From IMG/VR virus record IMGVR_UViG_3300036944_001289, positions 62,001 to 126,000 of that record: 64,000 nucleotides of DNA; one strand, written 5' to 3'. Positions within the stretch are counted from its first letter, which is position 1. Every line of letters begins with the position of its first letter. The position numbers and the translations under genes are program-made. Of this stretch, positions 1 through 64,000 are shown piece after piece. The notes below the pieces were generated by a model, which had not been told where the DNA came from, searched no databases, and worked only from the letters and a program-made list of their open reading frames with translations.

Positions 1-1398
1 CATTCTATTAAACGTTATGTTATTAACGTAATCTTTTTGTAGTAAAATATTACTCTCATTGTATATACTAAAATGGTTCTTTTGTAATGTACTTGTTAGA
101 TCATTTTGCTCTTGAAACAGCATAAATCTATTGGTATCATATATCATGATATAATCGTAATTATTATCTGTAATTATACTAGAAAATGAAAGGCTTGATA
201 CAGAAGATATGGTGGTATTACCCCATATAAATTTGCCTATTTTATTCTGTAATTTGTTTAAGAATAGCTTATATACATTTTTAGTTGTACTAACATATAC
301 AATGTTACTATCATTATATGATATTTTGATTTTATTACAATATTCGCCTATATCAAGAATGATATTCGTACTAACAACCTCTGCTGTAGTATCTAATAAA
401 GGTGACGATTTTACAATTACACCTGTTTTGGTCAGTATATATAAGTTTCCATTTACATCTTTCTCTATATAACAGGGTTCGTTTGTTTGAAATACTTTAC
501 TATTAACGTATTTTGTAGTAAACGTCATCTTTGAGTTGTATATGTATACTGTAAAAGAAGATCTATCATAGACGTATAATAAATCGTCAATATAACGTAC
601 AACAGATGGTTCAATCAAACCACCTATTATGTGCACTAATTTCGGGTTATTTAAAGAAACTCTACTATTATTGAGTGTTGAGTTAATACTAATCTTATAA
701 ACCTGTTTATTATCCTTATCTGCAATATATAAGTTACCGTTGCTATCTGCATCTATTGAAGATATATTTAAGAAGTTTATTTTTGAAGTTGCGTCTACCG
801 CAGTTGCAGATGCAACTGCTCTAAATGTATTAAATTGATTATTAAAATTAAATATGAAATATGCGCTTGGTGTCTGTGTTACTACGTTTAGATTATCACC
901 GTAAAAATTCTTTACTAATAATATATCACTTATTGCAGTTAGTTGCGGGTTTACAGACTGTATACCATATGCACCGGAGTTAGCTGATGATTTCCAGTTT
1001 AATAAGGTGCCTCCGTTTGAAGTAACAGACGCATAGGCGGTATAACCATTCGGTAAGTTATTAGTTAATGCAGAGCATCGTCTGTATAAATCGAAAAAAT
1101 TACTAATGATTTTACCAATTTTTAAATTAATCGAATTCGAATTTACGATTTCATTACTGCTAAAGGTTATATCCTGTTCGTTATACGGTAACGATGTATC
1201 TGTGAGCGGGGTATAGTTAAAATATCCTTCGTTGATAATAAAATCATTTAAAATGTTAGATTGGTTCTGTAATTGTGCGGAAGTATTTGTATAATATCTA
1301 TTAACATATGCAATATTGTCTTTCAGGTTATAAAAACCTGTATATGCAGACCCGTTATAGGTAAACGTATCACCTTCTGTGTAATTATAAATGTTCAT
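1..1398 (-). CDS. Virion structural protein with NHL/beta-propeller-like repeats (runs off window start; absent from ORF track)
   Basis: Hand translation from ATG at 1398 (ATGA overlap with the upstream stop): MNIYNYTEGDTFTYNG...SSIDADSNGNLYIADKDNKQVYKI...IEKDVNGNLYILTKTG; open to position 1. Confidence 0.7.
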   Translation of the reverse strand, partial: MNIYNYTEGDTFTYNGSAYTGFYNLKDNIAYVNRYYTNTSAQLQNQSNILNDFIINEGYFNYTPLTDTSLPYNEQDITFSSNEIVNSNSINLKIGKIISNFFDLYRRCSALTNNLPNGYTAYASVTSNGGTLLNWKSSANSGAYGIQSVNPQLTAISDILLVKNFYGDNLNVVTQTPSAYFIFNFNNQFNTFRAVASATAVDATSKINFLNISSIDADSNGNLYIADKDNKQVYKISINSTLNNSRVSLNNPKLVHIIGGLIEPSVVRYIDDLLYVYDRSSFTVYIYNSKMTFTTKYVNSKVFQTNEPCYIEKDVNGNLYILTKTGVIVKSSPLLDTTAEVVSTNIILDIGEYCNKIKISYNDSNIVYVSTTKNVYKLFLNKLQNKIGKFIWGNTTISSVSSLSFSSIITDNNYDYIMIYDTNRFMLFQEQNDLTSTLQKNHFSIYNESNILLQKDYVNNITFNRM

Positions 1399-4300
1399 CG
1401 TATGTCAAGATTGTATGTAATATCGCTTATATTTGAAGGTAGTATAGATCTAACTCTATCATTAACTACACTTGTCAAAGAGCTTGCGGTTGTACTATCA
1501 ACGTCTAATCCTTTAATATAAACTAATACTTTATTAGATAATCTACCAGGTATGTTATACTTGAAGATATTATCTACGGTTTCTATAGAATTTCTATCAT
1601 CACAAGTGAAGTCGATGTTTATATTGTCTATAGTTATACCTCTCATATAGAGATACTTAATAAAGTCATCTGATAAGGATATGTTGTATATATTAAAATC
1701 TGATACATCGAAACCTGTTGCAATTATTTTTTGATTTGTTATGTAGTCTGTTATTGACTTGTCACTATAATTCTGATTACCTAAGTATAGAATATTTTTA
1801 ACTATAGTGTCAATAGATAATAAATTAGTAGGTGTACTAATGGAATTAGTTAGTACACCATTAACGTAAACATTAATTACACCGTCGAGTAAATTAAAGT
1901 CCATATCAATATGGTTATCTAGGTATTGTAATGGTATTACGTCAATAATTGAATTATCGTTCAGTACATTAACTGAAGAGTAATTAAACGCCCAATACGA
2001 TACAGGTGTGATTGCAGACCAACTGTGAGCATATGTACTCCATACTCTTGCAGATGTTTGTGTAATAAATGTATTTGGTAAGTTTACTGTTAAACAAAGC
2101 TTATCTTCGTAATTTTTATACGTATTTTCTGCGAAGTAAAATCCAGTACAGTTAACAAACGCGTTATTTCCAGACACTGAAGAAATTGATAGGCTATATG
2201 TTGATAGAATCTTACCTGTAGTAAGGGATATCTTATCAGCAATAATATTATTATTAGTGTCTCTTGAAAAGATTAAAGGTAGAGTTTTATAATCTTCGGA
2301 TATAAAGTCTATTTTGAAACCGTTGACAGCTGACTCTGAAAGGCTTATAGTAGATAATAGCTCTCTATCTGTATTAAAAATCTTTAAGCTATTGTTACTC
2401 TGAATATAGAGATTATTATCGTGACTACTTATATCGTCTATTTTATAGACTGTACTCAACCCGACATACGAGGTATTTGTAGGTAGATTAGTAAACAATA
2501 CATATTTGTCTGATGACAGACTTGCACCAAAAGTATCGTTAATATTTATACCTTTTTCTCCAGGTAATGTAAAGGTACTATCTGTTGATGTGGTAATTAC
2601 TGAACTTGCCCCGTTAGATAGTGTTGTTGAGAGAGCAGTTACGAGTGTCTGTAGATCTGTAATGTAGACAGGGCATGGTGATACATTTTTGGTGGTAAAT
2701 ATAGCTTTATTACCTTTACCATAAAAGTGTCTGCTAGCAACCGATGTTTTAATTCCGTCAGGTATATCTGTATTGTAATTAATTATTTGACCGGTAATGT
2801 CAGTTCTAAATAACCCGTTAGATGTGCGTAATACTATATCTGTTGTTTGTGAAACATAACAGATATCAGATATGTTACCTACAGCAACAGGGTCATATGT
2901 ATTCTTTTTTATAAGATTGAAATCAGTATCATAAAAATACACCGCATTGTTTTGCTGTATAATTATGAAAGGTGTAAAGTAAAAATTTTTACGTAATGCA
3001 AAACCTATATTATAATTGTTACCTAATAACTGATATGCTTTTGCATTTTCGAAATCTTTTGCTTTTATCCTAAAGGATACGTTAAATCTACCAGTACCTA
3101 TACTACCTATATCAAAGCTATCATATACAGAACCGTTAAGTAATAGTTGTTCAGTTTCAGGTTCTTCATTACCTGTATTTATATCGTAAGGTATAATAGT
3201 TTGTCTAAGTAAATTAACGTCTTTACCACTTAAAACATTTTCTATATATTTATTACCTATTCTTGCATAGTAGTAAGTACTATTTGGTTCGAACATTAGT
3301 GCTGACTGTATATCATAAAAATTTAATTTAGTTAGTCCGATATTTTCTACAAAACTATCTAGCTCTGATTTAAATGTAAACACCTGCGATGTACTAGAAC
3401 TGAGTGCATTTATGTATGATGTATTTTGTGGTATATAATATCTATCGTACCAAATACCATCTATGATATTAAACCATGAGCATAAAAATATACCATTTGA
3501 CTCGTTAGCAGTATTAACATTTTTGTTATTATCAAGTAATTTATAAACCCTATCACTAAAGTAAGGAGAAGTTGCAGCGTAAGCACCAGCTTCTTTTAAC
3601 CCGGAATCGTTTATATTAATTCTTGTAAAAGGTGCTATTGTATCAGGCAATGTAAATTTGGTATACTTATCAGGTGTTATTAAGTACTCTTTTGTAAAAA
3701 AATTAAAACCAAGCTGTAATTTTTCGTTAGATGTTTCTTGATAGTCGTTTGTTATAATTGCATTATAATTACGTTGTTGCTTGTTTTTAAAGAAAGGTAC
3801 TCTATTTACAAAGTTATTTTTAGAAGTATAATTTTTTAAGTTAAAAAGATCTACATTACCATCGACTGATGTTGCAGATGGTGTCCAGGTTTCGTAAGGT
3901 GAATATACTAAGAAGTTATTTTTTATATTGGTTAACGAATTATTATTATCTATATTAACACCTGATGTATATAATACAAAATTTTGAGTATTATATACAT
4001 TTGTGTCTCTTGCTTGTCGATTAGTTAAAAAATTTATTCTAGTTTTATTTAGCGCTGAAGGTGTACCTACACTTAAACTATAGACAGCGCTTGAAGGTGC
4101 ACCGTAAACTAACCACCCAGTGCCACTTGTAAGTGTGCAGAATAGGTTAATGATATTATTATCAGAGTCGTATAGATAATTAAAATATGTTGCTGATGCT
4201 GGTGAAAATATTAAGGTGTTGCTAATATTCTCTCGTACAAATAGATATTTTTTGTAATACTTATCATAACTCCAAAGTAAGCATATATTTTCACCACTAG

Positions 4301-4688
4301 TTAATGTATAAAAATCAATTACGAAATTTTGAGCATAACTTGAATTACTTGCTGTTATAGTTGCTTGCGATGCTGAAACCAAACTGTTTGGTATTAATGT
4401 AACGTATTGATTTGGTGTATCTTCTATATAAAGTTGTGTAACAATAGAGTTGTTTAAACGCTCAGGTAAGATCTCATCCATTATATCTTCTTTAGAAAAA
4501 TTAAATGTGAGATAGTTATCTGTATAATTCTTTATTATACAGTCGTTAGAACTTAAGAGAAAATTGTATTCTGTCAATATACTACCTTGCTGTGTACCAT
4601 ACGTAACACTATCAAGATTAGCGGTATCATCTGTAAGCGTGAGATTTACAGGTTTAAGCGTACTATAATATTCAATACCAATAGCCAT
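1395..4688 (-). CDS. Large beta-rich virion structural protein (1097 aa), possible LamG/ConA-like C-terminal domain
   Basis: S/T/N/Y-rich; C-terminal INVYVNG...LYLG...DFNIYN pattern; late-promoter TAAATA just upstream; structural gene context. Confidence 0.55.
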   Translation of the reverse strand: MAIGIEYYSTLKPVNLTLTDDTANLDSVTYGTQQGSILTEYNFLLSSNDCIIKNYTDNYLTFNFSKEDIMDEILPERLNNSIVTQLYIEDTPNQYVTLIPNSLVSASQATITASNSSYAQNFVIDFYTLTSGENICLLWSYDKYYKKYLFVRENISNTLIFSPASATYFNYLYDSDNNIINLFCTLTSGTGWLVYGAPSSAVYSLSVGTPSALNKTRINFLTNRQARDTNVYNTQNFVLYTSGVNIDNNNSLTNIKNNFLVYSPYETWTPSATSVDGNVDLFNLKNYTSKNNFVNRVPFFKNKQQRNYNAIITNDYQETSNEKLQLGFNFFTKEYLITPDKYTKFTLPDTIAPFTRININDSGLKEAGAYAATSPYFSDRVYKLLDNNKNVNTANESNGIFLCSWFNIIDGIWYDRYYIPQNTSYINALSSSTSQVFTFKSELDSFVENIGLTKLNFYDIQSALMFEPNSTYYYARIGNKYIENVLSGKDVNLLRQTIIPYDINTGNEEPETEQLLLNGSVYDSFDIGSIGTGRFNVSFRIKAKDFENAKAYQLLGNNYNIGFALRKNFYFTPFIIIQQNNAVYFYDTDFNLIKKNTYDPVAVGNISDICYVSQTTDIVLRTSNGLFRTDITGQIINYNTDIPDGIKTSVASRHFYGKGNKAIFTTKNVSPCPVYITDLQTLVTALSTTLSNGASSVITTSTDSTFTLPGEKGININDTFGASLSSDKYVLFTNLPTNTSYVGLSTVYKIDDISSHDNNLYIQSNNSLKIFNTDRELLSTISLSESAVNGFKIDFISEDYKTLPLIFSRDTNNNIIADKISLTTGKILSTYSLSISSVSGNNAFVNCTGFYFAENTYKNYEDKLCLTVNLPNTFITQTSARVWSTYAHSWSAITPVSYWAFNYSSVNVLNDNSIIDVIPLQYLDNHIDMDFNLLDGVINVYVNGVLTNSISTPTNLLSIDTIVKNILYLGNQNYSDKSITDYITNQKIIATGFDVSDFNIYNISLSDDFIKYLYMRGITIDNINIDFTCDDRNSIETVDNIFKYNIPGRLSNKVLVYIKGLDVDSTTASSLTSVVNDRVRSILPSNISDITYNLDIR

Positions 4689-4711
4689 TTAACAATATTT
4701 ACAAAATAGTA

Positions 4712-5530
4712 TTAGCTATCTACATCAGAATACCATTTTTGTAAAACTTCAGTTGAGATAAATTCGCTAAAATGATCAAAAACAGGCTTTGTATCTAAGT
4801 TTAATTCTTTATGACCTATAAAATAATTTTTTACCTTATCTTCAAGTGTTAGCCTATATGGTACACCGTTAGGTCTTGCAAATCTATGTAACCATCGTAA
4901 AAATGGTAGACATAAAACTTTTTTACCATTTTTACGATATTTTTCATGTATATAACCTTCTTCACCACCAAAACCTCTAAATTTAGAGTTAAATCCTAAC
5001 CATGCGTCTTTTCTGCAAGCAAATAGACCCATTCCTTGAGCAGGTATTTCAAACGGTTGATTATTTATATTCAATCCACGAGGATCTGTACCCCAGGTAC
5101 CCCACATTTGACCTCTCCAAACTAAGTCAAAATGTGTGGAAATGTGTTTTATATCATCATATAACAGTGGACCGTGTAATAGATTTCCTTCATCTAACCC
5201 TTTAACAAAAAAATCTATTAATATTTTTATTGATCCTGGATATAGTAGTACGTGACTATCGATACACATAACATACGGTGTATTTGCATATTCAAATATT
5301 TTACCTTTTACGAAAGTTGATGAGTACTCCCTAAAAGGTATAACTTTACCATTTGGAACTGAGGATATAAAACTTCTTAATGCCTCACCATGCTTACTAT
5401 CTGGATTGTTATCAACAACAATTATTTCAATATCGTTAAGTACTTCAGAATGATATAGTCTAATCGACTGTATCGTAAAGTACACACCATCATAATCATC
5501 AAACGTTGGAATTCCAATTGTTAGCTTCAT
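4712..5530 (-). CDS. Family 2 (GT-A) glycosyltransferase
   Basis: LTIGIPTF, IIVVDNNP, YVMCIDSH (DxD-like), FRGFGGEE motifs. Confidence 0.85.
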   Translation of the reverse strand: MKLTIGIPTFDDYDGVYFTIQSIRLYHSEVLNDIEIIVVDNNPDSKHGEALRSFISSVPNGKVIPFREYSSTFVKGKIFEYANTPYVMCIDSHVLLYPGSIKILIDFFVKGLDEGNLLHGPLLYDDIKHISTHFDLVWRGQMWGTWGTDPRGLNINNQPFEIPAQGMGLFACRKDAWLGFNSKFRGFGGEEGYIHEKYRKNGKKVLCLPFLRWLHRFARPNGVPYRLTLEDKVKNYFIGHKELNLDTKPVFDHFSEFISTEVLQKWYSDVDS

Positions 5531-8500
5531 TGTATGTATCTATTAATACCTGTTGTAGTTTATTTTCAACTTCTACAATTTCGAGTTCATTTACAGTTAT
5601 ATCTCTACTATAATAGGAAAATACTCTGCTTGAATAATAATTAATACCATCTAGTCTAGAAGTTGGATTAGGTGGGTATACAACACTAAGTGATTGGTTG
5701 AAATATATTTCTTCTATAGGTACTCTATTAGATATTGGTGTACTGTATACATTAGGTGCTGGGTAATAAGTTCTGGAGGTTAATGCAAAAGAATTTGTTA
5801 ACCCACTATTATAAAACGCCATCACATGGCACCCGTCTGATAATGAAGGTGTACGGGTATTTAAAGGTAATATATCTACTGCTACATCATTACATATTAT
5901 AAGTTGCCACACTCTATAAAGGTAGTAATCTATACCGTTTACTGTTATATTTGTGGCACATGCCGGGAAAGTATGCGTTGTATTTCCTGGTATAATATCC
6001 CGTCTAGACGTAAATTGTAAGGGTGAGTTAAATTCAAGATATTGAGGTGTGTTTGATTGAGTTGTAGTAGTCGTTGTGCTAGTAGTTGTGGTAGGTGTGT
6101 TTGATTGAGTTGTAGTAGTCGTTGTGCTAGTAGTTGTGGTAGGTGCTGTAGATAATGCTATTGTGTTTAATCCAATATTGTAAAATTGTCTACCGGATAA
6201 TGTTATTGTATGTGGTGTCTCAGTTTGAGTCTCTACACTTATGTTTTTTATAACAGGTATATGAGATGGTATCGTTCCAGACCAAGGTGATATATTTAAT
6301 GAGTCTACTATACGGTCTATTCTACAAATAAATCCACTTGCATCGTTAGTAGGCGTTCTACCCGCAAATATCAAACCCACACATTTCCATGTTGATAATG
6401 AAGGTATAGTTGAGCTTAATAAAGCAAATACAGCTGTTCCAGAATCTCCACCCTGGGTTACTGGAAATGCTTTTTCTTTACTTCTCAATGTAATACAGTC
6501 TTTAAATAATAAAGGTTTAGTGTTAGTGTAAACATTTACAAGTGAACTTGCACCTATGCTATCAATTATAATCTTATCGTTCGTTCTATTATTAATACCA
6601 AAACAACCATCTACATTATAGCCTAAAACACTAAAACTACTATTGGAGTTAAAAAGTAGAGTTTCCTTGTTACTGTTACTTGAAGAAAATACACCATATA
6701 CATCATCCGCTGTAATCCCTGGTATTTTCGTAAACGTGTTAGAGTTAGCTTGTGCTTGTATAGCAGTTAAAGGGTTTGTGCTGTATGTTACATTGTAATT
6801 ACTATTACTATCTGTATTCTTTTTAACATAAATTTCACCACCAGATAGAATACCTGTAACTGAATTGTATCCATCATTTACCGCTTTTATATTACCTTTA
6901 AAACTTGGATAAAATATTATACTTGTGCCTTGACTAGATGAACTAAAAATTTCACATAATACATCATTTGTAGATAGTGCAAATAACCTCGAAGATAATA
7001 AATTACAGTCTAATATTTTTTTAAAATTACCAACATTTAAAATATTGCTATTTAATGAATAAGGGGTATTAGTAACAGGAAATGAAGAAAAAGATGCGTA
7101 GTTATAGTAAGAAGGTATAGAATAAAAGATTTTATTACCTGATAATGCAACAAGTGAGTAGTTAAATAAAGCTATTTGGTCCCACTCACCAGGTAACTCA
7201 ACCCAAGTAGTTGTACTATCTGCAGATAGACCATAACCAATAGTCTGACTAGTACTATTGTTTCCTATCACATTTATCTTCTTGTCTTTTAAGATATAAA
7301 TATTTCCGGAATATATTTTTAAATCTATATTATCATAATTAGGTAATTGATTCGGTAGTACGCTGTACCTGTCAGAATAATTATATTGGTATCTAGTGCT
7401 AGTTCCTGACGAGTATAGTTTATTATCTACACCTAAACCTACAAAAAAAGTATTATCTAACCAAACGTCTTTAAACTTCATAGGTAATAGACCAAATTCT
7501 AATCTACTACCACCTGGTACTATATTTATATTACCAAAAAAAAGCAAATTAAAAGAACCATGACCACAGTGATATACGTCTGTACCACTAAAACCAAATA
7601 GAGTTGTACCGTAATATGTTTTATAGTGTTTTACCTTTGTAAATATGCTAGACAATTGTGTTTGATTGGTTATAAGATCTATTGGTACTGCATGGGTATC
7701 TTTTGTATATATGTTTCCAGGAAACCCCATAGGCCCTAATGTTCTACCACTTCTGAATACAGGTGATTGAAAATTAGGTGAATTAGGGTCAAGTAAAGAA
7801 TCAATCTCTTGTGTTGTTGCAAATTGATAAGGTCCAGGTACATTAAACCCTATAACTTGATTAGAAGATGTATCTATAATGTTATAATTTTGTATATGTA
7901 CAAGGGCTGCATCAATGTAATTATTATCTAAATTAAATGTTTGACACCTCTTATGTCTACCTATAGTATGTTGAGGCCATATTGATATAGCACCATAAGG
8001 TGTGTATTGTGAAGATGCTGGCTGCCTTGCAGATAAAATAGCTGTATTTAAATTTGTACCAGATACAGATAGATAACCAGACATTTGACTCTGCGCATAC
8101 ACGTGGTTGTTTGAAAGACAGCAAATCGAGTTATCTGTATTATCTTTAACGATCAATCCTAATGTAGCGTCGGAACCTAATGTATGAATTGATGATACAC
8201 CACTTTTCAATGGTCTATGTATGTTTCTTGAAATACTTAGAGGTATTACAAGAGGGTCCATGGTATTAAAATAGGTTGTTGCTTGGATTTTAATATCTTC
8301 TACTTGGTGCGGTACGTATATAGGTAATTCACCGCTCAAATTCTCTACATTATTATAACTATCTAAAGTACTAATCGTACCAGTCTCTAACACATCTGTA
8401 ATAACGTCTGTACCATCTAAAGTAATTGTTAGAGGTAATATCTCTTCAGGTAACAACTCTTCGATTGATTTCTTTTTTGTAACAAAAAACTTAACACATA

Positions 8501-8618
8501 TCTCATCAGTATCAATTAAATCTACTTCTTTGGTAGATATGCACCAGCCTACAACGTTAGGGTATTGATCTGAAAAATTCTGTGCGTTTAGAAACTCTTT
8601 TAAGCTCGTTATATTCAT
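5499..8618 (-). CDS. Nal1-type trypsin-like serine protease with a large internal insertion and Thr-rich stalk (1039 aa)
   Basis: N-terminal VVG...CVKFFVTKK...ILP...TDVLETG domain; TLG...LSNNHV (His172), IDAAL (Asp236), RSGRTLG, GGDSG (Ser726), VGLIFAG. Confidence 0.75.
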   Translation of the reverse strand: MNITSLKEFLNAQNFSDQYPNVVGWCISTKEVDLIDTDEICVKFFVTKKKSIEELLPEEILPLTITLDGTDVITDVLETGTISTLDSYNNVENLSGELPIYVPHQVEDIKIQATTYFNTMDPLVIPLSISRNIHRPLKSGVSSIHTLGSDATLGLIVKDNTDNSICCLSNNHVYAQSQMSGYLSVSGTNLNTAILSARQPASSQYTPYGAISIWPQHTIGRHKRCQTFNLDNNYIDAALVHIQNYNIIDTSSNQVIGFNVPGPYQFATTQEIDSLLDPNSPNFQSPVFRSGRTLGPMGFPGNIYTKDTHAVPIDLITNQTQLSSIFTKVKHYKTYYGTTLFGFSGTDVYHCGHGSFNLLFFGNINIVPGGSRLEFGLLPMKFKDVWLDNTFFVGLGVDNKLYSSGTSTRYQYNYSDRYSVLPNQLPNYDNIDLKIYSGNIYILKDKKINVIGNNSTSQTIGYGLSADSTTTWVELPGEWDQIALFNYSLVALSGNKIFYSIPSYYNYASFSSFPVTNTPYSLNSNILNVGNFKKILDCNLLSSRLFALSTNDVLCEIFSSSSQGTSIIFYPSFKGNIKAVNDGYNSVTGILSGGEIYVKKNTDSNSNYNVTYSTNPLTAIQAQANSNTFTKIPGITADDVYGVFSSSNSNKETLLFNSNSSFSVLGYNVDGCFGINNRTNDKIIIDSIGASSLVNVYTNTKPLLFKDCITLRSKEKAFPVTQGGDSGTAVFALLSSTIPSLSTWKCVGLIFAGRTPTNDASGFICRIDRIVDSLNISPWSGTIPSHIPVIKNISVETQTETPHTITLSGRQFYNIGLNTIALSTAPTTTTSTTTTTTQSNTPTTTTSTTTTTTQSNTPQYLEFNSPLQFTSRRDIIPGNTTHTFPACATNITVNGIDYYLYRVWQLIICNDVAVDILPLNTRTPSLSDGCHVMAFYNSGLTNSFALTSRTYYPAPNVYSTPISNRVPIEEIYFNQSLSVVYPPNPTSRLDGINYYSSRVFSYYSRDITVNELEIVEVENKLQQVLIDTYNEANNWNSNV
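6045..6145. repeat. Perfect 48-bp tandem duplication encoding PTTTTSTTTTTTQSNT x2
   Basis: aggtgtgtttgattgagttgtagtagtcgttgtgctagtagttgtggt at 6045 and 6093, then a partial third copy. Confidence 0.95.
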
Positions 8619-8619
8619 T

Positions 8620-9846
8620 TTATATTATATTTATATTACCTGAAACTGACGGTGTTAATGCGTTTACGTAGCATATAGTACCTGTAGATGATGGTGTCCA
8701 CATGATTGTACCTGTGGTTATACCTGAGGTACTGTTGTTACCGTATATATCTGTTATTGACGATGTGTCAAGTGCACTATTTCTTATTGCAAACGGTATA
8801 GATGTACCTACTATGAGGTCGTAATTAGTGTTAGCAGATAGTGTAATTGTTGGATTACTACCTGATGATTGATCTGTTCTAAATTCACCACTAAAAGACG
8901 ATACGTTTATAACTACAGAGCTTGAAGTAAACAACATACTATAAACTGTAGTAGTTGGTGAGGGTGTAGTAGTTGTGGTCGTTGTCGTTGTAGTTGTGGT
9001 CGTTGTGGTTGTTGTGGGGTCGGGTGGGTCGATCGGTGGTAGAGTTGTTGTAGTTGTAGTAGTTGTTATTGGTATTTCAGGTTCTGGTATTATAATAGGT
9101 GGTAGGGATATTATAGGATCCGGTGCACTGCCTAATGAAAATAGTAAGTTACCGTCAATACTACCATTAAAATTTATATTTTTAACCTTTATAGGAAAAT
9201 TACCAGACCATGTTATACCTACACGCACACTATCAGGTACTTTACTTAAATCTATATTCGTATTATATGTTACAACTTGTTTATATATATCGTCTTCATA
9301 CGTATATAACGTTACCTGTTGCATATTGTTTTTAAATGCAACTCTAAATACATTCCATTCATCATTGAATGGTTTTGCAAAACCAGGTATATAATTCGAA
9401 CCAACGTATTCAAATGAGGATAGTTTTCTTACAACAAAGCTACTAGGCTGTAATGTATTAGTACCTGTATTAAATTGTTGTAATCCACCGTTTGATGTAA
9501 AAATACCATCTACATCATACATCGCACACATAAAAAAACCACTAACTGCTGAAAAAGGTGTTGTGTTAGTATCCGTAATAATACCTAAACCACCACCAGC
9601 ACCACCACCAGTTAATGTAGTTACTCTGCTATCTAATAGAAATACACCAAAACCATCATATATTGTGGAGAACTGCAAACCTAAAAAGTCATCATTTTGC
9701 AATAAGAGTCTGTCACCTGTTTGCAATAATAAGTTACCTAAAGATACTCTTTCTTCAGGGTCTTGTATCAAAAACGAAACAGTTATATCATTATCTGTTT
9801 TAAATGCTTGTTTATAAAGTATATTGCTACAAAAACCTGATGACAT
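8620..9846 (-). CDS. Virion protein: lectin/ConA-like N-domain, Pro/Thr-rich linker, small beta-sandwich C-domain
   Basis: DGFGVFL...GGGLG and VRVGITWSG resemble legume-lectin-type motifs; PIITTTTTTTTT/PDPTTTT(18) linker; WTP..GTICY...SGNI C-terminus; TAAATA-N5-ATG. Confidence 0.55.
   Translation of the reverse strand: MSSGFCSNILYKQAFKTDNDITVSFLIQDPEERVSLGNLLLQTGDRLLLQNDDFLGLQFSTIYDGFGVFLLDSRVTTLTGGGAGGGLGIITDTNTTPFSAVSGFFMCAMYDVDGIFTSNGGLQQFNTGTNTLQPSSFVVRKLSSFEYVGSNYIPGFAKPFNDEWNVFRVAFKNNMQQVTLYTYEDDIYKQVVTYNTNIDLSKVPDSVRVGITWSGNFPIKVKNINFNGSIDGNLLFSLGSAPDPIISLPPIIIPEPEIPITTTTTTTTLPPIDPPDPTTTTTTTTTTTTTTTTTPSPTTTVYSMLFTSSSVVINVSSFSGEFRTDQSSGSNPTITLSANTNYDLIVGTSIPFAIRNSALDTSSITDIYGNNSTSGITTGTIMWTPSSTGTICYVNALTPSVSGNINII
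8945..9070. repeat. Low-complexity poly-Thr codon tract
   Basis: Runs of (gtt/gta/gtg/gtc) on the + strand are ACN codons on the - strand. Confidence 0.9.
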
Positions 9847-9867
9847 GTAATTATTTAGTAAGTATTA

Positions 9868-10347
9868 TCAATTAGTAAAGAACCCGGATTTATCTAAAGT
9901 ACCTTTAAATTTAACTTGTTGTGTTTTGAATCTTGGTATTACAATTGTAAAATCGATAATATATTGAGATTCATCAAAAAGAGGTGTGACATTTATATTT
10001 TTAATAGATATCCTAGGTTCAAACTTGGTAACTGCATTTAATATTGTTTCACCTACGAGTCTTGCACGTTGCTCTGTTACAGGTAAGAATAGAAGGTCCC
10101 CAAAGTTGCAGCCAAAAGGTGGATTTAATATTTTTTCCCCTGGTGATGTAGTTAGTATACTCGTTATTGAGTTCTTAATTGCACCTTCGTTATTGTCAAC
10201 TTGTATATCAGCAATTTGACGTATTTTAGCTAGCTCATCACTAAACGTTCTATTTAGCTGTAAATCCATTCTAATATCGGTGTATATATTAGTGTTACTT
10301 CTATTTGCATCTGTATTTTGTAAAAAATCTAGCACAATCTTTGCCAT
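9868..10347 (-). CDS. gp25: Baseplate wedge protein gp25-like
   Basis: AIKNSITSILTTSPGEKILNPPFG...FEPRI signature. Confidence 0.9.
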   Translation of the reverse strand: MAKIVLDFLQNTDANRSNTNIYTDIRMDLQLNRTFSDELAKIRQIADIQVDNNEGAIKNSITSILTTSPGEKILNPPFGCNFGDLLFLPVTEQRARLVGETILNAVTKFEPRISIKNINVTPLFDESQYIIDFTIVIPRFKTQQVKFKGTLDKSGFFTN

Positions 10348-10395
10348 TTAAATATTTACATAGAGAGAAAAATATCAAACTTAATAAATAATAAT

Positions 10396-11010
10396 ATGCA
10401 GAAAAAGTTTCTCACCCTTATAGAAAACACTATCGTACGTAATACTAATGGAGGCTTACTTGTTGGTGATGTTGTAAAATTAGCTGATGGCTTTAAAACT
10501 AAAGAAAAATTTAAGGAATTACCTGATATTACAAAGGAGAAAATATTAGACTTTTCTAAAAGTGATCTCAACTTGTTTATAACAGCAATTAAAACAGAAT
10601 ATCCTTCAAGCTACACTTCAAGTGAATTAAATAGGGGTGGTTGTTTTTATGTCGAAATAGCCCCAGAGTTAGCTCCAGGTTTACTAGATAGACAAAATAA
10701 AGTAACAGTTTGTGCTTCATTACTTATCCCAGATAATAATTACCCTAACTTACCAAAAATACCAGATTCAATAAGAAGAAAAGAAAAGATCAACATGAAA
10801 CCTATACCTGTTGGTGCTTATGAAGAGAATGAAGAGACTATAAATTCACCACATAACCAAACTTGCAAAACACAGCAAGGTGATAAACTAGGTTTAACAC
10901 AAAAGACATTACCCACAAAGAATACAGTTATTCCTTCTGAGACAGCAAAAGACCCCAAGATCAAACCGATCAAGGAGTCTTATGTTAATAACTATATGAA
11001 TGGTTTCTAA
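10396..11010 (+). CDS. Hypothetical late protein
   Basis: 204-aa ORF; TAAATA-N5-ATG; N-terminus MQKKFLTLIE. Confidence 0.65.
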   Translation: MQKKFLTLIENTIVRNTNGGLLVGDVVKLADGFKTKEKFKELPDITKEKILDFSKSDLNLFITAIKTEYPSSYTSSELNRGGCFYVEIAPELAPGLLDRQNKVTVCASLLIPDNNYPNLPKIPDSIRRKEKINMKPIPVGAYEENEETINSPHNQTCKTQQGDKLGLTQKTLPTKNTVIPSETAKDPKIKPIKESYVNNYMNGF

Positions 11011-11930
11011 ACCTTTTCTATTTGACAAAAGCAAGCAAACGCATTTATCTCTTTATCAACTACAAACGCATCTCTATATAAGTACTCACTAACTATTAAC
11101 ACAACCTGACGTTTAAAATCGTCAGGTTTTTCACTGTTATATATAAAGTTTAGGTACGACTTAAGCAAATTACTGTAGTCACCTTGAAATAGAGATTCAT
11201 TCTCTATTAGATGCTTTCTTAAATCTAAAACTTTCTTAGATGTTAATAGTTCATCTATCTTTTGTATGAGTGTATTATTTAACTTGATATCAGGAATTGA
11301 AAGAGTACCTGTTATCGAATATTTTTGAATACTATTGATAGCTTTTCTTAAATCAGGATAACTGTCTTTTATTACTTGGATTAAATATGGCTTTTGCTCT
11401 TGTGGTACGTTTATCTTTTCACTAACTAGTATAGATAGTAATTTCTTACCTATTGCGTTTATAGGTGGTGTAAGGTCAAAGTATTGAGTTCTACTTTGTA
11501 TCGCTGTTATATTTTTATGTTTATAGTTAGCTGTTAAAATAAATCTTGTATAAGATGCATGCTCTTCAATAGCGTTACGAAGACATTTCTGACCCTCGAG
11601 AGTTATACCATCAGCTTCATCTAATATAATAACCTTAATACCACCATCTATGGATCGTATTTGTGCAAAGTTTGTTACTTTATTTCTAATAGTATCGATA
11701 CCATTTTCATCTGACGCATTTATATATAGATACTGACATTTTAATATATCTTGTACAATTATTTTAGCAAGTGTTGTCTTACCAATACCAGGTGGGCCAA
11801 CAAACATTAGATGAGGAATATCATCTTTAATAGAAGAGAAGTACTTTCTATTCTCGTCGGTAAGTACCATATCATCTAATGTTTTAGGTCTAAATTTTTC
11901 AACCCACAATTTTTCAAAATTTTCAATCAT
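11007..11930 (-). CDS. gp44: Clamp loader AAA+ subunit (gp44/RFC-small-like)
   Basis: LWVEKFRP, GPPGIGKTT, INASDENG, ILDEADG. Confidence 0.95.
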   Translation of the reverse strand: MIENFEKLWVEKFRPKTLDDMVLTDENRKYFSSIKDDIPHLMFVGPPGIGKTTLAKIIVQDILKCQYLYINASDENGIDTIRNKVTNFAQIRSIDGGIKVIILDEADGITLEGQKCLRNAIEEHASYTRFILTANYKHKNITAIQSRTQYFDLTPPINAIGKKLLSILVSEKINVPQEQKPYLIQVIKDSYPDLRKAINSIQKYSITGTLSIPDIKLNNTLIQKIDELLTSKKVLDLRKHLIENESLFQGDYSNLLKSYLNFIYNSEKPDDFKRQVVLIVSEYLYRDAFVVDKEINAFACFCQIEKV

Positions 11931-12217
11931 ATTATTTTATTATCTAAGATAAACTCACCTACGCAACCTAATATATAATCTACACGTTCCTTATCATCTT
12001 TTGGTAAATCAAATAAATCAAGAGATAAAGTACTGTCATTAATCCAAACAGTGATATCACTGTTTGGATGTATTACAACTTTAAACGAATAACCTTCCCA
12101 ATTTTTATTAAGTATGTCCATAATAATCCAGGAATCACACATATCACAAATCTGGCTACTCGATAAAATTTCTTTGTTTTTACTTTTTGACATCAGATGA
12201 TCCAAAACCTTTTTCAC
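11927..12217 (-). CDS. Hypothetical protein
   Basis: 96-aa ORF overlapping both neighbours. Confidence 0.55.
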   Translation of the reverse strand: MKKVLDHLMSKSKNKEILSSSQICDMCDSWIIMDILNKNWEGYSFKVVIHPNSDITVWINDSTLSLDLFDLPKDDKERVDYILGCVGEFILDNKII

Positions 12218-12632
12218 CTCGATTAGTTTCGGTTACTTCAGTTGTCCATTCTGTATTTGCTTGTATTAGTGGATAAATTACAAACTGGGCAATTTTATCA
12301 CCAGCTTTAATTGACTGATCTTCAGTTCCAAAATTATATAACTTTATACCGCAATCTCCTCTGTAAGGGTTATCGATAATTCCTGCGTGTGGGAATATGT
12401 GTTTCTTAAAACCTATTCCAGACCTACCTTCTACTTTAAACCAGAATCCGGGCGTTATATAGCCCACCTTAAGACCTACAGGTACTACAGCCCACCCCTT
12501 TGCTGGAATTACCATATCTTCAACCGCTGTAACGTCATAACCAGAATCACCTACATAGGGTTCTTTATGATTAGGCATAGGTAATACAGCCTTTTCATTC
12601 GTTTTAATAAATTTAATTGTAACAGGATACAT
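12180..12632 (-). CDS. dut: Trimeric dUTPase
   Basis: SGYDV, GRSG, GIIDNPYRG, KIAQFV, RGEKGFGSS; start moved to MYPVT, just downstream of a TTGAAT-N15-TATAAT promoter. Confidence 0.95.
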   Translation of the reverse strand: MYPVTIKFIKTNEKAVLPMPNHKEPYVGDSGYDVTAVEDMVIPAKGWAVVPVGLKVGYITPGFWFKVEGRSGIGFKKHIFPHAGIIDNPYRGDCGIKLYNFGTEDQSIKAGDKIAQFVIYPLIQANTEWTTEVTETNRGEKGFGSSDVKK

Positions 12633-12692
12633 ATATATTCTATTATATAATAAAAATATTGAATTCAAGGGTATTTCAGATAAGTATTATTG

Positions 12693-13175
12693 ATGGATAA
12701 CAATACAGATACTAGTGACGTTGTTTCACAACTTATAGAACAGTTGAAAACTACTGCTTCTATTATAGATAAGAAGCAAAAAGATAGTGTTAGAGAAAGG
12801 TTATCCACAGATGATATTGAATCTTTAATTATCGATTCAAGTGCCAAATTAATAAAAGGTTCCGTAGACGCTGTAGATGATCTTAAACAGCTTGTACTTA
12901 CAGCTCCAAATGCTGAAGACGTTGAGGCATTATCTAAATTAGTAGCAGCTGCAGCTGCAGCAATAGAAAGTCTTAATAAAGTTTATAATACAAATCGTAA
13001 AGTTGAAGCTGCTAAGATGCTAAAGCAAATGGATATCGATAATAGACAAAAATTACAGCAAGTCGAAATTCAAGGTAAACTGACGATAAACCGTGAAGAG
13101 CTTATTAAGCAAATGTTAAACGATGCTAAGACAATCGATGTTACTGTAACAACGGTTACGCAAGAGTCTGCTTAA
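12693..13175 (+). CDS. Probable terminase small subunit (gp16-like)
   Basis: Helical LIKGSVDAVDDLKQLVLTAPNAEDVEALSKLV...INREELIKQML pattern resembles T4-like gp16; recognised by eye only. Confidence 0.45.
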   Translation: MDNNTDTSDVVSQLIEQLKTTASIIDKKQKDSVRERLSTDDIESLIIDSSAKLIKGSVDAVDDLKQLVLTAPNAEDVEALSKLVAAAAAAIESLNKVYNTNRKVEAAKMLKQMDIDNRQKLQQVEIQGKLTINREELIKQMLNDAKTIDVTVTTVTQESA

Positions 13176-14040
13176 TTGTATTCTTAACGATGTTGAGGTC
13201 GTTTTTAAGTATATCTACATTTTTTGATATACCTTCCATATTTGTTATAGTGTACTTATAAAATATGGACTTTCTTTCAGGGTCTAAATCTTTAGGATTA
13301 AGCTGTTTGAAGAATGATATAAACTCATATAAATTTCCTAACACTAACTGCAACTTGTCTAGTATATCTAGTTGGTAGTAATTAATTCTATCGAAATATA
13401 ATATATCTGTAACAAGGTTATTACCATGAGGTGTAGTTGCAGTGTCTTTCGTATTGTTTACGATACCTGATAGAGAATATCTTAATAAAGAGTCTGTGGT
13501 ATAGGAAGCGCTTTTCAAAATAGATAATTCAGGTTTGGATATCTTATTCAATATTGTAGTAGGAATGCTATTTAAAATAAAATAGTTATCTTGATATACA
13601 TCGTAATATGGTGAGGTATTATTATCAAGTATACATGTAGTATCACCTATAATGCCTACATCGTCAGAAAAATCTACGAAAAGATTATTATTCTGAATAA
13701 TAGAAGAAACTATTGTTTTATATTGTTCAGATAGTGACTGATATTTTTCAATAAAGAACAATTTAAAAGTGTCGTCTATTTTTTTAGTACTTATTGGAGT
13801 ACCGGTATTATCGTATTGAGGTACAATAAAATTTGTAGAGTTTAGTAGGTTATATATTTTACCGTATTCTGATAGTACATTAGTGCTTGTTTTAGCCCGC
13901 TCAAAATCAATACTAAGTTTAAGCTCCGCAATATAGTTACTAAACGCACTTAATATTGTTGTTGTGTTGTTGTAATATTGTATTGATGTGTTTTGAATAA
14001 CATCTATATAATCCGGTAAAAGTGTGGTTTTATAACTCAT
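13156..14040 (-). CDS. Hypothetical protein (baseplate operon)
   Basis: 294-aa ORF coupled by ATGA overlap to the upstream gene. Confidence 0.6.
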   Translation of the reverse strand: MSYKTTLLPDYIDVIQNTSIQYYNNTTTILSAFSNYIAELKLSIDFERAKTSTNVLSEYGKIYNLLNSTNFIVPQYDNTGTPISTKKIDDTFKLFFIEKYQSLSEQYKTIVSSIIQNNNLFVDFSDDVGIIGDTTCILDNNTSPYYDVYQDNYFILNSIPTTILNKISKPELSILKSASYTTDSLLRYSLSGIVNNTKDTATTPHGNNLVTDILYFDRINYYQLDILDKLQLVLGNLYEFISFFKQLNPKDLDPERKSIFYKYTITNMEGISKNVDILKNDLNIVKNTIKQTLA

Positions 14041-15581
14041 ATAATATCCTCATTTATCTTTGGGTCAGTAAAATGATATGTCTTTACTGCAATTATTTTA
14101 TCGTAAAATGAATTGTCCTTAAATACATGCTTTACATCTATGGTATAATAAATTCCAAGAAATTTATTATCAAAATCATTATCAATATACGAACCTCTTC
14201 TATCGATAGAAAAAAACCTACCACCACCTCTTGCTAAATTACCTTTTACTAATATCTCTACACCCATATTAAGAATAAGGGCGTTAAATAGTGCTTTATT
14301 TCTACCTTGACTTAAAAGTACTAAAGGGTCGTGATATGTTGAAAATATATTGTCAAATGTTTGATTTGTTTTCTTTAGTATATTGTTTATAAAGCTAGGG
14401 TATGGTTTTTGAAATTTACCTTTAAGCACATTAACATAGTTTGAAGTAAAATCTCTTTTTACTTCTTCAATATCACCATCTACACAATCCATTATAAACG
14501 ACTTATTTTCAAAATCATATGCATGCACTATCTTAGTTTTAACTTTGTTGGTATATATATCTGCAGGTACGTTGAAGAAATTTACTTCAATTACATCACT
14601 CATATCACCCATTTCAAGTGTTAAACTTGGCTTTTTAATATCATTTATAGATACGTTATCACTATTTTGTGCACCAGTTATGTTGAAATTTTCAATAAAC
14701 TCTGAACCACCTGCATCTAAATCTCCACGTTTAATATAAGCATTTCTAAATATATCAGCAGTACTTCTTAAAGTAAACTCACCAGTATAACTGTTCTTTT
14801 TAAATAAAGAAAAATCATTACTACTATCACCAGATACGTGTAAGCTTAAAAAGTAGTCAATATCATCCATTGCAGACATATCTGACGGTGATGAGAAAAA
14901 TAATTTATACGATCCTTGTTCAAAATTAGGAGTTGATCCATCTGCTGCAGTTTCAAACAGACTGTCTTCTTCAAGCGCTTTTGTAAGTATTGCTTTTATG
15001 CAATCACCTGTATAAGCTTCTCTAAGCGTATCACTTGACTGTGCTGTATTTACATTTTTAACTAAATCAGATGTTGTAAAGAATACTTTACGTTCTTTTA
15101 GAATTTGATAATCTAAGTCAACTATATCATATCTCTTTAATTTACCTTTATCCGAAGGTAAATTAGTTTCATTAGACAATACAAAGTAATAGTTTAACCC
15201 GAAGAATTCATTGAACTTATCATTGGGAGCGTTAAATTGATCTTCACCATCTAATAATGGTATTATAGTGATATATAAAATATCTCTACCATCACCTCTT
15301 ACCTTAAATCCAAAATTACGCTCAAAGTCACTGTTTAACTCTTTATTTGTGTCTTCTGATACGTATCTTTCTATAACGTCGTCGGTGTTATCTACTATAA
15401 TATAACCATCTAAGTAGAAATTAAAAATATTATCACTTAATGAAAGTTCTTTAATAGATGTTTTTGTTAGTGTAACTGCTGAATCAGCATTAAACAATAT
15501 AGCTCTAAATATATAATATTTGTTATCTATTATATATTTAAATTGATCGAATAACGATGTATCTCCTACTTTATACCTCAT
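14037..15581 (-). CDS. Probable baseplate hub protein (gp27-like)
   Basis: LSLSDNIFNFYLDGYIIVDN start; C-terminal ILVKGN...FLGIYYTIDVKHVF; follows gp53. Confidence 0.55.
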   Translation of the reverse strand: MRYKVGDTSLFDQFKYIIDNKYYIFRAILFNADSAVTLTKTSIKELSLSDNIFNFYLDGYIIVDNTDDVIERYVSEDTNKELNSDFERNFGFKVRGDGRDILYITIIPLLDGEDQFNAPNDKFNEFFGLNYYFVLSNETNLPSDKGKLKRYDIVDLDYQILKERKVFFTTSDLVKNVNTAQSSDTLREAYTGDCIKAILTKALEEDSLFETAADGSTPNFEQGSYKLFFSSPSDMSAMDDIDYFLSLHVSGDSSNDFSLFKKNSYTGEFTLRSTADIFRNAYIKRGDLDAGGSEFIENFNITGAQNSDNVSINDIKKPSLTLEMGDMSDVIEVNFFNVPADIYTNKVKTKIVHAYDFENKSFIMDCVDGDIEEVKRDFTSNYVNVLKGKFQKPYPSFINNILKKTNQTFDNIFSTYHDPLVLLSQGRNKALFNALILNMGVEILVKGNLARGGGRFFSIDRRGSYIDNDFDNKFLGIYYTIDVKHVFKDNSFYDKIIAVKTYHFTDPKINEDII

Positions 15582-15943
15582 TGTAATTGTGCTTTAATAC
15601 TATCTAGTATGGGTTTTATAAATTCTTTTTTAATAATTTTAATTGTTTTTCCTACTAATTTAGGGTCTTGTGGGTATTTAATTTCATTTACCACACATAT
15701 CAACCACCACAACTGCGTGGTACCATAAGCTTGATAACTCAATACAGAGAATGGTGTATTTTTTTGTATGTTATATGTGAAAAAATAATCATTATTGATA
15801 TCTTTAGGTAATGTAATCTTTTTTATAATGTTATAAAAATAAAAGTCTTTTTCACCTGTTTGATATAATTTGAATATGTTTTCATAACGATATAGCTCTA
15901 ACTCTTGTAAATCGTCTATATTATTCTGATAGTTACCGTCCAT
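15578..15943 (-). CDS. gp53: Baseplate wedge gp53-like (LysM-like)
   Basis: LSYQAYGTTQLWWLICVVNEI motif. Confidence 0.8.
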   Translation of the reverse strand: MDGNYQNNIDDLQELELYRYENIFKLYQTGEKDFYFYNIIKKITLPKDINNDYFFTYNIQKNTPFSVLSYQAYGTTQLWWLICVVNEIKYPQDPKLVGKTIKIIKKEFIKPILDSIKAQLQ

Positions 15944-15955
15944 ATGTATATTTAA

Positions 15956-17092
15956 TTATAAGGTTTGTTTTGTTATGGTTACAACGTTTCGTTGTAATCC
16001 TGCGAATAAGAAGTTTCTTGTCTCTTCATTTAGACCTGTAATTGTCATAGTTAGTTGATAAGCATCAGGTACAATAGTTGTAATATTTTCTATTATGCTG
16101 TTATCTTTACTTACTACATTGGGTACAGGTATCACCATTAATCTTCTATTACCTAAAAATTCTATATTTAGATTCTGAATATATGCATACGGTAATGATA
16201 CTACACCTGGTATATCAATACTGTATATTACAGGTAAGTCTATTATATTTTTATCATAACGACCCGGTCTATTTTGATATATTAAAGCAAATAATAATTG
16301 CCAATTATTCGATATATCTGAAAATGTACCTGTATTTAATAATGGAATTTTTACTGTGATAGATCTACCACTTTGACCGAATGCAAATTGCTGAGATTTT
16401 TCAATATAAGTACCTGGTTTAAGTAGACCTGCAAGATTTTTTGATATCTCACCTACATCTGAAACTATATCTAGTAGACCTGTGAATAGACCACCACTGC
16501 TCTCTAAATTGTATGATGCATTTGAATCAAAGTACTTATTATCAAAGTAAGGAAAGATATATTTGAATCCTGTGTCTTCGGTTATATACAACCCAGAGTA
16601 AGGTTCGAGTGCAGGATTATTAAAGGTACCTACAGCTGATTTAATACCATCAATCCCCCTTTTTAACGACTCTATAGACTGTTTACCAATTTCTGACTCT
16701 TTAAATGCCTGTATTGCTTTATCAGTTATCCCACCTGTTGCGATACCACCTAGCTCAGTAAGTGATTTTGCAATAGTTGCACCACCGTCCAATGTTGCAA
16801 AAACGCTATAAGCAGCATTAGCTATAGAATTATTTACAAGAATTCTTTTTTCATACATGTAAATTGGTGGTACGTCTAATCTAGCATTTTTTGGACTTTT
16901 AGTCCATTGAAAATCTTTTATTACATCTATGTAGTCTGTAGACGCGGCATCGGCTCCGTAATTTTTAAAACGTAACTGAGATACATCTGCACCATTTACT
17001 TGTGCAGATGTAACAGGTGAAGAATTACCTCTTGTTAATATAGGTAAAGCGCCGTTTCCTTGCGGTGGTAATGTTAAGGTCCAAAGATTCAT
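15956..17092 (-). CDS. Baseplate tail-tube cap (gp48-like)
   Basis: RSITVKIPL...PVIYSIDIPG...AYIQNLNIEF...YQLTMTI tube-fold pattern; gene position. Confidence 0.55.
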   Translation of the reverse strand: MNLWTLTLPPQGNGALPILTRGNSSPVTSAQVNGADVSQLRFKNYGADAASTDYIDVIKDFQWTKSPKNARLDVPPIYMYEKRILVNNSIANAAYSVFATLDGGATIAKSLTELGGIATGGITDKAIQAFKESEIGKQSIESLKRGIDGIKSAVGTFNNPALEPYSGLYITEDTGFKYIFPYFDNKYFDSNASYNLESSGGLFTGLLDIVSDVGEISKNLAGLLKPGTYIEKSQQFAFGQSGRSITVKIPLLNTGTFSDISNNWQLLFALIYQNRPGRYDKNIIDLPVIYSIDIPGVVSLPYAYIQNLNIEFLGNRRLMVIPVPNVVSKDNSIIENITTIVPDAYQLTMTITGLNEETRNFLFAGLQRNVVTITKQTL

Positions 17093-17093
17093 A

Positions 17094-18716
17094 TTATGTG
17101 TAAGCTCGTTGTAGGTCTCTTATAGAGGTTGTTTGAAATACATTTGTGACAGTATTATTTGTAGATACTACGCTATTATTGTTATTATTAATATTGGATA
17201 TTTTATTAGCTAATTCAGCTAATAATCTCTTGCTTTCATCTAATATTTCTAATTGCTTATATAATAGCTTATTGGATTCATCTGTTGCCTGTTTTAGTTT
17301 AACTAAATCTTGACTATTACTATCTACACCACCATCTACAGACTCGTAATTGATTGGGTTGATAGATTCGTCTGCATCTTCAGGGAAAGGATCTTTGTTA
17401 GTATCTTCTATATCTATTTTAGTCGGGAAGGGTATTTGATTAGGAGATGCTTCATCGGTTAGTGCATCTATGTTTTCTTCTTTATTTGCTTTTGCTTTTT
17501 CTATTTTAAGTTTTTCTGTAGCTGCTTTTTCTTCTGCTTCAGACTTTGCAATCTCTGCTTCTATACCTGGTATATCCAGACCCATTACAGACGCTAGTTT
17601 ACCTTTGACACTAACACCAAAGATTTCAAAATCGGGTATCATATTCCAAAGACCTAGTACTAGTTTATTTTTTATCTTTTTAAAGAAATCTACTAACATT
17701 ACACCTTTTGGTTTTGCTTTACCTCCTGCTACATCTGAACCACCTGCTTTATAATCCAAGAAAGCATTTAATACGCCTAGACCTATACTTAAAGCGGTTC
17801 CATAACCAGGTACTATACTTGCTATACCCGAGGCTACGTCAATTAACCCACCAACGACATCACCCTTTTTAAATCTAGTATATGCAGAGTACCAATCAAT
17901 TAAACTTCCAATACCTGGTATTCTTCTCAAGATCGGTTTAAGTATTTTTGAAGCACCACTAAGAATTTTTGTAAAAAGGTCTTTACCTAAACCTTTAGTG
18001 ATACCTATAAAAGGCTTTAATAGTCCTGTTGTAAGTCTTTTAAAACCTTCTTTTATAGGTCCAAATATTTTTTTGAAAAAATCTATAGGCATTATAGACT
18101 TTACTTTATTTAAAATAAAACCTATACCTTTCATTACTGTTAATGCAACTTTCTTAAATGCACCTTTTAGTCCAGAAAAACCACTCTCAATCAAATCGAG
18201 TGGTAGTAGATTTTTGATAAACTTTAATAACCCTGAAACCTTTTTAAGTAAAACGTTACGCATCCACTTTATACCCGCTAATATACCACCTTTACCTAGT
18301 AGTGTGAGTAAACCTTTTAGTGGGCCATCATTTAATAACCCCATAATAAGTGCCGCTAATCCGCTAAGTATTAATAGTGCAGGCCCTATTAAACCTTTTA
18401 TAAATTTCATAAAACCACTGTCCTCCTTAACAGCTTCTTCCTTTTTAATTGTTTTTGCTGTAGGTATTAGTGATTTTAACTTTCTTAAAGCTTTAACCCC
18501 GATATCATCTAAAGACATCGGTATCAACTCCTTAACAACACTTTCTTGTTTAGGATTTTGTCGAATATTGTTACCTAAGACATTTTTTACATTTTCAGGT
18601 GCCTTTTTTGATTTATCAGAGATAGGCTTATCTTTAGACGCAGCAATATGTTCTGACAATCTTCCTGTTGTTTGTGTTAGTAATAATAATACATCAGCTA
18701 GACTTCTATCTGCCAT
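17094..18716 (-). CDS. Tape-measure-like protein
   Basis: Amphipathic G/K/L/F repeats, hydrophobic segments, RIPGIGSLI...GDVVGGLI motif, baseplate context. Confidence 0.6.
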   Translation of the reverse strand: MADRSLADVLLLLTQTTGRLSEHIAASKDKPISDKSKKAPENVKNVLGNNIRQNPKQESVVKELIPMSLDDIGVKALRKLKSLIPTAKTIKKEEAVKEDSGFMKFIKGLIGPALLILSGLAALIMGLLNDGPLKGLLTLLGKGGILAGIKWMRNVLLKKVSGLLKFIKNLLPLDLIESGFSGLKGAFKKVALTVMKGIGFILNKVKSIMPIDFFKKIFGPIKEGFKRLTTGLLKPFIGITKGLGKDLFTKILSGASKILKPILRRIPGIGSLIDWYSAYTRFKKGDVVGGLIDVASGIASIVPGYGTALSIGLGVLNAFLDYKAGGSDVAGGKAKPKGVMLVDFFKKIKNKLVLGLWNMIPDFEIFGVSVKGKLASVMGLDIPGIEAEIAKSEAEEKAATEKLKIEKAKANKEENIDALTDEASPNQIPFPTKIDIEDTNKDPFPEDADESINPINYESVDGGVDSNSQDLVKLKQATDESNKLLYKQLEILDESKRLLAELANKISNINNNNNSVVSTNNTVTNVFQTTSIRDLQRAYT

Positions 18717-18735
18717 GTAATTATTTAATACTAGA

Positions 18736-19470
18736 TTATATTACAAATAGATCAGGCAAAATATCTACGTAATATTCTGTATTAGGTATTCTGGTTAGCT
18801 CTTTTTCTAATTCTCTTATATCTGTTATAAATTTTATAATATTAATAAACTCTGATGAATCTATAGCTTCTAGTATTGTAAAATTGTTAGCAGTAGAAGA
18901 TGTTGATGTTGTAATAACAGTATCAGAAGATAGTATTTTTATTGATTCTACGAATTTAAGTATCTCTCCAACGTATAAATCACTTATAAACCCCTTAATC
19001 CTTTCATCGTTATCTTTATGTATTTTAAGGATATGTTGATTTACCTTATTATCTATCTCAATAGTTGGTACTTTTAATGTAAATAAAAAATTGTTACTTG
19101 CTACAGTCTTTGTAAGAGAGGGTATTTTTACACTAGAGTTTTTATCAATTATACTAGATAGACTAAAAGATTTATCGTCAATTTTTATTACATCTTGCAT
19201 TTGCTGTCTTAGCGTTAGTACTAGATTAACTCTATCGATTGTTGTTATCTGCTGTGTATCAGGTGTATTTTGGTTTATTATCTTATATATATTAGAGTTA
19301 AAATTTAGTAAAGATATAGTTGTGTCTATAGTAGATTCGATAATAGTTTTTTGTTGAGATAAGCTAACAGGTAGAATATCTACGCTTTTGTTGAGAGTTG
19401 GTAAAAACCCGCTTATAGGCTTTTTTATCTTTTTTACCTCATTTAGAATATTATCAAATTTTTCGCTCAT
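18736..19470 (-). CDS. Baseplate hub assembly protein (gp26-like)
   Basis: LPTLNKSV..PVSLSQQKTII...IDR...LR pattern; context. Confidence 0.5.
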   Translation of the reverse strand: MSEKFDNILNEVKKIKKPISGFLPTLNKSVDILPVSLSQQKTIIESTIDTTISLLNFNSNIYKIINQNTPDTQQITTIDRVNLVLTLRQQMQDVIKIDDKSFSLSSIIDKNSSVKIPSLTKTVASNNFLFTLKVPTIEIDNKVNQHILKIHKDNDERIKGFISDLYVGEILKFVESIKILSSDTVITTSTSSTANNFTILEAIDSSEFINIIKFITDIRELEKELTRIPNTEYYVDILPDLFVI

Positions 19471-19499
19471 GTATTATTTTATGATTGGCTTTGTATTAA

Positions 19500-20309
19500 T
19501 CAATCATCCTGTTGTTTTTCTTGTGTTTTAATCTCTTCTTTAAATTTGTCTATTAAAATTTTACATTCAGGGTAAGGCATTGTTTCGAAATCATAAGTAT
19601 TAAATCTAAGATGCCTTCTTAGATCGTATTCAAAGTTGAGTACATTTTGATACTTCTCGTCGTATATGTACTTAAAAAAGTGAATAAATGAACCATCAAG
19701 TAAATGAACTACATATTCTTTATCTAATTTTATTGTAACTGAGTAATTTGAATATTTGGAAGTTATTTTTGAATGTATGTCTGTTACTGGTATTGTAGGT
19801 AGATACGACAGTATTTTTTCTCGTTCATCTTCTGTTAGTGATCGTAGATCTACTGTAGTACCTTCTTTTAGCGTAACTGAAGATATACTATTTTGTATAA
19901 ATCTTACTGGATTTGCTAATGTGTCAGTAAAATTAGTAGGTAGTTCTATATGATATATAATACCATCTACAGCTACATCTATAGGCTCTATCTTTTTATT
20001 AATTTTATCTAGAATAATATCTGTTGGAATATTTACTGTAACATTATCAGTCAGAAGGGATATGTGTTTACCAATAGTTATTTCTCTTATAAAAATTAGG
20101 ATAACTATTTTATCTAAAATGTTAGGTATAAAGGTTATATCTGTTGTTTTTAGTATTATATTATCAAATAGTTCTGAAAGATCTGATATATTTTCGTGTG
20201 AAAATAAGCTCTTACAAAACGACTTATATTCTACAAACGACAACTCTCTTATTTTTATATCTATACCTTTAGTGCACAGTCTAACTTTTGTGTGTGGATA
20301 TAGGTGCAT
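19500..20309 (-). CDS. Baseplate hub assembly protein (gp26/gp51-like)
   Basis: IRELSFVEYK start; C-terminal FETMPYPECKILID resembles gp51. Confidence 0.45.
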   Translation of the reverse strand: MHLYPHTKVRLCTKGIDIKIRELSFVEYKSFCKSLFSHENISDLSELFDNIILKTTDITFIPNILDKIVILIFIREITIGKHISLLTDNVTVNIPTDIILDKINKKIEPIDVAVDGIIYHIELPTNFTDTLANPVRFIQNSISSVTLKEGTTVDLRSLTEDEREKILSYLPTIPVTDIHSKITSKYSNYSVTIKLDKEYVVHLLDGSFIHFFKYIYDEKYQNVLNFEYDLRRHLRFNTYDFETMPYPECKILIDKFKEEIKTQEKQQDD

Positions 20310-21184
20310 TATTTCTGGAATGGAGATATACGAGGAACGATACCTTTGATACCTCTATTAGATATAGCGTCAATTATATCTGGTAAAGGTAAATAAAGTG
20401 TATCTTTTAAAGCATATCTACTATATGTAAAAGATACGTTGTAGGTATCCATACCTTCTGTATCATATTTTAGGTTTCTTGTTGACAGATTTAACGGTAC
20501 ACAATCATAAAAACTCCAGACTTTTCTTGGAATCATTGATAGGTTTTGATAGGATCTGGAGTATTGTATAAGAGTTATATTACATTTAGGGTTTTTTCTT
20601 ATTTCTTCCTTATTATTGGGATCTCTTGCAACATAACCATAATGTGAAGCCATTATTAGCCATGGTCTGATAACTAGATCAGTAAATGAAGTGTTTGTTT
20701 CCATGAACTGAAGAGTTAATTGTTGATCAGTAAATGGTGATCTATTAGTTAATACACTACCAGGTATAAATCCTCTATTATTATCAATAGTTGCTGTTTC
20801 TACTCCAAGATTTTCGGAGGGTATATCTGCACCTTGTAAAAAGATACAACCTACTACACCTTGCATTGGTGTAGATGTTAATATTTTTTTAGCTCTATCA
20901 ATGTCGAAGTTTTTCTTATCACCATCTACGAACTCTAAACTTCTCATCATTGATGTGTTGAGGCCTGATGGAAATGTATCGAATATAGCTATAAATTGTG
21001 TTCTTAAGGGTATGGTACCTACCCATGATTGTAAAGAGGTTAAAAAATAATCTCTAAAACTTATTAATGGCACACCAGGTATGTTCATACCAAAAAGCTG
21101 TACATTAGGTTGTGCTAGTGTACCACCAGCAAATTGGGACGCACCTGTTATAAAATTACCTGTAGCATTTAAGATACCGGACAT
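20309..21184 (-). CDS. Baseplate-tube initiator (gp54-like)
   Basis: QGADIPSEN, LTLQFMET, WSFYDCVP, NVSFTYS tube-family motifs. Confidence 0.65.
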   Translation of the reverse strand: MSGILNATGNFITGASQFAGGTLAQPNVQLFGMNIPGVPLISFRDYFLTSLQSWVGTIPLRTQFIAIFDTFPSGLNTSMMRSLEFVDGDKKNFDIDRAKKILTSTPMQGVVGCIFLQGADIPSENLGVETATIDNNRGFIPGSVLTNRSPFTDQQLTLQFMETNTSFTDLVIRPWLIMASHYGYVARDPNNKEEIRKNPKCNITLIQYSRSYQNLSMIPRKVWSFYDCVPLNLSTRNLKYDTEGMDTYNVSFTYSRYALKDTLYLPLPDIIDAISNRGIKGIVPRISPFQK

Positions 21185-21196
21185 ACTAATATTTAG

Positions 21197-21388
21197 TTAC
21201 AAACCTGCTTTTATGAGTTTTGTATAATATTTTGGATCTTCTGACAAGTGATCTAAAGCAATTTTAGCCGCTATCTTTTCATCGGTCGTGTGTTCTTTTT
21301 CAACCTTAATACCTTTTTGTAGTTCGTTTCTATCTACATTGTACTTTTTTGATAGTTCTTCTATATTATAATATGTTTTAAATTTCAT
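21197..21388 (-). CDS. DUF5661-like small protein
   Basis: ELQKGIKVEKEHT...IALDHLSEDPKYYTKL. Confidence 0.75.
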   Translation of the reverse strand: MKFKTYYNIEELSKKYNVDRNELQKGIKVEKEHTTDEKIAAKIALDHLSEDPKYYTKLIKAGL

Positions 21389-21397
21389 ATAGATATT

Positions 21398-21428
21398 AAA
21401 AAACCTTACGATATCGTAAGGTTTTTTT
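21398..21428. terminator. Bidirectional intrinsic terminator downstream of the tail tube gene
   Basis: AAAAAACCTTACG-ATAT-CGTAAGGTTTTTT perfect inverted repeat. Confidence 0.85.
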
Positions 21429-21440
21429 ATTAAAAGTATA

Positions 21441-21986
21441 TTAACCTGTTTTGCGCCAGTAATGGTAGGCTACTGTAACGTTAAAATTTTGCAACTCACC
21501 AGTAGCAGTCATATCATATTCAAGTGCTGCAACATCTCTAATACTAACACCTACGAGTTGATATTGTGCTATTTTATTAAGCTGTTTGTCTAATTGAACT
21601 AAGTCAATTACTGCTGACTTTTTAGGTGTAAAATAGTTACCTGTCGAATTAGCATCGTTAAATGTATCGTCAACAACTCTTAAGAATTTCTCTCTTAATT
21701 GCTGTGCAGCATCACAATAAAAGTTTATTGAGTATGATTCACTGCCAGGGTATTGGACAACACCAGGTATGTTGAAATTCAACCCCATATAAGGTGCTTG
21801 GAAGTTTACGATTGATTTTGCAGGTAAAGATGCTGTTCTGCAGTAAACTAAATCTGTTTCACCAATTACAGTGCTGCTGCCATCACCAAAGTTAATATTC
21901 AATACTCTAAAGAGGTTATTTCTTGAAAAGTCCTTAACCTGGGCTTGTGTGTAAAAGTCTTGTATACCTTGTTTGACGTCTGCCAT
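21441..21986 (-). CDS. gp19: Tail tube protein
   Basis: RNNLFRV, CRTASLP, PYMG..F..PG, LVQLD, FNVTVAYHYW. Confidence 0.9.
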   Translation of the reverse strand: MADVKQGIQDFYTQAQVKDFSRNNLFRVLNINFGDGSSTVIGETDLVYCRTASLPAKSIVNFQAPYMGLNFNIPGVVQYPGSESYSINFYCDAAQQLREKFLRVVDDTFNDANSTGNYFTPKKSAVIDLVQLDKQLNKIAQYQLVGVSIRDVAALEYDMTATGELQNFNVTVAYHYWRKTG

Positions 21987-22002
21987 ATGTATTATTATTT
22001 AA

Positions 22003-22200
22003 TCACCCGAACAATAATTGACTATTATTTGAATGAATTTTGCTATCTAAAAGAACGTTCTTAATAGTTATATCACCTGTAGAGTACCATGTTCCACTAA
22101 TCTTAAATCCTAAAGATGTCTGTTCTTCTAAAATACCTGATTTTTCTTCTGTGCTAAATTTTGTAAAAAAGTATACTGTTTGTCCTGTATATATGCTCAT
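22003..22200 (-). CDS. Small hypothetical protein
   Basis: 65-aa ORF with TAAATA upstream. Confidence 0.55.
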   Translation of the reverse strand: MSIYTGQTVYFFTKFSTEEKSGILEEQTSLGFKISGTWYSTGDITIKNVLLDSKIHSNNSQLLFG

Positions 22201-22211
22201 ATTAATAATAT

Positions 22212-22358
22212 TTATTTGCGGGCGTGTTCAGACCAGTCGTTTCTATAGGAACCTTGTATATAAAATCTACGTCTATTGCGCTTAGCCCTTGTTTCTTTTA
22301 TTCTTTCCCGTTTCGATTTATTACGACATGCATCAGGATCATGTTTATAAGGTCTCAT
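22212..22358 (-). CDS. Small Arg/Lys-rich peptide (48 aa; absent from ORF track)
   Basis: MRPYKHDPDACRNKSKRERIKETRAKRNRRRFYIQGSYRNDWSEHARK*; its stop overlaps the next gene's TAAATA. Confidence 0.5.
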   Translation of the reverse strand: MRPYKHDPDACRNKSKRERIKETRAKRNRRRFYIQGSYRNDWSEHARK

Positions 22359-22476
22359 AAATATTCTTAAAATTTTTAAATTGTTCTACTTCAATACTAT
22401 TGCTGTTATGTATTTGTTGTAAATACTATATTAAATTTATATGATATAATAGTATATAACTAAAAATATCCATGAA

Positions 22477-22504
22477 AAATCCCTTAGAATATTCTAAGGG
22501 ATTT
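22477..22504. terminator. Hairpin terminator downstream of the sheath gene
   Basis: AAATCCCTTAGAATATTCTAAGGGATTT palindrome with a T-tract on the - strand. Confidence 0.8.
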
Positions 22505-22532
22505 AATTTAATTTATGAGATGTATTTTATAG

Positions 22533-24887
22533 TTAACCAACTAATTCTTGGAAGTTGGTATCGGTACGTGTAGCGTAAAAGTTTACTAATATAAACTCTG
22601 CAGCGCGTACAGGCTTTAAATAAATGTCAACAACCAGCTCGTTATTATCAATAACAGCAGGTGGATTATTTCTTTCATCACATACGATTAGGTAATCATA
22701 AACACCTTCTGTATTCTTAGCATTTTCAAATATAGGTGTTAATGTATTGATTACTCTTGTTCTTGTTAAGAGGGTATTTGGTTCAAATACGAAGTACTTT
22801 ACTGTATCACGTACTGCCTTCTCAAGATTTAAGAACAATCTACGTACATTAATTCTATCAAATGCACTTGGTTTCTTTTGTAGTGTCTTCTGACCGTATA
22901 TAACGAAACCGTCATTTGGGAAGAATGCTACTGGGTTTATTGATACTCTGTATAGCTGATCTCTTTGCTTTTGTGTTGGATATATTGCAATATCGTTAAC
23001 ACCAGTTACTAAACCTCTTGTAAAGCCTGCTGGTGCAAACCATGGCTGGAAGTTTGTATCAGTATTTACCATATTAGATGCAGCTGTACCTGAGAAAGGT
23101 ACCCATGTCTGATCGTCAAGAGCTGTATCATATACTTTAACCCAGTTAGCGTAAACTGTTGCGTAACTTGTATTACAAACGCTTACAATGTTACGTAATG
23201 GATTAAACATATTTTGTGAGAAATTAGCATTTGAATCTTCTAATACCTTGAAGTTTGCGCCTTGAACAAATACATGTCTTGGTGCATCAGCAACAAAGAA
23301 GCAATCTTGTCTTGCAAATTGTGCAAAATTAGCAAATCTATCAAATATTGTTTTCCAATCATCTCTAAATGTTAGACCTGCACCTGTTACATTTGAAGGG
23401 TCAGTAACGTATAGTCCAGAAATTGCTGATACGTTTACTGTGTCATCAAAATATTTTACACCTGTTGTAGCAGATAAATACTGGCTGACAGCATTGATTG
23501 TAGATATACCACCATCAACTACAAGATCAAAATTGAATAATTCAACGTTAGATACAACATCGAGTAATCTATCGATTTTTGATGGAATTGTTCCTAATTC
23601 TGCTGTCTTTGGATTGCTATCTAGAAAAGAACCAGCTGCAAATAAGCTATCAGCATTACCTAAATTATTACTAATTGCAGTTAGTGCATATCGCATAGTG
23701 GATAACTGCTGATTAGTTGTTATACCAAATCTGCTAGATACTGTTGAGAAGTAAGTATCATCTACAAACTTTCTAGAAGTCATTCTTACTTTATTGGTTG
23801 GTTTACCATCTAGACCTAACCATGTAGAACCATTCTTGTGTGAAAGATTTTCGTTTACAAGTAATGTAATATTTGGTGATTGATCTTCTGATGTTTCTAA
23901 GAAGAAGCTTAGTGGAGCACCACCAGTTTGTGAATTTATTTGTCTATAGTAGTCTAGGGAAGCAACGTATTGTTCTGATAGAATATAATCTAGTGTAATA
24001 GTATCAGGTGCAAATACTGACTGTCTAAGTTTAAACATACCTAAACTTAATGTATCATCATAATCGGAAGTTGAAACGTCGAACTTGCTCAAGTTCTCCA
24101 TTACTTCTGATATACTATCGTTATTTTGACCAAATGTTATTGTATTAGCATCTGATATGGCTGATAGTGCAAAACCGAGTCTGGTTTCAGGTATAGTTGT
24201 GTAATTTGTTGTTTGATTTGCAGATTGTGATACAGATCTTACATCTAATATACCATCAAAGTTAGTAGCAGGTGAAAGATTAGAATTATCAATAACACCC
24301 ACATAGTAACCTTGGTAAAGATTATCAATTGTAGTTTGTGATTTGTTTAGTATGATTATTGCAGCTTTACCTAAATCAGCGCTGGATGCAAATGTAGATG
24401 TAAAATTATTTGACCAGCTAAATGTTTTTTGCTGTAATATATCATTATATTGATCACGGCTTAGCTCAAAGTGTGTTGGTCTACCGATTACATATAATGC
24501 ACCTGATTGTTGTTGTGTATATGTTGATAATGCTGTTCCAAAATTATCACTTCTAATGCTTACAGCGGATGCTGGATAAACAAGGGCACCATATGCTGCA
24601 CCGAACCCATTACCGGAATTCCCACCGTATGGTAATCTATATGTAAATATCTTACCTGCTGTGTTAAATAATGGTCTAGCAGTGTGATAAAAATATCTTT
24701 CTGCAGGAGTTTGTGGGATACCATATATTTGTTCAAACTCACTTAATGTAGTTACTTGGATTATTTCATCTGAAGGACCTTTTTGAGCGAAACCAGTAAC
24801 GAGTACATTTGTACCCACTGGAGTTGTAGCTCTGAGAGATAGATCGATTTCATTAATTTGTACGCCTGGCGACTCAATAGTTTTCAT
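22533..24887 (-). CDS. gp18: Tail sheath protein
   Basis: SPGVQINEIDLS; PWFAPAGFTRG; QRDQLY..INPV; SAFDRINVRRLF; YLKPVRAAEFI. Confidence 0.95.
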   Translation of the reverse strand: MKTIESPGVQINEIDLSLRATTPVGTNVLVTGFAQKGPSDEIIQVTTLSEFEQIYGIPQTPAERYFYHTARPLFNTAGKIFTYRLPYGGNSGNGFGAAYGALVYPASAVSIRSDNFGTALSTYTQQQSGALYVIGRPTHFELSRDQYNDILQQKTFSWSNNFTSTFASSADLGKAAIIILNKSQTTIDNLYQGYYVGVIDNSNLSPATNFDGILDVRSVSQSANQTTNYTTIPETRLGFALSAISDANTITFGQNNDSISEVMENLSKFDVSTSDYDDTLSLGMFKLRQSVFAPDTITLDYILSEQYVASLDYYRQINSQTGGAPLSFFLETSEDQSPNITLLVNENLSHKNGSTWLGLDGKPTNKVRMTSRKFVDDTYFSTVSSRFGITTNQQLSTMRYALTAISNNLGNADSLFAAGSFLDSNPKTAELGTIPSKIDRLLDVVSNVELFNFDLVVDGGISTINAVSQYLSATTGVKYFDDTVNVSAISGLYVTDPSNVTGAGLTFRDDWKTIFDRFANFAQFARQDCFFVADAPRHVFVQGANFKVLEDSNANFSQNMFNPLRNIVSVCNTSYATVYANWVKVYDTALDDQTWVPFSGTAASNMVNTDTNFQPWFAPAGFTRGLVTGVNDIAIYPTQKQRDQLYRVSINPVAFFPNDGFVIYGQKTLQKKPSAFDRINVRRLFLNLEKAVRDTVKYFVFEPNTLLTRTRVINTLTPIFENAKNTEGVYDYLIVCDERNNPPAVIDNNELVVDIYLKPVRAAEFILVNFYATRTDTNFQELVG

Positions 24888-24967
24888 TCTATAGTTATTT
24901 ATGTCTCCCTTGCCTGTTTTTTTATGACACTAAAAATAAAACACCGGGTGTTTCAATAAATAATATT

Positions 24968-25672
24968 ATGTGGATATATAAGATAAATATAGATGATTAT
25001 GAATACATAGGATCAACATATAATAAAAAAGGCCCTGAAGAAAGAAGAAGACAACATGTAAGAGGGTTAATCAAGGGCACACACGTTAACAAGAAGATGC
25101 AAAATGTCTTTAATAAACATCAAACTTTTAGATATACCGTTTTATGTTCCTGTCTTAAATTAGAGCACTTAATACATATTGAGGAAGAATTTATATTGCA
25201 ATCTATGAACGTATTAAAAGATAAATGTCTTAACTTAACGTTATCTTATTCAGGTGGTAGTGGTTGGATGAAGTTTAAGAGCTCGGAAGAGATTCAAAAA
25301 ATACATAGCAAAAGAAGATTATCACCCAGCAGACAACAAATAAGAAATTTAGCCCATAAACAAACGTTACAGGCTAAGTCTGAAGAGGAAAAAGAAAAGA
25401 TATATAAAAAGCAATCTGATGGTCGTAAAAAGAATTTAGTAAACCGTAAAAATTATACACCTATTAATTTAGAAATAACAATACCTGGCGGAAGACCTAG
25501 TGTAGATATATACCATACAGAGCAGGATTTTTTTAAAAAGACAAGATTTGAAACCTCTACACTTTGCACATTAAAGCAGCATGGAATACATGTAGTAAAA
25601 AGAATTTTACCTAACACAAAACACAACTACCCAAAGGGTACTATTGTAAAGTTTATAGAGGTTCAGAAATAA
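24968..25672 (+). CDS. Free-standing GIY-YIG homing endonuclease
   Basis: WIYKI...YIGST...RRQH...H.NKKMQNVFNK...IEEE; inserted antisense between gp3 and gp18 with its own TAAATA-N5-ATG. Confidence 0.75.
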   Translation: MWIYKINIDDYEYIGSTYNKKGPEERRRQHVRGLIKGTHVNKKMQNVFNKHQTFRYTVLCSCLKLEHLIHIEEEFILQSMNVLKDKCLNLTLSYSGGSGWMKFKSSEEIQKIHSKRRLSPSRQQIRNLAHKQTLQAKSEEEKEKIYKKQSDGRKKNLVNRKNYTPINLEITIPGGRPSVDIYHTEQDFFKKTRFETSTLCTLKQHGIHVVKRILPNTKHNYPKGTIVKFIEVQK

Positions 25673-26225
25673 ATTGGGAGAATGCGAAAGTAACGTTAGA
25701 TCCTATTTCTTCGGAATCTCTATAAGAATAGTCAAAACCACCTAACCCGGTAGGAAATGCTTTAGTATATGTAAACTTCATAATATTCTTATCAAATTCA
25801 TCTTTTGCATAAACTACAATATCTGTTTGATAATTAGCAGGTATATTTTTACCTGCTAAATCGTCAGCATTATAATAAGATTTAGAGTCATCATTTAGTA
25901 GATCTAACCATTTATATATTACCCAGTAGTTTGTAAATAGGTTATCTACAGTAAAGTTTACTGTTAAATCATCATAAGGCGGCCTGCTATGTGTTGATAC
26001 TTTATAATTTTGACCTGCATATCCAGCAACTGCAGGTGGTACAATAACTGAAGGTATAACAGTACCGTATATGGAGAATTGTAGCGAATTTAAGTTTAGA
26101 ATACTCTTTGATCTCTCACTCAAGTTAGATGTATTAATCTTCTTTAAGATAGTAGGTAGGCTTAATACCATTAAAAACTTATCTTTTCTGCTTTTGTTTA
26201 ATTGTGACTGTTGAAATGTATCCAT
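25653..26225 (-). CDS. gp3: Tail completion/tube terminator (gp3-like)
   Basis: YDDLTVNFTVDN..NYWVIYKW...AFPTGLG; start ATG overlaps the terminase stop (TAATG). Confidence 0.75.
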   Translation of the reverse strand: MDTFQQSQLNKSRKDKFLMVLSLPTILKKINTSNLSERSKSILNLNSLQFSIYGTVIPSVIVPPAVAGYAGQNYKVSTHSRPPYDDLTVNFTVDNLFTNYWVIYKWLDLLNDDSKSYYNADDLAGKNIPANYQTDIVVYAKDEFDKNIMKFTYTKAFPTGLGGFDYSYRDSEEIGSNVTFAFSQFISEPL

Positions 26226-27913
26226 TATAGAGTTTTCCATCCTTGAGCTTGCAGCCAGTTTACTTCATCTGAATTATCACTGACTAAACCGCCCATTATT
26301 GTAGGCATACCACTATTTATATTATCTGTTTCGTTATACATGCTATTCGACATTACATTATATTTGATACCATAGTCTAGAGCTTTAATCTCAAGTGGGC
26401 GTCTATTATCATCAACACGTGTAACTTCAAAGTATTTTTGAACTAATGAATCTTCTAATACAATTAGTGCCCATACCATTGACATTACTAAATCATCATG
26501 ATAGTTTGCACCTTTTTTAGCTGCCCAAGTACCATTTGGGTATCTGATAAAGTCTTTAAGTTCTTTAACTATATTAATATCTCTAAACTCCACACATCTT
26601 AGAGTGTTAACCCAATATCTCATATTACCCACACCTTTTTGCTTAGTATTTGTGTGATTTATAATACCTAGTTGTGATTTTGATCTACCAGCTTCAGATG
26701 CACCCCAAGATACTATATTTTCGTAACTGTATATGTTCCTTAGATTATCTACAACTTGTGCCCCTTGATTGTTGCGTTCAATACAAACTAGAGGTTTACC
26801 CCATTGTGTTAGCACTTCATCAAGCTTTTTGGTAAAAAGATGTGGTGTAATAGTATTGTTGGCATAATAAGCTACCTGTTTGATCTCTAATAAGTTAGTT
26901 ATATCAAATATATTAATAGCTGAGTAATCTCCACCAACACCTTCACTTACATCTACACCTGCTACATATATTCTATTATCTTTAGGTTCGTCAAATATCT
27001 TGTAGCAACCTTCATCCATTATATATAGCGGGTCTCTTACAAAAGACTTCAATCTATCGTATAACTCTTCATTAATAGTACTATCACCACTATCAAGAAA
27101 TACAGCTTCAAACTCTTGAAGGTAGGAATTATAGTCACCCATAGCTAATATTTGATCTCTCTTCCATCTCTCATCTCTTCCAGGTACTTCTTTCCAATCT
27201 ACTCTATCAAACCCCCAACCATTTATGCTTGCTTCAGCTTCAGTAAAAGTCTTATGAAAAAGGTTACCTGTACCATTTGGCGTAGATACCATAAAAATTT
27301 TAGCTTTCTTAGAAGAAGAAACTACTGGGAATACAGATCTCCAAAAAGCTTCAAGCATACTTGCAGGCTCAATATGCGCAGCTTCATCAATAATTAAAAC
27401 ATTTATTGACATACCTCTTGCAGCTGAACTGGTTGTGGTAGATATTAAAATCTCTGAACCATTTTCAAAGACAACAGATGTTTCTGCCCATTTTTTAACA
27501 CCCGGCTTTAACCAGTTAGGTAATTCTTCATATGCAAGTTTGATTCTCTTAAGAATTTCAATAGCTGTAGATTCTTTATTGGCAACAATTAAAACATTCT
27601 GCCACTCTTGAAAACATGCTATCCAGAGTGCATATATTGTCATGATTGTAGATTTTCCGGCCTGTCTCCCTGATAACAAAACAAAGAACCTACTATCTCT
27701 TAATTTTCTTAATATCCTTTTTTGATATTTGTGTAAATTAATCTTTATTTTACCTTCATCTACGTTACGTATAAAAAAGTAGTTCTCAGCAAAATGTAAT
27801 ATGTTTTGCTGACATTTTTTTAACTCTTTTACCTTTTCAGCATCATACTCATGAACAGCACCCTCTGCAGGTAAATTCGGATTATTTAAGTAATTTTGAT
27901 TATTCTTTATCAT
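26225..27913 (-). CDS. gp17: Terminase large subunit
   Basis: YLNNPNLP, GRQAGKS, IIDEAAHI, STPNG, GVDVSEG, HDDLVMS. Confidence 0.95.
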   Translation of the reverse strand: MIKNNQNYLNNPNLPAEGAVHEYDAEKVKELKKCQQNILHFAENYFFIRNVDEGKIKINLHKYQKRILRKLRDSRFFVLLSGRQAGKSTIMTIYALWIACFQEWQNVLIVANKESTAIEILKRIKLAYEELPNWLKPGVKKWAETSVVFENGSEILISTTTSSAARGMSINVLIIDEAAHIEPASMLEAFWRSVFPVVSSSKKAKIFMVSTPNGTGNLFHKTFTEAEASINGWGFDRVDWKEVPGRDERWKRDQILAMGDYNSYLQEFEAVFLDSGDSTINEELYDRLKSFVRDPLYIMDEGCYKIFDEPKDNRIYVAGVDVSEGVGGDYSAINIFDITNLLEIKQVAYYANNTITPHLFTKKLDEVLTQWGKPLVCIERNNQGAQVVDNLRNIYSYENIVSWGASEAGRSKSQLGIINHTNTKQKGVGNMRYWVNTLRCVEFRDINIVKELKDFIRYPNGTWAAKKGANYHDDLVMSMVWALIVLEDSLVQKYFEVTRVDDNRRPLEIKALDYGIKYNVMSNSMYNETDNINSGMPTIMGGLVSDNSDEVNWLQAQGWKTL

Positions 27914-27920
27914 GATGCAT

Positions 27921-27930
27921 TAAATATTTA
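27921..27930. promoter_or_regulatory. Palindromic TAAATATTTA: probable bidirectional late promoter for gp17 and the divergent gene
   Basis: Reads TAAATA on both strands, between ATGs at 27913 (-) and 27932 (+); matches the core of the T4 late promoter TATAAATA; gp55 is in the window. Confidence 0.65.
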
Positions 27931-27931
27931 C

Positions 27932-28765
27932 ATGTCTAAATCAAATAATCTTCTTGAAATATGGGATACATATAAGAATTCCGTAATTTTAGAAAAAAAG
28001 TCAGCAAAAATGAATACAAAGCCTGGTACTGGTGCAAAGGAGCTTAATGACGAAGCAAATAAAAAGTTTCAACACAAAGATTCAGGTCCTGAAAATGCTG
28101 ATGGTGTTAAGGATATATTAGACCCTAGAAAAAAATCGAGTAAAGAATCTAAAGAAATAGCTAAATTCTCATTGAGTGATGAAAAAATCGATGAGGGTAT
28201 TGAAAAAACAGCATCAAATACGATAAATAATTATATGAAATCTATTTTCGACAAATTGTTTGAAGAGGTAATGAATGATCAAGAGCTCCAAGATGCAGAG
28301 GCACTTGGTGTAGATATGGCAGATGAATCTGATACAGAAGCATCCGACGAAGGCACAGTAACAATTACATTATCACCTGAACATGTATCTCTTCTAAGAG
28401 ATATTTTAGCACAGGTAGATGGTGGTTCTACCGAAACTGAAGAAGATGTCGGTACCGAAGAAGGTGCTAGTGAAGATGAAGAAATGTACGAAGATGAAGA
28501 ACACTCAATGGGTGAAGCAACTGAAGTTGAAGAAATTGGACATGCTATCAAAGATGAAGCAAAGCTCGAAAAAGGCTTAAACAAGGCAAAGAACAACGAA
28601 GTTGGTACCGTAAAGGCCGTAAAAGGTAAGGCCGATGCAAAGGTTACCGATAAAGTAGGTAATGACGGTACACTTGCTGATTCAAAGGGTGAGTCTTTAA
28701 TTAAGCCTTCAAATCATAAGGTTTCAGCTTCTAAGATCAAAGCTGGTGCATCAGCTTTTGAATAA
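27932..28765 (+). CDS. Acidic/basic late protein (head-internal or scaffold-like), with a probable internal second start at 28235
   Basis: TAAATA-N5-ATG at 27932 and again in frame at 28235; strong terminator downstream. Confidence 0.65.
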   Translation: MSKSNNLLEIWDTYKNSVILEKKSAKMNTKPGTGAKELNDEANKKFQHKDSGPENADGVKDILDPRKKSSKESKEIAKFSLSDEKIDEGIEKTASNTINNYMKSIFDKLFEEVMNDQELQDAEALGVDMADESDTEASDEGTVTITLSPEHVSLLRDILAQVDGGSTETEEDVGTEEGASEDEEMYEDEEHSMGEATEVEEIGHAIKDEAKLEKGLNKAKNNEVGTVKAVKGKADAKVTDKVGNDGTLADSKGESLIKPSNHKVSASKIKAGASAFE

Positions 28766-28783
28766 GAATTAGTTTAGTTTAAT

Positions 28784-28818
28784 AAAATACCTGCTAAAAA
28801 TTTAGCAGGTATTTTTTT
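28784..28818 (+). terminator. Intrinsic terminator
   Basis: AAAATACCTGCTAAA-aa-TTTAGCAGGTATTTTTTT. Confidence 0.85.
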
Positions 28819-28834
28819 GTACATAAATAATAAT

Positions 28835-29182
28835 ATGAACAATTTTAAGACATTTTATAACGATATGTTTACCAAAACAGGTACACGACGTTATGTAAAT
28901 GGGCCAAGACACCGTAAAGATGGATTTACAGATACAGATAGATATTACAGACGCCAGCGTCAGAATCTAGTTGCTGATGTATATAAAAAGGATAACTCTA
29001 AAAATCAAAAAATAGAGCAGCTAAAAGTAAGAGGTGGTCAGCAACTTTGCGGCCCTCAAGACCTACAATATATCAAACAAACATTTGGTATAAATTTTGA
29101 CGGTAAACCTAAGCGTTTAGGTAGAACAGGGGTGACATTACTAAAGTGTCCAAAAACAGGTAACTTACTACTAAAGAAATAA
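28835..29182 (+). CDS. Basic hypothetical late protein
   Basis: TAAATA-N5-ATG; MNNFKTFY start. Confidence 0.65.
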   Translation: MNNFKTFYNDMFTKTGTRRYVNGPRHRKDGFTDTDRYYRRQRQNLVADVYKKDNSKNQKIEQLKVRGGQQLCGPQDLQYIKQTFGINFDGKPKRLGRTGVTLLKCPKTGNLLLKK

Positions 29183-29183
29183 T

Positions 29184-29951
29184 ATGTCAACAATTAATTT
29201 TAACGATAATTGTTATCCAGGAATGACATCTGACGGTACTTTTTGCTTTAGATTCAATGATAAAGATACTAATAGCAACGAACAGATGTTATATAGTAAT
29301 TATTGGCAAGAAATATTAAACATGTATGGTCAAAAGGTTACATACTATGTTAATACATATAATATTTTATCAGCTGATAATCTCTATGGTGAGAGTCCTG
29401 CAAAGCAATTTGCGCCGCCGGTAGAGGTTGTAATGGCTATCGAATTGAATGAAAATGCTGATACATTATCTAAATTCGGTTTCTCAAGTGATGATGAAAT
29501 AACAGCTACAATTCATGTATCTGCTTTCTACTCTGCATTTAATATCTTGTCCAGCGTTTATGCAACGCAGTTTAATTTAATTGAACCACGCTCTGGCGAT
29601 GTATTTGCTCTTACTGAATATGGTAGAGGCAGACTAAACGGTAGAGGTGCAAAATATTTTGAAGTTACAGATAGAATTGATGAGGATATATCTTCAATAA
29701 ATCAATTGGGTGGTCATTATGTTTGGAGATTAAAAGCTAAGAGATTCGAATACAGTTTCGAGCCTGGATTATCTGCAGAGAAAGCAGATGCACAAGTGTA
29801 CGAAAATGCATTCTCTGGTGTATTATCTGGAGTGGGTAATAACCCTACAGATGAAAAACGTTACCCAGGTGACATTAACGAAACAAGTAGAACTGTAGTA
29901 TTCGATATGTCTGCAAATGAAGCAACGGACGTATATGGTGGATACTATTAA
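29184..29951 (+). CDS. gp14: Neck protein gp14-like
   Basis: EILNMYGQKVTYY...DNLYGE...LSKFGFSSDDE...PRSGD...FEYS. Confidence 0.85.
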   Translation: MSTINFNDNCYPGMTSDGTFCFRFNDKDTNSNEQMLYSNYWQEILNMYGQKVTYYVNTYNILSADNLYGESPAKQFAPPVEVVMAIELNENADTLSKFGFSSDDEITATIHVSAFYSAFNILSSVYATQFNLIEPRSGDVFALTEYGRGRLNGRGAKYFEVTDRIDEDISSINQLGGHYVWRLKAKRFEYSFEPGLSAEKADAQVYENAFSGVLSGVGNNPTDEKRYPGDINETSRTVVFDMSANEATDVYGGYY

Positions 29952-30220
29952 TCTTTTCTTTCTTCGTTATCCCAATAACTTTGCTGTTGGATAACACGAC
30001 CAGTTATTAGATAATCTATTATTGTATCCCCGGATACGAAGTTAGGTTGTCGAATTGTAAATTCACTACTACTACCTACAAAAGTATATTCTATTTCATT
30101 TTCTGAGAGTTTACGTACGTTTTTAAGGTAATATGATTTACCTGGTTCAAAAAACCCTTTAATGGATCCCTTTAGTGGTAAATTAGCAACTAAAATCGTT
30201 GTACCTGGGATATACTTCAT
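29948..30220 (-). CDS. Hypothetical protein
   Basis: 90-aa ORF in an overlapping - strand run. Confidence 0.6.
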   Translation of the reverse strand: MKYIPGTTILVANLPLKGSIKGFFEPGKSYYLKNVRKLSENEIEYTFVGSSSEFTIRQPNFVSGDTIIDYLITGRVIQQQSYWDNEERKD

Positions 30221-30459
30221 ATATTTTCACCTTTTAGAAACATTTCTATATTATACCTCATGTCCTTTTGTCGCTCATCTATATAATGGTGAAATGCTAT
30301 AGGTTTGATCCATAGTGATGATGTTTCAGTATCCATACCTAACTGTTCTGCTTTATCACATGTCAGATTTACAGCTTCTATTAAACATGCAAACCTTGCT
30401 AAGAATTCTATACCGTGCTCTTGTTCAAGTTGTTTCAATCTCTCAGTTTTTTGATTCAT
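30217..30459 (-). CDS. Hypothetical protein
   Basis: 80-aa ORF overlapping neighbours. Confidence 0.6.
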   Translation of the reverse strand: MNQKTERLKQLEQEHGIEFLARFACLIEAVNLTCDKAEQLGMDTETSSLWIKPIAFHHYIDERQKDMRYNIEMFLKGENI

Positions 30460-30853
30460 ATAATGATTGTATCAATTTTCCTGTTAGCATTAATTTAACC
30501 TTTTTGTCATCAATGCTATAATGTTTAATACTATTCAAAAGTAGTGTTAGTGAATCCTTGATGAATTTTTTATTTTGCCTATGTATTACAATCTCGTTCG
30601 GATTATCTACTTTAGTATCATCTTGATCTAAGACAAATGTTATCACATCTATTAGAATCTTTGAGTAATTATTAACTTTATTTTTTTCAGTGAAAATACC
30701 TTCATCAAAAACTCTCTGCTGTTCGCTACTTGTTTTTAGTAGCTGTTGTAGTAAACGTAAACAATCATCGTATTTTACCTCGTTTGTTTCGATTTTTGGA
30801 GTTTCAAATGATGTAGGTTTAACCTCTGTTGTTATCTTTTGGAGTTCTGTCAT
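30443..30853 (-). CDS. Hypothetical protein
   Basis: 136-aa ORF overlapping neighbours. Confidence 0.6.
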   Translation of the reverse strand: MTELQKITTEVKPTSFETPKIETNEVKYDDCLRLLQQLLKTSSEQQRVFDEGIFTEKNKVNNYSKILIDVITFVLDQDDTKVDNPNEIVIHRQNKKFIKDSLTLLLNSIKHYSIDDKKVKLMLTGKLIQSLYESKN

Positions 30854-31217
30854 GAAAGTATATAGGTTGAGTTGTTATAAAGTTTTTTACTTCGTGGGTT
30901 GCTTTAATATTTTTATCACATTTATCACATTTGTAAATGATATCAGAATCGATTTTTATATCCACTATTTGCTTATTACCTTCTGAGCAAGGGCATGTTA
31001 CAGTTACGTGTTGTTTTTGTATTTCTTTTATTTGCTCCAGTTTAATTGCTTCAATTTTTGTAATAATATGATTATTGTATACTGTATTTCCTATATAGAA
31101 TATTACAAGTTGTAGAAAAAATGCCAACACAAAACCAGCAATAAAATTGCTAGACAGTACACCTACTAAGGTACTAACTAGACATGTTAGTACAAAAGAT
31201 ATTAAAATGTTTCTCAT
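30819..31217 (-). CDS. Membrane protein with C-terminal Zn-ribbon
   Basis: Two N-terminal hydrophobic helices; CPC...CDKC. Confidence 0.65.
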   Translation of the reverse strand: MRNILISFVLTCLVSTLVGVLSSNFIAGFVLAFFLQLVIFYIGNTVYNNHIITKIEAIKLEQIKEIQKQHVTVTCPCSEGNKQIVDIKIDSDIIYKCDKCDKNIKATHEVKNFITTQPIYFHDRTPKDNNRG

Positions 31218-31564
31218 TAATTAATTGTATCTACAATTTTGGATAATTCAACCATTGTTTTACCCATATTTTCTAAATGATTATTAAGAATAGAGAGCTT
31301 TTCACTGTTTTTCTTTTTAATAGAAGGATTGTTTTTAGCTGTTTCTATTATCTTACGTAAATTTAATAGACCAACAAAAACATCTGTTGAAATATCATCA
31401 AATCTATCTAAAGGGTAAGGTTTTACAGGAGGTGCGAAGTCACTAGCTTGATTAGTTAAGTTGCCTACCTTATTAGGTTGTGGTAAGTCTTCACTCTTTT
31501 TAATACCTGCTTGTTGACGCTGCACATTGTAAATGGTACTGTCTTCTCTAATAAAGTTACTCAT
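31217..31564 (-). CDS. Hypothetical late protein
   Basis: TAAATA-N5-ATG; 115 aa. Confidence 0.65.
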   Translation of the reverse strand: MSNFIREDSTIYNVQRQQAGIKKSEDLPQPNKVGNLTNQASDFAPPVKPYPLDRFDDISTDVFVGLLNLRKIIETAKNNPSIKKKNSEKLSILNNHLENMGKTMVELSKIVDTIN

Positions 31565-31593
31565 CTTTATATTTAATCGATTAAATATAAATA
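31554..31593. repeat. Direct repeat copy 1 (divergent late-promoter region)
   Basis: aagttactcatctttatatttAATCgattaaatataaata; 37/40 identical to 32028-32067. Confidence 0.85.
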
Positions 31594-31757
31594 TGAACGC
31601 GTTTAATAGTCTTGTAGAGTCAATTCTAGAGGAAAAAACTAAAAAAGATCGATGCGCAAGAAAAGCAGATCGAGTATATGGTAAGAAAACTTCTGCTTAT
31701 AAATCTGGAGCTATTGTTCGTTGCCGTGGTGGTAAAATATGGAAAAAGAAAAAATGA
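31593..31757 (+). CDS. Small basic Cys-containing late protein
   Basis: MNAFNSLVESILEE-KTKKDRCARKADRVYGKKTSAYKSGAIVRCR; TAAATA-N5-ATG. Confidence 0.7.
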   Translation: MNAFNSLVESILEEKTKKDRCARKADRVYGKKTSAYKSGAIVRCRGGKIWKKKK

Positions 31758-32026
31758 GCAAAATTAATAAAAATTTTGATGTAGCTGTTAATTTTCTTTT
31801 AGAAAAATTCGAAAAGGAGAAAAAGCAAGGGTTACATGGTTGGTTCTCAAGAAATAAAGGAAAGGGATGGATAGATTGCAAGACTGGCAAACCATGTGGT
31901 AGACAAAAAGGTGAAAAAAGAAAAGGGTACCCTGCATGTAGGCCTACAATGGCTCAATGTAATTCAAGATCAAAGTATAAAAAAGGTACGAAGAGAATTT
32001 CTTGGAAGAAAGGTGATAAAACATAA
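31754..32026 (+). CDS. Small basic Cys-containing late protein
   Basis: ...NFLLE...GLHGWF...WIDCKTGKPCGR...GYPACRPT; ATGA-coupled to the upstream ORF. Confidence 0.7.
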   Translation: MSKINKNFDVAVNFLLEKFEKEKKQGLHGWFSRNKGKGWIDCKTGKPCGRQKGEKRKGYPACRPTMAQCNSRSKYKKGTKRISWKKGDKT

Positions 32027-32027
32027 T

Positions 32028-32067
32028 AAGTTACTCATCTTTATATTTTGTTGATTAAATATAAATA
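32028..32067. repeat. Direct repeat copy 2
   Basis: aagttactcatctttatatttTGTTgattaaatataaata. Confidence 0.85.
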
Positions 32068-32072
32068 ATAAT

Positions 32073-32498
32073 ATGAATAATTATCAGAAAAGATTTCAAA
32101 AGTTTCTTTTAGAGCAAGATGAAGCAGAGATCACAGATAGAGATGCAATGGCTTCAACTTTAGATAAAGGAACATCACCTGAAGATTTTGATGTAGATGC
32201 ACCAAAAGGCGCAGTCGGTCAAGTACCTGCTGAATTAACAGCATTCCAGAAGCAAATGTATGATGAGTTAAGAAACTGGTTAGGTCAGATGGAAAACTTT
32301 AAAGAATTTCTTAATGGTACCGATTCTGCAAGTATTCAAACTAAGCTAAACTCAGCATCACCTGAAACACTCTTTAAGAAGATCAGCGATGCTGAAACAA
32401 AGAAGATTTCAAGAGTTGCAATGGAATTAGGATCCTTAATAGAAATTATGAAGGGTTACCTAGCAGGTGCAGCCGATAGTAAATATAAGGGTCAGTAG
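32073..32498 (+). CDS. Hypothetical late protein
   Basis: MNNYQKRFQKFLLEQDE; TAAATA-N5-ATG. Confidence 0.7.
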   Translation: MNNYQKRFQKFLLEQDEAEITDRDAMASTLDKGTSPEDFDVDAPKGAVGQVPAELTAFQKQMYDELRNWLGQMENFKEFLNGTDSASIQTKLNSASPETLFKKISDAETKKISRVAMELGSLIEIMKGYLAGAADSKYKGQ

Positions 32499-32564
32499 CC
32501 CCTGCTGCGGAATTAACTTACTATTTTTAAGTTGATTCCAACTCACAAGCAAATAAATAATTAT

Positions 32565-33587
32565 GTGAGTATAATATATAAAGCAAAACATAAAAACGTT
32601 AAAGATAAAGAAGAAGAAATTATAACAGCGTATTTGCAGGGAGAATCGATTGGTGATTTAGCTCGCAAATACGCTGTTTCTCTATATGTGGTTGATCAAA
32701 TTCTAATCAAAAACAACATCCAAAAAAGAACATATGAGGAAGCTAATGATCTCAAAGTTCAAAAATTATATTATAATGATAATATCTTAGAAAAATATAA
32801 AGAAGGAGCTTTGCTATATCAACAAGGTATACCTCTTTACAAAATCATTAAACAACTCAACATTGCTGAGTATAGATTAGTGCAATTCCTTAAAGAAAAT
32901 AGCATACCTTTACGTACACGTTCTGAAATTCAATCTGCATTATCAGTTAGACCTTGGGGTCAGAAAATTAAAGGTCCTGACATAATTCAAAAAATTATAG
33001 AAGAATATAATCAAGGTGTAGGTTGTGTTGAGTTAGCACAAAAATATAATGTTGTTCATGGTACTATTCGATTACTATTAAAACGTAATGGTATTAAGTT
33101 TAGAACATGTAAAGAAACACAGTCTTCTGAATACACTAAAAACTACATTAAACAGAAAAATCTAAATAAATACGGTGTGGTTAGCACTATGCAACTACCT
33201 GAAGTTTTTGAGAAGGCTCAAAAATCTATGTTCAAGTATAAAACCACTATAATAGAAGGTGTAGAGTTTCAACATTTACGTGGTTATGAAGAGTATGGTA
33301 TCCGATATATCCTAGAGCATTTTGATGATGTAATTGTTACTGATATACTTGCAGGTAATGATGTTTATAATCTTAATATTCCTTACAACCATCAAGGTAA
33401 AGATAGGGTGTATTTTCCTGATATTTTTATACCGAAATTTAATTGTTTGGTTGAAGTAAAAAGTGATTACACTTATAACCTAGACATCGATCGCAACATT
33501 GCTAAAAAAGAAGCTGCTGAAAAGATAGGTTATACACATATTACTTTAATTTTTGATAAAAAAGGTAATTTGATAAAACGACTTTAA
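32565..33587 (+). CDS. Free-standing PD-(D/E)XK endonuclease with HTH repeats (putative homing endonuclease)
   Basis: Three Y..G.....LA.KY.V HTH-like repeats, KYGV..MQ, RGYE, YFPDIF...LVEVKS; GTG start 5 nt after TAAATA. Confidence 0.75.
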   Translation: MSIIYKAKHKNVKDKEEEIITAYLQGESIGDLARKYAVSLYVVDQILIKNNIQKRTYEEANDLKVQKLYYNDNILEKYKEGALLYQQGIPLYKIIKQLNIAEYRLVQFLKENSIPLRTRSEIQSALSVRPWGQKIKGPDIIQKIIEEYNQGVGCVELAQKYNVVHGTIRLLLKRNGIKFRTCKETQSSEYTKNYIKQKNLNKYGVVSTMQLPEVFEKAQKSMFKYKTTIIEGVEFQHLRGYEEYGIRYILEHFDDVIVTDILAGNDVYNLNIPYNHQGKDRVYFPDIFIPKFNCLVEVKSDYTYNLDIDRNIAKKEAAEKIGYTHITLIFDKKGNLIKRL

Positions 33588-34624
33588 ATATTATTAGATT
33601 TTAACATCTGTAACATCAACAGACCTTCTAATCCTTGATATACATTATCAAGGATTATTTTTTGTGAAAATTCATCAATCTGTTTGTCTATACAATACTC
33701 ATTGATATCTTTATATTTTCTTAAGTTTTCAGGCCATATAAATACATTCTCACCTAAGTTTAATAATACCTCACTCTTCTTAAGAGAAGCATCATCACAC
33801 CACTGATTATCGAGTACCCATACTCTATTGTATGTAGAGAAACCTAACAATTGCTGTTGTTGTAACTCATTATACATTTTGTCTGATTCATCTTGAATAC
33901 CACCAACTGCTAACCCGTTTTTAATAAAGAAGCTATCTATAGGACCCTCTAGAAGAAAAATATTTTCGTTATCTTTATCTACAGAATGAACACCGTATAA
34001 GCTGCGAACACCACCTACTTTAGAAAGATATTTTGGCTTTTTAAAGTTATCTGAATCAAGTAAGGTACGCGTCTGGTAAAAGATTATATCATCAAGAGCA
34101 TTATAAAAAGGTAGAATTAATCTATTTTTATGTACTTTATCTACTAATGATAAATAAAAAGTTTTAGGTCTATTTACTGCAGTATATAATCTACGCTTTA
34201 CTATAAACTCTAGTGCAATTCTAACTATTGCATTACCATCATAAAACTGTAATTGTGTTGGATCTAAAAGATTTATACAATCTTCTGGAAGAGTTTTTAA
34301 CTCGATTTCTACCTTCTTTTCTTGTTGTTTCGGTATTTCTATCTCATCATAACCATTCGTTTGTATCTCATCTACAACAACATTAAACGGTTTACCGGTT
34401 ATATCTAAGACAAAATTTAATACTTTTTTACTATACCCGCAGTTATGACAATAGCATGTTTCAGTTTTAGGTATATAAAAGAAACGTTTCTTTTTACCAA
34501 AGCTCTTACCTTCTTTACAGAACGGGCATGAACCGTTATATGTTCTAGTAATTTTACTATAACTAGTGTGGCTTACATGCTGATAAAATACTTGTACAGC
34601 ATATTGTTCAGGTACCGCTATCAT
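33584..34624 (-). CDS. gp61: DNA primase
   Basis: CPFC...CHNC zinc finger; PKY; EGPIDS; LDN; KDINE. Confidence 0.92.
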   Translation of the reverse strand: MIAVPEQYAVQVFYQHVSHTSYSKITRTYNGSCPFCKEGKSFGKKKRFFYIPKTETCYCHNCGYSKKVLNFVLDITGKPFNVVVDEIQTNGYDEIEIPKQQEKKVEIELKTLPEDCINLLDPTQLQFYDGNAIVRIALEFIVKRRLYTAVNRPKTFYLSLVDKVHKNRLILPFYNALDDIIFYQTRTLLDSDNFKKPKYLSKVGGVRSLYGVHSVDKDNENIFLLEGPIDSFFIKNGLAVGGIQDESDKMYNELQQQQLLGFSTYNRVWVLDNQWCDDASLKKSEVLLNLGENVFIWPENLRKYKDINEYCIDKQIDEFSQKIILDNVYQGLEGLLMLQMLKSNNI

Positions 34625-34668
34625 ATTTAGTAAAGAATAATATAGTTCCTTTACCGAATATCAAGTTC

Positions 34669-35004
34669 TTATTTATCGTTTATACTTTCGATATCTATCT
34701 TTTGCAATGGTTTCTCAAGATTCATTGAAGATAGTCTTTCATTCTGTATTACTAACTTTGTACCACCGGTAACTACGCCGTTTTTAATGGTATAAAGGAA
34801 AAATGTAGATTTCCATAAACCTACACGTACAATACGGGCTGGTTTACCGTTTAATAATATTATATCATCTTCATTATAATCATTACCAATGAAGACAAAT
34901 AATGCTGCTACTATTTTTTGTATGGTTGATTGAAACATTAAACCAACAATACCTACTATGAAAAGCCAGGTATTGTCAGCAAAAAGTTTCTTAATAGTCT
35001 CCAT
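34669..35004 (-). CDS. Small membrane protein with MscS-like TM and beta-domain
   Basis: Hydrophobic N-terminus, then DIILLNGKPARIVRVGLWKSTF...VIQNERL. Confidence 0.5.
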   Translation of the reverse strand: METIKKLFADNTWLFIVGIVGLMFQSTIQKIVAALFVFIGNDYNEDDIILLNGKPARIVRVGLWKSTFFLYTIKNGVVTGGTKLVIQNERLSSMNLEKPLQKIDIESINDK

Positions 35005-35020
35005 GTTCAGCCGGAGATGA

Positions 35021-35227
35021 TTATACTCTTGCGTTACTTAGCGTGGTGGTTTCTTTTGTATTCTTATCTACTACTGAAACAACACCTTTATGTAAAAAGG
35101 TACCACTGTTAGGGTCATAGTAATGAGCCTCAGTAACAATTTTACCTTCTATCTCTCTTATTACCATTTTAGGTATTACTATATTACCTGATATTGGTGA
35201 AACGATTTTTTTAGGTTGGACGAACAT
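35021..35227 (-). CDS. Hypothetical protein
   Basis: Probable start MFVQPKKIVSP just after the upstream stop. Confidence 0.55.
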   Translation of the reverse strand: MFVQPKKIVSPISGNIVIPKMVIREIEGKIVTEAHYYDPNSGTFLHKGVVSVVDKNTKETTTLSNARV

Positions 35228-35231
35228 ACAA

Positions 35232-35534
35232 TTATTTATTCTCTCGATTCCTTTTATACTGAGCTGTACATAAACTATAAACTTGCTTAGGTAATTCTTC
35301 ATTTACCTTTTCCACAATATTATTGTCTATTGCAAATTTAAATTTATCGAATGATATAACCCTATTTACCATATTCGGAATCGAAAGGAAACAATGGGAA
35401 TCGTTAATATCTTCTATGTATATAAACATCTCTCCTGCATAGTCCCCAGTTTGGACTGCATATATGTCCTTAGACTTTAGGTGTATTTTGTTTGTACCAA
35501 TCGATTGTTTCTTGAATGCTTTTATTAAATTCAT
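35232..35534 (-). CDS. Hypothetical protein
   Basis: 100-aa ORF. Confidence 0.55.
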   Translation of the reverse strand: MNLIKAFKKQSIGTNKIHLKSKDIYAVQTGDYAGEMFIYIEDINDSHCFLSIPNMVNRVISFDKFKFAIDNNIVEKVNEELPKQVYSLCTAQYKRNRENK

Positions 35535-36441
35535 ACTTAGGCTTCCAGTTTGTTAGTAGTTTAATCTTTGTAGAATCAATTGCGTATCTAAAATCATGTC
35601 CTTTTCTATCTTCTACAAACTTTATAGTATCCTCAGGTAACACGTTCATATGTTTACATATGGTCGTAATAACATCTAAGTTAGTCATCTCTTCCCCAGA
35701 CCCAATATTATAAACATTACCTGATTTACCTTGATTATATAAATTCCATATTGCATCTACATGATCAACCACATGAATCCACTCTCGTACATTTTTACCA
35801 GTACCATAAACAGGTACGCTTTTACCATTAAGTATATTTGTGATTGTTTTCGGAATAAGTTTTTCATGATGCTGTTTTGAGCCGTAATTATTGCTACATC
35901 TTGTTATTATTGTATCTAACCCGTATGTATCATTATATGATTTTACTATAAGATCGCTACTCGCTTTAGATGCAGAGTATGGTGATCTCGGTGATAATGG
36001 TGTATATTCTGTAAATGGTTTATCATTTTCATGTAAATGCCCATAGACTTCATCCGTACTTACATGTATAAATCTACCATGTGCACCGTTTTTTCTCCAA
36101 CCTTCTAGTAGTTTGTGTGTACCTATGACATTAGATTCTGTAAAAACAAGTGGCCCTGTAATACTATTATCAACATGACTTTCTGCAGCGAAATGAAAGA
36201 TAGCATCGAACTGCTTATACTTACAGCTTTCGAAAAAAATATCAGTTGAGCATGTAGCAAGGTCAAACTCAAAGTTTATCATGCCGATAGTATCGTATTG
36301 TTTCTTTAAATTGTTTTTATTAGATGCGTAACCTTTTTTATCAATGGTATAAATCTCTGCATCGACTTTATTATCGAGAAAATCTATAAAATGGCTACCT
36401 ATAAAGCCATATGCTCCTGTTACTAAAAATCTTTTCATCAT
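35470..36441 (-). CDS. rmlB: dTDP-glucose 4,6-dehydratase
   Basis: VTGAYGFIG, HFAAESHVD, STDEVYG, YSASK, NNYG, DRKGHDFRY. Confidence 0.95.
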   Translation of the reverse strand: MMKRFLVTGAYGFIGSHFIDFLDNKVDAEIYTIDKKGYASNKNNLKKQYDTIGMINFEFDLATCSTDIFFESCKYKQFDAIFHFAAESHVDNSITGPLVFTESNVIGTHKLLEGWRKNGAHGRFIHVSTDEVYGHLHENDKPFTEYTPLSPRSPYSASKASSDLIVKSYNDTYGLDTIITRCSNNYGSKQHHEKLIPKTITNILNGKSVPVYGTGKNVREWIHVVDHVDAIWNLYNQGKSGNVYNIGSGEEMTNLDVITTICKHMNVLPEDTIKFVEDRKGHDFRYAIDSTKIKLLTNWKPKYEFNKSIQETIDWYKQNTPKV

Positions 36442-37349
36442 ATTTTGCATACTGTTGTATTTGTTCTAGTTTCTATTGCTCTTACAAAGTTAGCAGCATC
36501 AAGTAGATCTGCGTGTGTACCGCAATCAAACCATGCTGTGTGGTTATCGAGTAAATGAAGTGCTATATTTTTTTCTTTAATGTATTGATTGATAACATCA
36601 ACGATTTCAAGTTCACCTCTTTTAGATGGTTTACAATTTTTTGCTTTTTCTATGCAGGTTTCATCAAAAAAGTATAGACCAGGTATTGCGTAATTAGTCG
36701 GTGGTATCTCAGGTTTTTCTACAACACCTGCAATATCACCACTTTCATCTAAAACTGCTACACCGTAAGCAGATGGGTTCTTTACTTTATAACCAAATAT
36801 AACATTCTCATTAGGCATTATATTTTTTATATCTGTATCGAATTGCGAACCGTAAAAAAGATTATCTCCAAGTACGAGAGCAGTAGGGCAACCTTTAATA
36901 TATTGTTCTGCAAGAATAAAAGCTTCAGATAAACCTTTTGGATCGTCTTGAATAACAAACCTATACGTAAACTTAATATTATCTGGGTTTATATTATTTA
37001 GAAGATTTTGAAATGCCGGCTTATCTATAGTTTTCACTATAAAAGTAATATCTTCAACTCCAGCTGCTAGTAATGTACTAATTGGGTATTCTACCATTAC
37101 ATGATTATAAACAGGTAATAACTGCTTACAAGTGCAATAGGTAAGTGGTCTTAGTCTAGTGCCATGCCCTCCTGCTAAAATTATACCTTTTCTTTTCATC
37201 TCTTTATTAACGCTATTTTTTTCGGATTTCAAGTACTTTTCTGCGAGAGGTGTTAATTGCATTTTAAACGCTTTGAGCTGTCTGATTGCTTCTTCTCTAG
37301 TTTTAAGAGTATTCCTTAATCTGTCTGCAAGTGTTGGCCATTTACTCAT
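36438..37349 (-). CDS. rmlA: Glucose-1-phosphate thymidylyltransferase (50-aa N-terminal extension; core starts at 37199)
   Basis: KGIILAGGHGTRLRPLT, KQLLPV, LGDNLF, EKP, RGELEI, WFDCGT. Confidence 0.93.
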   Translation of the reverse strand: MSKWPTLADRLRNTLKTREEAIRQLKAFKMQLTPLAEKYLKSEKNSVNKEMKRKGIILAGGHGTRLRPLTYCTCKQLLPVYNHVMVEYPISTLLAAGVEDITFIVKTIDKPAFQNLLNNINPDNIKFTYRFVIQDDPKGLSEAFILAEQYIKGCPTALVLGDNLFYGSQFDTDIKNIMPNENVIFGYKVKNPSAYGVAVLDESGDIAGVVEKPEIPPTNYAIPGLYFFDETCIEKAKNCKPSKRGELEIVDVINQYIKEKNIALHLLDNHTAWFDCGTHADLLDAANFVRAIETRTNTTVCKI

Positions 37350-37831
37350 TATATAAAAGATAATTTAAAAAATTGTTTAAATTTGTCTAAGTCACCTTCT
37401 CGTCCTAGATTATAAATAGGTATCCAATAGTACTCTGCAATACGAAGAGCTTGTGCAGTACCGCCCTGTAGTTCACCATTTACTGTCCAGCACACTACAA
37501 AATCGCTAGGTGTCGTTAAATTACTACCTAGTATTTGATATACATTTCTTGTATGTAATCTCTTACTGAATTCATTACAAGCCTCCCAATTTGGATGAAA
37601 TTGTTTTGTTATTTCTCTTGCTTTATCGTCATTATCAAGAGAATTTTGTGGTAGAAATATTTCTTTTCTACCACAAACTAAATCACAACCTTGTTCAAAA
37701 GCAGTATCAGCACCTTTTGCTCCACCACTTCTCAAGATGCAGTTTTTAAGTGCAAGTAATTTACCTATACTTCTCATTACATCAAGTACATTTTCAGGTG
37801 TCTCTCTTGAACCTATTCCAGCGTATATCAT
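37349..37831 (-). CDS. SLOG-superfamily (DprA/Smf-like) protein
   Basis: YAGIGSRETP, LRSGGAKGAD, RNVYQILG, GGTAQA. Confidence 0.8.
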   Translation of the reverse strand: MIYAGIGSRETPENVLDVMRSIGKLLALKNCILRSGGAKGADTAFEQGCDLVCGRKEIFLPQNSLDNDDKAREITKQFHPNWEACNEFSKRLHTRNVYQILGSNLTTPSDFVVCWTVNGELQGGTAQALRIAEYYWIPIYNLGREGDLDKFKQFFKLSFI

Positions 37832-38283
37832 TCTGTGCTGAGTGTGTTCATGATATACTCTTCAAGATCTTTACCATGTTTGAAAGATGATGCTGATTTG
37901 TAAGAAACGTTCTTCATTATCATTTTAAATTTTGCTAACATGGAATGAGCAGGGTGTGAATACCTTATACCTTCCTTTACACGTGAAAAACATATAAGCT
38001 CCTCCCAGTGTATCTCACTATCGATATATAGTATATCTATTTTGTTTTTGTAAAATACTCTCTGATCATTAAATTCAGGATCTATTTTAGAACCTTCATT
38101 CTTTTTATCATCATCTCTTTCGATTATTTTATCTACAGATGCTGCATGTTTTTTTAATATTATCAAATCTACATCAGAAGGCTCGACATCACTTTGATAC
38201 GAGTATCTACCAGTGATAATGAATGGTATATTATTTTTAGATAGATTTACCAGAGCGTTATTTTGCTCTACTGTAATATTCAT
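37828..38283 (-). CDS. Putative nucleotidyltransferase-fold protein
   Basis: IITG...PSDVDLII...KIDIL (hG..DxD..D pattern). Confidence 0.55.
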   Translation of the reverse strand: MNITVEQNNALVNLSKNNIPFIITGRYSYQSDVEPSDVDLIILKKHAASVDKIIERDDDKKNEGSKIDPEFNDQRVFYKNKIDILYIDSEIHWEELICFSRVKEGIRYSHPAHSMLAKFKMIMKNVSYKSASSFKHGKDLEEYIMNTLSTE

Positions 38284-38289
38284 AATAAT

Positions 38290-38961
38290 TTATAGATTAA
38301 AAGCAGCAATAGTATGTTTGAATGGATCTCCAGGGATTTCTTTGACTAACTTAAGCATCTCTGCTGCAATATCTCTAATCTCTTCTTGTGCATCGAGTTT
38401 GTTTCTAAGATTTAGGAAATGATAAAAACTTCTCCAGTTAAACATTATATCGCAATCAATTTGTGAATTATACGTTTTAAAGAAACGTGCAGATTCTTTA
38501 GCACGTTTACGTCCTAAAGTCTTTTCTAAATCCTTGAGTGCAGCGTGATAAAGATCATTACTAATCTCTGTATGGATTTGCAGAATATCATACCAATCTT
38601 TACCATTATGCTTCTCTAAATACTTTCCTGTAAGTGACACTGCTTTAATATTCTTCCAGTCTTCAGGTAAATAAAACTTATCCTCTTTTAGCTCTTTGTA
38701 GCGTGCAGATTCACCATTAATTGATACTCCAATACGGTGCTTTAATTTATGTATATGTGATGCAATGTCACTAGTTACTAAGAAATGTAGAGATGATTTT
38801 TCAAAAGGAGTATGATGACCATTTTCTGCTAACATTTTTAACAAACTTGGTATTCTTTCACGCTTATCATTGGTTATTTCTCTACTTGTTGAAGTCCACG
38901 CAGAACATGCATGTACTTCATCACTACCGTAAAAACCTAAAAGCTTTATTTCGTTATTCAT
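38290..38961 (-). CDS. thyX: Flavin-dependent thymidylate synthase
   Basis: H.TPFE, KHR...SINGESARY, KESARF, NWRS...LR...AQEEIR. Confidence 0.92.
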   Translation of the reverse strand: MNNEIKLLGFYGSDEVHACSAWTSTSREITNDKRERIPSLLKMLAENGHHTPFEKSSLHFLVTSDIASHIHKLKHRIGVSINGESARYKELKEDKFYLPEDWKNIKAVSLTGKYLEKHNGKDWYDILQIHTEISNDLYHAALKDLEKTLGRKRAKESARFFKTYNSQIDCDIMFNWRSFYHFLNLRNKLDAQEEIRDIAAEMLKLVKEIPGDPFKHTIAAFNL

Positions 38962-39785
38962 AGTTTAAATTTTTCTAGTGCTTCTCTAATTGCTACTTCT
39001 TCATCACCAAAATCAAAACCCCAACTCCTTACCTTTTTGTTTGATAATACACAATTTGATCTATTAGCTTTAATTGGAATATCCTTATATTCTACAATCT
39101 TCCAGTTAGGATTATATAAGTCATACTCTACCATAATATCTAAAACTTGCTGTGTTGTAAGAGCGTTGCTATGTACTGCATTAAAGATACCTGGTGTAAA
39201 GTTTTGAGCTAACTTATGTATGAATCTACAAAGATAACGTAAATCTGTCTTGCTGTTCCTAAAGTCAATAAGATTATTATATCCAAGTAACTTATTGAAG
39301 TAGTTCTTTCTAGAACTAACGTAATCGAATGGTATGCGTAGTCTTACTATTGCAACCTCATCTAATGTCTTATTTATAATTGTCTCAGCAATATGCTTTG
39401 TTTTACTATAGAAACTACTCTTATCGTTGAATATACCAAAATTAGGTATATCCTCTTCGTTAAAGACCTTTTCATAACCATCATATATGCAACCAGAACT
39501 TATATGTATAATCTTGACACCTACACAAGATCTCTGTAAAGATCTTACAAGCTCAACATTCTGTTTATAGCAGTTTTCTTTATCACTCTCGCAAGCATCA
39601 ACATTAGGGTTACCTGTATATCCTGCACAATTGATAACCAATTTTATTTTCTTTTCACATAGGTAACTTATAAGGGTCATCTCATCAAAATAATTCAACT
39701 CTTTCCTGGAAACTATAAAAGCATCAGGCATTTCTTCTTTAAGAGCATTACCTACAAACCCCTTACCTAAGATTAGAACATTCAT
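38958..39785 (-). CDS. rmlD: dTDP-4-keto-6-deoxyglucose reductase, NRS/ER (3,5-epimerase/4-reductase)-like
   Basis: GKGFVG, INCAGYTGNPNVDACE, SGCIY, EEDIPNF, SFYSKTK, RSNCVL. Confidence 0.8.
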   Translation of the reverse strand: MNVLILGKGFVGNALKEEMPDAFIVSRKELNYFDEMTLISYLCEKKIKLVINCAGYTGNPNVDACESDKENCYKQNVELVRSLQRSCVGVKIIHISSGCIYDGYEKVFNEEDIPNFGIFNDKSSFYSKTKHIAETIINKTLDEVAIVRLRIPFDYVSSRKNYFNKLLGYNNLIDFRNSKTDLRYLCRFIHKLAQNFTPGIFNAVHSNALTTQQVLDIMVEYDLYNPNWKIVEYKDIPIKANRSNCVLSNKKVRSWGFDFGDEEVAIREALEKFKL

Positions 39786-39815
39786 TATAGAAATATAATG
39801 AATGTTCCTTTATAT

Positions 39816-40172
39816 TCAACTACCTTGTCTTTGAATTTGAGACGATATAAACTTATTAAGGTAGGCACCTAGCGAATCAGCTTCCTGCTGTGAGTGTGCC
39901 ACTACGATAGGATCAACTGCATTGCCATCAAAATCATAACCTAATATAATGAAGCTGTTCATGAATTCTTCACATGTAGCTACCATAGCTTCTAATTCAT
40001 CTTTAGACTTTTTACGTTGTAATTGTTTTCTAAATTGAATCGCGAGTGCGTCTTTAATTAAATCTGATAATTGCTCATTAGTTATCGGTTGCGGAACCTG
40101 CTGAGCTTTTGTTTTCTTTTTTTCTTTTTTCTTAGGCTCTTGCTTTGGTGTTTCCATATTATCTGGTTCCAT
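39816..40172 (-). CDS. Hypothetical protein
   Basis: 118 aa; TAAATA-N5-ATG. Confidence 0.65.
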   Translation of the reverse strand: MEPDNMETPKQEPKKKEKKKTKAQQVPQPITNEQLSDLIKDALAIQFRKQLQRKKSKDELEAMVATCEEFMNSFIILGYDFDGNAVDPIVVAHSQQEADSLGAYLNKFISSQIQRQGS

Positions 40173-40176
40173 ACAG

Positions 40177-40533
40177 TTATTTATGCATTACAAAAGGGTT
40201 ATTGGCTGGTATATTGTTAACACCTTTTTCGATTAAATATGTAACAATAGTTTCTATACTTTCTGTTTTAAGAAATGAACCTTTTGTAAACTTACGACCA
40301 CCATCGTCAAATTCAAACAAGATTTCATTCATTTCATCTTTGTTTTGATAACAAGTAACATATACTGAAGTTAGTCCTGGATCTACCAACACAGTCCATC
40401 TACGTGGGTCAGTAATAGAGTACGCATTAAAGATTTTAAAAACAACAAAACCACTGTCTTTGAGTCTTTTGATGAAGTACCCAGCAGTCTTTATTTTGTT
40501 GGATATTCGTCTCTCTTTGAGTCTGTGTTTCAT
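40177..40533 (-). CDS. Hypothetical protein
   Basis: 118-aa ORF in operon. Confidence 0.65.
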   Translation of the reverse strand: MKHRLKERRISNKIKTAGYFIKRLKDSGFVVFKIFNAYSITDPRRWTVLVDPGLTSVYVTCYQNKDEMNEILFEFDDGGRKFTKGSFLKTESIETIVTYLIEKGVNNIPANNPFVMHK

Positions 40534-40534
40534 G

Positions 40535-41263
40535 TTAGTTAATTAATGCTGACATTATATAAGTCAAGTTTGTGTTACCTTTAACTATATCCATTTTTAT
40601 AATACCATAACTTGTATTGATAGAGCATTTTATACTAGTAGCACCATTAAAGTAGATTAATCTAAACGTATCAAGATTAATCGGTAGTGGTTTATTAATT
40701 AAATTACCTGAATACTTATCTGCAACCACGGTTATAAAATTATCAACATTATGTTTTGTTTTATCTCCTAACTCTGCGTATATTTTATCATTCTCAGTAT
40801 ATAAATAGATTTTGTTAGTCGCTGCAGCAAAAGATGTTCCTTTAAGCAGTGTGTCTAAATTCTGTTCTGATATATCAAAGCAGATATTATACTCAAGTTT
40901 ATTTACTTTATCTACATTTATGGTTGTCTTTTTGATAATACCGCTCTCTAAAAGATGATAAGAAAACTTAAATGTACCATCATTATACTTAATATTGTTA
41001 TCAACTACATTGAACTCTATATCTTTCGTTTTGATTAGAGATAAAGCTCCGCTTAATCTCTTGACGTCAGGTAGGTTTAATGTTCTTACTTCATCGCTTA
41101 ACACAGGTTGAGATGATATCAAACATAACGTATTATCAGGTGATGAGCATGTCGTTTTTAATTCATTATTCTGTACATCAATACAGCACACTGAATTCAG
41201 TGTGCTGATTGGTGATAGAAAATTTTGAATAAACTCTTTTTTATCGAAAATTTTTATCTTCAT
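40535..41263 (-). CDS. gp45: Sliding clamp (gp45-like)
   Basis: 242 aa with clamp-like alternating secondary-structure pattern; replication cluster downstream of gp32. Confidence 0.65.
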   Translation of the reverse strand: MKIKIFDKKEFIQNFLSPISTLNSVCCIDVQNNELKTTCSSPDNTLCLISSQPVLSDEVRTLNLPDVKRLSGALSLIKTKDIEFNVVDNNIKYNDGTFKFSYHLLESGIIKKTTINVDKVNKLEYNICFDISEQNLDTLLKGTSFAAATNKIYLYTENDKIYAELGDKTKHNVDNFITVVADKYSGNLINKPLPINLDTFRLIYFNGATSIKCSINTSYGIIKMDIVKGNTNLTYIMSALIN

Positions 41264-41646
41264 AGACCTCTTTTGCGAGATATAGTATATGAAGATTCAA
41301 TTTTATCAAGTCTTTTCAAAATTAAATCTTGTTTTTCAATAACAGTGTCTAATAGATCATAAATCTTATCTCTTTCATCAAAAGATAACCATAGTTGGCC
41401 ATCATCTTGTTGCACTTGTACTTGCGGTTGTACTTGTACTTGTGGTTGTACTTGATGAACAGGTGGTAGATTTTGCTGTATTTGTGGTGCAATATTATGA
41501 CGTAAAGCATCACTTAGTACCTTTTTGACATCTTCACTACGTCTTTGTAAAGTACTAGACGACCCTATGATCTGGTCATCTAGACTTTTCATTAATCCGT
41601 AATTTGAGCCTATAAAATTAACTAGAATTTCTTGCTCGTTTGCCAT
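41260..41646 (-). CDS. Hypothetical protein with QVQPQV repeats
   Basis: 128 aa; short tandem repeats at about 41411-41455. Confidence 0.6.
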   Translation of the reverse strand: MANEQEILVNFIGSNYGLMKSLDDQIIGSSSTLQRRSEDVKKVLSDALRHNIAPQIQQNLPPVHQVQPQVQVQPQVQVQQDDGQLWLSFDERDKIYDLLDTVIEKQDLILKRLDKIESSYTISRKRGL

Positions 41647-41650
41647 TTTA

Positions 41651-42481
41651 TTAAGTTAGGTCTAGACCATCAAGCAACTTAGATACTTCATCATCATTAT
41701 CTGTCGATACTCTTACAGGTGCTTCTTTAGCTTGTACTGGTTTTTCTTCTACAGGAGCTTTATCTGTCTTCTCAGCATGGAAGTGTTCCTTTAACATTAG
41801 TCTTAGATCATCAGCACTCTTAACTGTAAAGATTTTATCTAATTCAAATACACTATCGTATACTTTTTGGTATTTATCTTCATCTAGATCTTTGATTTCA
41901 AATGGCAATGAAAACTTTGAAGCTACATATGAAGGAAAGTCGCCTTGCTTTTCTACTTTGATTCTTAGATTAACACCATTTGGTGATAGATCGAAGATGC
42001 GAGGACCGATGCTCTCAGATTCATCACCTTCAATCGCATCAGCAATTACTGTTTGAAGTTGCTTACCGTAACGTACAATCTTTACCTTACCGTTATTATC
42101 GGGATTGGTAGGATCGTTTATAACGTATACATTTACAAGCCACTTTTCAGCTCTCTTAACTGTCTCGGCTTTCTTTTTTTGTACTTCTGTACCTGTTTTG
42201 AGAATACGGAATCTTTCTTCTGCAATTGGATCTCTTTCACCAAAAGTTTGTAAGCTTAATGCAGAGACGTATTGTCCTGTTGAAAAGCTTGTCCACCCAT
42301 GTTGATAATAGTGGAAAAATGTCTTTTTTGGTTCTTTTGCAGGTAGCAATCTTACTGTGTAAGTATTGCCTGGCTCTAGCTTAAGGATGTCACCTGTACC
42401 TCCTGATTGTTTGTCTTGTGCAATTGCACCTTTAATACTTTGGAATATATCGTTTATGTTATTTTTGTTATATGTTGTCAT
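41651..42481 (-). CDS. gp32: Single-stranded DNA-binding protein
   Basis: VRLLP, YYQHG, NVYVINDPTNPDNNGKVK, IFDL, YVASKF, acidic tail. Confidence 0.9.
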   Translation of the reverse strand: MTTYNKNNINDIFQSIKGAIAQDKQSGGTGDILKLEPGNTYTVRLLPAKEPKKTFFHYYQHGWTSFSTGQYVSALSLQTFGERDPIAEERFRILKTGTEVQKKKAETVKRAEKWLVNVYVINDPTNPDNNGKVKIVRYGKQLQTVIADAIEGDESESIGPRIFDLSPNGVNLRIKVEKQGDFPSYVASKFSLPFEIKDLDEDKYQKVYDSVFELDKIFTVKSADDLRLMLKEHFHAEKTDKAPVEEKPVQAKEAPVRVSTDNDDEVSKLLDGLDLT

Positions 42482-42490
42482 AAGAAAATT

Positions 42491-43132
42491 TTAGAAATTG
42501 GAAATTAGTTTATTAAAAATAAGATTACAAGCTTTTTTACATTTAGAACTGGTATAATATTTGGTACGAAAGAAATTTAAGTTTGATATTTCTTTACCAA
42601 ACATAAACCTCTTAATATCACTTTCATATTCTGATATTATTTTATCAACACCATCATATGAAAACAACGGGTAAAGACAAATTTTTCTCTCCTTTAGGTG
42701 AAGTAAAAAACTATGACAGTTACTGCCTTGTTGTTTATATTTAATGTAATCTGTCATGTTTATACCGTGTTCTTTACAAAATTTGTATATAAAAATAAAG
42801 CTATCTTTTATTTTTTCTAGCGTCTGGTCATGATCTGGATTGTTCGGAATGAATGTGTTATGATAGATTGTATATGCTTTTATCGCTCTTTGTGATAGAT
42901 AAAAAGCTAAATCAAAATATTTTTCACCATATACAAAATATGGTGCTTCAAAAAAATCTTTTATCACTAGATGTTGGAATTTATCAAAGAATTTACCGAG
43001 TTTTGCTACACATACATACTCTGTTGTATTTTCAAAACCTTCAAAGTTTTTGCGATATCTAAAAGGCTTATCGTTAAACTTGCGTATGGTTTCTATATAG
43101 CAGTTGTATATGTACTTTTCTTGATTATCCAT
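42491..43132 (-). CDS. Putative helicase loader (gp59-like)
   Basis: Size, position directly upstream of gp32, aromatic/basic composition. Confidence 0.45.
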   Translation of the reverse strand: MDNQEKYIYNCYIETIRKFNDKPFRYRKNFEGFENTTEYVCVAKLGKFFDKFQHLVIKDFFEAPYFVYGEKYFDLAFYLSQRAIKAYTIYHNTFIPNNPDHDQTLEKIKDSFIFIYKFCKEHGINMTDYIKYKQQGSNCHSFLLHLKERKICLYPLFSYDGVDKIISEYESDIKRFMFGKEISNLNFFRTKYYTSSKCKKACNLIFNKLISNF

Positions 43133-43424
43133 CTAGTTTTACTTTATTCTTGTTTATTATTTTTGTTATATATTTGCTTTTTGTTACTGACGGCTCTATA
43201 ATCATGAATTTCTTTAAAGCTTCGAAATCACTATCTTCACCTATAGCCATCTTATATAATTTTTTAATTTTGGGATTTGTTATAATTTTAGTAAAAACTG
43301 TTGCAAAATTTATTTTTTTACCATAATAAAGATGACAGAAGGTGCAGAAAGAATAAAATGCATGGTTAAATTCAGTATCTTCAATCGTTGCGCTAGGTAA
43401 CTTAGGCTTAGATGTATTACTCAT
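43125..43424 (-). CDS. Hypothetical protein
   Basis: Start MSNTSK after a TTGAAT...CATAAT promoter. Confidence 0.55.
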   Translation of the reverse strand: MSNTSKPKLPSATIEDTEFNHAFYSFCTFCHLYYGKKINFATVFTKIITNPKIKKLYKMAIGEDSDFEALKKFMIIEPSVTKSKYITKIINKNKVKLDG

Positions 43425-43453
43425 ATTGTATATTATGAATAATGTACCAGGAT

Positions 43454-44776
43454 TCAACTACTTAGAATTTGAAGTGCTCTTGCGTTATCACTTAAATCAC
43501 CACCGCTCTCTAAACTGTCGTCTTCATATATAGTGAGGGTTTTATAATCAATACGCAGTGTAGTTGTACCGTAATTTGGACCAAATCTATTTTTCGCTAT
43601 ATTCATTCTAGTTATATTAAGTTCTCGATCTTCGTCAGATTGTGTTATTATCCCTATAAAATCAGCAGTCGCAGCTAAACCTATACTCTCACTTATACTC
43701 TCTAATCCAGGTTTATCGGTATCATAGCCTGAACGATTCAACTGTGTGGCTGTAATTATAGGGCAATTAAAGATATAACTTAATGCTCTAACTTGTTCAG
43801 TAACAATCTTTACACGTTCGTATGAATTATCACCTGTAGGACCTTTTAGTAGATTAATATAATCCAATACTATTGCATCTATATGTACACCAGTACTTTG
43901 TATATTTTTTAGGTAACCTTGTAATTGCGAGGGTGTAATAGTACTAGGCGGAAACTCTTTTATTACAAGTTTACTAGTAGGGTTATCTTTAGTGTGTTCA
44001 AGTATTTGAGTCTTTAATGTTTGAGATTCAACCTTGAGTTCTGATATAGGTATCTTACTAACACTGGATGCTAATCTCTTAGCATATACTAACTCACTCA
44101 TTTCAAGAGTTATCAGTAATACGGTCTTACCATTATTTGCGATATTAGTTGCAAAATTACCCAAGAATATACTCTTACCAACGTTTGTTTCACCAGCAAA
44201 AATATAAATTGCTCTTCCGTTCTTCAACCAGCCACCACCTAGCTTTCTATCTAAGAATTTATAACCCGTAGGTATTACAGGTTGTTCTGTATTCAGATCA
44301 TCTATTAGAATATTAATATCTTTGAATAGATCTAAACCTATATTTGTTTTTAAGTTTACATTACAGCTCTTTTCAAACTTATCTAAGATGAAACCTGTAT
44401 CTATTTTGCCATTCGAAACGTCCTTAGAGATATCGAGCATTGTATGCCATATAGAACGCTCCTTAATATATCTTTCTGTATTCTCAATAAGTTCGTCATT
44501 GTTAAATGACTTATCCATCTCAGAAAACTTATTAACTACAGTCTTAAATGCTTCTCTTGAATCTGAATCAATGAGATATGTCTTTAGTTCTGTAATTGTA
44601 GGTGGTACATTTCTCTTGTTATAAAAATCTTTAATGATAGTATATATAGTTTTTATATTCTTATCCTTAAAGTGTGCAGGGTTAACCGCACTTATAACAG
44701 TAGAAAGATACTTCTCATCTGTAAGAGATTTGTAAATTAAAATCTGTTCGAAAAAATCTAAATTGATTTTCTGCAT
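43454..44776 (-). CDS. gp41: Replicative DnaB-like helicase
   Basis: AGETNVGKS, ITLEMSE, IKEFPP, VLDYINL, TATQLNRSG, SESIGL, KNRFG. Confidence 0.95.
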   Translation of the reverse strand: MQKINLDFFEQILIYKSLTDEKYLSTVISAVNPAHFKDKNIKTIYTIIKDFYNKRNVPPTITELKTYLIDSDSREAFKTVVNKFSEMDKSFNNDELIENTERYIKERSIWHTMLDISKDVSNGKIDTGFILDKFEKSCNVNLKTNIGLDLFKDINILIDDLNTEQPVIPTGYKFLDRKLGGGWLKNGRAIYIFAGETNVGKSIFLGNFATNIANNGKTVLLITLEMSELVYAKRLASSVSKIPISELKVESQTLKTQILEHTKDNPTSKLVIKEFPPSTITPSQLQGYLKNIQSTGVHIDAIVLDYINLLKGPTGDNSYERVKIVTEQVRALSYIFNCPIITATQLNRSGYDTDKPGLESISESIGLAATADFIGIITQSDEDRELNITRMNIAKNRFGPNYGTTTLRIDYKTLTIYEDDSLESGGDLSDNARALQILSS

Positions 44777-44788
44777 TAGTTTATGATA

Positions 44789-45505
44789 TTATACTGTTAA
44801 TAATTTACCAGTGTAAGCTTTGTATTTTTCTTTGAAGTACTTCTCTCCGGCTCTCCACTCTTCGGTAAACTCTCTGAGGCCTGGTGATTGATGTATTACT
44901 GGTAAATCGATTACACCTGTCTTGAGCTTTTTGATAGCAGCATCCATACTAAAGATGAGATCATAATAGTGAAATCTAGCTGGATTTTTTTCATCGAATC
45001 TCAAATCTCCAAGTTTTTTGAGATTAACACCAATAAACAAACCATCTATAAGAAGTGCTTGCTTATTTAGTGGTCCAAAAGATGTATACATATAATCATC
45101 TGGGGATCCATGACCAACACAACCAAGATGATCTTTTCTTTCTGACATAAGATGCCATAGCATAGGATTGTTATGATATCCGAAATTTGCTACTTTTGAT
45201 CCAGCTAGACCAATAACATCAAACTGTTCGAAACCTTTATAAATACGTTCAAGAAAATCTAAGCAATTTACAAATATATCATCATGCATAAAAATAGCAT
45301 GTGTATAACACTCTTTGAATGTCTCGACATAATTTATATGTCTATTATAAACAGATGCCAAACTTTCATTGTTCTGATATACCCATGAAATATGATGTCC
45401 AAATAGCCCATAAAAAATACTAGGTAAATTCTTTTCTAAACATTCACCTAAAATAGTATCACTTCTATCTTTATGTTTTGTTGCTACTACAAATTTTATA
45501 TTCAT
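44789..45505 (-). CDS. GT-A fold glycosyltransferase-like protein
   Basis: LASVYN, IFMHDD, VIGLAG, LIDGLFIG, FHYYD, VIHQSPG. Confidence 0.75.
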   Translation of the reverse strand: MNIKFVVATKHKDRSDTILGECLEKNLPSIFYGLFGHHISWVYQNNESLASVYNRHINYVETFKECYTHAIFMHDDIFVNCLDFLERIYKGFEQFDVIGLAGSKVANFGYHNNPMLWHLMSERKDHLGCVGHGSPDDYMYTSFGPLNKQALLIDGLFIGVNLKKLGDLRFDEKNPARFHYYDLIFSMDAAIKKLKTGVIDLPVIHQSPGLREFTEEWRAGEKYFKEKYKAYTGKLLTV

Positions 45506-45975
45506 TTTAAAATATGATTAAACTTACATTCAAACTCACAATCTTCACCACCAAATTCATTATACTTTCTACTAAACGGTTCACCTACTAATTTTTTATA
45601 AAACGCTATTCCTTCTACTGAATTTGAGTTAACATAAAAAGTACCACACCAAAGCTGACTGTCCTGCAGAGCTCGTTTCGTAAGCATTTTAGCTATACCT
45701 TGACCTTTAAACTTTTCATCTGTTACGATATAATAAGTTTTTAATGTGCAATTAGCTTTTGTATTACAAGTAAACGCGTGTAAACCTACTATTATATCAG
45801 TAGCTTCATAAAAAGCTACTAATATTGGAAATTCCTTCCACCACCCTCTTGTTTCCCATAAGTAACCAAAAGTATTCATAACAAAAGAGTCTGTGTTATT
45901 ATACATAAACTCCATTAGTTTATACTTTTGGTCTTGTGTATTAGGTGTTATATATTCAAGTCTAAATTTTGTCAT
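45502..45975 (-). CDS. GNAT-family acetyltransferase
   Basis: IVTDEKFKGQGIAKML (motif A) and N...IAFYKK (motif B). Confidence 0.8.
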   Translation of the reverse strand: MTKFRLEYITPNTQDQKYKLMEFMYNNTDSFVMNTFGYLWETRGWWKEFPILVAFYEATDIIVGLHAFTCNTKANCTLKTYYIVTDEKFKGQGIAKMLTKRALQDSQLWCGTFYVNSNSVEGIAFYKKLVGEPFSRKYNEFGGEDCEFECKFNHILK

Positions 45976-46634
45976 AGCTCTAGAAAAGGGGACTTACACT
46001 CAAAGCCACCAACTGGTTTGATACCTTTTTTAGTCATCCTATATAAGATACCTTCTTCTATTTTTTTAAACCCTTCTCCTGGTATAGAGGAAAAACTATT
46101 ATGATCATAGAATAGTGTACTACCTTGCCTTGCAAGGTATACATTTAGTGTTTTAATATTCATTATCCATAAACCAAATGTTCCTTGTAACATACTTAGT
46201 ACATATTCGATATTGAGTATTTCATTTGAAATAGTTGTGCATTTATCAAATCTATTTTCAAAAAGATCTAGTAATGCTGGTATTATACTAGTATCTACTA
46301 AATTATCGTGATCAGGTATATTCTCGTCTTTTAATTGCTTAAAGTTAGTTAACACCCCATTATGAGCGACGATCCAATTATTTTTTTCAAAAGGGTGACA
46401 ATTATGTAATTTCCATTTTCGCTCAAATGAAGTAGGTGCTTGATTGTGCCCTAAATATAGGAAGCCTTCTGGTAGTTTTATCGTATTCCAATCAAAACTA
46501 CCTTCTGTCTTTTGTATATCGTATGATTCACCATTAGTATAACATACTCCAGAAGCAAAATTCCCACGTTGCTTATTCGCCTCATCTAAAATTTCAAATT
46601 TATTCGTATTAAACGATCCAAATATGCCGCAAAT
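45972..46634 (-). CDS. Class II (Ntn) glutamine amidotransferase with non-canonical ATT start (220 aa)
   Basis: The frame extends 93 codons upstream of the ORF-track start to ATT-TGC-GGC-ATA-TTT-GGA = (M)CGIFG; RG, GH.QAPT, HPF, AHNG, VDT motifs; an in-frame TAG lies 4 codons upstream. Confidence 0.85.
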   Translation of the reverse strand: MCGIFGSFNTNKFEILDEANKQRGNFASGVCYTNGESYDIQKTEGSFDWNTIKLPEGFLYLGHNQAPTSFERKWKLHNCHPFEKNNWIVAHNGVLTNFKQLKDENIPDHDNLVDTSIIPALLDLFENRFDKCTTISNEILNIEYVLSMLQGTFGLWIMNIKTLNVYLARQGSTLFYDHNSFSSIPGEGFKKIEEGILYRMTKKGIKPVGGFECKSPFLEL

Positions 46635-46638
46635 ATAG

Positions 46639-46668
46639 TTACCCTACCTTCCTTGTTAGATTAAACAT
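46639..46668 (-). other. Putative 9-codon leaderless uORF (MFNLTRKVG*)
   Basis: TTGAAA-N16-TATCAT-N5-ATG; stop lies 4 nt before the ATT start; contains AAGGAAGG. Confidence 0.45.
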
Positions 46669-46715
46669 ACTGAATGATATTAACTTATTTTTGGTTTTCA
46701 AGATTAAATAATAAT

Positions 46716-48539
46716 ATGAGTTTTACAAAATTAGGATGGGCTAACAAAGCAATTATAGGTTACAGTTTCTTACTCGAACAAGATGAAGAAATAAAACAAT
46801 CTACACCACCCGCACCGAGTGCTGAACTTTCACAGGATGCTATTATTGGTCCTATGTTAAAATTCATTCATCAAAAAATGTTGGCGTATATTAAGAAATC
46901 TCAAGAAGAAGGTAAGGCTGCTAAACTTACACCTTATAGAGATCGCTCTATTTATTTTTTACAATTTATTAAAGATAATTTCCCCGAGCTTGTTAATAAT
47001 AAATTAGCAGAGATTGAAAAAAAGAAGCCAAGAGAGAAGAGAGAGGGTGCACAAGACGTCACACCTATTGATGCTGAAGGTATTGTTCAAAAGAAGCGCA
47101 TTCCTTCTGCTACAGAAATTAACTGGTGGTTTGGAAATACTTTAAGAAGTTTACCAAATGGTAGAGAAGTTTATGATAAAGTAAAAAACGAGCTGATTGC
47201 AAAAACAGATAATAAATCAATACAGGACTATATTAACGTTACCGCAACCACGCGCGGTGAAAGATTTAAAATAGATGCTGGTTCTTTCTTACCTACTTCA
47301 GATATAACAACGGCTCTTGCTACACCTTTATCTGCATTTAAATCACCTGAAGAGAGATTCGAACAACAAATAACTGATGAGCCTCGTGTTAGTTTAGAGG
47401 AGATTAAGGATTTTCTTATACAAGCACTCGTAGCGTTTAAAGAAGATGAAAAAGGTGATCCGTATATTAGTGATGAAGTTAATGATGTAATATCTGGCGT
47501 ATATGGAAATGAAACTGCAGAAGATTTAGAAGGATATGTGACAAGTAAAGCTCGTAAATATAATAAATTAGCTCAACGTGGAGGTGACGCAGGTGCGAAA
47601 AAGTTGTATGAAATATTAAGCGATATTATCGAAAATTTCACACACTTTAAGCTCTTTGGTGTTTTAAGAACAACACCTGAAACATCGGATATTGCACTGG
47701 GTTCAATACAAGATATTAAGGATGATGTTGTTTATGGTATTGAAGACTTTAAAGAAAATAATGAAGAGTTTGCTGCAAGTTTTGATAAAATGATTGCAAA
47801 AATCGAAAATATGGATACAATATCTGAAATATTGACATATTTGGAAGGTCGTATAGAAGTATTACCTACACACAGTAACCCTACCATTCAAAGATTTGCA
47901 AAGAAGCTCGAAAGTATATACAATTCAATAAAAAATAAGATATCTACCGCTAAAAAGTTAAAAAGTGATGAATTGAGTGCTGTTGTATCACCTAGTAGTG
48001 AAATTAAATCAAAGGTAGAATTATCTACACCGTCTGAAGAAGATGTTGCGAATTCTTGGAAGAAGAACGAAGCTTTCGTGACTAATCTATTTAATATATT
48101 GAGGACATCAGGTGGTTCTTACCAAGCAGCAAAGTCAAAGATAGCCGATATGTCTAGTGACCGCACTAAACCTAAGAGAAATGAAAGAGGTGAGGTTGAG
48201 CTTGACGATAATGGCAATCCTATTGAAGTACCTGTAAAGAAAAACAAAATAGCTGTTGAGATGTTAGCTTGGTTAAATAATATCTCTTCAAAAATTGATG
48301 ATGCTGGTAGTATAATCACGAATCTATTTACCCGCTCGTATAATGAACAGGAGTTTTACGAAAACGGTAGTTCTCCTGAAAGATGGATTACCTATAGCAA
48401 ATTTGATACAGGTAGCGGCGACTATATCAATACCGAATCTGTAAAAATTACACCTAAACAGGTAAATAACCTTCTCGTTGAGAACTATCGCAATAGTATC
48501 AGAAAGAAGGTTATTGCTCAGCAAAGATATCTATATTAA
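46716..48539 (+). CDS. Large helical late protein (607 aa), candidate head-internal/ejected protein
   Basis: TAAATA-N5-ATG; N-terminal ...SFLLEQDEE; antisense insertion between queC and the GATase gene. Confidence 0.7.
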   Translation: MSFTKLGWANKAIIGYSFLLEQDEEIKQSTPPAPSAELSQDAIIGPMLKFIHQKMLAYIKKSQEEGKAAKLTPYRDRSIYFLQFIKDNFPELVNNKLAEIEKKKPREKREGAQDVTPIDAEGIVQKKRIPSATEINWWFGNTLRSLPNGREVYDKVKNELIAKTDNKSIQDYINVTATTRGERFKIDAGSFLPTSDITTALATPLSAFKSPEERFEQQITDEPRVSLEEIKDFLIQALVAFKEDEKGDPYISDEVNDVISGVYGNETAEDLEGYVTSKARKYNKLAQRGGDAGAKKLYEILSDIIENFTHFKLFGVLRTTPETSDIALGSIQDIKDDVVYGIEDFKENNEEFAASFDKMIAKIENMDTISEILTYLEGRIEVLPTHSNPTIQRFAKKLESIYNSIKNKISTAKKLKSDELSAVVSPSSEIKSKVELSTPSEEDVANSWKKNEAFVTNLFNILRTSGGSYQAAKSKIADMSSDRTKPKRNERGEVELDDNGNPIEVPVKKNKIAVEMLAWLNNISSKIDDAGSIITNLFTRSYNEQEFYENGSSPERWITYSKFDTGSGDYINTESVKITPKQVNNLLVENYRNSIRKKVIAQQRYLY

Positions 48540-49288
48540 TTTATATAAGGTATATCTCTACAACCTTTTTGTTTATAGACCTCATCAAGTCGTTCTTGTT
48601 GAACGTATTTGATGGGGTCTTTATATTTGGCTTCAATAAAACCTCTAAGTCTTAGACTACTCGAAGGTGTATCAGCATCGGCTAATTTATCTTCTCTATT
48701 CGAGTAGCAGGTCCAAGTCTTACTAAAATCCACACCGAGTCTAATACCTTCTTCAATGATTGATTTCTTACTCATCTCAATGAGAGGAGCTTCAATCTTT
48801 ATCTTTGATTTACGGTTTAGTGATATAAGATTATTAACTGAATTAATAAATTCCCCGCTACCATCCCAGTAGCCAGCTAGTGAGTCCGCTTCAGCAGCAC
48901 CATACCAAACAGTATCTGCACCTACGGACTCTGCATATGCAGAACATATAGATAAGAACATCAGATTTCTAAATGGAACGTATGATACGGGTTGAGCATC
49001 TCCTGCCATTTTCTTAACATTTGGATTATCAATATTAAGATTAGTAAGTGATGAAACTGGTGCGATATCTTTTATATACCTAACATCAAGTACTTTATTG
49101 GTAATTGTTACAGTATAAACATCTTGTAACATATTAGTATGGTGAGGTACGCACTCAAGTTCTCTAGAGTGTCTCTGACCATAATCAAAAGTTATAGTAT
49201 GTATTTCATTAAATCCCTGTGCTACTGCCATATACAGTAGCACTGTTGAATCTGCACCTCCACTAACTGTTAATACTAATTTACTCAT
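48536..49288 (-). CDS. queC: QueC-family (7-cyano-7-deazaguanine synthase-like) protein, divergent
   Basis: SGGADS, FDYGQRH..E, YVPFRN, APL...K..I, TWTCY; the CxxCxxC motif is absent. Confidence 0.85.
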   Translation of the reverse strand: MSKLVLTVSGGADSTVLLYMAVAQGFNEIHTITFDYGQRHSRELECVPHHTNMLQDVYTVTITNKVLDVRYIKDIAPVSSLTNLNIDNPNVKKMAGDAQPVSYVPFRNLMFLSICSAYAESVGADTVWYGAAEADSLAGYWDGSGEFINSVNNLISLNRKSKIKIEAPLIEMSKKSIIEEGIRLGVDFSKTWTCYSNREDKLADADTPSSSLRLRGFIEAKYKDPIKYVQQERLDEVYKQKGCRDIPYIN

Positions 49289-49297
49289 TTTATTAGA

Positions 49298-50410
49298 TTA
49301 CTTTTGTTCCGGTTCATCACCATCTTCAACCTCTGAAGGTACTTCAGTTTGTAGTTGTGAACCGTAAGACCACGCAATCTTCATTTTCTCTTCCATGCCA
49401 GGTAAGATAATCTTATTCCAGATGTCTTCATCTTTACCCCACTTAGAGAAGTATCCAAGCTTAGTACCATCAAGTAGCGAGTAAGTTGGTCCAGATTGGT
49501 TTATTACACCAAGCCCAACAGCTAATTCTACAAGCCCGTAGTATCTATCTAAACCAGTAGAGAATGACAAGAACATTTCACCTTCAAGATATTGCTTGAT
49601 AAATCTATTCTTTACTGTGAGAGCTCTCAGAATTACACCAGAATAGTTCTTTTGACCAGGTGCAAGCTTTGCATTTTCATTCTTACCGTCATCCTTTTGA
49701 GGTTTTCTTGCAAGCTGAATAGTTACTGATGGAAGATAGACTACTGATCGACCACCTGGCATATTCTTTTCTAGTGATGGATACATTGCCATTGGGTCAT
49801 CATAGACGTGATTGGTCATTACAATGGTCGTTTGGGTCATTGCACCAAGATTAGTACAAGTCTGCATTAGTGTTTTCATTGCACGTGCTTTGGTACCGGT
49901 ATCTTGAGATGTGCTTTCTTTTTCCATTCTGTTTATATCCATCTCAGACTGTAGATTGCCAAGGGAATCTATAACAATAAAGAATTTGCCATGCATTTTA
50001 GCTTCTCTTACGGAATTTAAGAACTTATAGATTGCATTTCTGGTTTGTTCAATCGTAATACAAGGTACGTATTTTACCTTTGAGATATCGAGACCTAGAC
50101 GTTGTGCACCTTCTGGGTCAATAGCGTTTTCTGTATCAAAAATAACAACCGTCATACCTTTTTTCTGTGCATTTGCAGCCATCTGCTGCACGAAAAAGGA
50201 TTTACCAGACATTGAAGGTCCAGCTAAAACTGTTACTCTTCCCTTTGGAATACCACCGTGTACTGAGCCGGATACAATCGCATTCAATACATAACTACCA
50301 GTGTCGATATACTCTTTTACTGTACTTAACGTATTATCATTAAGATAAGTTGCGAACGGATTGACACTATTAATCGATTCTAATACTTTTGAAATTTCTT
50401 TGTCTATCAT
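49298..50410 (-). CDS. uvsX: RecA-like recombinase
   Basis: DTGSYVLN, GPSMSGKS, FDTE, IDSLG, TNHVY, KNRF. Confidence 0.95.
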   Translation of the reverse strand: MIDKEISKVLESINSVNPFATYLNDNTLSTVKEYIDTGSYVLNAIVSGSVHGGIPKGRVTVLAGPSMSGKSFFVQQMAANAQKKGMTVVIFDTENAIDPEGAQRLGLDISKVKYVPCITIEQTRNAIYKFLNSVREAKMHGKFFIVIDSLGNLQSEMDINRMEKESTSQDTGTKARAMKTLMQTCTNLGAMTQTTIVMTNHVYDDPMAMYPSLEKNMPGGRSVVYLPSVTIQLARKPQKDDGKNENAKLAPGQKNYSGVILRALTVKNRFIKQYLEGEMFLSFSTGLDRYYGLVELAVGLGVINQSGPTYSLLDGTKLGYFSKWGKDEDIWNKIILPGMEEKMKIAWSYGSQLQTEVPSEVEDGDEPEQK

Positions 50411-50425
50411 AGATAAGCATTATAT

Positions 50426-50593
50426 CTATTTTTTGAGATCTTCAAGTAATAATTTTATCTTTTTACTGATATAATTATTTCTACCCTTGTGTTCTTCTAA
50501 AAATTTTATAACTTTATCGTATTTATATTGATACTCAGCTTTACCTTTTTCGTAAGCTTCTCTTATAGCTAAATCGTAATATATTTTATTCAT
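50426..50593 (-). CDS. Small hypothetical protein (55 aa; absent from ORF track)
   Basis: MNKIYYDLAIREAYEKGKAEYQYKYDKVIKFLEEHKGRNNYISKKIKLLLEDLKK*. Confidence 0.45.
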   Translation of the reverse strand: MNKIYYDLAIREAYEKGKAEYQYKYDKVIKFLEEHKGRNNYISKKIKLLLEDLKK

Positions 50594-50598
50594 TACAT

Positions 50599-50630
50599 AA
50601 AAAAGCCCTCTTTTTAAGAGGGCTTTTTTT
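50599..50630. terminator. Bidirectional intrinsic terminator
   Basis: AAAAAAGCCCTCTT-ttt-AAGAGGGCTTTTTTT. Confidence 0.85.
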
Positions 50631-50635
50631 ATTTT

Positions 50636-50998
50636 TTATTCAAAAAGCTTAATAACTTTAGGTTCTTCCGTTACTGGTGTCACCGGTTGAACGTTAAATG
50701 TACCTGATACAATTCTTTCGTATTGCGATGCAATCTTTTCATCAACTTCAAAATTAGAGCCTAAGGCTATAGAATTTAATGAGTATGTAAATTCAAAATT
50801 TCTCTTGTTAATTTCGCTATATTTAACGAATTCAGCAAAGAATAGAGGAACTAGTTGAATTTGCAATTGACCGTTAGCTGGTTGAACCGCAATCATTACA
50901 GGATTAACGACTGTTAATGTGCCTTCTTGTTTACTCGGTGCGCTGATACCTAGAATATTTCTACCTACTTGATCTATGAATGTAATATATTTAGACAT
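50636..50998 (-). CDS. Hypothetical protein (possible Sm-like fold)
   Basis: GRNILG...LTVVNPVMI...QIQLVP...IASQYERI; has its own promoter and terminator. Confidence 0.6.
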   Translation of the reverse strand: MSKYITFIDQVGRNILGISAPSKQEGTLTVVNPVMIAVQPANGQLQIQLVPLFFAEFVKYSEINKRNFEFTYSLNSIALGSNFEVDEKIASQYERIVSGTFNVQPVTPVTEEPKVIKLFE

Positions 50999-51028
50999 AT
51001 ATGTATATTATATTATAATAAGAGATTT

Positions 51029-53608
51029 TCAACTGAATAAATCAAATAAATTAGTTTGAACAATAGAACCTGGCCGTTGTAATTCCCATCTGACATTTTC
51101 ATATAGTCTTTCTACAGCTGCGAGTACAGTCTTTTCAAAGATTAATTCGTAGTCTGGCTGAAAGATCTGTTTAAATTCTTCAGGGTAGTAGTATTTATAA
51201 GCAATTTTTTCGATATTATATTTGTTAGGTGTCTGTAGTTGTAATAATCTAACTTTATCACCGGATGATATCTTTTCGTATTTGTTAGTTAACTGTAGCT
51301 TTTCAATAAGTCTATTATAAAATATTGCTGCTTTAATATGATGCGGTGTACCTTTGGCTATTTCGAAACCATTACTGAGTTGTTCTCTTGCTTCATAATT
51401 ATTTAGATTACTAACCGTTGCAATAGATTCGATCGGTAGTGTCTTAAATATCTCCCACACGTTATTAATTGATATATTCGTTTTAGAATAATCCTGAGTA
51501 GAGAGCATCGTTTCAATTATATCTTTAATATAAGGTTTAACAGCAGATGGTATTGTACTACGTACAACATCTACACCTACGTATTTGTATTTATTACAAG
51601 GTATTTCTTCAATATCTAAGACATGTATTATATATCTTTTCTTCTGTAAGAAGATACCGGTATCAGCTATTGCTTCTCTTTTAAATACAAACCTACTATC
51701 TTCTGAGAATAATTCACGTTCACCCCATACTTTTATTTCGTTATTGAGCATATCACCTAGCTCTTTTACTTTATCGTAAAACTCTTTACTAATCTTGCCA
51801 GGTTTGTTAGAAAATATTACACCGTTTTGTACAATATTATCTAAAGTAAGATAAATAGAATCTGTATCGCCATATACTACGATATCATTATTATCTTGCT
51901 CTGTTATATTTGGTACATTCTCTTTTACGAACTTTTTAGCAACCTCTCCTGCAAATTTAATTACTTCTTGACCGGTTAAGGTTACAGATGAGGCTATATC
52001 GTCGTCACCTAATGGATTGTTTTTGTTACCAAATGCACCATAAGTTGCATTAATATATATCTTTTGAGCCAATTGCTTAGAGTCTAATTGAACACTCTCG
52101 TTCTTTAGATTATTATACTCTTCGCATTCTGTTTGATTTAGTTCTTCTAATTCTTTAATACGAAGTTTTACTTTCTTAAGTTTAGCTTGCGTCTTTTTAC
52201 GCTCCTTGTAGTAATAATCTAATACCTCAGGAAATATACCACGCTTTTTCTGTGTGAATATAATATTTGCCTTACTTATAGTAAGTCTCTCCTTTTGTAT
52301 AAAAAGAGCAAACTTGTCTTCAGTAAGTGTAAATGTTTGACCTGTAACGTGTCGTATTACCACATTACCATCTTCTCGTTTAATTATTTTACCTATCTTT
52401 GTCTCTGGTGATGTATTTAGAGTAATCATCACATTAGGATATAGAGAGTTAGCGTCAAATGATACTATATGCTTTTTAAATCCAGGTAATGGTTCACGAA
52501 CAAACGCACCGGGGTTAACGCCACTCTCTACATTGCGTATAAATGTAGGCAGTATTTGATTCTTATGTTTAGCGCGTATTGCTGCTGCTCCATTTATAAC
52601 TGATATAGAACCCATTGCTGCTTCAAATGTAGTTAGTCCTATATATGCAAACATTCTCACTAGGTTTAAATATCTTAGTTTGAACTCAAGGTTCTTAAGT
52701 AGTCTTACGTCTTGAATATTGTACTCTACAAACTTCTGCCAATTTTCATTGTATAGATCTATTAGATTACCTGTACCAATATCTACCTTTGATTCACCTA
52801 GTTCTAATTTAGCAATACTGTTTAGCTTGTAACTCTCTTTTTCACCTGGTGAGAACCTCTTATATATGTCAAGATAATCTATAAGAGATACACCTTCTAT
52901 AAACCAGCGCTGCAAGTCTTGACCTTTATCGTTGTGTATTTCACGGAAGTACGTTTTACCTGCTGGTGATAAACTATTACGTGTATTATCACCAAAAAGG
53001 TTTTGTACCCTATTCATGATATATGGAATATCGAATCCCATACTATTCCATCCACTTACAATATCGGGTGGATCAGATTTAAACCAATCTATAAACTTAG
53101 TAAGTAATTCTACTTCATTTTTACAATATATAAAGTCTACATCACTATCGACTACATTAAAAGGTTTTTCGCCCCAGCATATAAATCTCTTTGTAGTTGA
53201 ATCATATATAGTAATGACATTGATAGGGTATTTCGAATATCTTGCGTCAGGAAACTCTTCTGCAATAACTTCAATGTCAATAAATACTACTCTTACATCA
53301 TTTTTACTAAAGTCGGGTGTTTCGTTATCTTTATAGAATCGCTCTATAAGAAACTGTTGAACACATGGAAAATTATCGAATACTCTTGTTATACCTGTAT
53401 TGGTGATAAAAGAGCTTCTGTCAAATTGAGTATTAAATATACGTTTAACTAGCTTAGTACCGAATATTGAATCATATTCACCAGGACCTTCTATATAGAG
53501 GTGGGGTTTATAGGTAAAATCTTGTACATTTCTTTTACCATTTTCATCCCACCCTAATATAGTTATCTTCTGTTCTTTGCTGTTATAAAAAGCGTTCCTA
53601 TAACTCAT
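51029..53608 (-). CDS. gp43: Family B DNA polymerase
   Basis: IDIE, GWNSMGFD, YNIQDV, SFDANSLYP, KIYINATYG, YGDTDS, KKRY. Confidence 0.97.
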   Translation of the reverse strand: MSYRNAFYNSKEQKITILGWDENGKRNVQDFTYKPHLYIEGPGEYDSIFGTKLVKRIFNTQFDRSSFITNTGITRVFDNFPCVQQFLIERFYKDNETPDFSKNDVRVVFIDIEVIAEEFPDARYSKYPINVITIYDSTTKRFICWGEKPFNVVDSDVDFIYCKNEVELLTKFIDWFKSDPPDIVSGWNSMGFDIPYIMNRVQNLFGDNTRNSLSPAGKTYFREIHNDKGQDLQRWFIEGVSLIDYLDIYKRFSPGEKESYKLNSIAKLELGESKVDIGTGNLIDLYNENWQKFVEYNIQDVRLLKNLEFKLRYLNLVRMFAYIGLTTFEAAMGSISVINGAAAIRAKHKNQILPTFIRNVESGVNPGAFVREPLPGFKKHIVSFDANSLYPNVMITLNTSPETKIGKIIKREDGNVVIRHVTGQTFTLTEDKFALFIQKERLTISKANIIFTQKKRGIFPEVLDYYYKERKKTQAKLKKVKLRIKELEELNQTECEEYNNLKNESVQLDSKQLAQKIYINATYGAFGNKNNPLGDDDIASSVTLTGQEVIKFAGEVAKKFVKENVPNITEQDNNDIVVYGDTDSIYLTLDNIVQNGVIFSNKPGKISKEFYDKVKELGDMLNNEIKVWGERELFSEDSRFVFKREAIADTGIFLQKKRYIIHVLDIEEIPCNKYKYVGVDVVRSTIPSAVKPYIKDIIETMLSTQDYSKTNISINNVWEIFKTLPIESIATVSNLNNYEAREQLSNGFEIAKGTPHHIKAAIFYNRLIEKLQLTNKYEKISSGDKVRLLQLQTPNKYNIEKIAYKYYYPEEFKQIFQPDYELIFEKTVLAAVERLYENVRWELQRPGSIVQTNLFDLFS

Positions 53609-53623
53609 GCAGAAATATTATAA

Positions 53624-55090
53624 TTATTCCCGATTGTATTTTGTTATATTTTTTCTTGCACTGCTACCATAAGGTGTGCTGTATAGCTCTAAGTAACAAT
53701 CTATATTGGTATCCGTTTCAAGCCAGCGTGTTTCTGCATACTGTCTTGCACGTTTTGATATTGCCTTATATTGTTTGTGGTCTTTAAGAGTTTCGTTGAT
53801 TCTGTCTATCATTTCATCACCAGTCTTGAACTTAATAGGAGCATTTGAGTATGTTACTATATCTTGACATGCAATAGGTAGACCAAAAGCACACGCTTCA
53901 ATATACTTGAGATCGCTCTTAGCTTTATTAAAGTTGTTATCTTGTAGTGGTGCTATCATCATATTTGCTTTAATATTAGCAATATCTTGACCATAGTTAT
54001 ATAACTTAGACCATGGATGAAATTCGATCTTACCAGATTTTACGAGATCCATTAACGGTAATGGAAATGCACCTAAGAATATCCACTGAAACTTATCAAC
54101 AGTCTTACGAATTACATTATTCACATGGAAAAAGTCATCGTTATAATTTCCTGTTCTGTTTTCTACATCGAAATGTGCACCTGAACCTGTATAGAGAATA
54201 CGTGGCTTCTTCTTATTATTATCATAACTTGTCATTATTTCAGTACCATCGTAATAATTACCTAACCAGAACTTAGGCATGAAGTTTGGAATTACTGTAA
54301 CATTCTTATTACCTGTCTTACTCTTGTAGTAATCTTTCATGAAATCACAAGTAACTGTAATTTCATCACACAGAGCCATAATTGCACATGCTGATTCTCT
54401 TATCTCTGGATTATCAAAAGCTGGCTTAAACTTGTTATAGTCTGGTATGTCCTCTTTGAAACAGATATCATCTATTTCATAAATTATTTTCATCCCGTTT
54501 TGTTTTGAAACATCACGTAAGAATCTTACAAATTCAAGCTGTTGTCTTGTTGCTTGTCTTTGAATTCTTACGGACTTTACCATAGTATAATATCTTGGAT
54601 CTAGATTCATTACTGTTGTACCATGCACAACAGCCTTTTGATGAGCGTTGAGTACTTGCTCAGGCCAGATCATTCTCCAGTGACCACCATTTATATTCAG
54701 TTTAAATCGTTAATTAAAACCCGCTTATTAAAGCTGCTATATATTTCTATATAGATTAGACTATATCATCACCTCGTAAGGTGCTCCCCATTTCCACATC
54801 ACTTGATGTGTACTCACTTTTGTGATAGTCGTTGAACGTTCCGTTATGGCTTCGCTGCTGATTACCAGTTAAGGTTTCCAGCAATTAAAGGAGTTTGCAT
54901 TATATATTACTATATAATGGGCCAAGGTTTAGCCTGAGTAGTCTGCGTAGTAGTTTAAAAATCTTGGCAAAGATAGTTCTGGTGGAAGCATTTCTTCACT
55001 CTGTCGTTGAGGCTGTACTGTTTGTTGTATTTGCTGTGTAGGGTCACTAAACGGTAGTCTAGGTCTATTTATTGAATTAGGTACGAACAT
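53624..55090 (-). CDS. GT-B glycosyltransferase, spliced: exon 1 55090-54931, exon 2 54687-53624 (407 aa)
   Basis: Joining the exons gives YYADYSGC-GHWRMIWP in frame (1224 nt); IYEIDD, VIPNF, APLQDNNFNKAKSDLKYIE. Confidence 0.88.
54688..54930 (-). ncRNA. Group I self-splicing intron (243 nt, IA-like, no ORF)
   Basis: Exon ends in U within a GGCU/GGCC P1 (U-G pair); intron ends in G; P AAUUGCUGGAAA, Q AAUCAGCAGCGAAG, R UUCAACGACUA, S GAUAUAGUCU; P7.1 and P7.2 hairpins, P8, P9. Confidence 0.92.
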
Positions 55091-55112
55091 AATTTATATA
55101 CAGTATATTATT

Positions 55113-55982
55113 TTAAAATATTAAGAAATCAAATTTATAACCGTTTTCTTCTACACATTTCTTTTTTGCTAAATTTCTTTCCAAATCAATTTTAAATGTG
55201 TATTCACTTTTAACTTCAATTATTCTTTTTTCTTTAATTATAAAAATATCTGGATAATATCTATGCTCTTTACCATTATATGTATACGTAAAGGGAGGCA
55301 TGTTACATTTACCTGTTTCGATATCATCTTCTGTATAACCTTTAGCTAATAATAAATTAATTGCTTTATTTTCATAGCCTTGTGTTTTAAATTCCTTCTC
55401 TCCTACTATAAATGTTTTTATAGAAAAAGCGCTATTTTGTTGTTTTTCAAAATACTCTGCAACTTGCATAGGGTTAATAACTCCATACTCTTCTTTAAAT
55501 TTTTCTTGATATCTCTTTATTAATTCACCCCAACCATTATATTTTAATATAATGGTCTGTTTAAACAATTCGTTAGTAACATTTTTATAATTATATTGTT
55601 CTTTTCTGTTTCTTTTTTTAATACCATTTTCATTTAAAACTCTAATAATAACACAATTATCTACGCTGTATTTTTTGGATACATAATTGACACCCTTACC
55701 GTTGGAATACTCCTGAATAATATCTTTTATCTCATCTTCTGTAAATTTTTTGTAAATTGTATTGTTTCTTTTTTCATTATATCTTAATATGTTTCTGGAT
55801 TCTTTTTTATTACGTAACGAAACACCGTTTTTAATTATTATTTCTCTAATTACAGATACATTAACGGCATATAGGTTAGCAAGTTCTGACGCTGAGTAAC
55901 CTTCAATATAATTTATTATAATTTCTTTAGCTTTACCTTTTGTATTTTGATGCCTACTTTCATAAACAATATCTATGTTCAT
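55113..55982 (-). CDS. Free-standing PD-(D/E)XK endonuclease with HTH repeats (paralogue of 32565-33587)
   Basis: YGVINPMQ, QGYE, YYPDIF...IIEVKS; TAAATA-N5-ATG. Confidence 0.78.
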   Translation of the reverse strand: MNIDIVYESRHQNTKGKAKEIIINYIEGYSASELANLYAVNVSVIREIIIKNGVSLRNKKESRNILRYNEKRNNTIYKKFTEDEIKDIIQEYSNGKGVNYVSKKYSVDNCVIIRVLNENGIKKRNRKEQYNYKNVTNELFKQTIILKYNGWGELIKRYQEKFKEEYGVINPMQVAEYFEKQQNSAFSIKTFIVGEKEFKTQGYENKAINLLLAKGYTEDDIETGKCNMPPFTYTYNGKEHRYYPDIFIIKEKRIIEVKSEYTFKIDLERNLAKKKCVEENGYKFDFLIF

Positions 55983-56017
55983 ATATATATTTATTGTTTT
56001 GGTTATTGTATTCTTAA

Positions 56018-58042
56018 TTAATCAACAAAGTTTACACGTTTTGTTATTCCGTTATGCTTTTCAAGAAAGATTATATCTCCGTTTACAGCTTTTACACTCT
56101 CTTTTCTATGCGAGATAATTAAAATAGATTCTTTAAACGTTTCTACTCTTTCTTTTAGAATATCTACTACTAGCTCTACACCACGTTGGTCTAAGCTGGT
56201 ATCAAATAGTTCATCATATACAGTTACATTATAGTATACATCTCCGTGAGTCTTTCTCATATCAATAAATGAGAAAAGACATGCTAAATCAATAGCTTTT
56301 CTTTCTGCACCAGAGAAGTTATTATAAAGGCATATCTTACCTTTTTCGTTTAATATCTCTTCTTCAAAATACTCGTTAAATATGCATATACTATTACTAT
56401 CTAGCTTCTTGAGGTAGAATGCTAATTTTGCGTTAAAGTTTTGTAGAATTTTCTTTACTAGGAAACTCTTTACACCTTCTTCACTTATTACAAACTTTAC
56501 AACCTCAAGCATATCAGCTTTCTTTTTAAGACTTTGAATTGTATTATTGGATGTTTCTATCTTTGTATTTGCCTCTTTTATTAATTCATCAAAAGTCGTG
56601 ACATCGTTTGATATAGTTATGCTACCTTCTTGTAACTGTTTATTTAAATTCTGTAAATCTGTAATTCTTTTCTTATTTGACTGTCTTGTAGTTTCTTGCA
56701 CTGCTGCAAGCTTTATATCTTTATTAAGACTATCTATGTGTTTCTTTATTTTGGACTTTTTATCTTCTAAACCATTTGCCTCTTTTACATATGCAGATAA
56801 TGTCTCTACTAATTTTAGCACATCGTTATGCATATTTTTCTTTTCTTTTTCTATCTCCTCTATATCGTGTTCTGATATTGGACGTAAGCATGTAGGGCAA
56901 ATCTGTTCAGTAGTACCTACTTTTTGTAATTGCTCTTTTTTGGTTTTGATTTCGTTTTTTACTGTTGCTACATTTCCAAGTGTCTGATTGCATAGTTCTT
57001 CTACCTTAACCAAAGCCTTAGTATATTTTTCTAATTCTGTATTCTTTTCAGTCTGATTTATTATAACTTCATTTTGAATATCAGTTTCAATCTTTTGTAT
57101 CTCTGCCTCGTTATCTTTGATTTTTTTATTAATCGCTAATATCTTGGTCTCTTTTTCTTTAGACTTTAACTCCTTTTGCTTTTCAAAGGCAGATACACTG
57201 TTTTTAATTTCACTAAGTCTGGCATTTTCTATGTCTAGTTCTCTCTTTGTGCTGTTTTGGTCTTCTCTAAGAGAAGACATCATTGCAGAGAAAACCTGCA
57301 AATTGAATATTTGTTCAATAAACTTTCTTTTCTCTACTTTAGACTTTGACATGAAAGGTAGAGTATCATTTAATGTCATCAGTACACAATTTCTAAATAC
57401 TTCAGGTGATGATGATAGTACAGTTTCAATATACGAATTTGTATTTGCAATAGTATCTAATGTTATATCATTACCATCTTTATAAAGAAACAATCTAGAC
57501 GGTGATAATGTTCTTATTATGTTGTATGTGTTTGTATTACCGTTTTGATTAACATCGAATTCTAATTGCACTTCGCATGTATTTTGAGTTATATTGTTTG
57601 ATATAAACTCTTTCTTAAGTTCTCTTAATGTAGTACCAAATATAGCAAAGTATAATGCATCTGCTATAGTGGAATTGTGTGATGTAATACCGTTACTATA
57701 ATATTCCTTAACGTTTCTAACTTGCAAATCATATAAATTTTTAAATAAATTAGTACCTCTTACGTATTTTATAGTTTCACAACCGTCCTTTGTATGAACA
57801 ATTTCATTTACATTTAAATGTTGAACCTTTACAAACTCTACACCTGTAAATACTCTATGGTTACCTGAACATTTAAGGTTTTTTCCGGCATCAGTTTCAA
57901 TTTCATAAACTTGTTCATTGTATGCTGTTACATCTGCTTCATCGATAGGGTTAAACCCAAATCTTGTCTCTACATCAATATGACCTTTATATTGAGGATA
58001 TACTTTATAAAAATCAGCTATTTGTTTTACAGTAGCTTTCAT
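56018..58042 (-). CDS. gp46: gp46 (Rad50/SbcC) C-terminal precursor: 123-aa IntC plus C-extein
   Basis: Intein block B CSGNH, block F LYDLQV, block G YYSNGITSHN|S; then STIADAL, CPTC zinc hook, FSGAE signature, YDE, IISH. Confidence 0.92.
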   Translation of the reverse strand: MKATVKQIADFYKVYPQYKGHIDVETRFGFNPIDEADVTAYNEQVYEIETDAGKNLKCSGNHRVFTGVEFVKVQHLNVNEIVHTKDGCETIKYVRGTNLFKNLYDLQVRNVKEYYSNGITSHNSTIADALYFAIFGTTLRELKKEFISNNITQNTCEVQLEFDVNQNGNTNTYNIIRTLSPSRLFLYKDGNDITLDTIANTNSYIETVLSSSPEVFRNCVLMTLNDTLPFMSKSKVEKRKFIEQIFNLQVFSAMMSSLREDQNSTKRELDIENARLSEIKNSVSAFEKQKELKSKEKETKILAINKKIKDNEAEIQKIETDIQNEVIINQTEKNTELEKYTKALVKVEELCNQTLGNVATVKNEIKTKKEQLQKVGTTEQICPTCLRPISEHDIEEIEKEKKNMHNDVLKLVETLSAYVKEANGLEDKKSKIKKHIDSLNKDIKLAAVQETTRQSNKKRITDLQNLNKQLQEGSITISNDVTTFDELIKEANTKIETSNNTIQSLKKKADMLEVVKFVISEEGVKSFLVKKILQNFNAKLAFYLKKLDSNSICIFNEYFEEEILNEKGKICLYNNFSGAERKAIDLACLFSFIDMRKTHGDVYYNVTVYDELFDTSLDQRGVELVVDILKERVETFKESILIISHRKESVKAVNGDIIFLEKHNGITKRVNFVD
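57674..58042 (-). mobile_element. Split intein C-fragment (IntC, 123 aa)
   Basis: Ends in HN followed by Ser+1; contains block B, so the split site is atypical. Confidence 0.9.
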
Positions 58043-59095
58043 TAATTTCTTTTTTTATACTTTCTATTTGACTGTTATATGGTTTGTGTGACCAAAATTT
58101 AATAATATTATATCCATTGTCTTTAGCAATTAAATGTTTCTTTTTTTCATGTTCTATTTTTGATGTTATGGAGATGTTTTTATATGGGTATTTAAAATTT
58201 TTAATTTCATCATGTGACATAATTTCAGGATCTGGGTGAAATTCATATCTGTTGTATTCGATAATAATCTTAAGAGAAGATATTGTAAAATCAAAGTAAA
58301 ATATTTTTTTATTATCTCTTAATGAGAACTCCTTAGACCCTGTAATTCCTATCATGATATCATTACGTTGTATACCTAATTTCCTACAAAACTTATATAA
58401 AGGTATTAAAATCTTTAAACTTTCTTTAGAGGCTTTGCCGCGTTTCTTATATGTAATATATTTAAAATTATAATAGTGTGTGTTAAAATTTTCTGTTGTT
58501 TGTTCTATTTTGTTTTCTAAAATATACTTTTTTGTTTTGTGTATGATGTATTGATCTGAACCTTTTTGTACCCTAAATTTACAATAATCATCTAAATTAC
58601 AATTTCGTAATATAAACGACTCTAAACTATGTTGTTTAAGTTTGTTTATTAACTCAATTTCTTTACTACTTTTACAAAGTAATGTAATTTGCCACTTTTT
58701 CTGTCGGTTATTAAAAACTTTTAAACCTTCTAATTCTCCATACTTTTCAATACATTTTTTAAGTGAAAACGTAGACTGCCTTTCCTTAACCTTATTAATT
58801 GCATCTTGCGTTGTTAATCCTTTTTAACCCAATAACCAACTTGATTATTTCTCCAATCCTTTCGTCCTGTATTTTTGCTTTTACTTTTTTGCGATAATAT
58901 TTGTTGATGCTCTAATACTTTTTTAATAGCCTCATCTTCTGTATACCCTTTTTTAATCCAAAAGTACTTTGAGGATTTTCTAAATGAGCTTACATGCCTT
59001 TTTGCTTCTTCTTCTGTAAAAACTATTCCAGTATCAGGGTTGATTCTTTTTCTAGTTACCCAAAATTGCCATTGTTGTGGTGAATTGTAACTCAT
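58014..59095 (-). pseudogene. Vsr/DUF559-like homing endonuclease with a -1 frameshift at ~58820 (about 360 aa if restored)
   Basis: YWVKK|D* becomes YWVKKGLTTQDAINKV in the -1 frame, open to 58014; FYFDF...IIIEYN.YEFH...K...A..NGY.II.FW; own TAAATA-N5-ATG. Confidence 0.8.
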
Positions 59096-59103
59096 ATAAT
59101 TAT

Positions 59104-59337
59104 TTATTGATTCTCAATAAATTTTTTAAACTTTTCCAAAACCATTGCATCCTTTATTTGAATAGTTACTTCAGTCTGCGGATCAACACACTTACCTACA
59201 CCGTTTCTTCTGTCTTCCTTATCTCTATTAATACCGGTGATAATATTTAAACCTGTATTAAAGTCTAAACTAACCACATCATCACCTACTGATAGGAAGT
59301 TTTTTATCTTTATGTTTTTAAAGTTTACGTACTTCAT
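59104..59337 (-). CDS. gp46: gp46 N-terminal precursor: 49-aa N-extein plus 28-aa IntN
   Basis: IKNFLSVG...NIITGIN...NGVGK|CVDPQTEVTIQI...; ATGA-coupled to gp47. Confidence 0.92.
   Translation of the reverse strand: MKYVNFKNIKIKNFLSVGDDVVSLDFNTGLNIITGINRDKEDRRNGVGKCVDPQTEVTIQIKDAMVLEKFKKFIENQ
59107..59190 (-). mobile_element. Split intein N-fragment (IntN, 28 aa)
   Basis: Block A CVDPQTEV directly after the Walker A Lys. Confidence 0.88.
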
Positions 59338-60404
59338 GTAATTACCTTATTGTATAAGGATAAAGTATATTTTATAATTTCCTGTTTGTTATTTATATCT
59401 AACATGCTTACAAATTCTGTTACAATATTTTCTATTTCAGCGCCCTTTATGTCAGAGTCTACTACATCTTCGTGTACTTTTAGTTTATTGTAGTTAACAT
59501 CGTAATCTATTTTAAGATCTGCAGGTTTAAATGTTGTTATTTTACCGACTAAAAGATCTAGATGGTCTGTTGATATATTTTTATCTACTATTAGCTTAAT
59601 AATATTACCTTTAAAGTTATTGCTAAAATATGTGATTGGGTCTTTGTTCGTAATAATCTCTGAAAGAGAAACTTTTAGATGTTTAGGTGTTAATGTGTTT
59701 TCTTTAAATTCAAATTGTAGTGTATCTGTATCTAATAGATAATAACCTTTTGTTTGATAGGCATCACCGAAGTCTGTCTGGAATGGGTTACCTACGTAAA
59801 TTATTTTGCAGATGTTTGAAAATACCTTTTCATCTCGTTGATGAAAGTGTCCTGAAAATACTAGCTTACTTTTTGCTGTTAAATCATCTGGGTTATCTCC
59901 ATGTTCGCAGATTTTATGACCGTTCATTCTAAAATTCTGTAGTTCAAAATGACCAAACACTACATCACTTTGCGGAATATCTTTTATGTCACATCCCCAA
60001 GGGCAGAATGTAAATCGTTTACCATTAAAATCTACACTGGTTATATTATCAAAAATTTGTATATTAGAATTACCTTTCATTATTGAAAGGCTATGAACAT
60101 CTGATGTGTTCTTATAATAGCAGCAATGGTTACCTGGTATCATAATAATCTTAAATTTACTTAATTTTTGTAAAATTAGTGAGTGATAATGTAGAGTTTT
60201 AACTTCTACTGCATCTCTATAATGCATCCAATCACCACAAAATATAACAGTATCTATATTATTAGATTCGAGCTCAGATACAAACCAATTTGCCCAGTTT
60301 AAAGCAACATTTAACCAAAAATCGCTATTTTGATGTACCCCTAAATGTAAGTCCGTAAATATTGCTATTTTATTATTCAGAGGAGTCACTGTCATAATCA
60401 TCAC
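59334..60404 (-). CDS. gp47: Recombination nuclease (Mre11/SbcD-like)
   Basis: TDLHLG, CGD, PGNH, GHFE, SGHFH, YVGNP. Confidence 0.93.
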   Translation of the reverse strand: MMIMTVTPLNNKIAIFTDLHLGVHQNSDFWLNVALNWANWFVSELESNNIDTVIFCGDWMHYRDAVEVKTLHYHSLILQKLSKFKIIMIPGNHCCYYKNTSDVHSLSIMKGNSNIQIFDNITSVDFNGKRFTFCPWGCDIKDIPQSDVVFGHFELQNFRMNGHKICEHGDNPDDLTAKSKLVFSGHFHQRDEKVFSNICKIIYVGNPFQTDFGDAYQTKGYYLLDTDTLQFEFKENTLTPKHLKVSLSEIITNKDPITYFSNNFKGNIIKLIVDKNISTDHLDLLVGKITTFKPADLKIDYDVNYNKLKVHEDVVDSDIKGAEIENIVTEFVSMLDINNKQEIIKYTLSLYNKVIT

Positions 60405-60822
60405 TAATTGGCTTTACGTAGAGGTCAACATCGCAATTTTCTGTTAACTCTTGCTCATACATTCTTTCTTTATACTCTGTTATCGTATCGTGATGCTTCT
60501 TTTCTTTTTTGATTCTATTAATGAATGCATTGAATGCTATTGTTGTAAAGTAACTGAAAGGGTTAAATTCTGATTTAATATCGAACTTTTTATTCTTAAC
60601 TGCAGTATACATCTTTACTATTGCATCGCCTACCATTTCATCTCTATATGTATAGTTAATAAAATTTGAGGAATAACTTAGACCTGTTGCAATTTTATTA
60701 ATATATTCAGCTAACTCATTTGTAATTTCATTAGATTTATAATATATAACAAGTTTCTGTTTAAACTCTTCAGGGTCTACATAATATTCTGTCTTTTTAG
60801 GTTTTGGACCTCGTTTTGCCAT
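60373..60822 (-). CDS. gp55: Late-transcription sigma factor
   Basis: YVD...KIATGLS..NFINYTYRDEMVGD...NPFSYFTTIAFNAFINRIKKEKK. Confidence 0.92.
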   Translation of the reverse strand: MAKRGPKPKKTEYYVDPEEFKQKLVIYYKSNEITNELAEYINKIATGLSYSSNFINYTYRDEMVGDAIVKMYTAVKNKKFDIKSEFNPFSYFTTIAFNAFINRIKKEKKHHDTITEYKERMYEQELTENCDVDLYVKPISDDYDSDSSE

Positions 60823-60835
60823 AGTGAGATTATAT

Positions 60836-62281
60836 TTAATCTAGAGGTTTTTCAACCAGTTTTGTTGAAGAATAATTAATTTTTTCTCTATCGTAAATAG
60901 ATTTGCGATGCATACCGTGAGCACCACCGTATTTTAGATTATCTACTATATCTACAATAGTCAATTTTTGTTTGTTGTTGTGTAATCTTAAACCTCTACC
61001 AATCGATTGTATAATTCTTATAAAGCTTTTACCACCTGATCCAAAAACTATCATATGTATATTTTTTACATTAATACCAGTAGAAAATATGGCACTTATT
61101 GCAACGCAAACTATATTATCTTTAACTTCCATCTCCTTAATAACTCTGTCTCTCTCATCTACATCTACATCACCTCGTATAAAATATACGATTTTATCTT
61201 GTAATTTAGCTTTAAGATTATCGTAAATTAACTGGCCGTGTGATATATGATTTACTAGTATTAGAGTATTGTTATTAAAGTTTTTGCATAGTGTATTAAT
61301 TATATTGTTTCTAAATTTATTATTATAGATGTGTTCTAATTCTGATTTATACTTATTAGTGCCAGGTATTTGAGGAACTTTAGTAGTATAATCTATATCT
61401 AATACTTTAATAGATACTTGTGTAAGATATTTCTCTTCTCTTAATTCAAAACTACTCTTTTCATAGATAATAGTACCTAATTTACTTATAATATTTAGCT
61501 CTTCACCTCTATCATCAGGTAATGTACCTGTAAGACCAAATTTATGGTATGTTTTAATTTCATCTACAAGTTTACATATTTTGTTTTTACCTTTTAATTT
61601 GTGCGTTTCATCAACAATAACTAAATCTACATCGTTTATCCATAGATTTTCTGCATATTTGCTTTGTAATATACCTATATTTGCTATGATAACATCACTG
61701 CTAAGATCAGGTTCTATATTTCCAGTCCATCTTGTAACAGTAAATGGTACTTTATAGCTTAGAAAATCAGAGTGTGTTTGGTTTACAAGTGATAGATCTG
61801 GAACTATCATTAGTGCTTTTAGTTTCTTAACCTTATAATTATAAAACGTACTCAATAAACTTGCTGAGATTAAAGTCTTACCACCACCTGTACCTATTTT
61901 AATTATACCTCTACCGAATGAAAGCGCGTTCTTTATTGTTTCGCTTTGAAAATCTCTAAGTTTAAGAGATAGATCATCATAAACATCAACACCGGTTACT
62001 GTTGGTCTAACTACCTTTGGTATATCTTTATCAATATCTAGGTTTACATCAGTAAAACTTACAGATATAAATTTACATATATCAAAAAATAGCCCCGGCT
62101 CAAACATACCTGTAGGTGTTATAAAGTATTTTCTATCAGCAACAAACCTCATCCCTTTTTTTCTCATAAAAAAGGCACCTTCGTTCTTTACACTGAAATG
62201 TTCCCTTATTTCAGTTAGAAAATCACCAGATAACCTACAAAGTCCACGATTTTTTAGATAATCTATACGTATACTTTTCAT
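60836..62281 (-). CDS. uvsW: SF2 DNA helicase
   Basis: LRDFQ, TGGGKT, VDETH, GLTGT, STGIN, QSIGRGLR. Confidence 0.93.
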   Translation of the reverse strand: MKSIRIDYLKNRGLCRLSGDFLTEIREHFSVKNEGAFFMRKKGMRFVADRKYFITPTGMFEPGLFFDICKFISVSFTDVNLDIDKDIPKVVRPTVTGVDVYDDLSLKLRDFQSETIKNALSFGRGIIKIGTGGGKTLISASLLSTFYNYKVKKLKALMIVPDLSLVNQTHSDFLSYKVPFTVTRWTGNIEPDLSSDVIIANIGILQSKYAENLWINDVDLVIVDETHKLKGKNKICKLVDEIKTYHKFGLTGTLPDDRGEELNIISKLGTIIYEKSSFELREEKYLTQVSIKVLDIDYTTKVPQIPGTNKYKSELEHIYNNKFRNNIINTLCKNFNNNTLILVNHISHGQLIYDNLKAKLQDKIVYFIRGDVDVDERDRVIKEMEVKDNIVCVAISAIFSTGINVKNIHMIVFGSGGKSFIRIIQSIGRGLRLHNNKQKLTIVDIVDNLKYGGAHGMHRKSIYDREKINYSSTKLVEKPLD

Positions 62282-62676
62282 TACAATTGCTCTAATTGCA
62301 TTATTTTTATAATATTTGAAACATCGTAGGTCATAGATGAAAATGTCTTTTCTGTCTTTTCAAGAAATTCTATGATTATTTTCTCTTCACCTATTTTAAT
62401 ATTCATCTCTCTCATTTTATCATGGTTTTCAGCAGCATTTTCTGCTGTAATCAAACTTAATTTAACAGGTGACTGTGTTTGTAGTTCAGTCATTACAGTT
62501 TTTTTAAAAAAATTCTTATCGTTTTCGAGCTTTAATAGATTACGTTTATGATTGATCAGTCTACTAACCCAAAAATGTTTACGAGCAGGTATTCTTAGGC
62601 CTACTTCTTTTATGTTAAATTCGTCAATCTTAAGATCTTCTTCGATTTCTTTTATATATCGTTCTAACAATTCCAT
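62281..62676 (-). CDS. uvsY: Recombination mediator (UvsY-like)
   Basis: EEDLKID...RIPARKHFW...FLEK...YDVSNII; adjacent to uvsW. Confidence 0.8.
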   Translation of the reverse strand: MELLERYIKEIEEDLKIDEFNIKEVGLRIPARKHFWVSRLINHKRNLLKLENDKNFFKKTVMTELQTQSPVKLSLITAENAAENHDKMREMNIKIGEEKIIIEFLEKTEKTFSSMTYDVSNIIKIMQLEQL

Positions 62677-62707
62677 ATTATATTATAAATATATAATACA
62701 ATTATCA

Positions 62708-62917
62708 ATGATAAGTTTTAAAAAATTCTATGCTATTTTTAAAGAAGATAGCTCTTACTCAGATGGTACATTAGGGCCTGCTGCAAATGTATCTCACAAT
62801 GCAATAGCCAATAGCGATTGGTATGCACCTGGTGACTATAGAATACCAAAAGGTGGTAGAGTATATAGACGCAGTGGTGTTGTAAAGCGTAAAAAGAGAC
62901 GTAAATACAAAAAATGA
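62708..62917 (+). CDS. Small basic late protein (69 aa)
   Basis: MISFKKFYAIFKED...KRKKRRKYKK; TATAAATA upstream. Confidence 0.6.
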   Translation: MISFKKFYAIFKEDSSYSDGTLGPAANVSHNAIANSDWYAPGDYRIPKGGRVYRRSGVVKRKKRRKYKK

Positions 62918-63339
62918 TAACAGATTTTGGTCATTGGATTAATTGCACATCATTAAATGTTGAGGAGTTACCCTATGGCTTTATCTATTTGATAGAGAAT
63001 AAAGTAACAAATAAAAAGTATATAGGTAAAAAACAAATTAAAAGTGTAAAAAAGCTTAAACCATTAAAAGGTAAGAAGAATAAAAGGCATTTTGACGTTG
63101 AGACAGATTGGAAGACTTATACATCTTCTTCTAATGAGGTTAATAGTGACATAGAAAAGTACGGAAAAGATAACTTTTCGTTCTCAATTATAAAATTTTG
63201 TGATTCTAAAAGTGAATTAGCATACTTTGAAGCAAAATTACAATTCGAAGAGAACGTACTATTACGTGAGGATTACTATAACGGTATCATAAATTTGAGA
63301 ATAGGTAAAAATTGTTTTATAAAAAAGTTGAAAACATAA
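62914..63339 (+). CDS. Small GIY-YIG-fold nuclease
   Basis: YGFIYLIEN...KYIGKK...WKTYTSS...E...YYN. Confidence 0.75.
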   Translation: MITDFGHWINCTSLNVEELPYGFIYLIENKVTNKKYIGKKQIKSVKKLKPLKGKKNKRHFDVETDWKTYTSSSNEVNSDIEKYGKDNFSFSIIKFCDSKSELAYFEAKLQFEENVLLREDYYNGIINLRIGKNCFIKKLKT

Positions 63340-63359
63340 AATACAGTATATAATACAGT
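63328..63359 (+). promoter_or_regulatory. Representative sigma70-type promoter TTGAAA-N15-TATAAT-N5-ATG
   Basis: The same 15-nt spacer layout precedes dut, uvsX, gp55 and uvsY. Confidence 0.65.
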
Positions 63360-63917
63360 ATGTCTGTTATATACGATGTTGCTGATGATATTAATATAAT
63401 CGACGTTAATTCGATGTTTGTTGAAAAAACCTACGTAGATATAGTTAATGATTTATATAAGCTAGATCTATTGAAACCTAAAATAACTACAGATGTTAAG
63501 CGAATAATGTATCATCATGTAATACATGATATTTGTGAGTTTTATTTATGTAGTCCTCTTAGAAAACCTGTGGTATTATTCAATAATACTCAGTTAGAAG
63601 ACTGTCTAATCTTTCAATACTTTACAGAAGAAGATATATTGGGCATATTAACAAGTGTATTTGCAAAAATACAAAAGACTTTACCTATTAGATGCTACTT
63701 AAGTAAGTATAGTGGCAAGCATCTAAAGTACAAATCTAACTCTGATGATGGTAAAATACTAAATACCTTGAATTTAATAAAGGAAATTAGTAATTCACCT
63801 GTTAAATCTGATATAACATTCGAGAATATTAAAAAATTTACTAAGAAATACGGATTGATATACTTAAATCAAGAATACTTTACCAGGCTTGCAACTAAAC
63901 ATCTTTATATTCGTTAA
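63360..63917 (+). CDS. Hypothetical protein, possibly a degenerate RNase H/FEN N-domain
   Basis: IIDVNSMF...KRIMYHHVIHDI...PVVLFN...KIQKTLPI pattern. Confidence 0.55.
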   Translation: MSVIYDVADDINIIDVNSMFVEKTYVDIVNDLYKLDLLKPKITTDVKRIMYHHVIHDICEFYLCSPLRKPVVLFNNTQLEDCLIFQYFTEEDILGILTSVFAKIQKTLPIRCYLSKYSGKHLKYKSNSDDGKILNTLNLIKEISNSPVKSDITFENIKKFTKKYGLIYLNQEYFTRLATKHLYIR

Positions 63918-63934
63918 TAAATATAAATATTATT

Positions 63935-64000
63935 ATGAGTATTTTCGATAAAAAAGCTAACCAGATCATTTCATCATTTTTATTAGAAGGTGTAGATTCC
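63935..64000 (+). CDS. Late protein, N-terminus only (runs off window end)
   Basis: TAAATA-N5-ATG; MSIFDKKANQIISSFLLEGVDS. Confidence 0.55.
   Translation, partial: MSIFDKKANQIISSFLLEGVDS

What the first reader, a model, noticed from the sequence alone, without database searches (positions are those of the whole stretch)
5499..8618. Nal1-type serine protease whose catalytic domain is split by a ~380-aa propeller-like insert
Seen: His172 (SNNHV) and Asp236 (IDAA) lie 490 residues from Ser726 (GGDSG). After RSGRTLGPMGFPG the fold is interrupted (about 7710-6575) by repeats such as LGVDNKLYSSG, ILKDKKINVIGNN and LGYNVDGCFG, resembling RCC1/BLIP-II blades, and then resumes. A Thr stalk and a distal domain follow. 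Inference: a modular virion-associated protease with an inserted binding domain, perhaps for cutting a proteinaceous host surface or for maturation.
Basis: partly seen in the sequence, partly recalled or inferred. Interest (0 to 1): 0.6.

Follow-up and report, generated by a model that had tools for sequence, protein, structure and literature searches.

The report
Phage NAL1-like protease split by propeller
A gene in the tail-gene block of an uncultured 209-kb phage encodes a serine protease related to the rice yield protein NAL1, and its catalytic domain is interrupted by a complete seven-bladed RCC1-like propeller, an arrangement confined to one small branch of a large, undescribed family of phage proteases.

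Summary

Main results:
- **Triad conservation.** H172, D236 and G724-D725-S726-G727 are invariant in 76 homologues, with or without the insert.
- **Relatives.** A profile search found about 2000 matches. Most are 400-450 aa with only 55-70 residues between the GRTxG and GDSG motifs. Twenty-two clusters carry a 379-756-aa insert at the same site.
- **One origin.** On a tree built from the core alone, those 22 form one group (SH-aLRT 99).
- **Context.** The gene lies in a baseplate and tail-fibre block. The genome has a separate T4-type prohead protease.

Virion association, activity and substrate are inferred, not shown. Triad distances could not be measured because no coordinates were available. 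The C-terminal domain has no detectable relatives and could not be folded. I rate this a new variant of a known kind.

The parts
5499..8618 (-). Whole ORF, 1039 aa (P0001), including the stop codon at 5499-5501.
   Evidence: The N-terminal start (MNIT.LK) is conserved in homologues.
8367..8618 (-). Residues 1-84: N-terminal alpha/beta domain, equivalent to the NAL1 ATP-binding domain (ABD, Pfam NAL1_N).
   Evidence: pLDDT about 90. The structural alignment starts at NAL1 residue 92, and NAL1's ABD is residues 89-172 (PMC12012508). PHROG 20754 'protease' matches residues 20-84 at 1.7e-14. Pfam NAL1_N is only sub-threshold, and only in homologues.
8262..8366 (-). Residues 85-119: variable, low-confidence linker between the N-terminal domain and the protease.
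   Evidence: pLDDT 38-61. Length varies among homologues.
7716..8261 (-). Residues 120-301: N-terminal beta-barrel of the protease with H172 (8103-8105) and D236 (7911-7913), the interdomain helix, and the first strand of the C-terminal barrel (SGRTLG, R292).
   Evidence: pLDDT 86-97. H172 and D236 are invariant and R292 is nearly invariant. NAL1 superposition.
6576..7715 (-). Residues 302-681: inserted seven-bladed RCC1-like beta-propeller.
6249..6575 (-). Residues 682-790: remainder of the C-terminal barrel with G724-D725-S726-G727 (S726 = 6441-6443), the C-terminal helix and the conserved W779-x-G781 element.
   Evidence: pLDDT 78-97. GDSG, W779 and G781 are invariant within the clade, and GDSG is invariant in 76 sequences. 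The NAL1 alignment runs to model residue 788.
6162..6248 (-). Residues 791-819: conserved beta-hairpin tail (TITLSGRQFYNIG type) that follows the protease in many family members.
   Evidence: Consensus of alignments A2, A3 and A4. Strands at 804-807 and 810-813, pLDDT about 80.
6051..6161 (-). Residues 820-856: Thr-rich linker, two copies of a 16-aa unit encoded by a perfect 48-bp tandem repeat (6045-6145).
5502..6050 (-). Residues 857-1039: distal C-terminal domain of unknown fold, predicted beta-rich with a terminal helix at about 1014-1038.
   Evidence: No homologue found. Only a short resemblance in P0005. Models have pLDDT below 35.
4712..5530 (-). Downstream neighbour: family-2 glycosyltransferase, whose pairing with the protease is conserved in related phages.
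   Evidence: Pfam Glycos_transf_2 at 1.5e-8. It is 55% identical to the gene after P0003 and is also present in L004 and L007.
8620..9846 (-). Upstream neighbour (408 aa). Its last ~110 residues are conserved immediately upstream of every insert-bearing protease locus examined.
   Evidence: tblastn gives 45-47% identity in L003, L004, L007, L008 and L016.
9868..10347 (-). gp25-like baseplate wedge gene, which places the operon in the baseplate and tail block.
   Evidence: phrog_261 and phrog_43. PF04965 sits at the same relative position in L003.

Best explanation
P0001 is a NAL1-like serine endopeptidase with a chymotrypsin fold (PA clan). It is encoded in the baseplate and tail-fibre gene block of an uncultured 209-kb myovirus whose replication genes are T4-like. 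Its order of parts is: an N-terminal NAL1-ABD-like domain; the N-terminal barrel with H172 and D236; the first strand of the C-terminal barrel (SGR292TLG); a complete seven-bladed RCC1-like propeller (302-681) inserted in the hairpin between the first and second strands of that barrel; the rest of the barrel with GDS726G; a Thr-rich linker; and a C-terminal domain with no detectable relatives. SHOWN: the motifs; invariance of the triad; the same insertion site in 22 homologue clusters; a single origin of the insert within a large insert-free family; closure of the protease fold around the insert in the model; the RCC1-like fold and sequence kinship of the insert; and the gene context. INFERRED: the enzyme is active. 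From my recollection of alpha-lytic protease and SGPB, R292 would take the role of Arg138 and pair with D725 (equivalent to Asp194), so no zymogen activation would be needed. The insert would then sit at the position of the chymotrypsin 'autolysis loop' on the rim of the cleft. There the propeller would act as a ligand-binding module or exosite that holds the protease on its target or selects its substrate. RCC1 propellers are used as distal modules in this phage's own tail fibre. The protein is most likely a tail-associated enzyme that acts on a host surface structure, with the linker and distal domain giving a second point of attachment.
Against: There is no direct evidence for activity, virion incorporation or substrate. 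Triad geometry and the orientation of the propeller against the cleft could not be measured, because no coordinates or PAE were given, and the global pTM is only 0.60. The first ~85 residues of the insert are modelled at pLDDT ~45. P0001 itself has no Pfam hit. The RCC1-like and NAL1_N Pfam matches in homologues are far below the gathering scores. The only characterised relative, NAL1, is an intracellular regulatory protease that works as a hexameric cage (PMC12012508). A structural gene block does not prove a structural protein. The Arg138/Asp194 and autolysis-loop equivalences rest on my recollection of alpha-lytic protease and SGPB numbering, not on a tool result.
Confidence: 0.55

Rival explanations
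1. The protein is an intracellular or assembly protease and not a virion component. It would act inside the infected cell, like NAL1, to process phage tail or baseplate proteins or to degrade a host protein. The propeller would recruit that substrate.
For: The closest characterised relative is an intracellular regulatory protease. The C-terminal module of the upstream gene and the downstream genes are conserved with the protease, which would fit a substrate or partner encoded alongside. There is no signal peptide or obvious baseplate-attachment domain. A related phage carries two tandem paralogues, which is unusual for a fixed structural component.
Against: The family commonly carries Thr/Pro-rich linkers and long variable C-terminal extensions of up to ~2400 aa, as receptor-binding fibre proteins do. 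The genes sit among fibre-like genes with fn3, RCC1, Collar and PKD domains. Head maturation already has its own protease.
Confidence: 0.27
2. The protein is a self-processing protease. It would cut its own chain C-terminal to the protease domain, near the invariant W779-x-G781, and so release or mature the linker and distal domain, in the manner of the cis-cleaving alphavirus capsid protease.
For: W779 and G781 are invariant in the clade, about 53 residues after S726. The parts beyond that point vary or are absent: P0011, P0012 and similar proteins end a few residues after the W-x-G element. The spacing resembles Ser215 to Trp264 of the Sindbis capsid protease, which I recall from memory and did not test.
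Against: The conserved Trp may be purely structural. Many members have no cargo beyond it, so cis-cleavage cannot be the family's general role. There is no evidence that this segment lies in the cleft.
Confidence: 0.08
3. The protein is a catalytically dead scaffold: the protease fold is kept only as a structural platform that displays the propeller.
For: None directly. Large insertions in a catalytic barrel often accompany loss of function.
Against: His, Asp, Ser, the oxyanion-hole Gly and the Asp before the Ser are invariant across 76 sequences that share as little as 25-30% identity, and they are also invariant within the insert-bearing clade.
Confidence: 0.05
4. The arrangement is an artefact: an assembly chimera, a frameshift or a mis-called fusion of separate genes.
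For: The window comes from a metagenome-derived virus record.
Against: The same architecture at the same site occurs in 22 clusters at the 50% identity level from independent samples and sources. An identical copy lies on a second IMG/VR contig (L006). The reading frame is open throughout.
Confidence: 0.01

Closest known systems
Rice NARROW LEAF 1 (NAL1) serine protease (PDB 8pmi, 7y77, 8has, 8pmg, 8hau)
   Different: NAL1 has a tight turn where P0001 has a 380-aa propeller. NAL1 also has a plant-specific N-terminal region (residues 1-88) and no Thr linker or distal domain. It acts inside plant cells as a trimer-of-dimers cage. The oligomeric state of P0001 was not tested. P0001 does not reach any Pfam threshold.
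The insert-free phage/metagenome family of ~400-450-aa NAL1-like proteases (for example P0025, P0065, P0161; BFVD A0A7S9XDX3 of Virus NIOZ-UU157)
   Same: They share the N-terminal domain, the triad, the SGRTTG and GDSG motifs, the C-terminal W-x-G element and the hairpin tail, and they sit among large fibre-like genes on contigs of up to 200 kb.
   Different: They have only 55-70 residues between GRTxG and GDSG and no propeller. P0001 belongs to the single sub-branch that acquired the insert.
RCC1-like domains: UVR8, HERC1/2 RLDs, RCC1, RPGR; phage 'regulator of chromosome condensation' fibre modules
   Different: Here the domain is nested inside another domain's loop instead of standing alone or at a terminus. 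Its sequence is too diverged for Pfam RCC1 or WD40_RLD thresholds: there is no hit in P0001 and 27.6 bits against a cut-off of 150 in P0002. It has no detectable similarity to the phage's own RCC1 fibre.
Photorhabdus PLL/PHL seven-bladed propeller lectins
   Different: They score lower than the RCC1-like proteins, and no sequence relationship was shown. This is an analogy only.
PA-domain insertion in subtilases such as plant SBT3 and streptococcal C5a peptidase (recalled from memory, not tested here)
   Same: A whole binding domain is nested in a loop of a serine-protease catalytic domain.
   Different: The protease fold is different (subtilisin, clan SB) and so is the inserted domain. I know of no described case of a propeller nested in a chymotrypsin-fold barrel, and the paper searches found none.

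Membership tests
NAL1-like serine protease (chymotrypsin fold with NAL1_N/ABD domain) | Two-barrel chymotrypsin-fold protease domain that superposes on the NAL1 serine protease domain. | tested here: met
NAL1-like serine protease (chymotrypsin fold with NAL1_N/ABD domain) | Catalytic His, Asp and Ser in that order, and conserved. | tested here: met
   H172, D236 and S726 are invariant in 76 sequences, together with G724, D725 and G727.
NAL1-like serine protease (chymotrypsin fold with NAL1_N/ABD domain) | Triad side chains within hydrogen-bonding geometry. | not testable with these tools
   Structure prediction returns no coordinates. The only evidence is indirect, from the rigid-body superposition on NAL1 across the insert.
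NAL1-like serine protease (chymotrypsin fold with NAL1_N/ABD domain) | N-terminal ABD/NAL1_N domain in front of the protease. | tested here: met
   The structural alignment begins at NAL1 residue 92 and model residue 1. The insert-free profile aligns to NAL1 residues 114-239.
NAL1-like serine protease (chymotrypsin fold with NAL1_N/ABD domain) | Pfam PF25608 NAL1_N at its gathering score. | tested here: not met
   There is no hit in P0001. Homologues reach 14.7-18.3 bits against a cut-off of 27. The relationship is therefore remote, at superfamily level.
NAL1-like serine protease (chymotrypsin fold with NAL1_N/ABD domain) | Trimer or hexamer cage assembly and ATP binding. | not tested
   Three copies exceed the size limit of complex prediction, and no job was sent.
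RCC1-like domain (seven-bladed propeller) | Seven-bladed propeller fold. | tested here: met
RCC1-like domain (seven-bladed propeller) | Sequence kinship with RCC1 repeats. | tested here: met
   Insert profile A5 against P0137 gives hhalign probability 97.3%, E 2.4e-11 over 308 columns. P0137 scores Pfam RCC1 at 8.9e-60 and matches the clade profile in 11 stretches.
RCC1-like domain (seven-bladed propeller) | Pfam RCC1 or WD40_RLD at the gathering score. | tested here: not met
   P0001 has no hit. The best homologue reaches 27.6 bits against 150. The insert profile finds no PDB sequence.
BLIP-II | Specific similarity to BLIP-II beyond the shared RCC1-like propeller fold. | tested here: inconclusive
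   BLIP-II is not among the 50 entries listed by either PDB search, but those lists are truncated.
Phage virion (tail/baseplate) protein | Gene located in the tail and baseplate module. | tested here: met
   A gp25-like wedge gene lies 1.2 kb upstream on the same strand. A gp6-like wedge, a Collar+RCC1 fibre and a tail protein lie within 15 kb. A similar order is seen in L003, L007, L008 and L016.
Phage virion (tail/baseplate) protein | Physical presence in virions. | not testable with these tools
   There is no cultured relative: tblastn of P0001, P0011 and P0065 against 50,697 phage records found nothing.
Prohead maturation protease (Peptidase_S77 and similar) | Homology to known prohead proteases. 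| tested here: not met
   P0001 has no such Pfam or PHROG hit. A canonical Peptidase_S77 gene lies at G000:166610-167053, 104 bits.

The most novel reading that the evidence does not exclude
The propeller sits at the autolysis-loop position on the rim of the active-site cleft and acts as a switch, so that the protease is activated or unblocked only when the propeller binds a host-surface ligand. That would make this a receptor-triggered virion protease, a mechanism not described for phage entry. It would also mean that the plant yield regulator NAL1 belongs to a superfamily whose main diversity lies in phage tail-module proteases.
Probability: 0.1. Interest if true: 0.8.

Novelty: new variant of a known kind. 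Interest (0 to 1): 0.55.

Why it matters
1. It is a clear natural case of a whole 380-aa domain nested inside a beta-barrel of a chymotrypsin-fold protease without loss of the catalytic residues. That is of interest for protein evolution and for engineering proteases that carry their own targeting domain.
2. It exposes a large family of NAL1-like proteases in uncultured phages: about 2000 profile matches, none in 50,697 GenBank phage records, and none in Pfam. This gives an evolutionary and structural comparison set for rice NAL1, an agronomically important protease whose non-plant relatives are not discussed in the papers I could search.
3. If the protein is tail-borne, it would be a proteolytic counterpart to the polysaccharide depolymerases of phage tails.

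Tried and rejected
- **P0001 against family and sequence libraries.** Pfam on the whole protein and on four pieces gave nothing significant. phmmer against PDB sequences found only low-complexity noise.
- **GenBank phages.** tblastn of P0001, P0011 and P0065 against the phage collection gave no match.
- **Insert, weak or negative tests.** The insert profile against PDB sequences gave nothing. BLASTP of the insert against the phage's own RCC1 fibre was not significant. The self-hhalign of the insert shows only a weak repeat signal, probability 34% or less.
- **C-terminal domain 857-1039.** Two word searches, the Atlas, BLASTP against all ORFs of the genome, and folding it alone (pLDDT 32) all gave nothing. 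Its fold stays unknown.
- **Locus searches.** The scan of 185,579 species' genomes with clade-specific patterns found no relative. That shows absence of the insert-bearing clade only as far as those two patterns reach.
- **Reads.** There is therefore no information on environment or expression, and read laying was not used.
- **Tree.** The mixture-model tree did not finish in two 300-s runs. The LG+G4 quick tree was used instead. Its star values deserve less trust than a careful run, but the single-group result is also backed by the identical insertion site.
- **Upstream genes.** The 408-aa upstream protein and the 405-aa protein upstream of the insert-free P0161 are unrelated. The latter is itself a paralogous protease.
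- **Literature.** No paper links NAL1 to phages or describes such an insertion.
- **Complex prediction** was not used. I do not claim any pair of proteins binds, and three copies would exceed the size limit.
Full report
**1. The observation**

Window 5499-8618 (minus strand) is one open frame of 1039 codons under the standard bacterial code. A motif search puts SNNHV at residues 169-173 (H172) and IDAA at 235-238 (D236). It puts RSGRTLGPMGFPG at 289-301 and GGDSG at 723-727 (S726). Two Thr-rich units lie at 827-853.

**2. The genome**

The window is bases 62001-126000 of a 209,282-bp virus record with direct terminal repeats, at about 31% G+C. The record encodes a contractile-tail sheath, a large terminase, a family-B DNA polymerase, a clamp loader, a primase and a DnaB-type helicase. 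The polymerase is only about 30% identical to those of T4-like cyanophages. This is an uncultured, distant relative of T4-like myoviruses.

The gene sits in a minus-strand operon with this order:
- a gp25-like baseplate wedge (9868-10347);
- a 408-aa ORF;
- P0001;
- a family-2 glycosyltransferase;
- a 1097-aa ORF;
- a 567-aa ORF;
- a 226-aa tail protein.

This operon faces a plus-strand block with a gp6-like wedge protein and an 874-aa Collar+RCC1 tail fibre.

**3. Relatives**

P0001 itself hits nothing in Pfam. It hits only PHROG 20754 'protease', through its first 84 residues.

The word search found 13 relatives. Eleven share the whole architecture at 35-48% identity. Two (P0013, P0014) visibly lack the middle part, with about 60 residues between SGRTTG and GDSGS.

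A profile of the 12 full-length proteins was then run against 1.84 billion representatives. It gave 2005 matches at E <= 1e-3 and 116 at E <= 1e-30. Some of these matches are RCC1 proteins that hit the insert part of the profile.
- Among the best 150, 22 clusters match in one stretch over the whole profile.
- Nearly all the others are 400-450 aa and match in three stretches (profile 1-90, 135-320 and 735-870), skipping the middle.
- The distance from GRTxG to GDSG is 55-70 residues in the short proteins and 433-810 in the 22 long ones.
- With an HMM of 44 insert-free proteins, all 22 long proteins break at HMM position 262-266. The flanks are conserved: GRTLGPxGYPGN before the insert and D-IIV--IG after it.
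- Insert length runs from 379 aa (P0001, the shortest) to 756 aa.
- Other family members carry other insertions at other loops, so the scaffold tolerates insertions. The propeller site is nevertheless specific to one group.

**4. One origin**

I cut the insert out and built a tree from the core of 141 representatives (IQ-TREE, LG+G4, quick search). The mixture model did not finish. The 22 insert-bearing proteins form one side of a single branch, with SH-aLRT 99 and one change of state, against a shuffled mean of 20.6. NAL1, the chymotrypsin fold in general and most of the family lack the insert. The parsimonious reading is therefore one gain.

**5. Is it NAL1-type?**

The insert-free profile finds nine distinct rice NARROW LEAF 1 chain sequences (11 PDB entries) as its only significant matches among PDB sequences (E 4e-8 to 2e-7). 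Chymotrypsin and other PA-clan enzymes trail at E >= 0.013. Pfam NAL1_N appears only below threshold in a few homologues.

NAL1 consists of an N-terminal region, an ATP-binding domain (residues 89-172) and a serine-protease domain (184-458). Its triad is H234, D291 and S385 (PMC12012508).

**6. Structure**

AlphaFold2 was run with a 76-sequence alignment in which H172, D236, G724, D725, S726 and G727 are invariant. The results were:

| Region | pLDDT |
|---|---|
| 1-84, 120-305 and 680-820 | mostly 78-97, dipping to 68 at the 301-310 junction |
| 390-680 | mostly 60-95, with short dips below 50 (614-619, 670-678) |
| 305-390 | about 45 |
| Beyond 829 | below 30 |

The global pTM was 0.60.

Foldseek against the PDB returns two kinds of top hit, RCC1-like propellers and rice NAL1, all at E about 1e-8.

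Only 305 residues precede the insert and about 35 of them are disordered. So 328 aligned residues over 1-788 require both halves of the protease to lie on NAL1 as one rigid body.

In the viral structure library the best hit is a 449-aa uncharacterised protein of 'Virus NIOZ-UU157'. It aligns over 861 columns with TM 0.70 normalised to the target. This is an insert-free relative matched across the gap.

I could not measure the three side-chain distances, because no coordinates are returned.

**7. The insert**

The secondary structure places the last protease strand before the insert at 287-297 and the next at 683-694. The insert therefore lies in the hairpin between the first and second strands of the C-terminal barrel.

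From my recollection of alpha-lytic protease and SGPB numbering, the Arg of the GRTTG motif corresponds to Arg138, which pairs with Asp194 in bacterial enzymes. That would put the insert at the position of the chymotrypsin autolysis loop, on the rim of the cleft. R292 is nearly invariant and D725 is invariant. This mapping is an inference and not a tool result.

The insert alignment shows blade motifs of RCC1 type. Its profile aligns over 308 columns with P0137 (hhalign probability 97.3%, E 2.4e-11). P0137 is named an RCC1-family protein by NCBI and scores Pfam RCC1 at 8.9e-60. Pfam's RCC1-like domain model reaches only 27.6 bits in the best homologue, against a cut-off of 150. The insert shows no direct similarity to the phage's own RCC1 fibre. 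It is a diverged RCC1-like propeller.

**8. The C-terminal parts**

A conserved hairpin tail (about 791-819) is shared with many insert-free proteins. The Thr-rich linker is encoded by a perfect 48-bp repeat of 2.1 copies at 6045-6145, which points to a recent duplication. Thr/Pro-rich linkers also follow the protease in P0013 and P0014.

Residues 857-1039 have no relative in any search. The only exception is a short resemblance in the truncated P0005. The domain could not be folded.

**9. Conserved neighbourhood**

Insert-bearing loci from other samples were compared with the window's neighbours.
- The last ~110 residues of the upstream protein are conserved at 45-47% identity directly before the protease in all five other insert-bearing loci checked, although the rest of that protein differs.
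- The GT2 gene follows the protease in three loci, at 54-56% identity.
- The 1097-aa protein has homologues downstream in L008 and L016.

An insert-free relative on a 200-kb contig lies among fn3, BP74_N, FGE-sulfatase and RCC1-repeat giants, next to a paralogous protease. No GenBank phage has a detectable homologue. Two clade-specific patterns found no relative in 185,579 species' genomes. Thirteen IMG/VR contigs carry family members, and one carries an identical copy.

**10. Mechanism**

What is shown is a protease scaffold with every catalytic residue conserved, a binding-type propeller nested at one hairpin, a flexible linker and a distal domain, all encoded in a tail block.

I infer that this is an active endopeptidase targeted by the propeller, most likely carried on the tail and acting on a host surface component (confidence 0.55). 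The main rival is an intracellular or assembly protease (0.27). Self-processing (0.08), a dead scaffold (0.05) and an artefact (0.01) follow. Capsid maturation is unlikely, because a Peptidase_S77 gene lies about 100 kb away.

**11. Novelty**

NAL1-like proteases and RCC1-like propellers are both known. Their nesting, and the phage family itself, are not described in any paper I could find or in Pfam. I rate the finding a new variant of a known kind, with interest 0.55.

**12. Limits**

- No coordinates or PAE were available.
- The alignment for the insert is shallow (22 clusters).
- The tree came from a quick search without a mixture model.
- No step needed referral.

Noticed in passing
window 4712-5530 (-): A family-2 glycosyltransferase gene overlaps the 3' end of the protease gene by 32 nt. 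It is 54-56% identical to the gene in the same position in three other insert-bearing loci, which is better conserved than the protease itself (38%). It lies next to a Thr-rich linker, so O-glycosylation of that linker is an untested idea.
   Followed up: partly
window 6045-6145: A perfect 48-bp tandem repeat (2.1 copies, 100% match) encodes the duplicated 16-aa Thr-rich unit. This looks like a recent duplication and suggests that linker length is variable.
   Followed up: partly
window 8620-8945 (-), residues 301-408 of the 408-aa upstream ORF: This C-terminal module is conserved at 45-47% identity immediately upstream of the insert-bearing protease in L003, L004, L007, L008 and L016, while the N-terminal parts differ (179 aa against 408 aa). 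It could be a partner or an adaptor domain. No tblastn match to it (E<=1e-4) was found in the other loci fetched.
   Followed up: partly
window 1395-4688 (-): A 1097-aa ORF has no Pfam or PHROG hit, but it has 29%-identical homologues downstream of the protease in L008 and L016. The Atlas feature search points weakly (score 0.82, a lead only) to viral LamG/ConA-like lectin-domain proteins.
   Followed up: partly
L002:13386-16010 (+) = G000:58385-61009, just left of the window: An 874-aa tail fibre has a Phage Tail Collar domain, a Gp10_C-like part and bona fide RCC1 repeats (Pfam RCC1 at 5e-28). The same phage therefore also uses an RCC1 propeller as a distal fibre module.
   Followed up: yes
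G000:166610-167053 (-) (L019): A canonical T4-type prohead protease is present (Peptidase_S77, 104 bits, above the cut-off), about 100 kb from the finding.
   Followed up: yes
L005:6781-7998 and 8001-9191 (+): An insert-free relative (P0161, 396 aa) is preceded by a 405-aa paralogue carrying the same KSGRTTG, SNNHV and VDAA motifs. The protease is tandemly duplicated in that 200-kb phage contig.
   Followed up: no
proteins P0024, P0051, P0125, P0047/P0050/P0064: Other family members carry extra segments at other places: between the N-terminal domain and the protease, after the His strand, and at HMM position ~213. The scaffold has accepted insertions repeatedly. What these other insertions are was not examined.
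   Followed up: no
window 17094-18716 (-): A 540-aa ORF has a weak match to PHROG 23178 'peptidase' (5.4e-7, residues 240-316), so there may be a second peptidase-like gene in the structural region.
   Followed up: no
window 1-1398 (-), continuing to G000:61695: A 567-aa ORF has a sub-threshold NHL/propeller-repeat signal (Pfam NHL at 0.0047). It is followed by a 226-aa tail protein (phrog_6465/5717). These are probably further fibre components of the same operon.
   Followed up: no

What the first reader, a model, noticed from the sequence alone, without database searches (positions are those of the whole stretch)
4712..9846. Probable virion O-glycosylation module: GT2 embedded beside mucin-like Thr stalks
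Seen: two adjacent structural-region proteins carry long Thr/Pro tracts (PTTTTSTTTTTTQSNT x2; T9 and T18 runs). The next gene, overlapping by 32 nt, is a GT2. The window also encodes dTDP-sugar synthesis and two further glycosyltransferases. Known: virion glycosylation is described for some actinophages and giant viruses. Inference: the phage glycosylates (perhaps rhamnosylates) mucin-like linkers on its appendages.
Basis: inference. Interest (0 to 1): 0.65.

Follow-up and report, generated by a model that had tools for sequence, protein, structure and literature searches.

The report
Phage mucin-type glycosyltransferase beside poly-threonine proteins
A 209-kb T4-like phage carries, among its baseplate and tail-fibre genes, a small enzyme shaped like the animal enzymes that start mucin glycosylation. 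It sits right after two proteins with long threonine runs, and the same pairing recurs in hundreds of phages and bacteria, so the enzyme very probably puts sugars on those runs.

Summary
A 272-aa GT-A glycosyltransferase (4712-5530, minus strand) overlaps by 32 nt the end of a 1039-aa protein carrying PTTTTSTTTTTTQSNT twice. That protein follows a 408-aa protein with T8 and T17 runs (not T9/T18). These are the only Thr tracts in the 209-kb genome.

The enzyme's confident model is closest to polypeptide GalNAc-transferases (GT27), the initiators of mucin-type O-glycosylation. It keeps the D-x-H motif, a WGGE-like motif and a late His.

- **Phage pairing.** Among 49 dereplicated phage relatives, the ORF just upstream has a Thr tract in 27 of 47 cases, against 19 of 951 other ORFs. 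The partner proteins are mostly unrelated to each other.
- **Run positions.** Every run of ten or more Thr codons in 27 related records (about 3.3 Mb) lies within 5.3 kb upstream of the enzyme gene.
- **Natural control.** A sister phage lacks the enzyme, the 1039-aa gene and the Thr linker together.
- **Bacterial relatives.** They are fused or adjacent to PqqD peptide-binding domains and HprK-like domains, beside small poly-Thr peptides.

Thr-tract glycosylation is therefore well supported but unproven. Virion location rests on gene context only. Rhamnose is not supported: no RmlC, and the nearest enzymes use UDP-sugars. I found no description of this family.

The parts
4712..5530 (-). GT-A glycosyltransferase, 272 aa, soluble, GT27-like. 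Family-invariant residues are D40-N41, D91-x-H93, E191 (E190 nearly invariant), H215-R216-F217 and R219.
   Evidence: PF00535. AF2 model pLDDT 93.6. All of the roughly 50 listed top Foldseek hits in the PDB are ppGalNAc-Ts. VIA-align gives GalNAc-T1 Z 22.8 and TgGalNAc-T3 Z 21.7, with the next family at 18.5. The C-terminal half aligns only to GalNAc-T7 in the PDB, E 0.24.
5499..8618 (-). p1039: a trypsin-like serine protease (H172, D236, S726) split by an insert of about 420 aa that may be a beta-propeller, followed by a Thr-rich linker and an added C-terminal domain.
   Evidence: ORF. phrog_20754 'protease'. Atlas lead to RCC1 + Trypsin_2, score 0.79, a lead only. Catalytic triad conserved in 30-33 of 33 homologues. 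Homologues end at ...TLSGRQFxNIGL, which is aa 805-820 of p1039.
6048..6143 (-). Mucin-like linker of p1039: PTTTTSTTTTTTQSNT twice (aa 826-857), an exact 48-nt tandem duplication. Proposed glycosylation site.
   Evidence: Codon listing. Double unitig depth across the repeat. Absent from all 33 homologues.
5502..6047 (-). C-terminal add-on domain of p1039 (aa 858-1039), held by the Thr linker. No detectable relatives.
   Evidence: Homologues lack it. No BLASTP match in 80 related loci.
8620..9846 (-). p408: an all-beta N-terminal domain (aa 1-231, weakly concanavalin/galectin-like), a Pro/Thr linker, and a C-terminal beta domain (aa 302-408).
   Evidence: ORF. Seven homologues of 228-241 aa stop before the linker and three have linker plus C-domain. 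Model is poor, pLDDT 47.8. Fold hits reach Z 6.9 at most.
8947..9066 (-). Pro/Thr linker of p408 (aa 261-300): T8, LPPIDPPDP, T17, PSP, T3. Proposed glycosylation site.
   Evidence: Codon listing with mixed ACA/ACT/ACC/ACG. Predicted disordered. The only (ACN)x10 run in the genome.
8623..8943 (-). C-terminal domain of p408 (aa 302-408), a mobile add-on domain. In other phages it also sits behind Thr tracts.
   Evidence: 47% identical domain behind a Thr tract in the 179-aa ORF L266:7456-7995, and in P0165.
9868..10347 (-). gp25-like baseplate wedge subunit, first gene of the tightly packed run gp25-p408-p1039-GT-p1097.
   Evidence: PF04965 E 1.6e-13. Intergenic gaps of 1-24 nt or overlaps.
1395..4688 (-). 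p1097: large conserved protein of the same run, 24 nt downstream of the GT. Homologues lie near the GT in many relatives. Probably structural.
   Evidence: BLASTP homologues in 30 or more related loci. 56% identical in the sister phage. No family hit.
1..1398 (-). N-terminal part of a 567-aa protein (it runs off the window), followed in the genome by a 226-aa tail protein and tail-fibre genes.
   Evidence: phrog_6465/20878 tail protein, phrog_219 baseplate wedge, and an 874-aa tail fibre with RCC1 repeats.

Best explanation
The 272-aa enzyme is a soluble, Mn2+-type GT-A polypeptide glycosyltransferase, related in fold and key motifs to eukaryotic ppGalNAc-transferases. It is made in the infected cell together with its substrates: it lies in the same gene run as them and its start overlaps the end of p1039. 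It transfers a sugar from a nucleotide sugar, most likely a UDP-hexose or UDP-HexNAc, onto the hydroxyls of the clustered threonines in the Pro/Thr linkers of p408 (aa 261-300) and p1039 (aa 826-857).

Dense O-glycosylation would turn these disordered linkers into extended, stiff, protease-resistant mucin-like stalks. The stalks would hold the added distal domains away from the core proteins. Those core proteins are encoded in the baseplate and tail-fibre module and are probably virion appendages.

Shown: the sequence features, the fold, the conserved residues, and the genomic coupling in phages and bacteria. Inferred: the enzyme-substrate relation, the sugar, the effect on the linker, and virion location.
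For: Fold and motifs:
- The model has pLDDT 93.6.
- Every listed top PDB hit by Foldseek is a ppGalNAc-T, E down to 3.6e-14, TM 0.72-0.76.
- By VIA-align over 48,161 representative chains, GalNAc-T1 (Z 22.8, rmsd 2.8, 253 of 272 residues) and TgGalNAc-T3 (Z 21.7) stand 3-4 Z units above the next family.
- D91-x-H93 and H215 are invariant across phage and bacterial members.
- The family's C-terminal half hits only GalNAc-T7 in the PDB. FGGEE aligns to WGGEN, and LHRF to GHIY.

Phage synteny:
- In 49 clusters at 90% identity, the ORF just upstream (usually 13-16 nt away) has a Thr tract in 27 of 47 cases, against 19 of 951 other ORFs (odds ratio 66, p 4.5e-28). For ORFs more than 5 kb away the figure is 1 of 403.
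- The 46 Thr-tract proteins fall into 30 BLAST-distinct groups.
- All (ACN)x10 runs in 27 records lie 0.1-5.3 kb upstream of the GT on its strand. There are none in 9 GT-negative relatives.

Gain and loss together:
- The sister phage locus L264 keeps gp25, the p408 core and p1097 but lacks the linker, p1039 and the GT.
- Homologues of both p408 and p1039 elsewhere end exactly before the linker.

Bacteria:
- At least 139 homologues.
- Many are fused to HprK-related kinase A-like domains, and adjacent or fused to PqqD.
- Small ORFs with an RRxxL-type N-terminus and poly-Thr lie directly upstream.
- PqqD-type domains are the peptide-recognition elements of peptide-modifying pathways (established knowledge).
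Against: - No glycan, activity or virion proteome can be observed here.
- Sequence similarity to GT27 is not significant on its own (E 0.24-0.71). The lectin domain and membrane anchor of GT27 are absent.
- The phage associations are not phylogenetically independent: many pairs share a C-terminal motif and so a common origin.
- 13 of 49 phage clusters show no Thr tract in the fetched flank.
- In a blind scan, only 4 of 41 poly-Thr ORFs of IMG/VR with enough flank carry this GT family. Thr tracts therefore exist widely without it.
- The window's two substrates lack the C-terminal Cys motif of the usual partners.
- The p408 model is poor, so its lectin-like fold is weak.
- The complex prediction could not be run.
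Confidence: 0.6

Rival explanations
1. The enzyme does glycosylate poly-Thr polypeptides, but the products are not virion parts. They would be intracellular, secreted or cell-surface mucin-like proteins made during infection, for example to coat the host and block superinfection. This parallels the bacterial homologues, which seem to act on small exported peptides.
For: Bacterial partners are 70-125-aa peptides with twin-arginine-like N-termini. Many phage partners are only 100-290 aa and consist almost wholly of Pro/Thr-rich sequence plus a short Cys motif. No virion proteome exists.
Against: p408 and p1039 lie in one tightly packed run between gp25 and tail-fibre and baseplate genes. The p408 core is conserved at that place in the sister phage. 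Several partners are 700-2400-aa proteins typical of fibres. Neither p408 nor p1039 begins with the RRxxL-type motif of the bacterial peptides, by reading their N-termini; no signal-peptide predictor was run.
Confidence: 0.15
2. The Thr/Pro tracts are plain flexible linkers without sugar. The GT is merely co-inherited with them in a hypervariable host-recognition region and acts on something else.
For: Poly-Thr ORFs are common in viral contigs without this GT. 13 of 49 GT clusters have no Thr tract in the fetched flank. Many pairs share ancestry through the common C-terminal motif.
Against: The adjacency is immediate and strand-specific, not just regional. It recurs with unrelated proteins. 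It also recurs in a wholly different bacterial context with PqqD domains. The fold points to polypeptide acceptors. Enzyme and linkers are gained and lost together.
Confidence: 0.1
3. The GT modifies a host surface polysaccharide such as the LPS O-chain to prevent superinfection. This is how glycosyltransferases in the host-recognition cluster of pelagimyophages have been read.
For: Published interpretation for GTs among tail-fibre genes of marine T4-like phages (PMC7029224). Sequence-only PDB hits are wall-teichoic-acid and chondroitin GT2 enzymes, although only over the N-terminal nucleotide-binding half.
Against: No membrane segment is apparent and the model is a compact soluble GT-A domain. 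GtrB scores only Z 12.2. The Thr-tract synteny and the bacterial PqqD coupling are unexplained by this reading.
Confidence: 0.07
4. The GT glycosylates phage DNA (hypermodified bases) to evade restriction.
For: Phage GTs often do so (cited in PMC12619734).
Against: The gene sits inside a structural gene run, not among nucleotide-metabolism genes. No listed fold match is a DNA glycosyltransferase. Bacterial homologues sit in peptide-modification contexts.
Confidence: 0.03

Closest known systems
Polypeptide N-acetylgalactosaminyltransferases (ppGalNAc-T, CAZy GT27), initiators of mucin-type O-glycosylation in animals and some protists
   Same: Nearest solved structures over the whole 272 aa. D-x-H metal motif. 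A (W/F)GGE(N/E) motif and a following His that align to GalNAc-T7. Putative acceptors are clustered Thr in Pro-rich, disordered, mucin-like tracts.
   Different: About 15% identity with no significant sequence match. No ricin-type lectin domain, no membrane anchor, and a cytoplasmic setting. Donor sugar and stereochemistry are unknown. Encoded by phages and bacteria.
Virion glycosylation of mycobacteriophages (Freeman et al. 2023, as cited in PMC12619734)
   Same: Phage-encoded glycosyltransferases modifying the phage's own structural proteins.
   Different: There the glycans sit at the C-termini of capsid and tail-tube subunits. Here the proposed sites are internal poly-Thr linkers of proteins in the baseplate and fibre region. 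The phage lineage also differs. I could not read the original paper.
Bacterial 'HprK-related kinase A' systems with a PqqD-family peptide chaperone (NCBIfam TIGR04352 and its neighbours), function unknown
   Same: Bacterial members of this GT family are fused to that kinase-like domain and adjacent or fused to PqqD.
   Different: The phage genes are stand-alone. No PqqD or HprK-like domain occurs in 80 phage loci or in this genome. The TIGR04352 matches are below the curated cut-off.
GT2 protein and peptide glycosyltransferases of bacteria (SunS-type S/O-glycosyltransferases of glycocins)
   Same: GT-A enzymes that act on ribosomal peptides.
   Different: A much weaker structural match: SunS Z 11.7 against 22.8 for GalNAc-T1.
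Glycosyltransferases in host-recognition clusters of pelagimyophages and cyanomyophages (PMC7029224)
   Same: GT genes embedded among tail-fibre genes of aquatic T4-like phages.
   Different: Those were read as host O-chain modifiers, mostly GT8. No link to Thr-rich phage proteins was drawn there.

Membership tests
GT-A fold / Pfam Glycos_transf_2 | Match to PF00535 above the curated cut-off, and a Rossmann-like GT-A fold | tested here: met
   35.2 bits against a cut-off of 23.3. The confident model matches about 145 GT-A chains at Z 8 or more.
GT27 ppGalNAc-T | Catalytic domain structurally closest to the GalNAc-Ts | tested here: met
   All listed top Foldseek hits. Z 22.8 and 21.7 against 18.5 for the next family.
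GT27 ppGalNAc-T | D-x-H metal-binding motif in place of D-x-D | tested here: met
   D91 and H93 are invariant in 35 phage members and in 41 phage plus bacterial members. That GT27 uses D-x-H is from my own knowledge.
GT27 ppGalNAc-T | Gal/GalNAc-T motif (WGGEN...) and a third metal-binding His | tested here: inconclusive
   The only PDB hit of the C-terminal half profile is GalNAc-T7, aligning FGGEE to WGGEN and LHRF to GHIY, but at E 0.24.
GT27 ppGalNAc-T | Significant sequence similarity, as used for CAZy family assignment | tested here: not met
   E 0.24-0.71. About 15% identity in structural alignments.
GT27 ppGalNAc-T | C-terminal ricin-type lectin domain and type II membrane anchor | tested here: not met
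   The protein is 272 aa and a single domain.
GT27 ppGalNAc-T | Retaining transfer of GalNAc from UDP-GalNAc to Ser/Thr | not testable with these tools
   Needs an enzyme assay.
Phage virion glycosylation (mycobacteriophage type) | Phage GT gene next to genes of the modified structural proteins | tested here: met
   The GT overlaps p1039 and lies in the gp25-to-tail-fibre run.
Phage virion glycosylation (mycobacteriophage type) | Glycans shown on virion proteins | not testable with these tools
   The phage is uncultured. No proteome is available.
HprK-related kinase A / PqqD peptide-modification system | HprK-like domain and PqqD-family protein in the locus | tested here: not met
   Present in 40 and 33 of 80 bacterial loci respectively. 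Absent from 80 phage loci and from the whole phage genome.
dTDP-L-rhamnose pathway (as donor supply) | RmlA, RmlB, RmlC and RmlD all present | tested here: not met
   RmlA-like, RmlB-like and RmlD-like genes are present. There is no PF00908 (RmlC) in the complete genome, while the control genomes do score.

The most novel reading that the evidence does not exclude
Phages and bacteria hold a large, undescribed branch of ppGalNAc-T-like enzymes that carry out mucin-type O-glycosylation of poly-threonine tracts. In roughly 200-kb aquatic T4-like phages it would build sugar-coated stalks on tail or baseplate appendages. In bacteria it would work within a PqqD/HprK-like peptide-modification pathway on small exported poly-Thr peptides. 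Mucin-type glycosylation, usually regarded as a eukaryotic invention, would then have a prokaryotic and viral counterpart or ancestor.
Probability: 0.45. Interest if true: 0.85.

Novelty: new variant of a known kind. Interest (0 to 1): 0.75.

Why it matters
Three consequences would follow if this is true.

1. Thousands of 'hypothetical' or 'cell-wall glycosyltransferase' genes of aquatic phages and many bacteria would gain a concrete function. The word search found 2986 relatives.
2. The usual reading of glycosyltransferases among phage tail-fibre genes would change, from host-surface modification to self-glycosylation of phage proteins.
3. It would reveal a prokaryotic and viral relative of the enzymes that start mucin glycosylation.

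Glycan-coated linkers on phage appendages would bear on host recognition, particle stability and adhesion in water. The small soluble enzyme could be a tool for glycosylating Thr-rich peptides in bacteria. Cultured bacteria carrying homologues make the idea directly testable: Oricola indica JL-62, Amylibacter marinus NBRC 110140, Labrys miyagiensis NBRC 101365, Bradyrhizobium diazoefficiens SZCCT0138 and Taklimakanibacter albus.

Tried and rejected
- **Cultured-phage collection.** No DNA match for the region and no tblastn match for the GT. The sheath protein shows the phage is only distantly T4-like.
- **Family libraries for the GT.** PHROGs and NCBIfam give nothing.
- **Sequence-only PDB searches.** For the GT they reach only the N-terminal half of ordinary GT2 enzymes. 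A phage-only profile of the C-terminal half found nothing. p1039 and p408 gave only low-complexity noise.
- **Pfam at loose thresholds.** Nothing for p1039, p408 or p1097.
- **p408 structure.** The model is poor, pLDDT 47.8. Its fold matches (Z 6.9 at most) are only a weak lead.
- **Sister-phage record.** The whole record could not be searched because it is not held. Absence of the GT is therefore shown only for the syntenic 20.7 kb.
- **Reads.** Only contigs of the probable source samples (shale gas metagenome) were available, and there were no RNA runs. No tract-length variants were seen.
- **Promoter, terminator and TATAAATA scans.** All at chance level.
- **Rhamnose as the sugar.** Rejected as unsupported.
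- **Literature.** No paper links a phage ppGalNAc-T-like enzyme with poly-Thr proteins, and none mentions the HprK-related kinase A system. Freeman et al. 2023 is not held.
- **Big representative search.** Not used, since the word search already gave ample relatives.

Full report
**What is there.** The window is bases 62001-126000 of a 209,282-bp viral record with direct terminal repeats and 33% G+C. It is a distant T4-like myovirus. It encodes gp25, clamp loader, sheath, terminase and DNA polymerase, and the sheath is at most about 40% identical to cultured phages over its C-terminal third. The source samples are labelled shale gas metagenome.

On the minus strand, five genes run almost without gaps: gp25 (9868-10347), p408 (8620-9846), p1039 (5499-8618), a 272-aa glycosyltransferase (4712-5530) and p1097 (1395-4688). 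The glycosyltransferase start overlaps the end of p1039 by 32 nt. Just beyond lie a 567-aa protein, a tail protein, a tail fibre with RCC1 repeats and a gp6-like baseplate wedge. So the setting is the baseplate and tail-fibre module.

**The Thr tracts.** p1039 has PTTTTSTTTTTTQSNT twice, from an exact 48-nt duplication. Short unitigs inside the duplication have about twice the flanking depth in the source run. p408 has T8 and T17 runs between proline clusters, written with all four Thr codons mixed. In the whole genome no other ORF has such a tract.

**Both tracts are linkers to add-on domains.**
- Thirty-three homologues of p1039 keep a catalytic triad (H172, D236, S726) split by a large insert. 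Where the final stretch is conserved they end at ...TLSGRQFxNIGL, exactly where the Thr linker of p1039 begins.
- Seven homologues of p408 stop at about aa 230. Only three carry the linker plus the C-terminal domain.
- The C-terminal domain of p408 recurs behind Thr tracts in other phages.
- The p408 model is poor. It shows an all-beta N-domain with weak concanavalin/galectin-like matches, a disordered linker, and a small beta domain.

**The enzyme.** Pfam calls it Glycos_transf_2. PHROGs and NCBIfam have no family for it.
- With 35 homologues, AlphaFold2 gives a confident model, pLDDT 93.6.
- Every listed top Foldseek hit in the PDB is a polypeptide GalNAc-transferase.
- An independent all-against-representatives alignment puts GalNAc-T1 (Z 22.8, rmsd 2.8 Å, 253 residues) and Toxoplasma GalNAc-T3 (Z 21.7) clearly above chondroitin polymerase (18.5), RmlT (17.5), TarS (16.4), SpsA (15.8), GtrB (12.2) and SunS (11.7).
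- D40-N41, D91-x-H93, E191, H215, R216 and R219 are invariant in phage and bacterial members. E190 and H195 are nearly invariant.
- A profile of the C-terminal half, built from diverse members, hits one protein only in the whole PDB, GalNAc-T7. FRGFGGEEGYIHEK aligns to LQIWGGENFEISYK, and LPFLRWLHRF to VPCSRVGHIY (E 0.24; also E 0.71).

That score is not significant alone, but it agrees with the structure. From my own knowledge, D-x-H, WGGEN and that His are the hallmark metal and UDP-sugar motifs of GT27. The lectin domain and membrane anchor of GT27 are missing. I therefore say it works like a ppGalNAc-T catalytic domain, and I do not file it in GT27.

**Coupling to poly-Thr proteins in phages.** The family is large: 2986 relatives in the word search and 286 in IMG/VR. 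Many sit on contigs of 100-212 kb whose terminases are 46-54% identical to this phage's.
- In 80 fetched loci, 57 hold a Thr-tract ORF.
- After dereplication to 49 clusters, the ORF just upstream of the enzyme gene has a tract in 27 of 47 cases. The figure is 19 of 951 for all other ORFs and 1 of 403 for ORFs more than 5 kb away (odds ratio 66, p 4.5e-28).
- These partners range from 100 to 2400 aa. After masking the tracts they fall into 30 groups without BLAST similarity.
- About half end in a shared tail, C-x3-9-C-(N/K)-x-L-x-(F/Y/W), just after the tract. Many pairs therefore share ancestry and the statistics overstate independence.
- The window's own substrates are unrelated to those partners and lack that tail. 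They are an independent instance.
- In 27 related records (about 3.3 Mb), runs of ten or more Thr codons occur in eight records only. All eight carry the enzyme, and every run lies on its strand 0.1-5.3 kb upstream. Nine fragmentary relatives without the enzyme have none.

**A natural control.** A sister phage contig of 209,205 bp is syntenic here, with gp25 72% and p1097 56% identical. It goes straight from the 228-aa p408 core to p1097. The linker, the p408 C-domain, p1039 and the enzyme are all missing. A closer relative has the same cassette as the window. Another clade has Thr-tract proteins, a p1039 homologue without a linker, and then the enzyme.

**Bacteria.** A scan of one genome per species found at least 139 homologues, 46-56% identical. 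They occur in Alphaproteobacteria, cable bacteria, Acidobacteriota, Chloroflexota, Planctomycetota and others, many on megabase contigs and in cultured isolates.
- The domain is usually fused behind an HprK-related kinase A-like domain, sometimes with GT25, methyltransferase or second GT2 domains.
- PqqD proteins are adjacent, or fused as in L200.
- HprK-like and PqqD-like sequences occur in 40 and 33 of the 80 loci, and in none of the phage loci.
- Directly upstream lie one to three small ORFs with an RRxxL-type N-terminus and a poly-Thr run, for example L191:4103-4895, L198:4155-4893 and L204:4710-4934.
- Stand-alone forms in Chloroflexota and Planctomycetota follow large poly-Thr proteins.

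PqqD-type domains are known peptide-recognition elements. So the family is tied to ribosomal polypeptides rich in Thr in a context unrelated to phage tails.

**Limits.**
- The converse does not hold. In a blind scan of IMG/VR for twelve Thr codons in a row, 59 of 80 loci had a true poly-Thr ORF, but only 4 carried this enzyme family (4 of 41 with enough flank). That is far above the family's overall frequency, yet it shows poly-Thr linkers exist widely without it.
- Thirteen of 49 enzyme clusters showed no tract in the fetched flank.
- Nothing here shows a glycan, the donor sugar or virion location.

**The sugar.** The genome has RmlA-, RmlB- and RmlD-like genes about 30 kb away but no RmlC. 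It therefore cannot make dTDP-L-rhamnose by itself, and the nearest solved enzymes were crystallised with UDP or UDP-GalNAc (entry titles). One further GT (PF13712) and an acetyltransferase lie at 44.8-46.0 kb. No link to the module was found.

**Literature.** Glycosyltransferases among tail-fibre genes of pelagimyophages were read as host O-chain modifiers (PMC7029224). Virion glycosylation is known for mycobacteriophages, at capsid and tail-tube C-termini (cited in PMC12619734). I found no report of a ppGalNAc-T-like phage or bacterial enzyme coupled to poly-Thr proteins, nor of the HprK-related kinase A system.

**Verdict.** The enzyme is a ppGalNAc-T-like polypeptide glycosyltransferase, the Thr tracts are linkers to add-on domains, and rhamnose is unlikely. 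Virion location remains an inference. It is a new variant of a known kind of system, widespread, and readily testable.

Noticed in passing
window 5499-8618 (-); homologues P0122-P0153: p1039 belongs to a viral family of trypsin-like serine proteases. The catalytic His172/Asp236 and Ser726 are separated by an insert of about 420 aa, possibly an RCC1- or BNR-type propeller. The triad is conserved in 30-33 of 33 members. What a protease does in a baseplate and fibre module is open.
   Followed up: partly
L016:7861-9981, L038:9464-9982, L057:9583-9984, L070:6453-9983 and about 20 more loci: About half of the phage partner proteins end in a shared tail: a Pro-rich stretch with P-L-(T/S), the poly-Thr tract, then C-x3-9-C-(N/K)-x-L-x-(F/Y/W) at the very C-terminus. 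The glycosyltransferase gene follows 13-16 nt later. It could be a recognition or docking element. The window's phage lacks it.
   Followed up: partly
L191:1660-7170, L198, L204:4710-7443, L200:1016-3621, L216:3047-6831: Bacterial gene sets of small RRxxL + poly-Thr peptides, a PqqD protein and an HprK-related-kinase-A-like domain fused to this glycosyltransferase, sometimes with GT25 or a methyltransferase. L191 has two tandem copies with three peptide genes between them. This looks like an undescribed peptide-glycosylation pathway.
   Followed up: partly
L264:10001-10711 against window 4689-9160: A sister phage of 209,205 bp lacks a cassette of about 4.5 kb (p408 linker and C-domain, p1039, glycosyltransferase) at an otherwise syntenic site.
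   Followed up: yes
L266:14009-14848 against L267:6736-7605: Two near-identical contigs differ by one VAPTTTTTTT unit in a Thr-tract protein (279 against 289 aa). Tract length varies between close strains.
   Followed up: no
window 35470-37349 and 38958-39785 (-): RmlB-like, RmlA-like and RmlD-like genes without any RmlC in the complete genome. The product may be a dTDP-6-deoxy-D-hexose rather than L-rhamnose, unless the host supplies the epimerase.
   Followed up: partly
G007:C1:32531-35275 and G008:C1:7084-11443 (loci L099, L100, L102, L103): In two related phages the large terminase matches in two or three separate pieces spread over 2.7-4.4 kb within long open frames. This suggests inteins or other insertions.
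   Followed up: no
window 24968-25672 (+), 62914-63339 (+), 32532-33587 (+), 55113-55982 (-): By eye only, several ORFs set against or between conserved genes look like homing-endonuclease-type genes, with GIY-YIG-like N-termini or repeated helix-turn-helix modules. Not checked with any tool.
   Followed up: no
window 48536-49288 (-): By eye only, this ORF looks like QueC (7-cyano-7-deazaguanine synthase, SGGxDS motif). That would hint at deazaguanine modification of the phage DNA. Not checked with any tool.
   Followed up: no
L035 (contig of 158 kb, 45% G+C) and L059 (43% G+C): The glycosyltransferase with adjacent poly-Thr ORFs also occurs in phages of quite different composition. For L035 the terminase is barely related to this one (E 3.9e-5). 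The pair has therefore moved between phage lineages.
   Followed up: no

What the first reader, a model, noticed from the sequence alone, without database searches (positions are those of the whole stretch)
9846..63935. Late genes appear leaderless: TAAATA exactly 5 nt before the start codon
Seen: TAAATA-N5-start occurs at 9846, 10347, 10396, 15943, 18716, 21184, 24968, 27932, 28235, 28835, 31564, 31593, 32073, 32565 (GTG), 40172, 46716, 55982, 59095 and 63935, with N7-N9 variants at 4688, 21986, 22200 and 24887. No Shine-Dalgarno sequence fits in between. Known: T4 gp55 recognises TATAAATA and initiates a few nt downstream; gp55 is present here. Inference: transcripts start at or next to the AUG, so the late programme is leaderless. 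This is a clue to the host and a rule for correcting start codons. Four of the endonuclease genes use the same signal.
Basis: partly seen in the sequence, partly recalled or inferred. Interest (0 to 1): 0.6.

Follow-up and report, generated by a model that had tools for sequence, protein, structure and literature searches.

The report
Late promoter fused to start codons
In this uncultured T4-like phage and its many environmental relatives, the short DNA signal that switches on the late (virion) genes sits 5 to 8 bases before the start codon. The late messages therefore probably begin at or right next to the AUG, which T4 itself does not do, but no RNA data confirm this.

Summary
All 19 listed TAAATA-N5-start sites are there: 22 TAAATA-N5-RTG matches in the window against 5.6 ± 2.3 in shuffles. 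In the whole 209-kb genome N5 gives 51 matches, against about 8 at other spacings.

The box marks virion genes: 13 of 15 annotated virion or packaging genes have it, and 0 of 19 replication or nucleotide genes. A gp55 homologue is present and keeps T4 gp55's −12 and −8 pocket residues. By the T4 cryo-EM numbering, TATAAATA spans −13 to −6, so TAAATA-N5-A puts the A of ATG at +1.

No box lies more than 16 nt from a start codon. 19 of the 50 N5 genes head divergent units, some across intergenic gaps of only 14–28 bp. The adjacency holds in relatives with 32–65% protein identity and is absent from T4.

- Shine-Dalgarno sequences are missing from the whole genome and the whole clade, so their absence at late genes is not diagnostic.
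- About 40% of boxes sit at N6–N11.
- The major capsid gene uses a conserved structured leader instead.
- The host is unresolved.
- Only three endonuclease-like genes were confirmed.

No RNA data exist, so "leaderless" stays an inference, at about 0.6.

The parts
60373..60822 (-). gp55 homologue (late sigma-like promoter-recognition factor), 149 aa
   Evidence: phrog_234 E 7.7e-28. Only copy in the genome. Aligns to T4 gp55 chain 7D7C_F at E 1.9e-8, with L54, F86, Y97 and T99 conserved, R57→S and H95→F. Lies next to the gp47/gp46 homologues, as in T4.
9844..9857 (-). TAAATA-N5-ATG, 408-aa gene 8620–9846
   Evidence: no family hit
10345..10358 (-). TAAATA-N5-ATG, gp25-like baseplate wedge gene 9868–10347
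   Evidence: phrog_261 E 1.6e-24; orthologue in G001 is also N5
10385..10398 (+). TAAATA-N5-ATG, gene 10396–11010, divergent from 10347 across 48 bp
   Evidence: orthologues are N5 (G001) and N6 (G002)
15941..15954 (-). TAAATA-N5-ATG, baseplate-wedge-like gene 15578–15943
   Evidence: weak PHROG baseplate/tail hits
18714..18727 (-). TAAATA-N5-ATG, 540-aa gene 17094–18716
21182..21195 (-). TAAATA-N5-ATG, tail-tube-like gene 20309–21184
   Evidence: phrog_45; orthologue in G002 is N5
24957..24970 (+). TAAATA-N5-ATG, gene 24968–25672, divergent from the sheath gene
27921..27934 (+). TAAATA-N5-ATG, gene 27932–28765. The box is half of the palindrome TAAATATTTA (27921–27930), shared with the terminase gene on the other strand.
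   Evidence: the box-defined start replaces TTG at 27896
27911..27930 (-). TAAATA-N11-ATG, large terminase gene 26225–27913
   Evidence: phrog_5989 E 8e-57
28224..28237 (+). TAAATA-N5-ATG at an in-frame internal ATG of ORF 27932–28765
   Evidence: 28235−27932 = 303, so the ATG is in frame
28824..28837 (+). TAAATA-N5-ATG, gene 28835–29182. A 12-bp-stem terminator ends 5 nt before the box.
31562..31575 (-). TAAATA-N5-ATG, gene 31217–31564. Back to back with the next box across a 28-bp intergenic region.
31582..31595 (+). TAAATA-N5-ATG, small gene 31593–31757
32062..32075 (+). TAAATA-N5-ATG, gene 32073–32498 (second of two overlapping boxes, TAAATATAAATA)
   Evidence: orthologues are N5 in G001 and G002
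32554..32567 (+). TAAATA-N5-GTG, HTH/endonuclease-like gene 32565–33587
   Evidence: paralogue of 55113–55982
40170..40183 (-). TAAATA-N5-ATG, gene 39816–40172
46705..46718 (+). TAAATA-N5-ATG, 607-aa gene 46716–48539
   Evidence: the box-defined start is 14 codons downstream of the first ATG
55980..55993 (-). TAAATA-N5-ATG, HTH/endonuclease-like gene 55113–55982
59093..59106 (-). TAAATA-N5-ATG, gene 58814–59095
63924..63937 (+). TAAATA-N5-ATG, gene starting at 63935 that runs off the window (second of two overlapping boxes)
4686..4701 (-). TAAATA-N7-ATG, 1097-aa gene 1395–4688
8616..8633 (-). TAAATA-N9-ATG, 1039-aa gene 5499–8618
21984..22001 (-). TAAATA-N9-ATG, tail tube gene 21441–21986
   Evidence: phrog_45 E 1.3e-19; orthologues are N7 (G001) and N5 (G002)
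22198..22214 (-). TAAATA-N8-ATG, 65-aa ORF 22003–22200
24885..24901 (-). TAAATA-N8-ATG, tail sheath gene 22533–24887
   Evidence: phrog_23 E 5.5e-72. In about 40 distinct relatives the box lies 5–8 nt from the sheath ATG.
60820..60838 (-). TAAATA-N10-ATG before the gp55 gene itself
62902..62916 (+). TAAATA-N6-ATG, GIY-YIG homing-endonuclease-like gene 62914–63339
   Evidence: orthologues are N6 (G001) and N4 (G002)

Best explanation
TAAATA (extended consensus A-A-TAAATA-W-T-W-A-T) is the −10-like late promoter read by the phage's gp55 homologue on host RNA polymerase. It has no −35 element, as in T4.

In this phage and its uncultured clade the box has moved right up against the start codon. 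It is usually 5 nt away, sometimes 6 to 11, and never more than 16. With T4 geometry, where the box ends at −6, an N5 promoter starts transcription on the A of AUG. That gives a leaderless late mRNA; N6–N11 promoters give leaders of 1 to 6 nt.

Genes inside late operons, and all early genes, are translated without Shine-Dalgarno pairing, because the host evidently does not use it.

What is shown:
- the motif, its spacing and its statistics;
- its restriction to virion genes;
- its conservation in relatives;
- the presence of gp55 with conserved pocket residues.

What is inferred:
- that gp55 reads this box;
- that the start site lies 6 nt after it;
- that the resulting 5'-terminal AUG is what the ribosome uses.
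For: 1. **Spacing peak.** N5 gives 51 against about 8; the window has 22 against 5.55 ± 2.29; the hexamer sits at −11..−6 in 50 of 319 genes against 0.33 expected.
2. **Temporal class.** A box at N5–N11 precedes 13 of 15 annotated virion or packaging genes and 0 of 19 replication or nucleotide genes; Fisher P = 1e-7. The two virion genes without a box are internal to operons.
3. **gp55.** A homologue is present with Y97, T99, F86 and L54 conserved. Relatives G001 and G002, which show the same peak, also have gp55. Tenacibaculum phage PTm1, which also lacks SD, has neither gp55 nor a peak.
4. **Geometry.** T4 TATAAATA spans −13..−6 (PMC7892883), so N5 puts the A at +1.
   - The start codon is a purine in all 50 cases (44 ATG, 6 GTG, 0 TTG).
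   - Position −1 is a pyrimidine in 82% here and in 89% of 171 N5 sites in relatives.
   - The N5 spacer is A/T-rich, like the melted segment of T4 late promoters (PMC2988020).
5. **No room for a leader.**
   - 19 of the 50 N5 genes are heads of divergent units; the intergenic region is 14–28 bp in five of them, and in one the two ORFs overlap by 7 bp.
   - 5 of 50 have a strong terminator ending 2–5 nt before the box, against 3 of 268 other genes.
   - No box lies more than 16 nt from a start.
6. **DNA-level signal.** TAAATA is depleted to 0.75–0.77 of expectation inside genes in both orientations, and a palindromic box serves two divergent genes (27921–27930).
7. **Conservation.**
   - 77 IMG/VR loci with 47–61% sheath identity give N5 267 and N6 167, against 9–53 at other spacings.
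   - 20 of 29 orthologue instances keep a box within 16 nt, against 6 of 80 for genes without a box; P = 3e-10.
8. **Contrast.** T4 has no N5 peak and shows a broad excess at N21–29.
Against: - There is no transcript evidence at all. No RNA run holds this phage, and short metagenome contigs cannot stand in for transcripts.
- The start-site position is carried over from E. coli RNA polymerase with T4 gp55 to an unknown host and a homologue that shares little sequence (alignment E 1.9e-8; H95→F, R57→S).
- The co-activators gp33 and gp45 were not found.
- About 40% of gene-proximal boxes are not at N5.
- The most abundant late protein, the major capsid protein, does not follow the rule. It has a conserved leader of about 60–75 nt with hairpins and an AGGA.
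- With N5 spacing the adenines fall at −6, −12 and −13 and often at −3. These are the positions that favour translation in the SD-less Flavobacterium johnsoniae (PMC6847099), so a translational role in read-through transcripts cannot be excluded.
- 336 TAAATA copies remain inside genes, so the hexamer alone cannot be the whole signal.
Confidence: 0.6

Rival explanations
1. The box is a translation-initiation signal in the mRNA: an A-rich, Kozak-like region for ribosomes that ignore Shine-Dalgarno sequences. It would act on long polycistronic late transcripts whose promoters lie elsewhere.
For: - The genome and clade lack SD.
- In F. johnsoniae, adenines at −3, −6, −12 and −13 raise translation, and 87% of transcripts have leaders over 10 nt (PMC6847099).
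- With N5 spacing the box gives A at −6 (100%), −12 (60%), −13 (64%) and −3 (48%).
- GeneMarkS-2 finds short non-SD motifs close to starts in FCB-group genomes (PMC6028130).
Against: - The hexamer is rigid: T at −11 and −7 is invariant, and one-mismatch variants are rare. It occurs in about a quarter of genes, by temporal class: 0 of 19 replication genes have it.
- Operon-internal virion genes and the capsid gene do without it.
- It is depleted in both orientations within genes, and it is used as a palindrome for divergent genes. Both are properties of DNA, not of mRNA.
- It equals the core of the T4 late promoter, and gp55 is present.
- PTm1, a phage of a Flavobacteriia host, shows a diffuse A peak at −14..−11 in all genes and no TAAATA peak.
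- Relatives use N5 and N6 about equally, which shifts the adenines out of register.
Confidence: 0.12
2. The box has two uses. It is the gp55 promoter, and in read-through transcripts from upstream late promoters the same A/U-rich stretch serves as an unstructured initiation region. The spacing would be fixed by both needs, and late proteins would come from a mix of leaderless and leadered mRNAs.
For: - Late genes lie in co-directional runs in which many genes carry their own box.
- In about half of the 31 co-directional cases the gap to the upstream gene is only 4–13 nt, so the box overlaps or abuts the end of that gene, and read-through is likely wherever no terminator intervenes.
- Only 5 of 50 have a strong terminator just upstream.
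- The adenine positions match the F. johnsoniae optimum.
Against: Nothing argues directly against it. It adds a function rather than replacing one. The shift to N6 in relatives argues that the translational register is not the main constraint.
Confidence: 0.2
3. The box is a late promoter, but the start site is not the A of ATG. The gp55 homologue or the host polymerase would start a few bases earlier or later, so the mRNAs have very short leaders and are not strictly leaderless.
For: - The homologue differs from T4 gp55 at two pocket residues.
- Relatives tolerate N5–N8 at the same gene, the sheath, so either the start site or the leader length must vary by up to 3 nt.
Against: - The distance from the −10 element to +1 is set by the polymerase core and is similar in E. 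coli σ70, T4 gp55 and Bacteroidota σA.
- The purine at the start codon's first base and the pyrimidine at −1 fit a start on the A.
Confidence: 0.07
4. Composition artefact, or a stop-codon effect: the pattern would arise from AT-richness, or because the TAA of the box is the upstream gene's stop codon at a fixed re-initiation distance.
For: The genome is 33% G+C. The TAA of the box is the upstream stop codon in 8 of the 50 N5 sites.
Against: - Shuffles, backwards controls and neighbouring spacings all fail to give the peak.
- 42 of the 50 sites do not use the TAA as a stop, and 19 of 50 face a gene on the other strand.
- The AT-rich phages T4, Mosig and PTm1 show no peak.
Confidence: 0.01

Closest known systems
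T4 late promoters (TATAAATA, gp55/gp33/gp45-dependent)
   Same: - The same core sequence, TAAATA, with no −35 element and an A/T-rich segment downstream.
- It precedes virion genes and some homing-endonuclease genes.
- A gp55 homologue is encoded next to the gp47/gp46 homologues.
- Many late genes within a cluster carry their own promoter.
   Different: - In T4 the box lies well upstream of the start codon, ahead of a leader with a Shine-Dalgarno sequence. T4 shows no N5 peak, an excess at N21–29, and SD in 64% of genes. Here the box is 5–11 nt from the start and there is no SD.
- The two bases upstream of the core are A-A rather than T-A.
- gp33 and gp45 were not identified.
Leaderless mRNAs of bacteria (Actinobacteria, Deinococcus-Thermus; GeneMarkS-2 'group C')
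   Same: A −10 box at a fixed short distance (6–8 nt) from the start codon of the first gene of an operon is the accepted genomic signature of leaderless transcription (PMC6028130). Start codons are ATG or GTG.
   Different: - In those organisms the box is the host σA Pribnow box, and the remaining genes use SD.
- Here the box belongs to a phage-encoded factor and is confined to one temporal class, and the remaining genes have no SD either.
Non-SD initiation in Bacteroidota (Kozak-like adenines; sequestered anti-SD)
   Same: No SD and A-rich upstream regions. The adenines of the N5 arrangement fall at the favoured positions −6, −12 and −13 (PMC6847099).
   Different: - F. johnsoniae transcripts have leaders averaging 33 nt.
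- The Bacteroidota signal is diffuse and present at all genes, as in phage PTm1.
- The Bacteroidota σA −7 box is not enriched in this genome.
Poxvirus late promoter/initiator TAAATG (from my own knowledge, not tested here)
   Same: A TAAAT-type late element is merged with the start codon, so the promoter and the translation start form one module.
   Different: It is a eukaryotic virus with its own polymerase. Transcripts gain a poly(A) head by slippage, and the element overlaps the ATG instead of lying 5 nt upstream. This is an analogy only.

Membership tests
T4-type (gp55-dependent) late promoter | A gp55-family promoter-recognition protein is encoded by the phage | tested here: met
   phrog_234 E 7.7e-28; single copy; aligns to 7D7C chain F with Y97, T99, F86 and L54 conserved
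T4-type (gp55-dependent) late promoter | An 8-bp TATAAATA −10-like element without a conserved −35 element | tested here: inconclusive
   The core TAAATA is invariant, but −13 and −12 are A (64%) and A (60%) rather than T-A. Nothing is conserved from −45 to −14. The full TATAAATA occurs at N5 only 8 times.
T4-type (gp55-dependent) late promoter | It lies upstream of late (virion, packaging) genes and not of early replication genes | tested here: met
   13 of 15 against 0 of 19; Fisher P 1e-7
T4-type (gp55-dependent) late promoter | Co-activator gp33 and sliding clamp gp45 are encoded | tested here: inconclusive
   PF02916 and T4 gp45 used as a query found nothing. Pfam and PHROGs on clamp-sized neighbours found nothing. 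The clamp loader gp44 is present. gp33 was not searched for with a model of its own. Because both proteins diverge fast, absence is not shown.
T4-type (gp55-dependent) late promoter | Transcription starts 6 nt after the last A of the box, late in infection and dependent on gp55 | not testable with these tools
   No RNA run holds the phage
Leaderless mRNA | The −10 element lies at a fixed distance of about 5–8 nt from the start codon of operon-first genes | tested here: met
   N5 50, N6 11, N7 5, N8 3 at gene starts; 19 of 50 head divergent units
Leaderless mRNA | The transcript's 5' end coincides with the A of AUG | not testable with these tools
   Inferred from T4 geometry only
Leaderless mRNA | The start codon is AUG (GUG tolerated) and no SD is present | tested here: met
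   44 ATG, 6 GTG, 0 TTG. No SD, but this holds for all genes, so it does not discriminate.
Bacteroidota-type non-SD initiation region | A diffuse A-rich signal upstream of all genes, including those internal to operons | tested here: not met
   The box is rigid and confined to about a quarter of genes. Genes without a box lack the −14..−11 A peak seen in PTm1 (38–47% A against 56–64%).

The most novel reading that the evidence does not exclude
A whole, widespread and uncultured clade of T4-superfamily phages (hundreds of contigs from lakes, sea and subsurface water) expresses most of its virion genes from truly leaderless mRNAs made by a gp55-type factor, while its host's own messages are leadered. 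The phage could then separate its late translation from host translation by message type. A second promoter-like class (GGAAC-N5-TAnnAT, 5–9 nt from ATG) would extend this to earlier genes, and the capsid gene's structured leader would be a separately controlled exception.
Probability: 0.3. Interest if true: 0.75.

Novelty: new variant of a known kind. Interest (0 to 1): 0.6.

Why it matters
If late transcripts really begin at the AUG, this is a natural system in which one 11-nt module (box, 5 nt, ATG) sets both the transcription start and the translation start for dozens of genes. It would also be a whole phage programme run on leaderless mRNA in a host that ignores Shine-Dalgarno sequences.

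Practical uses:
- It gives a rule for annotating this clade. Start codons can be placed from the box: 10 of the 50 box-defined starts here differ from the longest ORF, and standard gene callers that look for an SD will misplace them.
- It allows late genes to be recognised among proteins that have no detectable homologues.

It also raises a testable evolutionary point. Where the host needs no ribosome-binding site, the leader may be dispensable, and the promoter may collapse onto the start codon.

The comparison of six genomes fits this:
- gp55 and SD present (T4, pelagiphage Mosig): the box lies far from the start.
- gp55 present, SD absent (this phage, G001, G002): the box abuts the start.
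- Neither gp55 nor SD (PTm1): no box peak.

Six genomes are few, so this is a pattern and not a demonstration.

Tried and rejected
- **RNA evidence.** The one run search found only DNA runs (shale-gas, lake and unnamed metagenomes). Read laying was therefore not used, because contigs of DNA runs cannot show a start site.
- **Short contigs as transcripts.** I first read the 1.5–1.9-kb metagenome contigs that just span the capsid gene or the 475-aa virion gene as possible transcripts. I rejected this. Short contigs are the most numerous, so requiring full gene coverage selects them by itself. One that could be read (L310) includes the box and what looks like the neighbouring divergent gene's start.
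- **Host.**
  - Relatives of the epimerase in genomes are 37–50% identical across many phyla, with Cytophagales highest at 50%; this is not diagnostic.
  - The T9SS sorting domain PF18962 and ribosomal protein bS21 (PF01165) are absent.
  - The Bacteroidota −7 box TAnnTTTG occurs 29 times against 31 expected upstream of genes.
  - The 27 phage tRNAs were not informative.
- **PTm1.** The pattern count with its backwards control suggested a peak (20 against 5). The full histogram showed none.
- **TATAAT.** It shows no fixed spacing to ATG.
- **5' structure.** Folding energy of the first 40 nt does not differ between N5 genes and other genes (P = 0.6).
- **Cultured relatives.** There are no near-identical records. 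The 540-aa protein found nothing. Sheath and DNA polymerase reach only 39–42% (C-terminal third) and about 30% identity to cultured T4-like phages.
- **Unknown box-preceded proteins.** Pfam and NCBIfam on ten of them gave nothing usable.
- **Capsid leader.** Rfam gave no family and RNAalifold gave no consensus.

Full report
**What the window is.**
The window is bases 62,001–126,000 of a 209,282-bp IMG/VR virus record. The record has direct terminal repeats, 33% G+C and 27 tRNA genes. DNA runs that hold it are shale-gas metagenomes; partial matches are in a lake-water metagenome and in metagenomes whose habitat is not named.

It is a deep branch of the T4 superfamily:
- The window encodes homologues of the T4 replication and recombination proteins: gp43 DNA polymerase, gp41 helicase, primase, gp32, gp44 clamp loader, UvsX, UvsY, UvsW and gp46/gp47.
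- It also encodes virion and packaging proteins (tail sheath, tail tube, gp25-like baseplate wedge, large terminase) and a gp55 homologue.
- Outside the window lie the major capsid protein, portal, neck, baseplate and fibre genes.
- No cultured phage is close. DNA polymerase is about 30% identical to cyanophage and pelagiphage enzymes, and the sheath is 39–42% identical over its last third.
- Uncultured relatives are many: at least 596 IMG/VR stretches and 568 metagenome stretches.

- The window has 22 TAAATA-N5-RTG matches against 5.55 ± 2.29 in shuffles; no shuffle reaches 22.
- Genome-wide, TAAATA-Nn-ATG gives 51 at n=5 and 1–16 at every other n up to 25, and the backwards control is flat.
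- At ORF starts the hexamer occupies −11..−6 in 50 of 319 genes, against 0.33 expected.
- The motif extends on both sides to A-A-TAAATA-W-T-W-A-T-ATG, with nothing conserved further upstream.
- Of the 22 window matches, two are not at gene starts, one (35225) precedes an internal ATG of a small ORF and was not assessed, and one is an in-frame internal ATG.

**What the box marks.**
- A box 5–11 nt from the start precedes 13 of the 15 virion or packaging genes that could be named. These are:
  - baseplate wedge genes (three);
  - tail tube genes (two);
  - sheath;
  - large terminase;
  - major capsid protein (in this genome only);
  - portal;
  - head-tail adaptor;
  - tail fibre;
  - a conserved virion protein;
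  - a tail protein.
- It precedes none of 19 replication, recombination or nucleotide-metabolism genes; Fisher P = 1e-7. The two virion genes without a box follow another late gene directly.
- Three endonuclease-like genes also carry it: two paralogous HTH/endonuclease-like genes at N5 and a GIY-YIG gene at N6. The gp55 gene has one at N10.

**Why it is read as a promoter.**
- TAAATA is the core of the T4 late promoter.
- The gp55 homologue is the only one in the genome. It aligns to the gp55 chain of the T4 late transcription complex and keeps Y97, the pocket for the −12 adenine, and T99, the pocket for the −8 adenine, as well as F86 and L54. H95 and R57 are replaced (pocket residues from PMC7892883).
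- The signal behaves as DNA, not RNA:
  - It is depleted to about 0.76 of a fourth-order Markov expectation inside genes in both orientations.
  - One palindrome, TAAATATTTA at 27921–27930, faces two divergent genes.
  - In the 28-bp gap at 31565–31592, two boxes stand back to back, each 5 nt from its start codon.
- 19 of the 50 N5 genes have a neighbour on the other strand, so they must have their own promoter. In five of them the whole intergenic region is 14–28 bp, and in one the two ORFs overlap by 7 bp.
- Five N5 genes have a strong terminator (11–13-bp stem plus a T run) ending 2–5 nt before the box, against 3 of 268 other genes at the same position; P = 0.003.
- Only 8 of 50 use the TAA of the box as the upstream stop codon. 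This rules out a re-initiation spacing as the general cause.

**Why the messages are inferred to be leaderless.**
- In the T4 complex the flipped adenines are at −12, −9 and −8, so TATAAATA spans −13 to −6. The P23 scaffold reads TATAAATA-CTCCT-G(+1).
- TAAATA-N5-ATG therefore places the A of ATG at +1.
- Consistent details:
  - The first base of the start codon is always a purine (44 A, 6 G, no TTG).
  - Position −1 is a pyrimidine in 82% of sites here and 89% of 171 distinct N5 sites in relatives.
  - The five spacer bases are A/T-rich, as in the melted segment of T4 late promoters.
- No gene-proximal box lies more than 16 nt from a start. The counts are N5 50, N6 11, N7 5, N8 3, N9 7, N10 3, N11 3 and N12–16 six in all, then background. 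The ordinary class of late promoter, with a 20–60-nt leader, is therefore missing.
- A −10 box 6–8 nt from the start codon of operon-first genes is the accepted genomic signature of leaderless transcription (PMC6028130).

**Conservation and contrast.**
- In 77 IMG/VR loci whose sheath is 47–61% identical, N5 gives 267 and N6 gives 167, against 9–53 at other spacings and 20–51 backwards.
- Before the sheath gene itself, the box lies 5–8 nt from the ATG in about 40 distinct relatives, although the flanking sequence differs. The printed offsets in that call are 3 too large for most rows.
- In the complete relative G001 and the 74%-complete relative G002, 20 of 29 orthologue instances of box genes keep a box within 16 nt, against 6 of 80 for genes without a box; P = 3e-10. 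Both relatives encode gp55.
- T4 has no N5 peak and shows a broad excess at N21–29. Pelagiphage Mosig has none either.
- SD-like cores precede 64% of T4 genes and 53% of Mosig genes, but only 10%, 16% and 13% of genes in this phage, G001 and G002. Control windows give 7–10%.
- Tenacibaculum phage PTm1 also lacks SD, but it has no gp55 and no TAAATA peak.

**Limits and exceptions.**
- No RNA data exist for this phage, and I found no valid proxy for transcript ends.
- gp33 and gp45 were not identified.
- The capsid gene is a clear exception:
  - In 69 of 70 distinct relatives no box lies within 16 nt of its start.
  - A conserved leader is present instead. It has a co-varying hairpin ending in CCT-GA, a second hairpin of variable sequence, and an invariant GGTCGA 19–33 nt before the ATG.
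  - It also has an AGGA or GGAG 9–15 nt before the ATG.
  - The TAAATA at N7 in this genome lies in the A-rich spacer of that leader and is probably fortuitous.
- The N5 register also puts adenines at the positions (−6, −12, −13 and often −3) that favour translation in SD-less F. johnsoniae. A second role for the box in read-through transcripts is therefore possible. The frequent N6 register in relatives argues that this is not the main constraint.

**Host.**
- The lack of SD across the clade points to a host that does not use SD pairing. The FCB group, chiefly Bacteroidota, is the usual case.
- Support is weak. The Bacteroidota σA −7 box is not enriched, the A peak at −14..−11 seen in PTm1 is absent, and host-like genes give no clear signal.
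- I leave the host open.

**Comparison with what is known, and verdict.**
- It works like a T4 late promoter and, by inference, like the leaderless operon heads of Actinobacteria or Deinococcus.
- I found no paper describing a gp55-type promoter fused to start codons, or a T4-like phage with a leaderless late programme. That search covers open-access literature only.
- I rate it a new variant of a known kind, with interest 0.6.
- Confidence that the box is the late promoter is about 0.85.
- Confidence that N5 transcripts begin at or within one base of the AUG is about 0.6.

Noticed in passing
Outside the window: G000:C1:165341–165430, − strand (L213:19341–19430), and loci L230–L309: The major capsid gene has a conserved structured leader instead of an abutting box. 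It has a co-varying hairpin ending in CCT-GA and a second hairpin whose sequence differs in almost every relative. GGTCGA is invariant 19–33 nt before the ATG (58 of 63), and AGGA or GGAG lies 9–15 nt before the ATG (56 of 58). This is an SD-like element in a clade that otherwise lacks SD. There is no Rfam match, and the function is unknown.
   Followed up: partly
Whole genome. Window examples: GGAAC at 34645–34649 (−, before primase 33584–34624), 39804–39808 (−, before 38958–39785), 49306–49310 (−, before QueC-like 48536–49288): A second promoter-like class: GGAAC-N5-TAnnAT, with the ATG 5–9 nt after the hexamer. GGAAC-N16..20-ATG gives 9, 10, 6, 4, 6 against about 4 in the control. It clusters on the − strand at genome 10–50 kb and 183–207 kb, before small genes of unknown function and some replication genes. 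It is not seen in relatives G001 and G002. It may also give very short leaders.
   Followed up: partly
window 28224–28237 within ORF 27932–28765: A perfect box-N5-ATG lies in frame, 101 codons inside a box-preceded gene. It could give a shorter protein from an internal late start, as occurs for some T4 genes.
   Followed up: no
window 31582–31593, 32056–32067, 63918–63929; palindromes at 27921–27930 and 10349–10358: Boxes occur as overlapping tandem pairs (TAAATATAAATA, giving N11 and N5 to the same ATG) and as palindromes (TAAATATTTA) that present a box on each strand.
   Followed up: partly
whole genome, coding regions: TAAATA is the second rarest of the 15 A4T2 hexamers inside genes. It stands at 0.75 (sense) and 0.77 (antisense) of a fourth-order Markov expectation, as if spurious late promoters were selected against.
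   Followed up: yes
Outside the window: genome 37.5–45 kb and 195.7–198.9 kb: 27 tRNA genes: 24 in one cluster on the − strand and three more near the other end.
   Followed up: no
window 32565–33587 and 55113–55982: Two paralogous genes with repeated HTH DNA-binding modules and weak endonuclease-family matches. Both are preceded by N5 boxes and both interrupt runs of genes on the other strand or of another class, as mobile homing-endonuclease genes do.
   Followed up: partly
relative G002 (IMG/VR record behind L077), 93717–94160: The gp55 match in this relative contains one in-frame TGA. This may be a sequencing error, a split gene or recoding; it was not examined.
   Followed up: no
window 35470–39785: A block of sugar and nucleotide-modification genes: two nucleotide-sugar epimerase-like genes, a thymidylate-synthase-like gene and a gene matching the PHROG family annotated 'DprA-like'. 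Glycosyltransferases lie at 44789–45505 and 53624–54673, and a QueC-like gene at 48536–49288. Together they may indicate DNA or surface modification.
   Followed up: no
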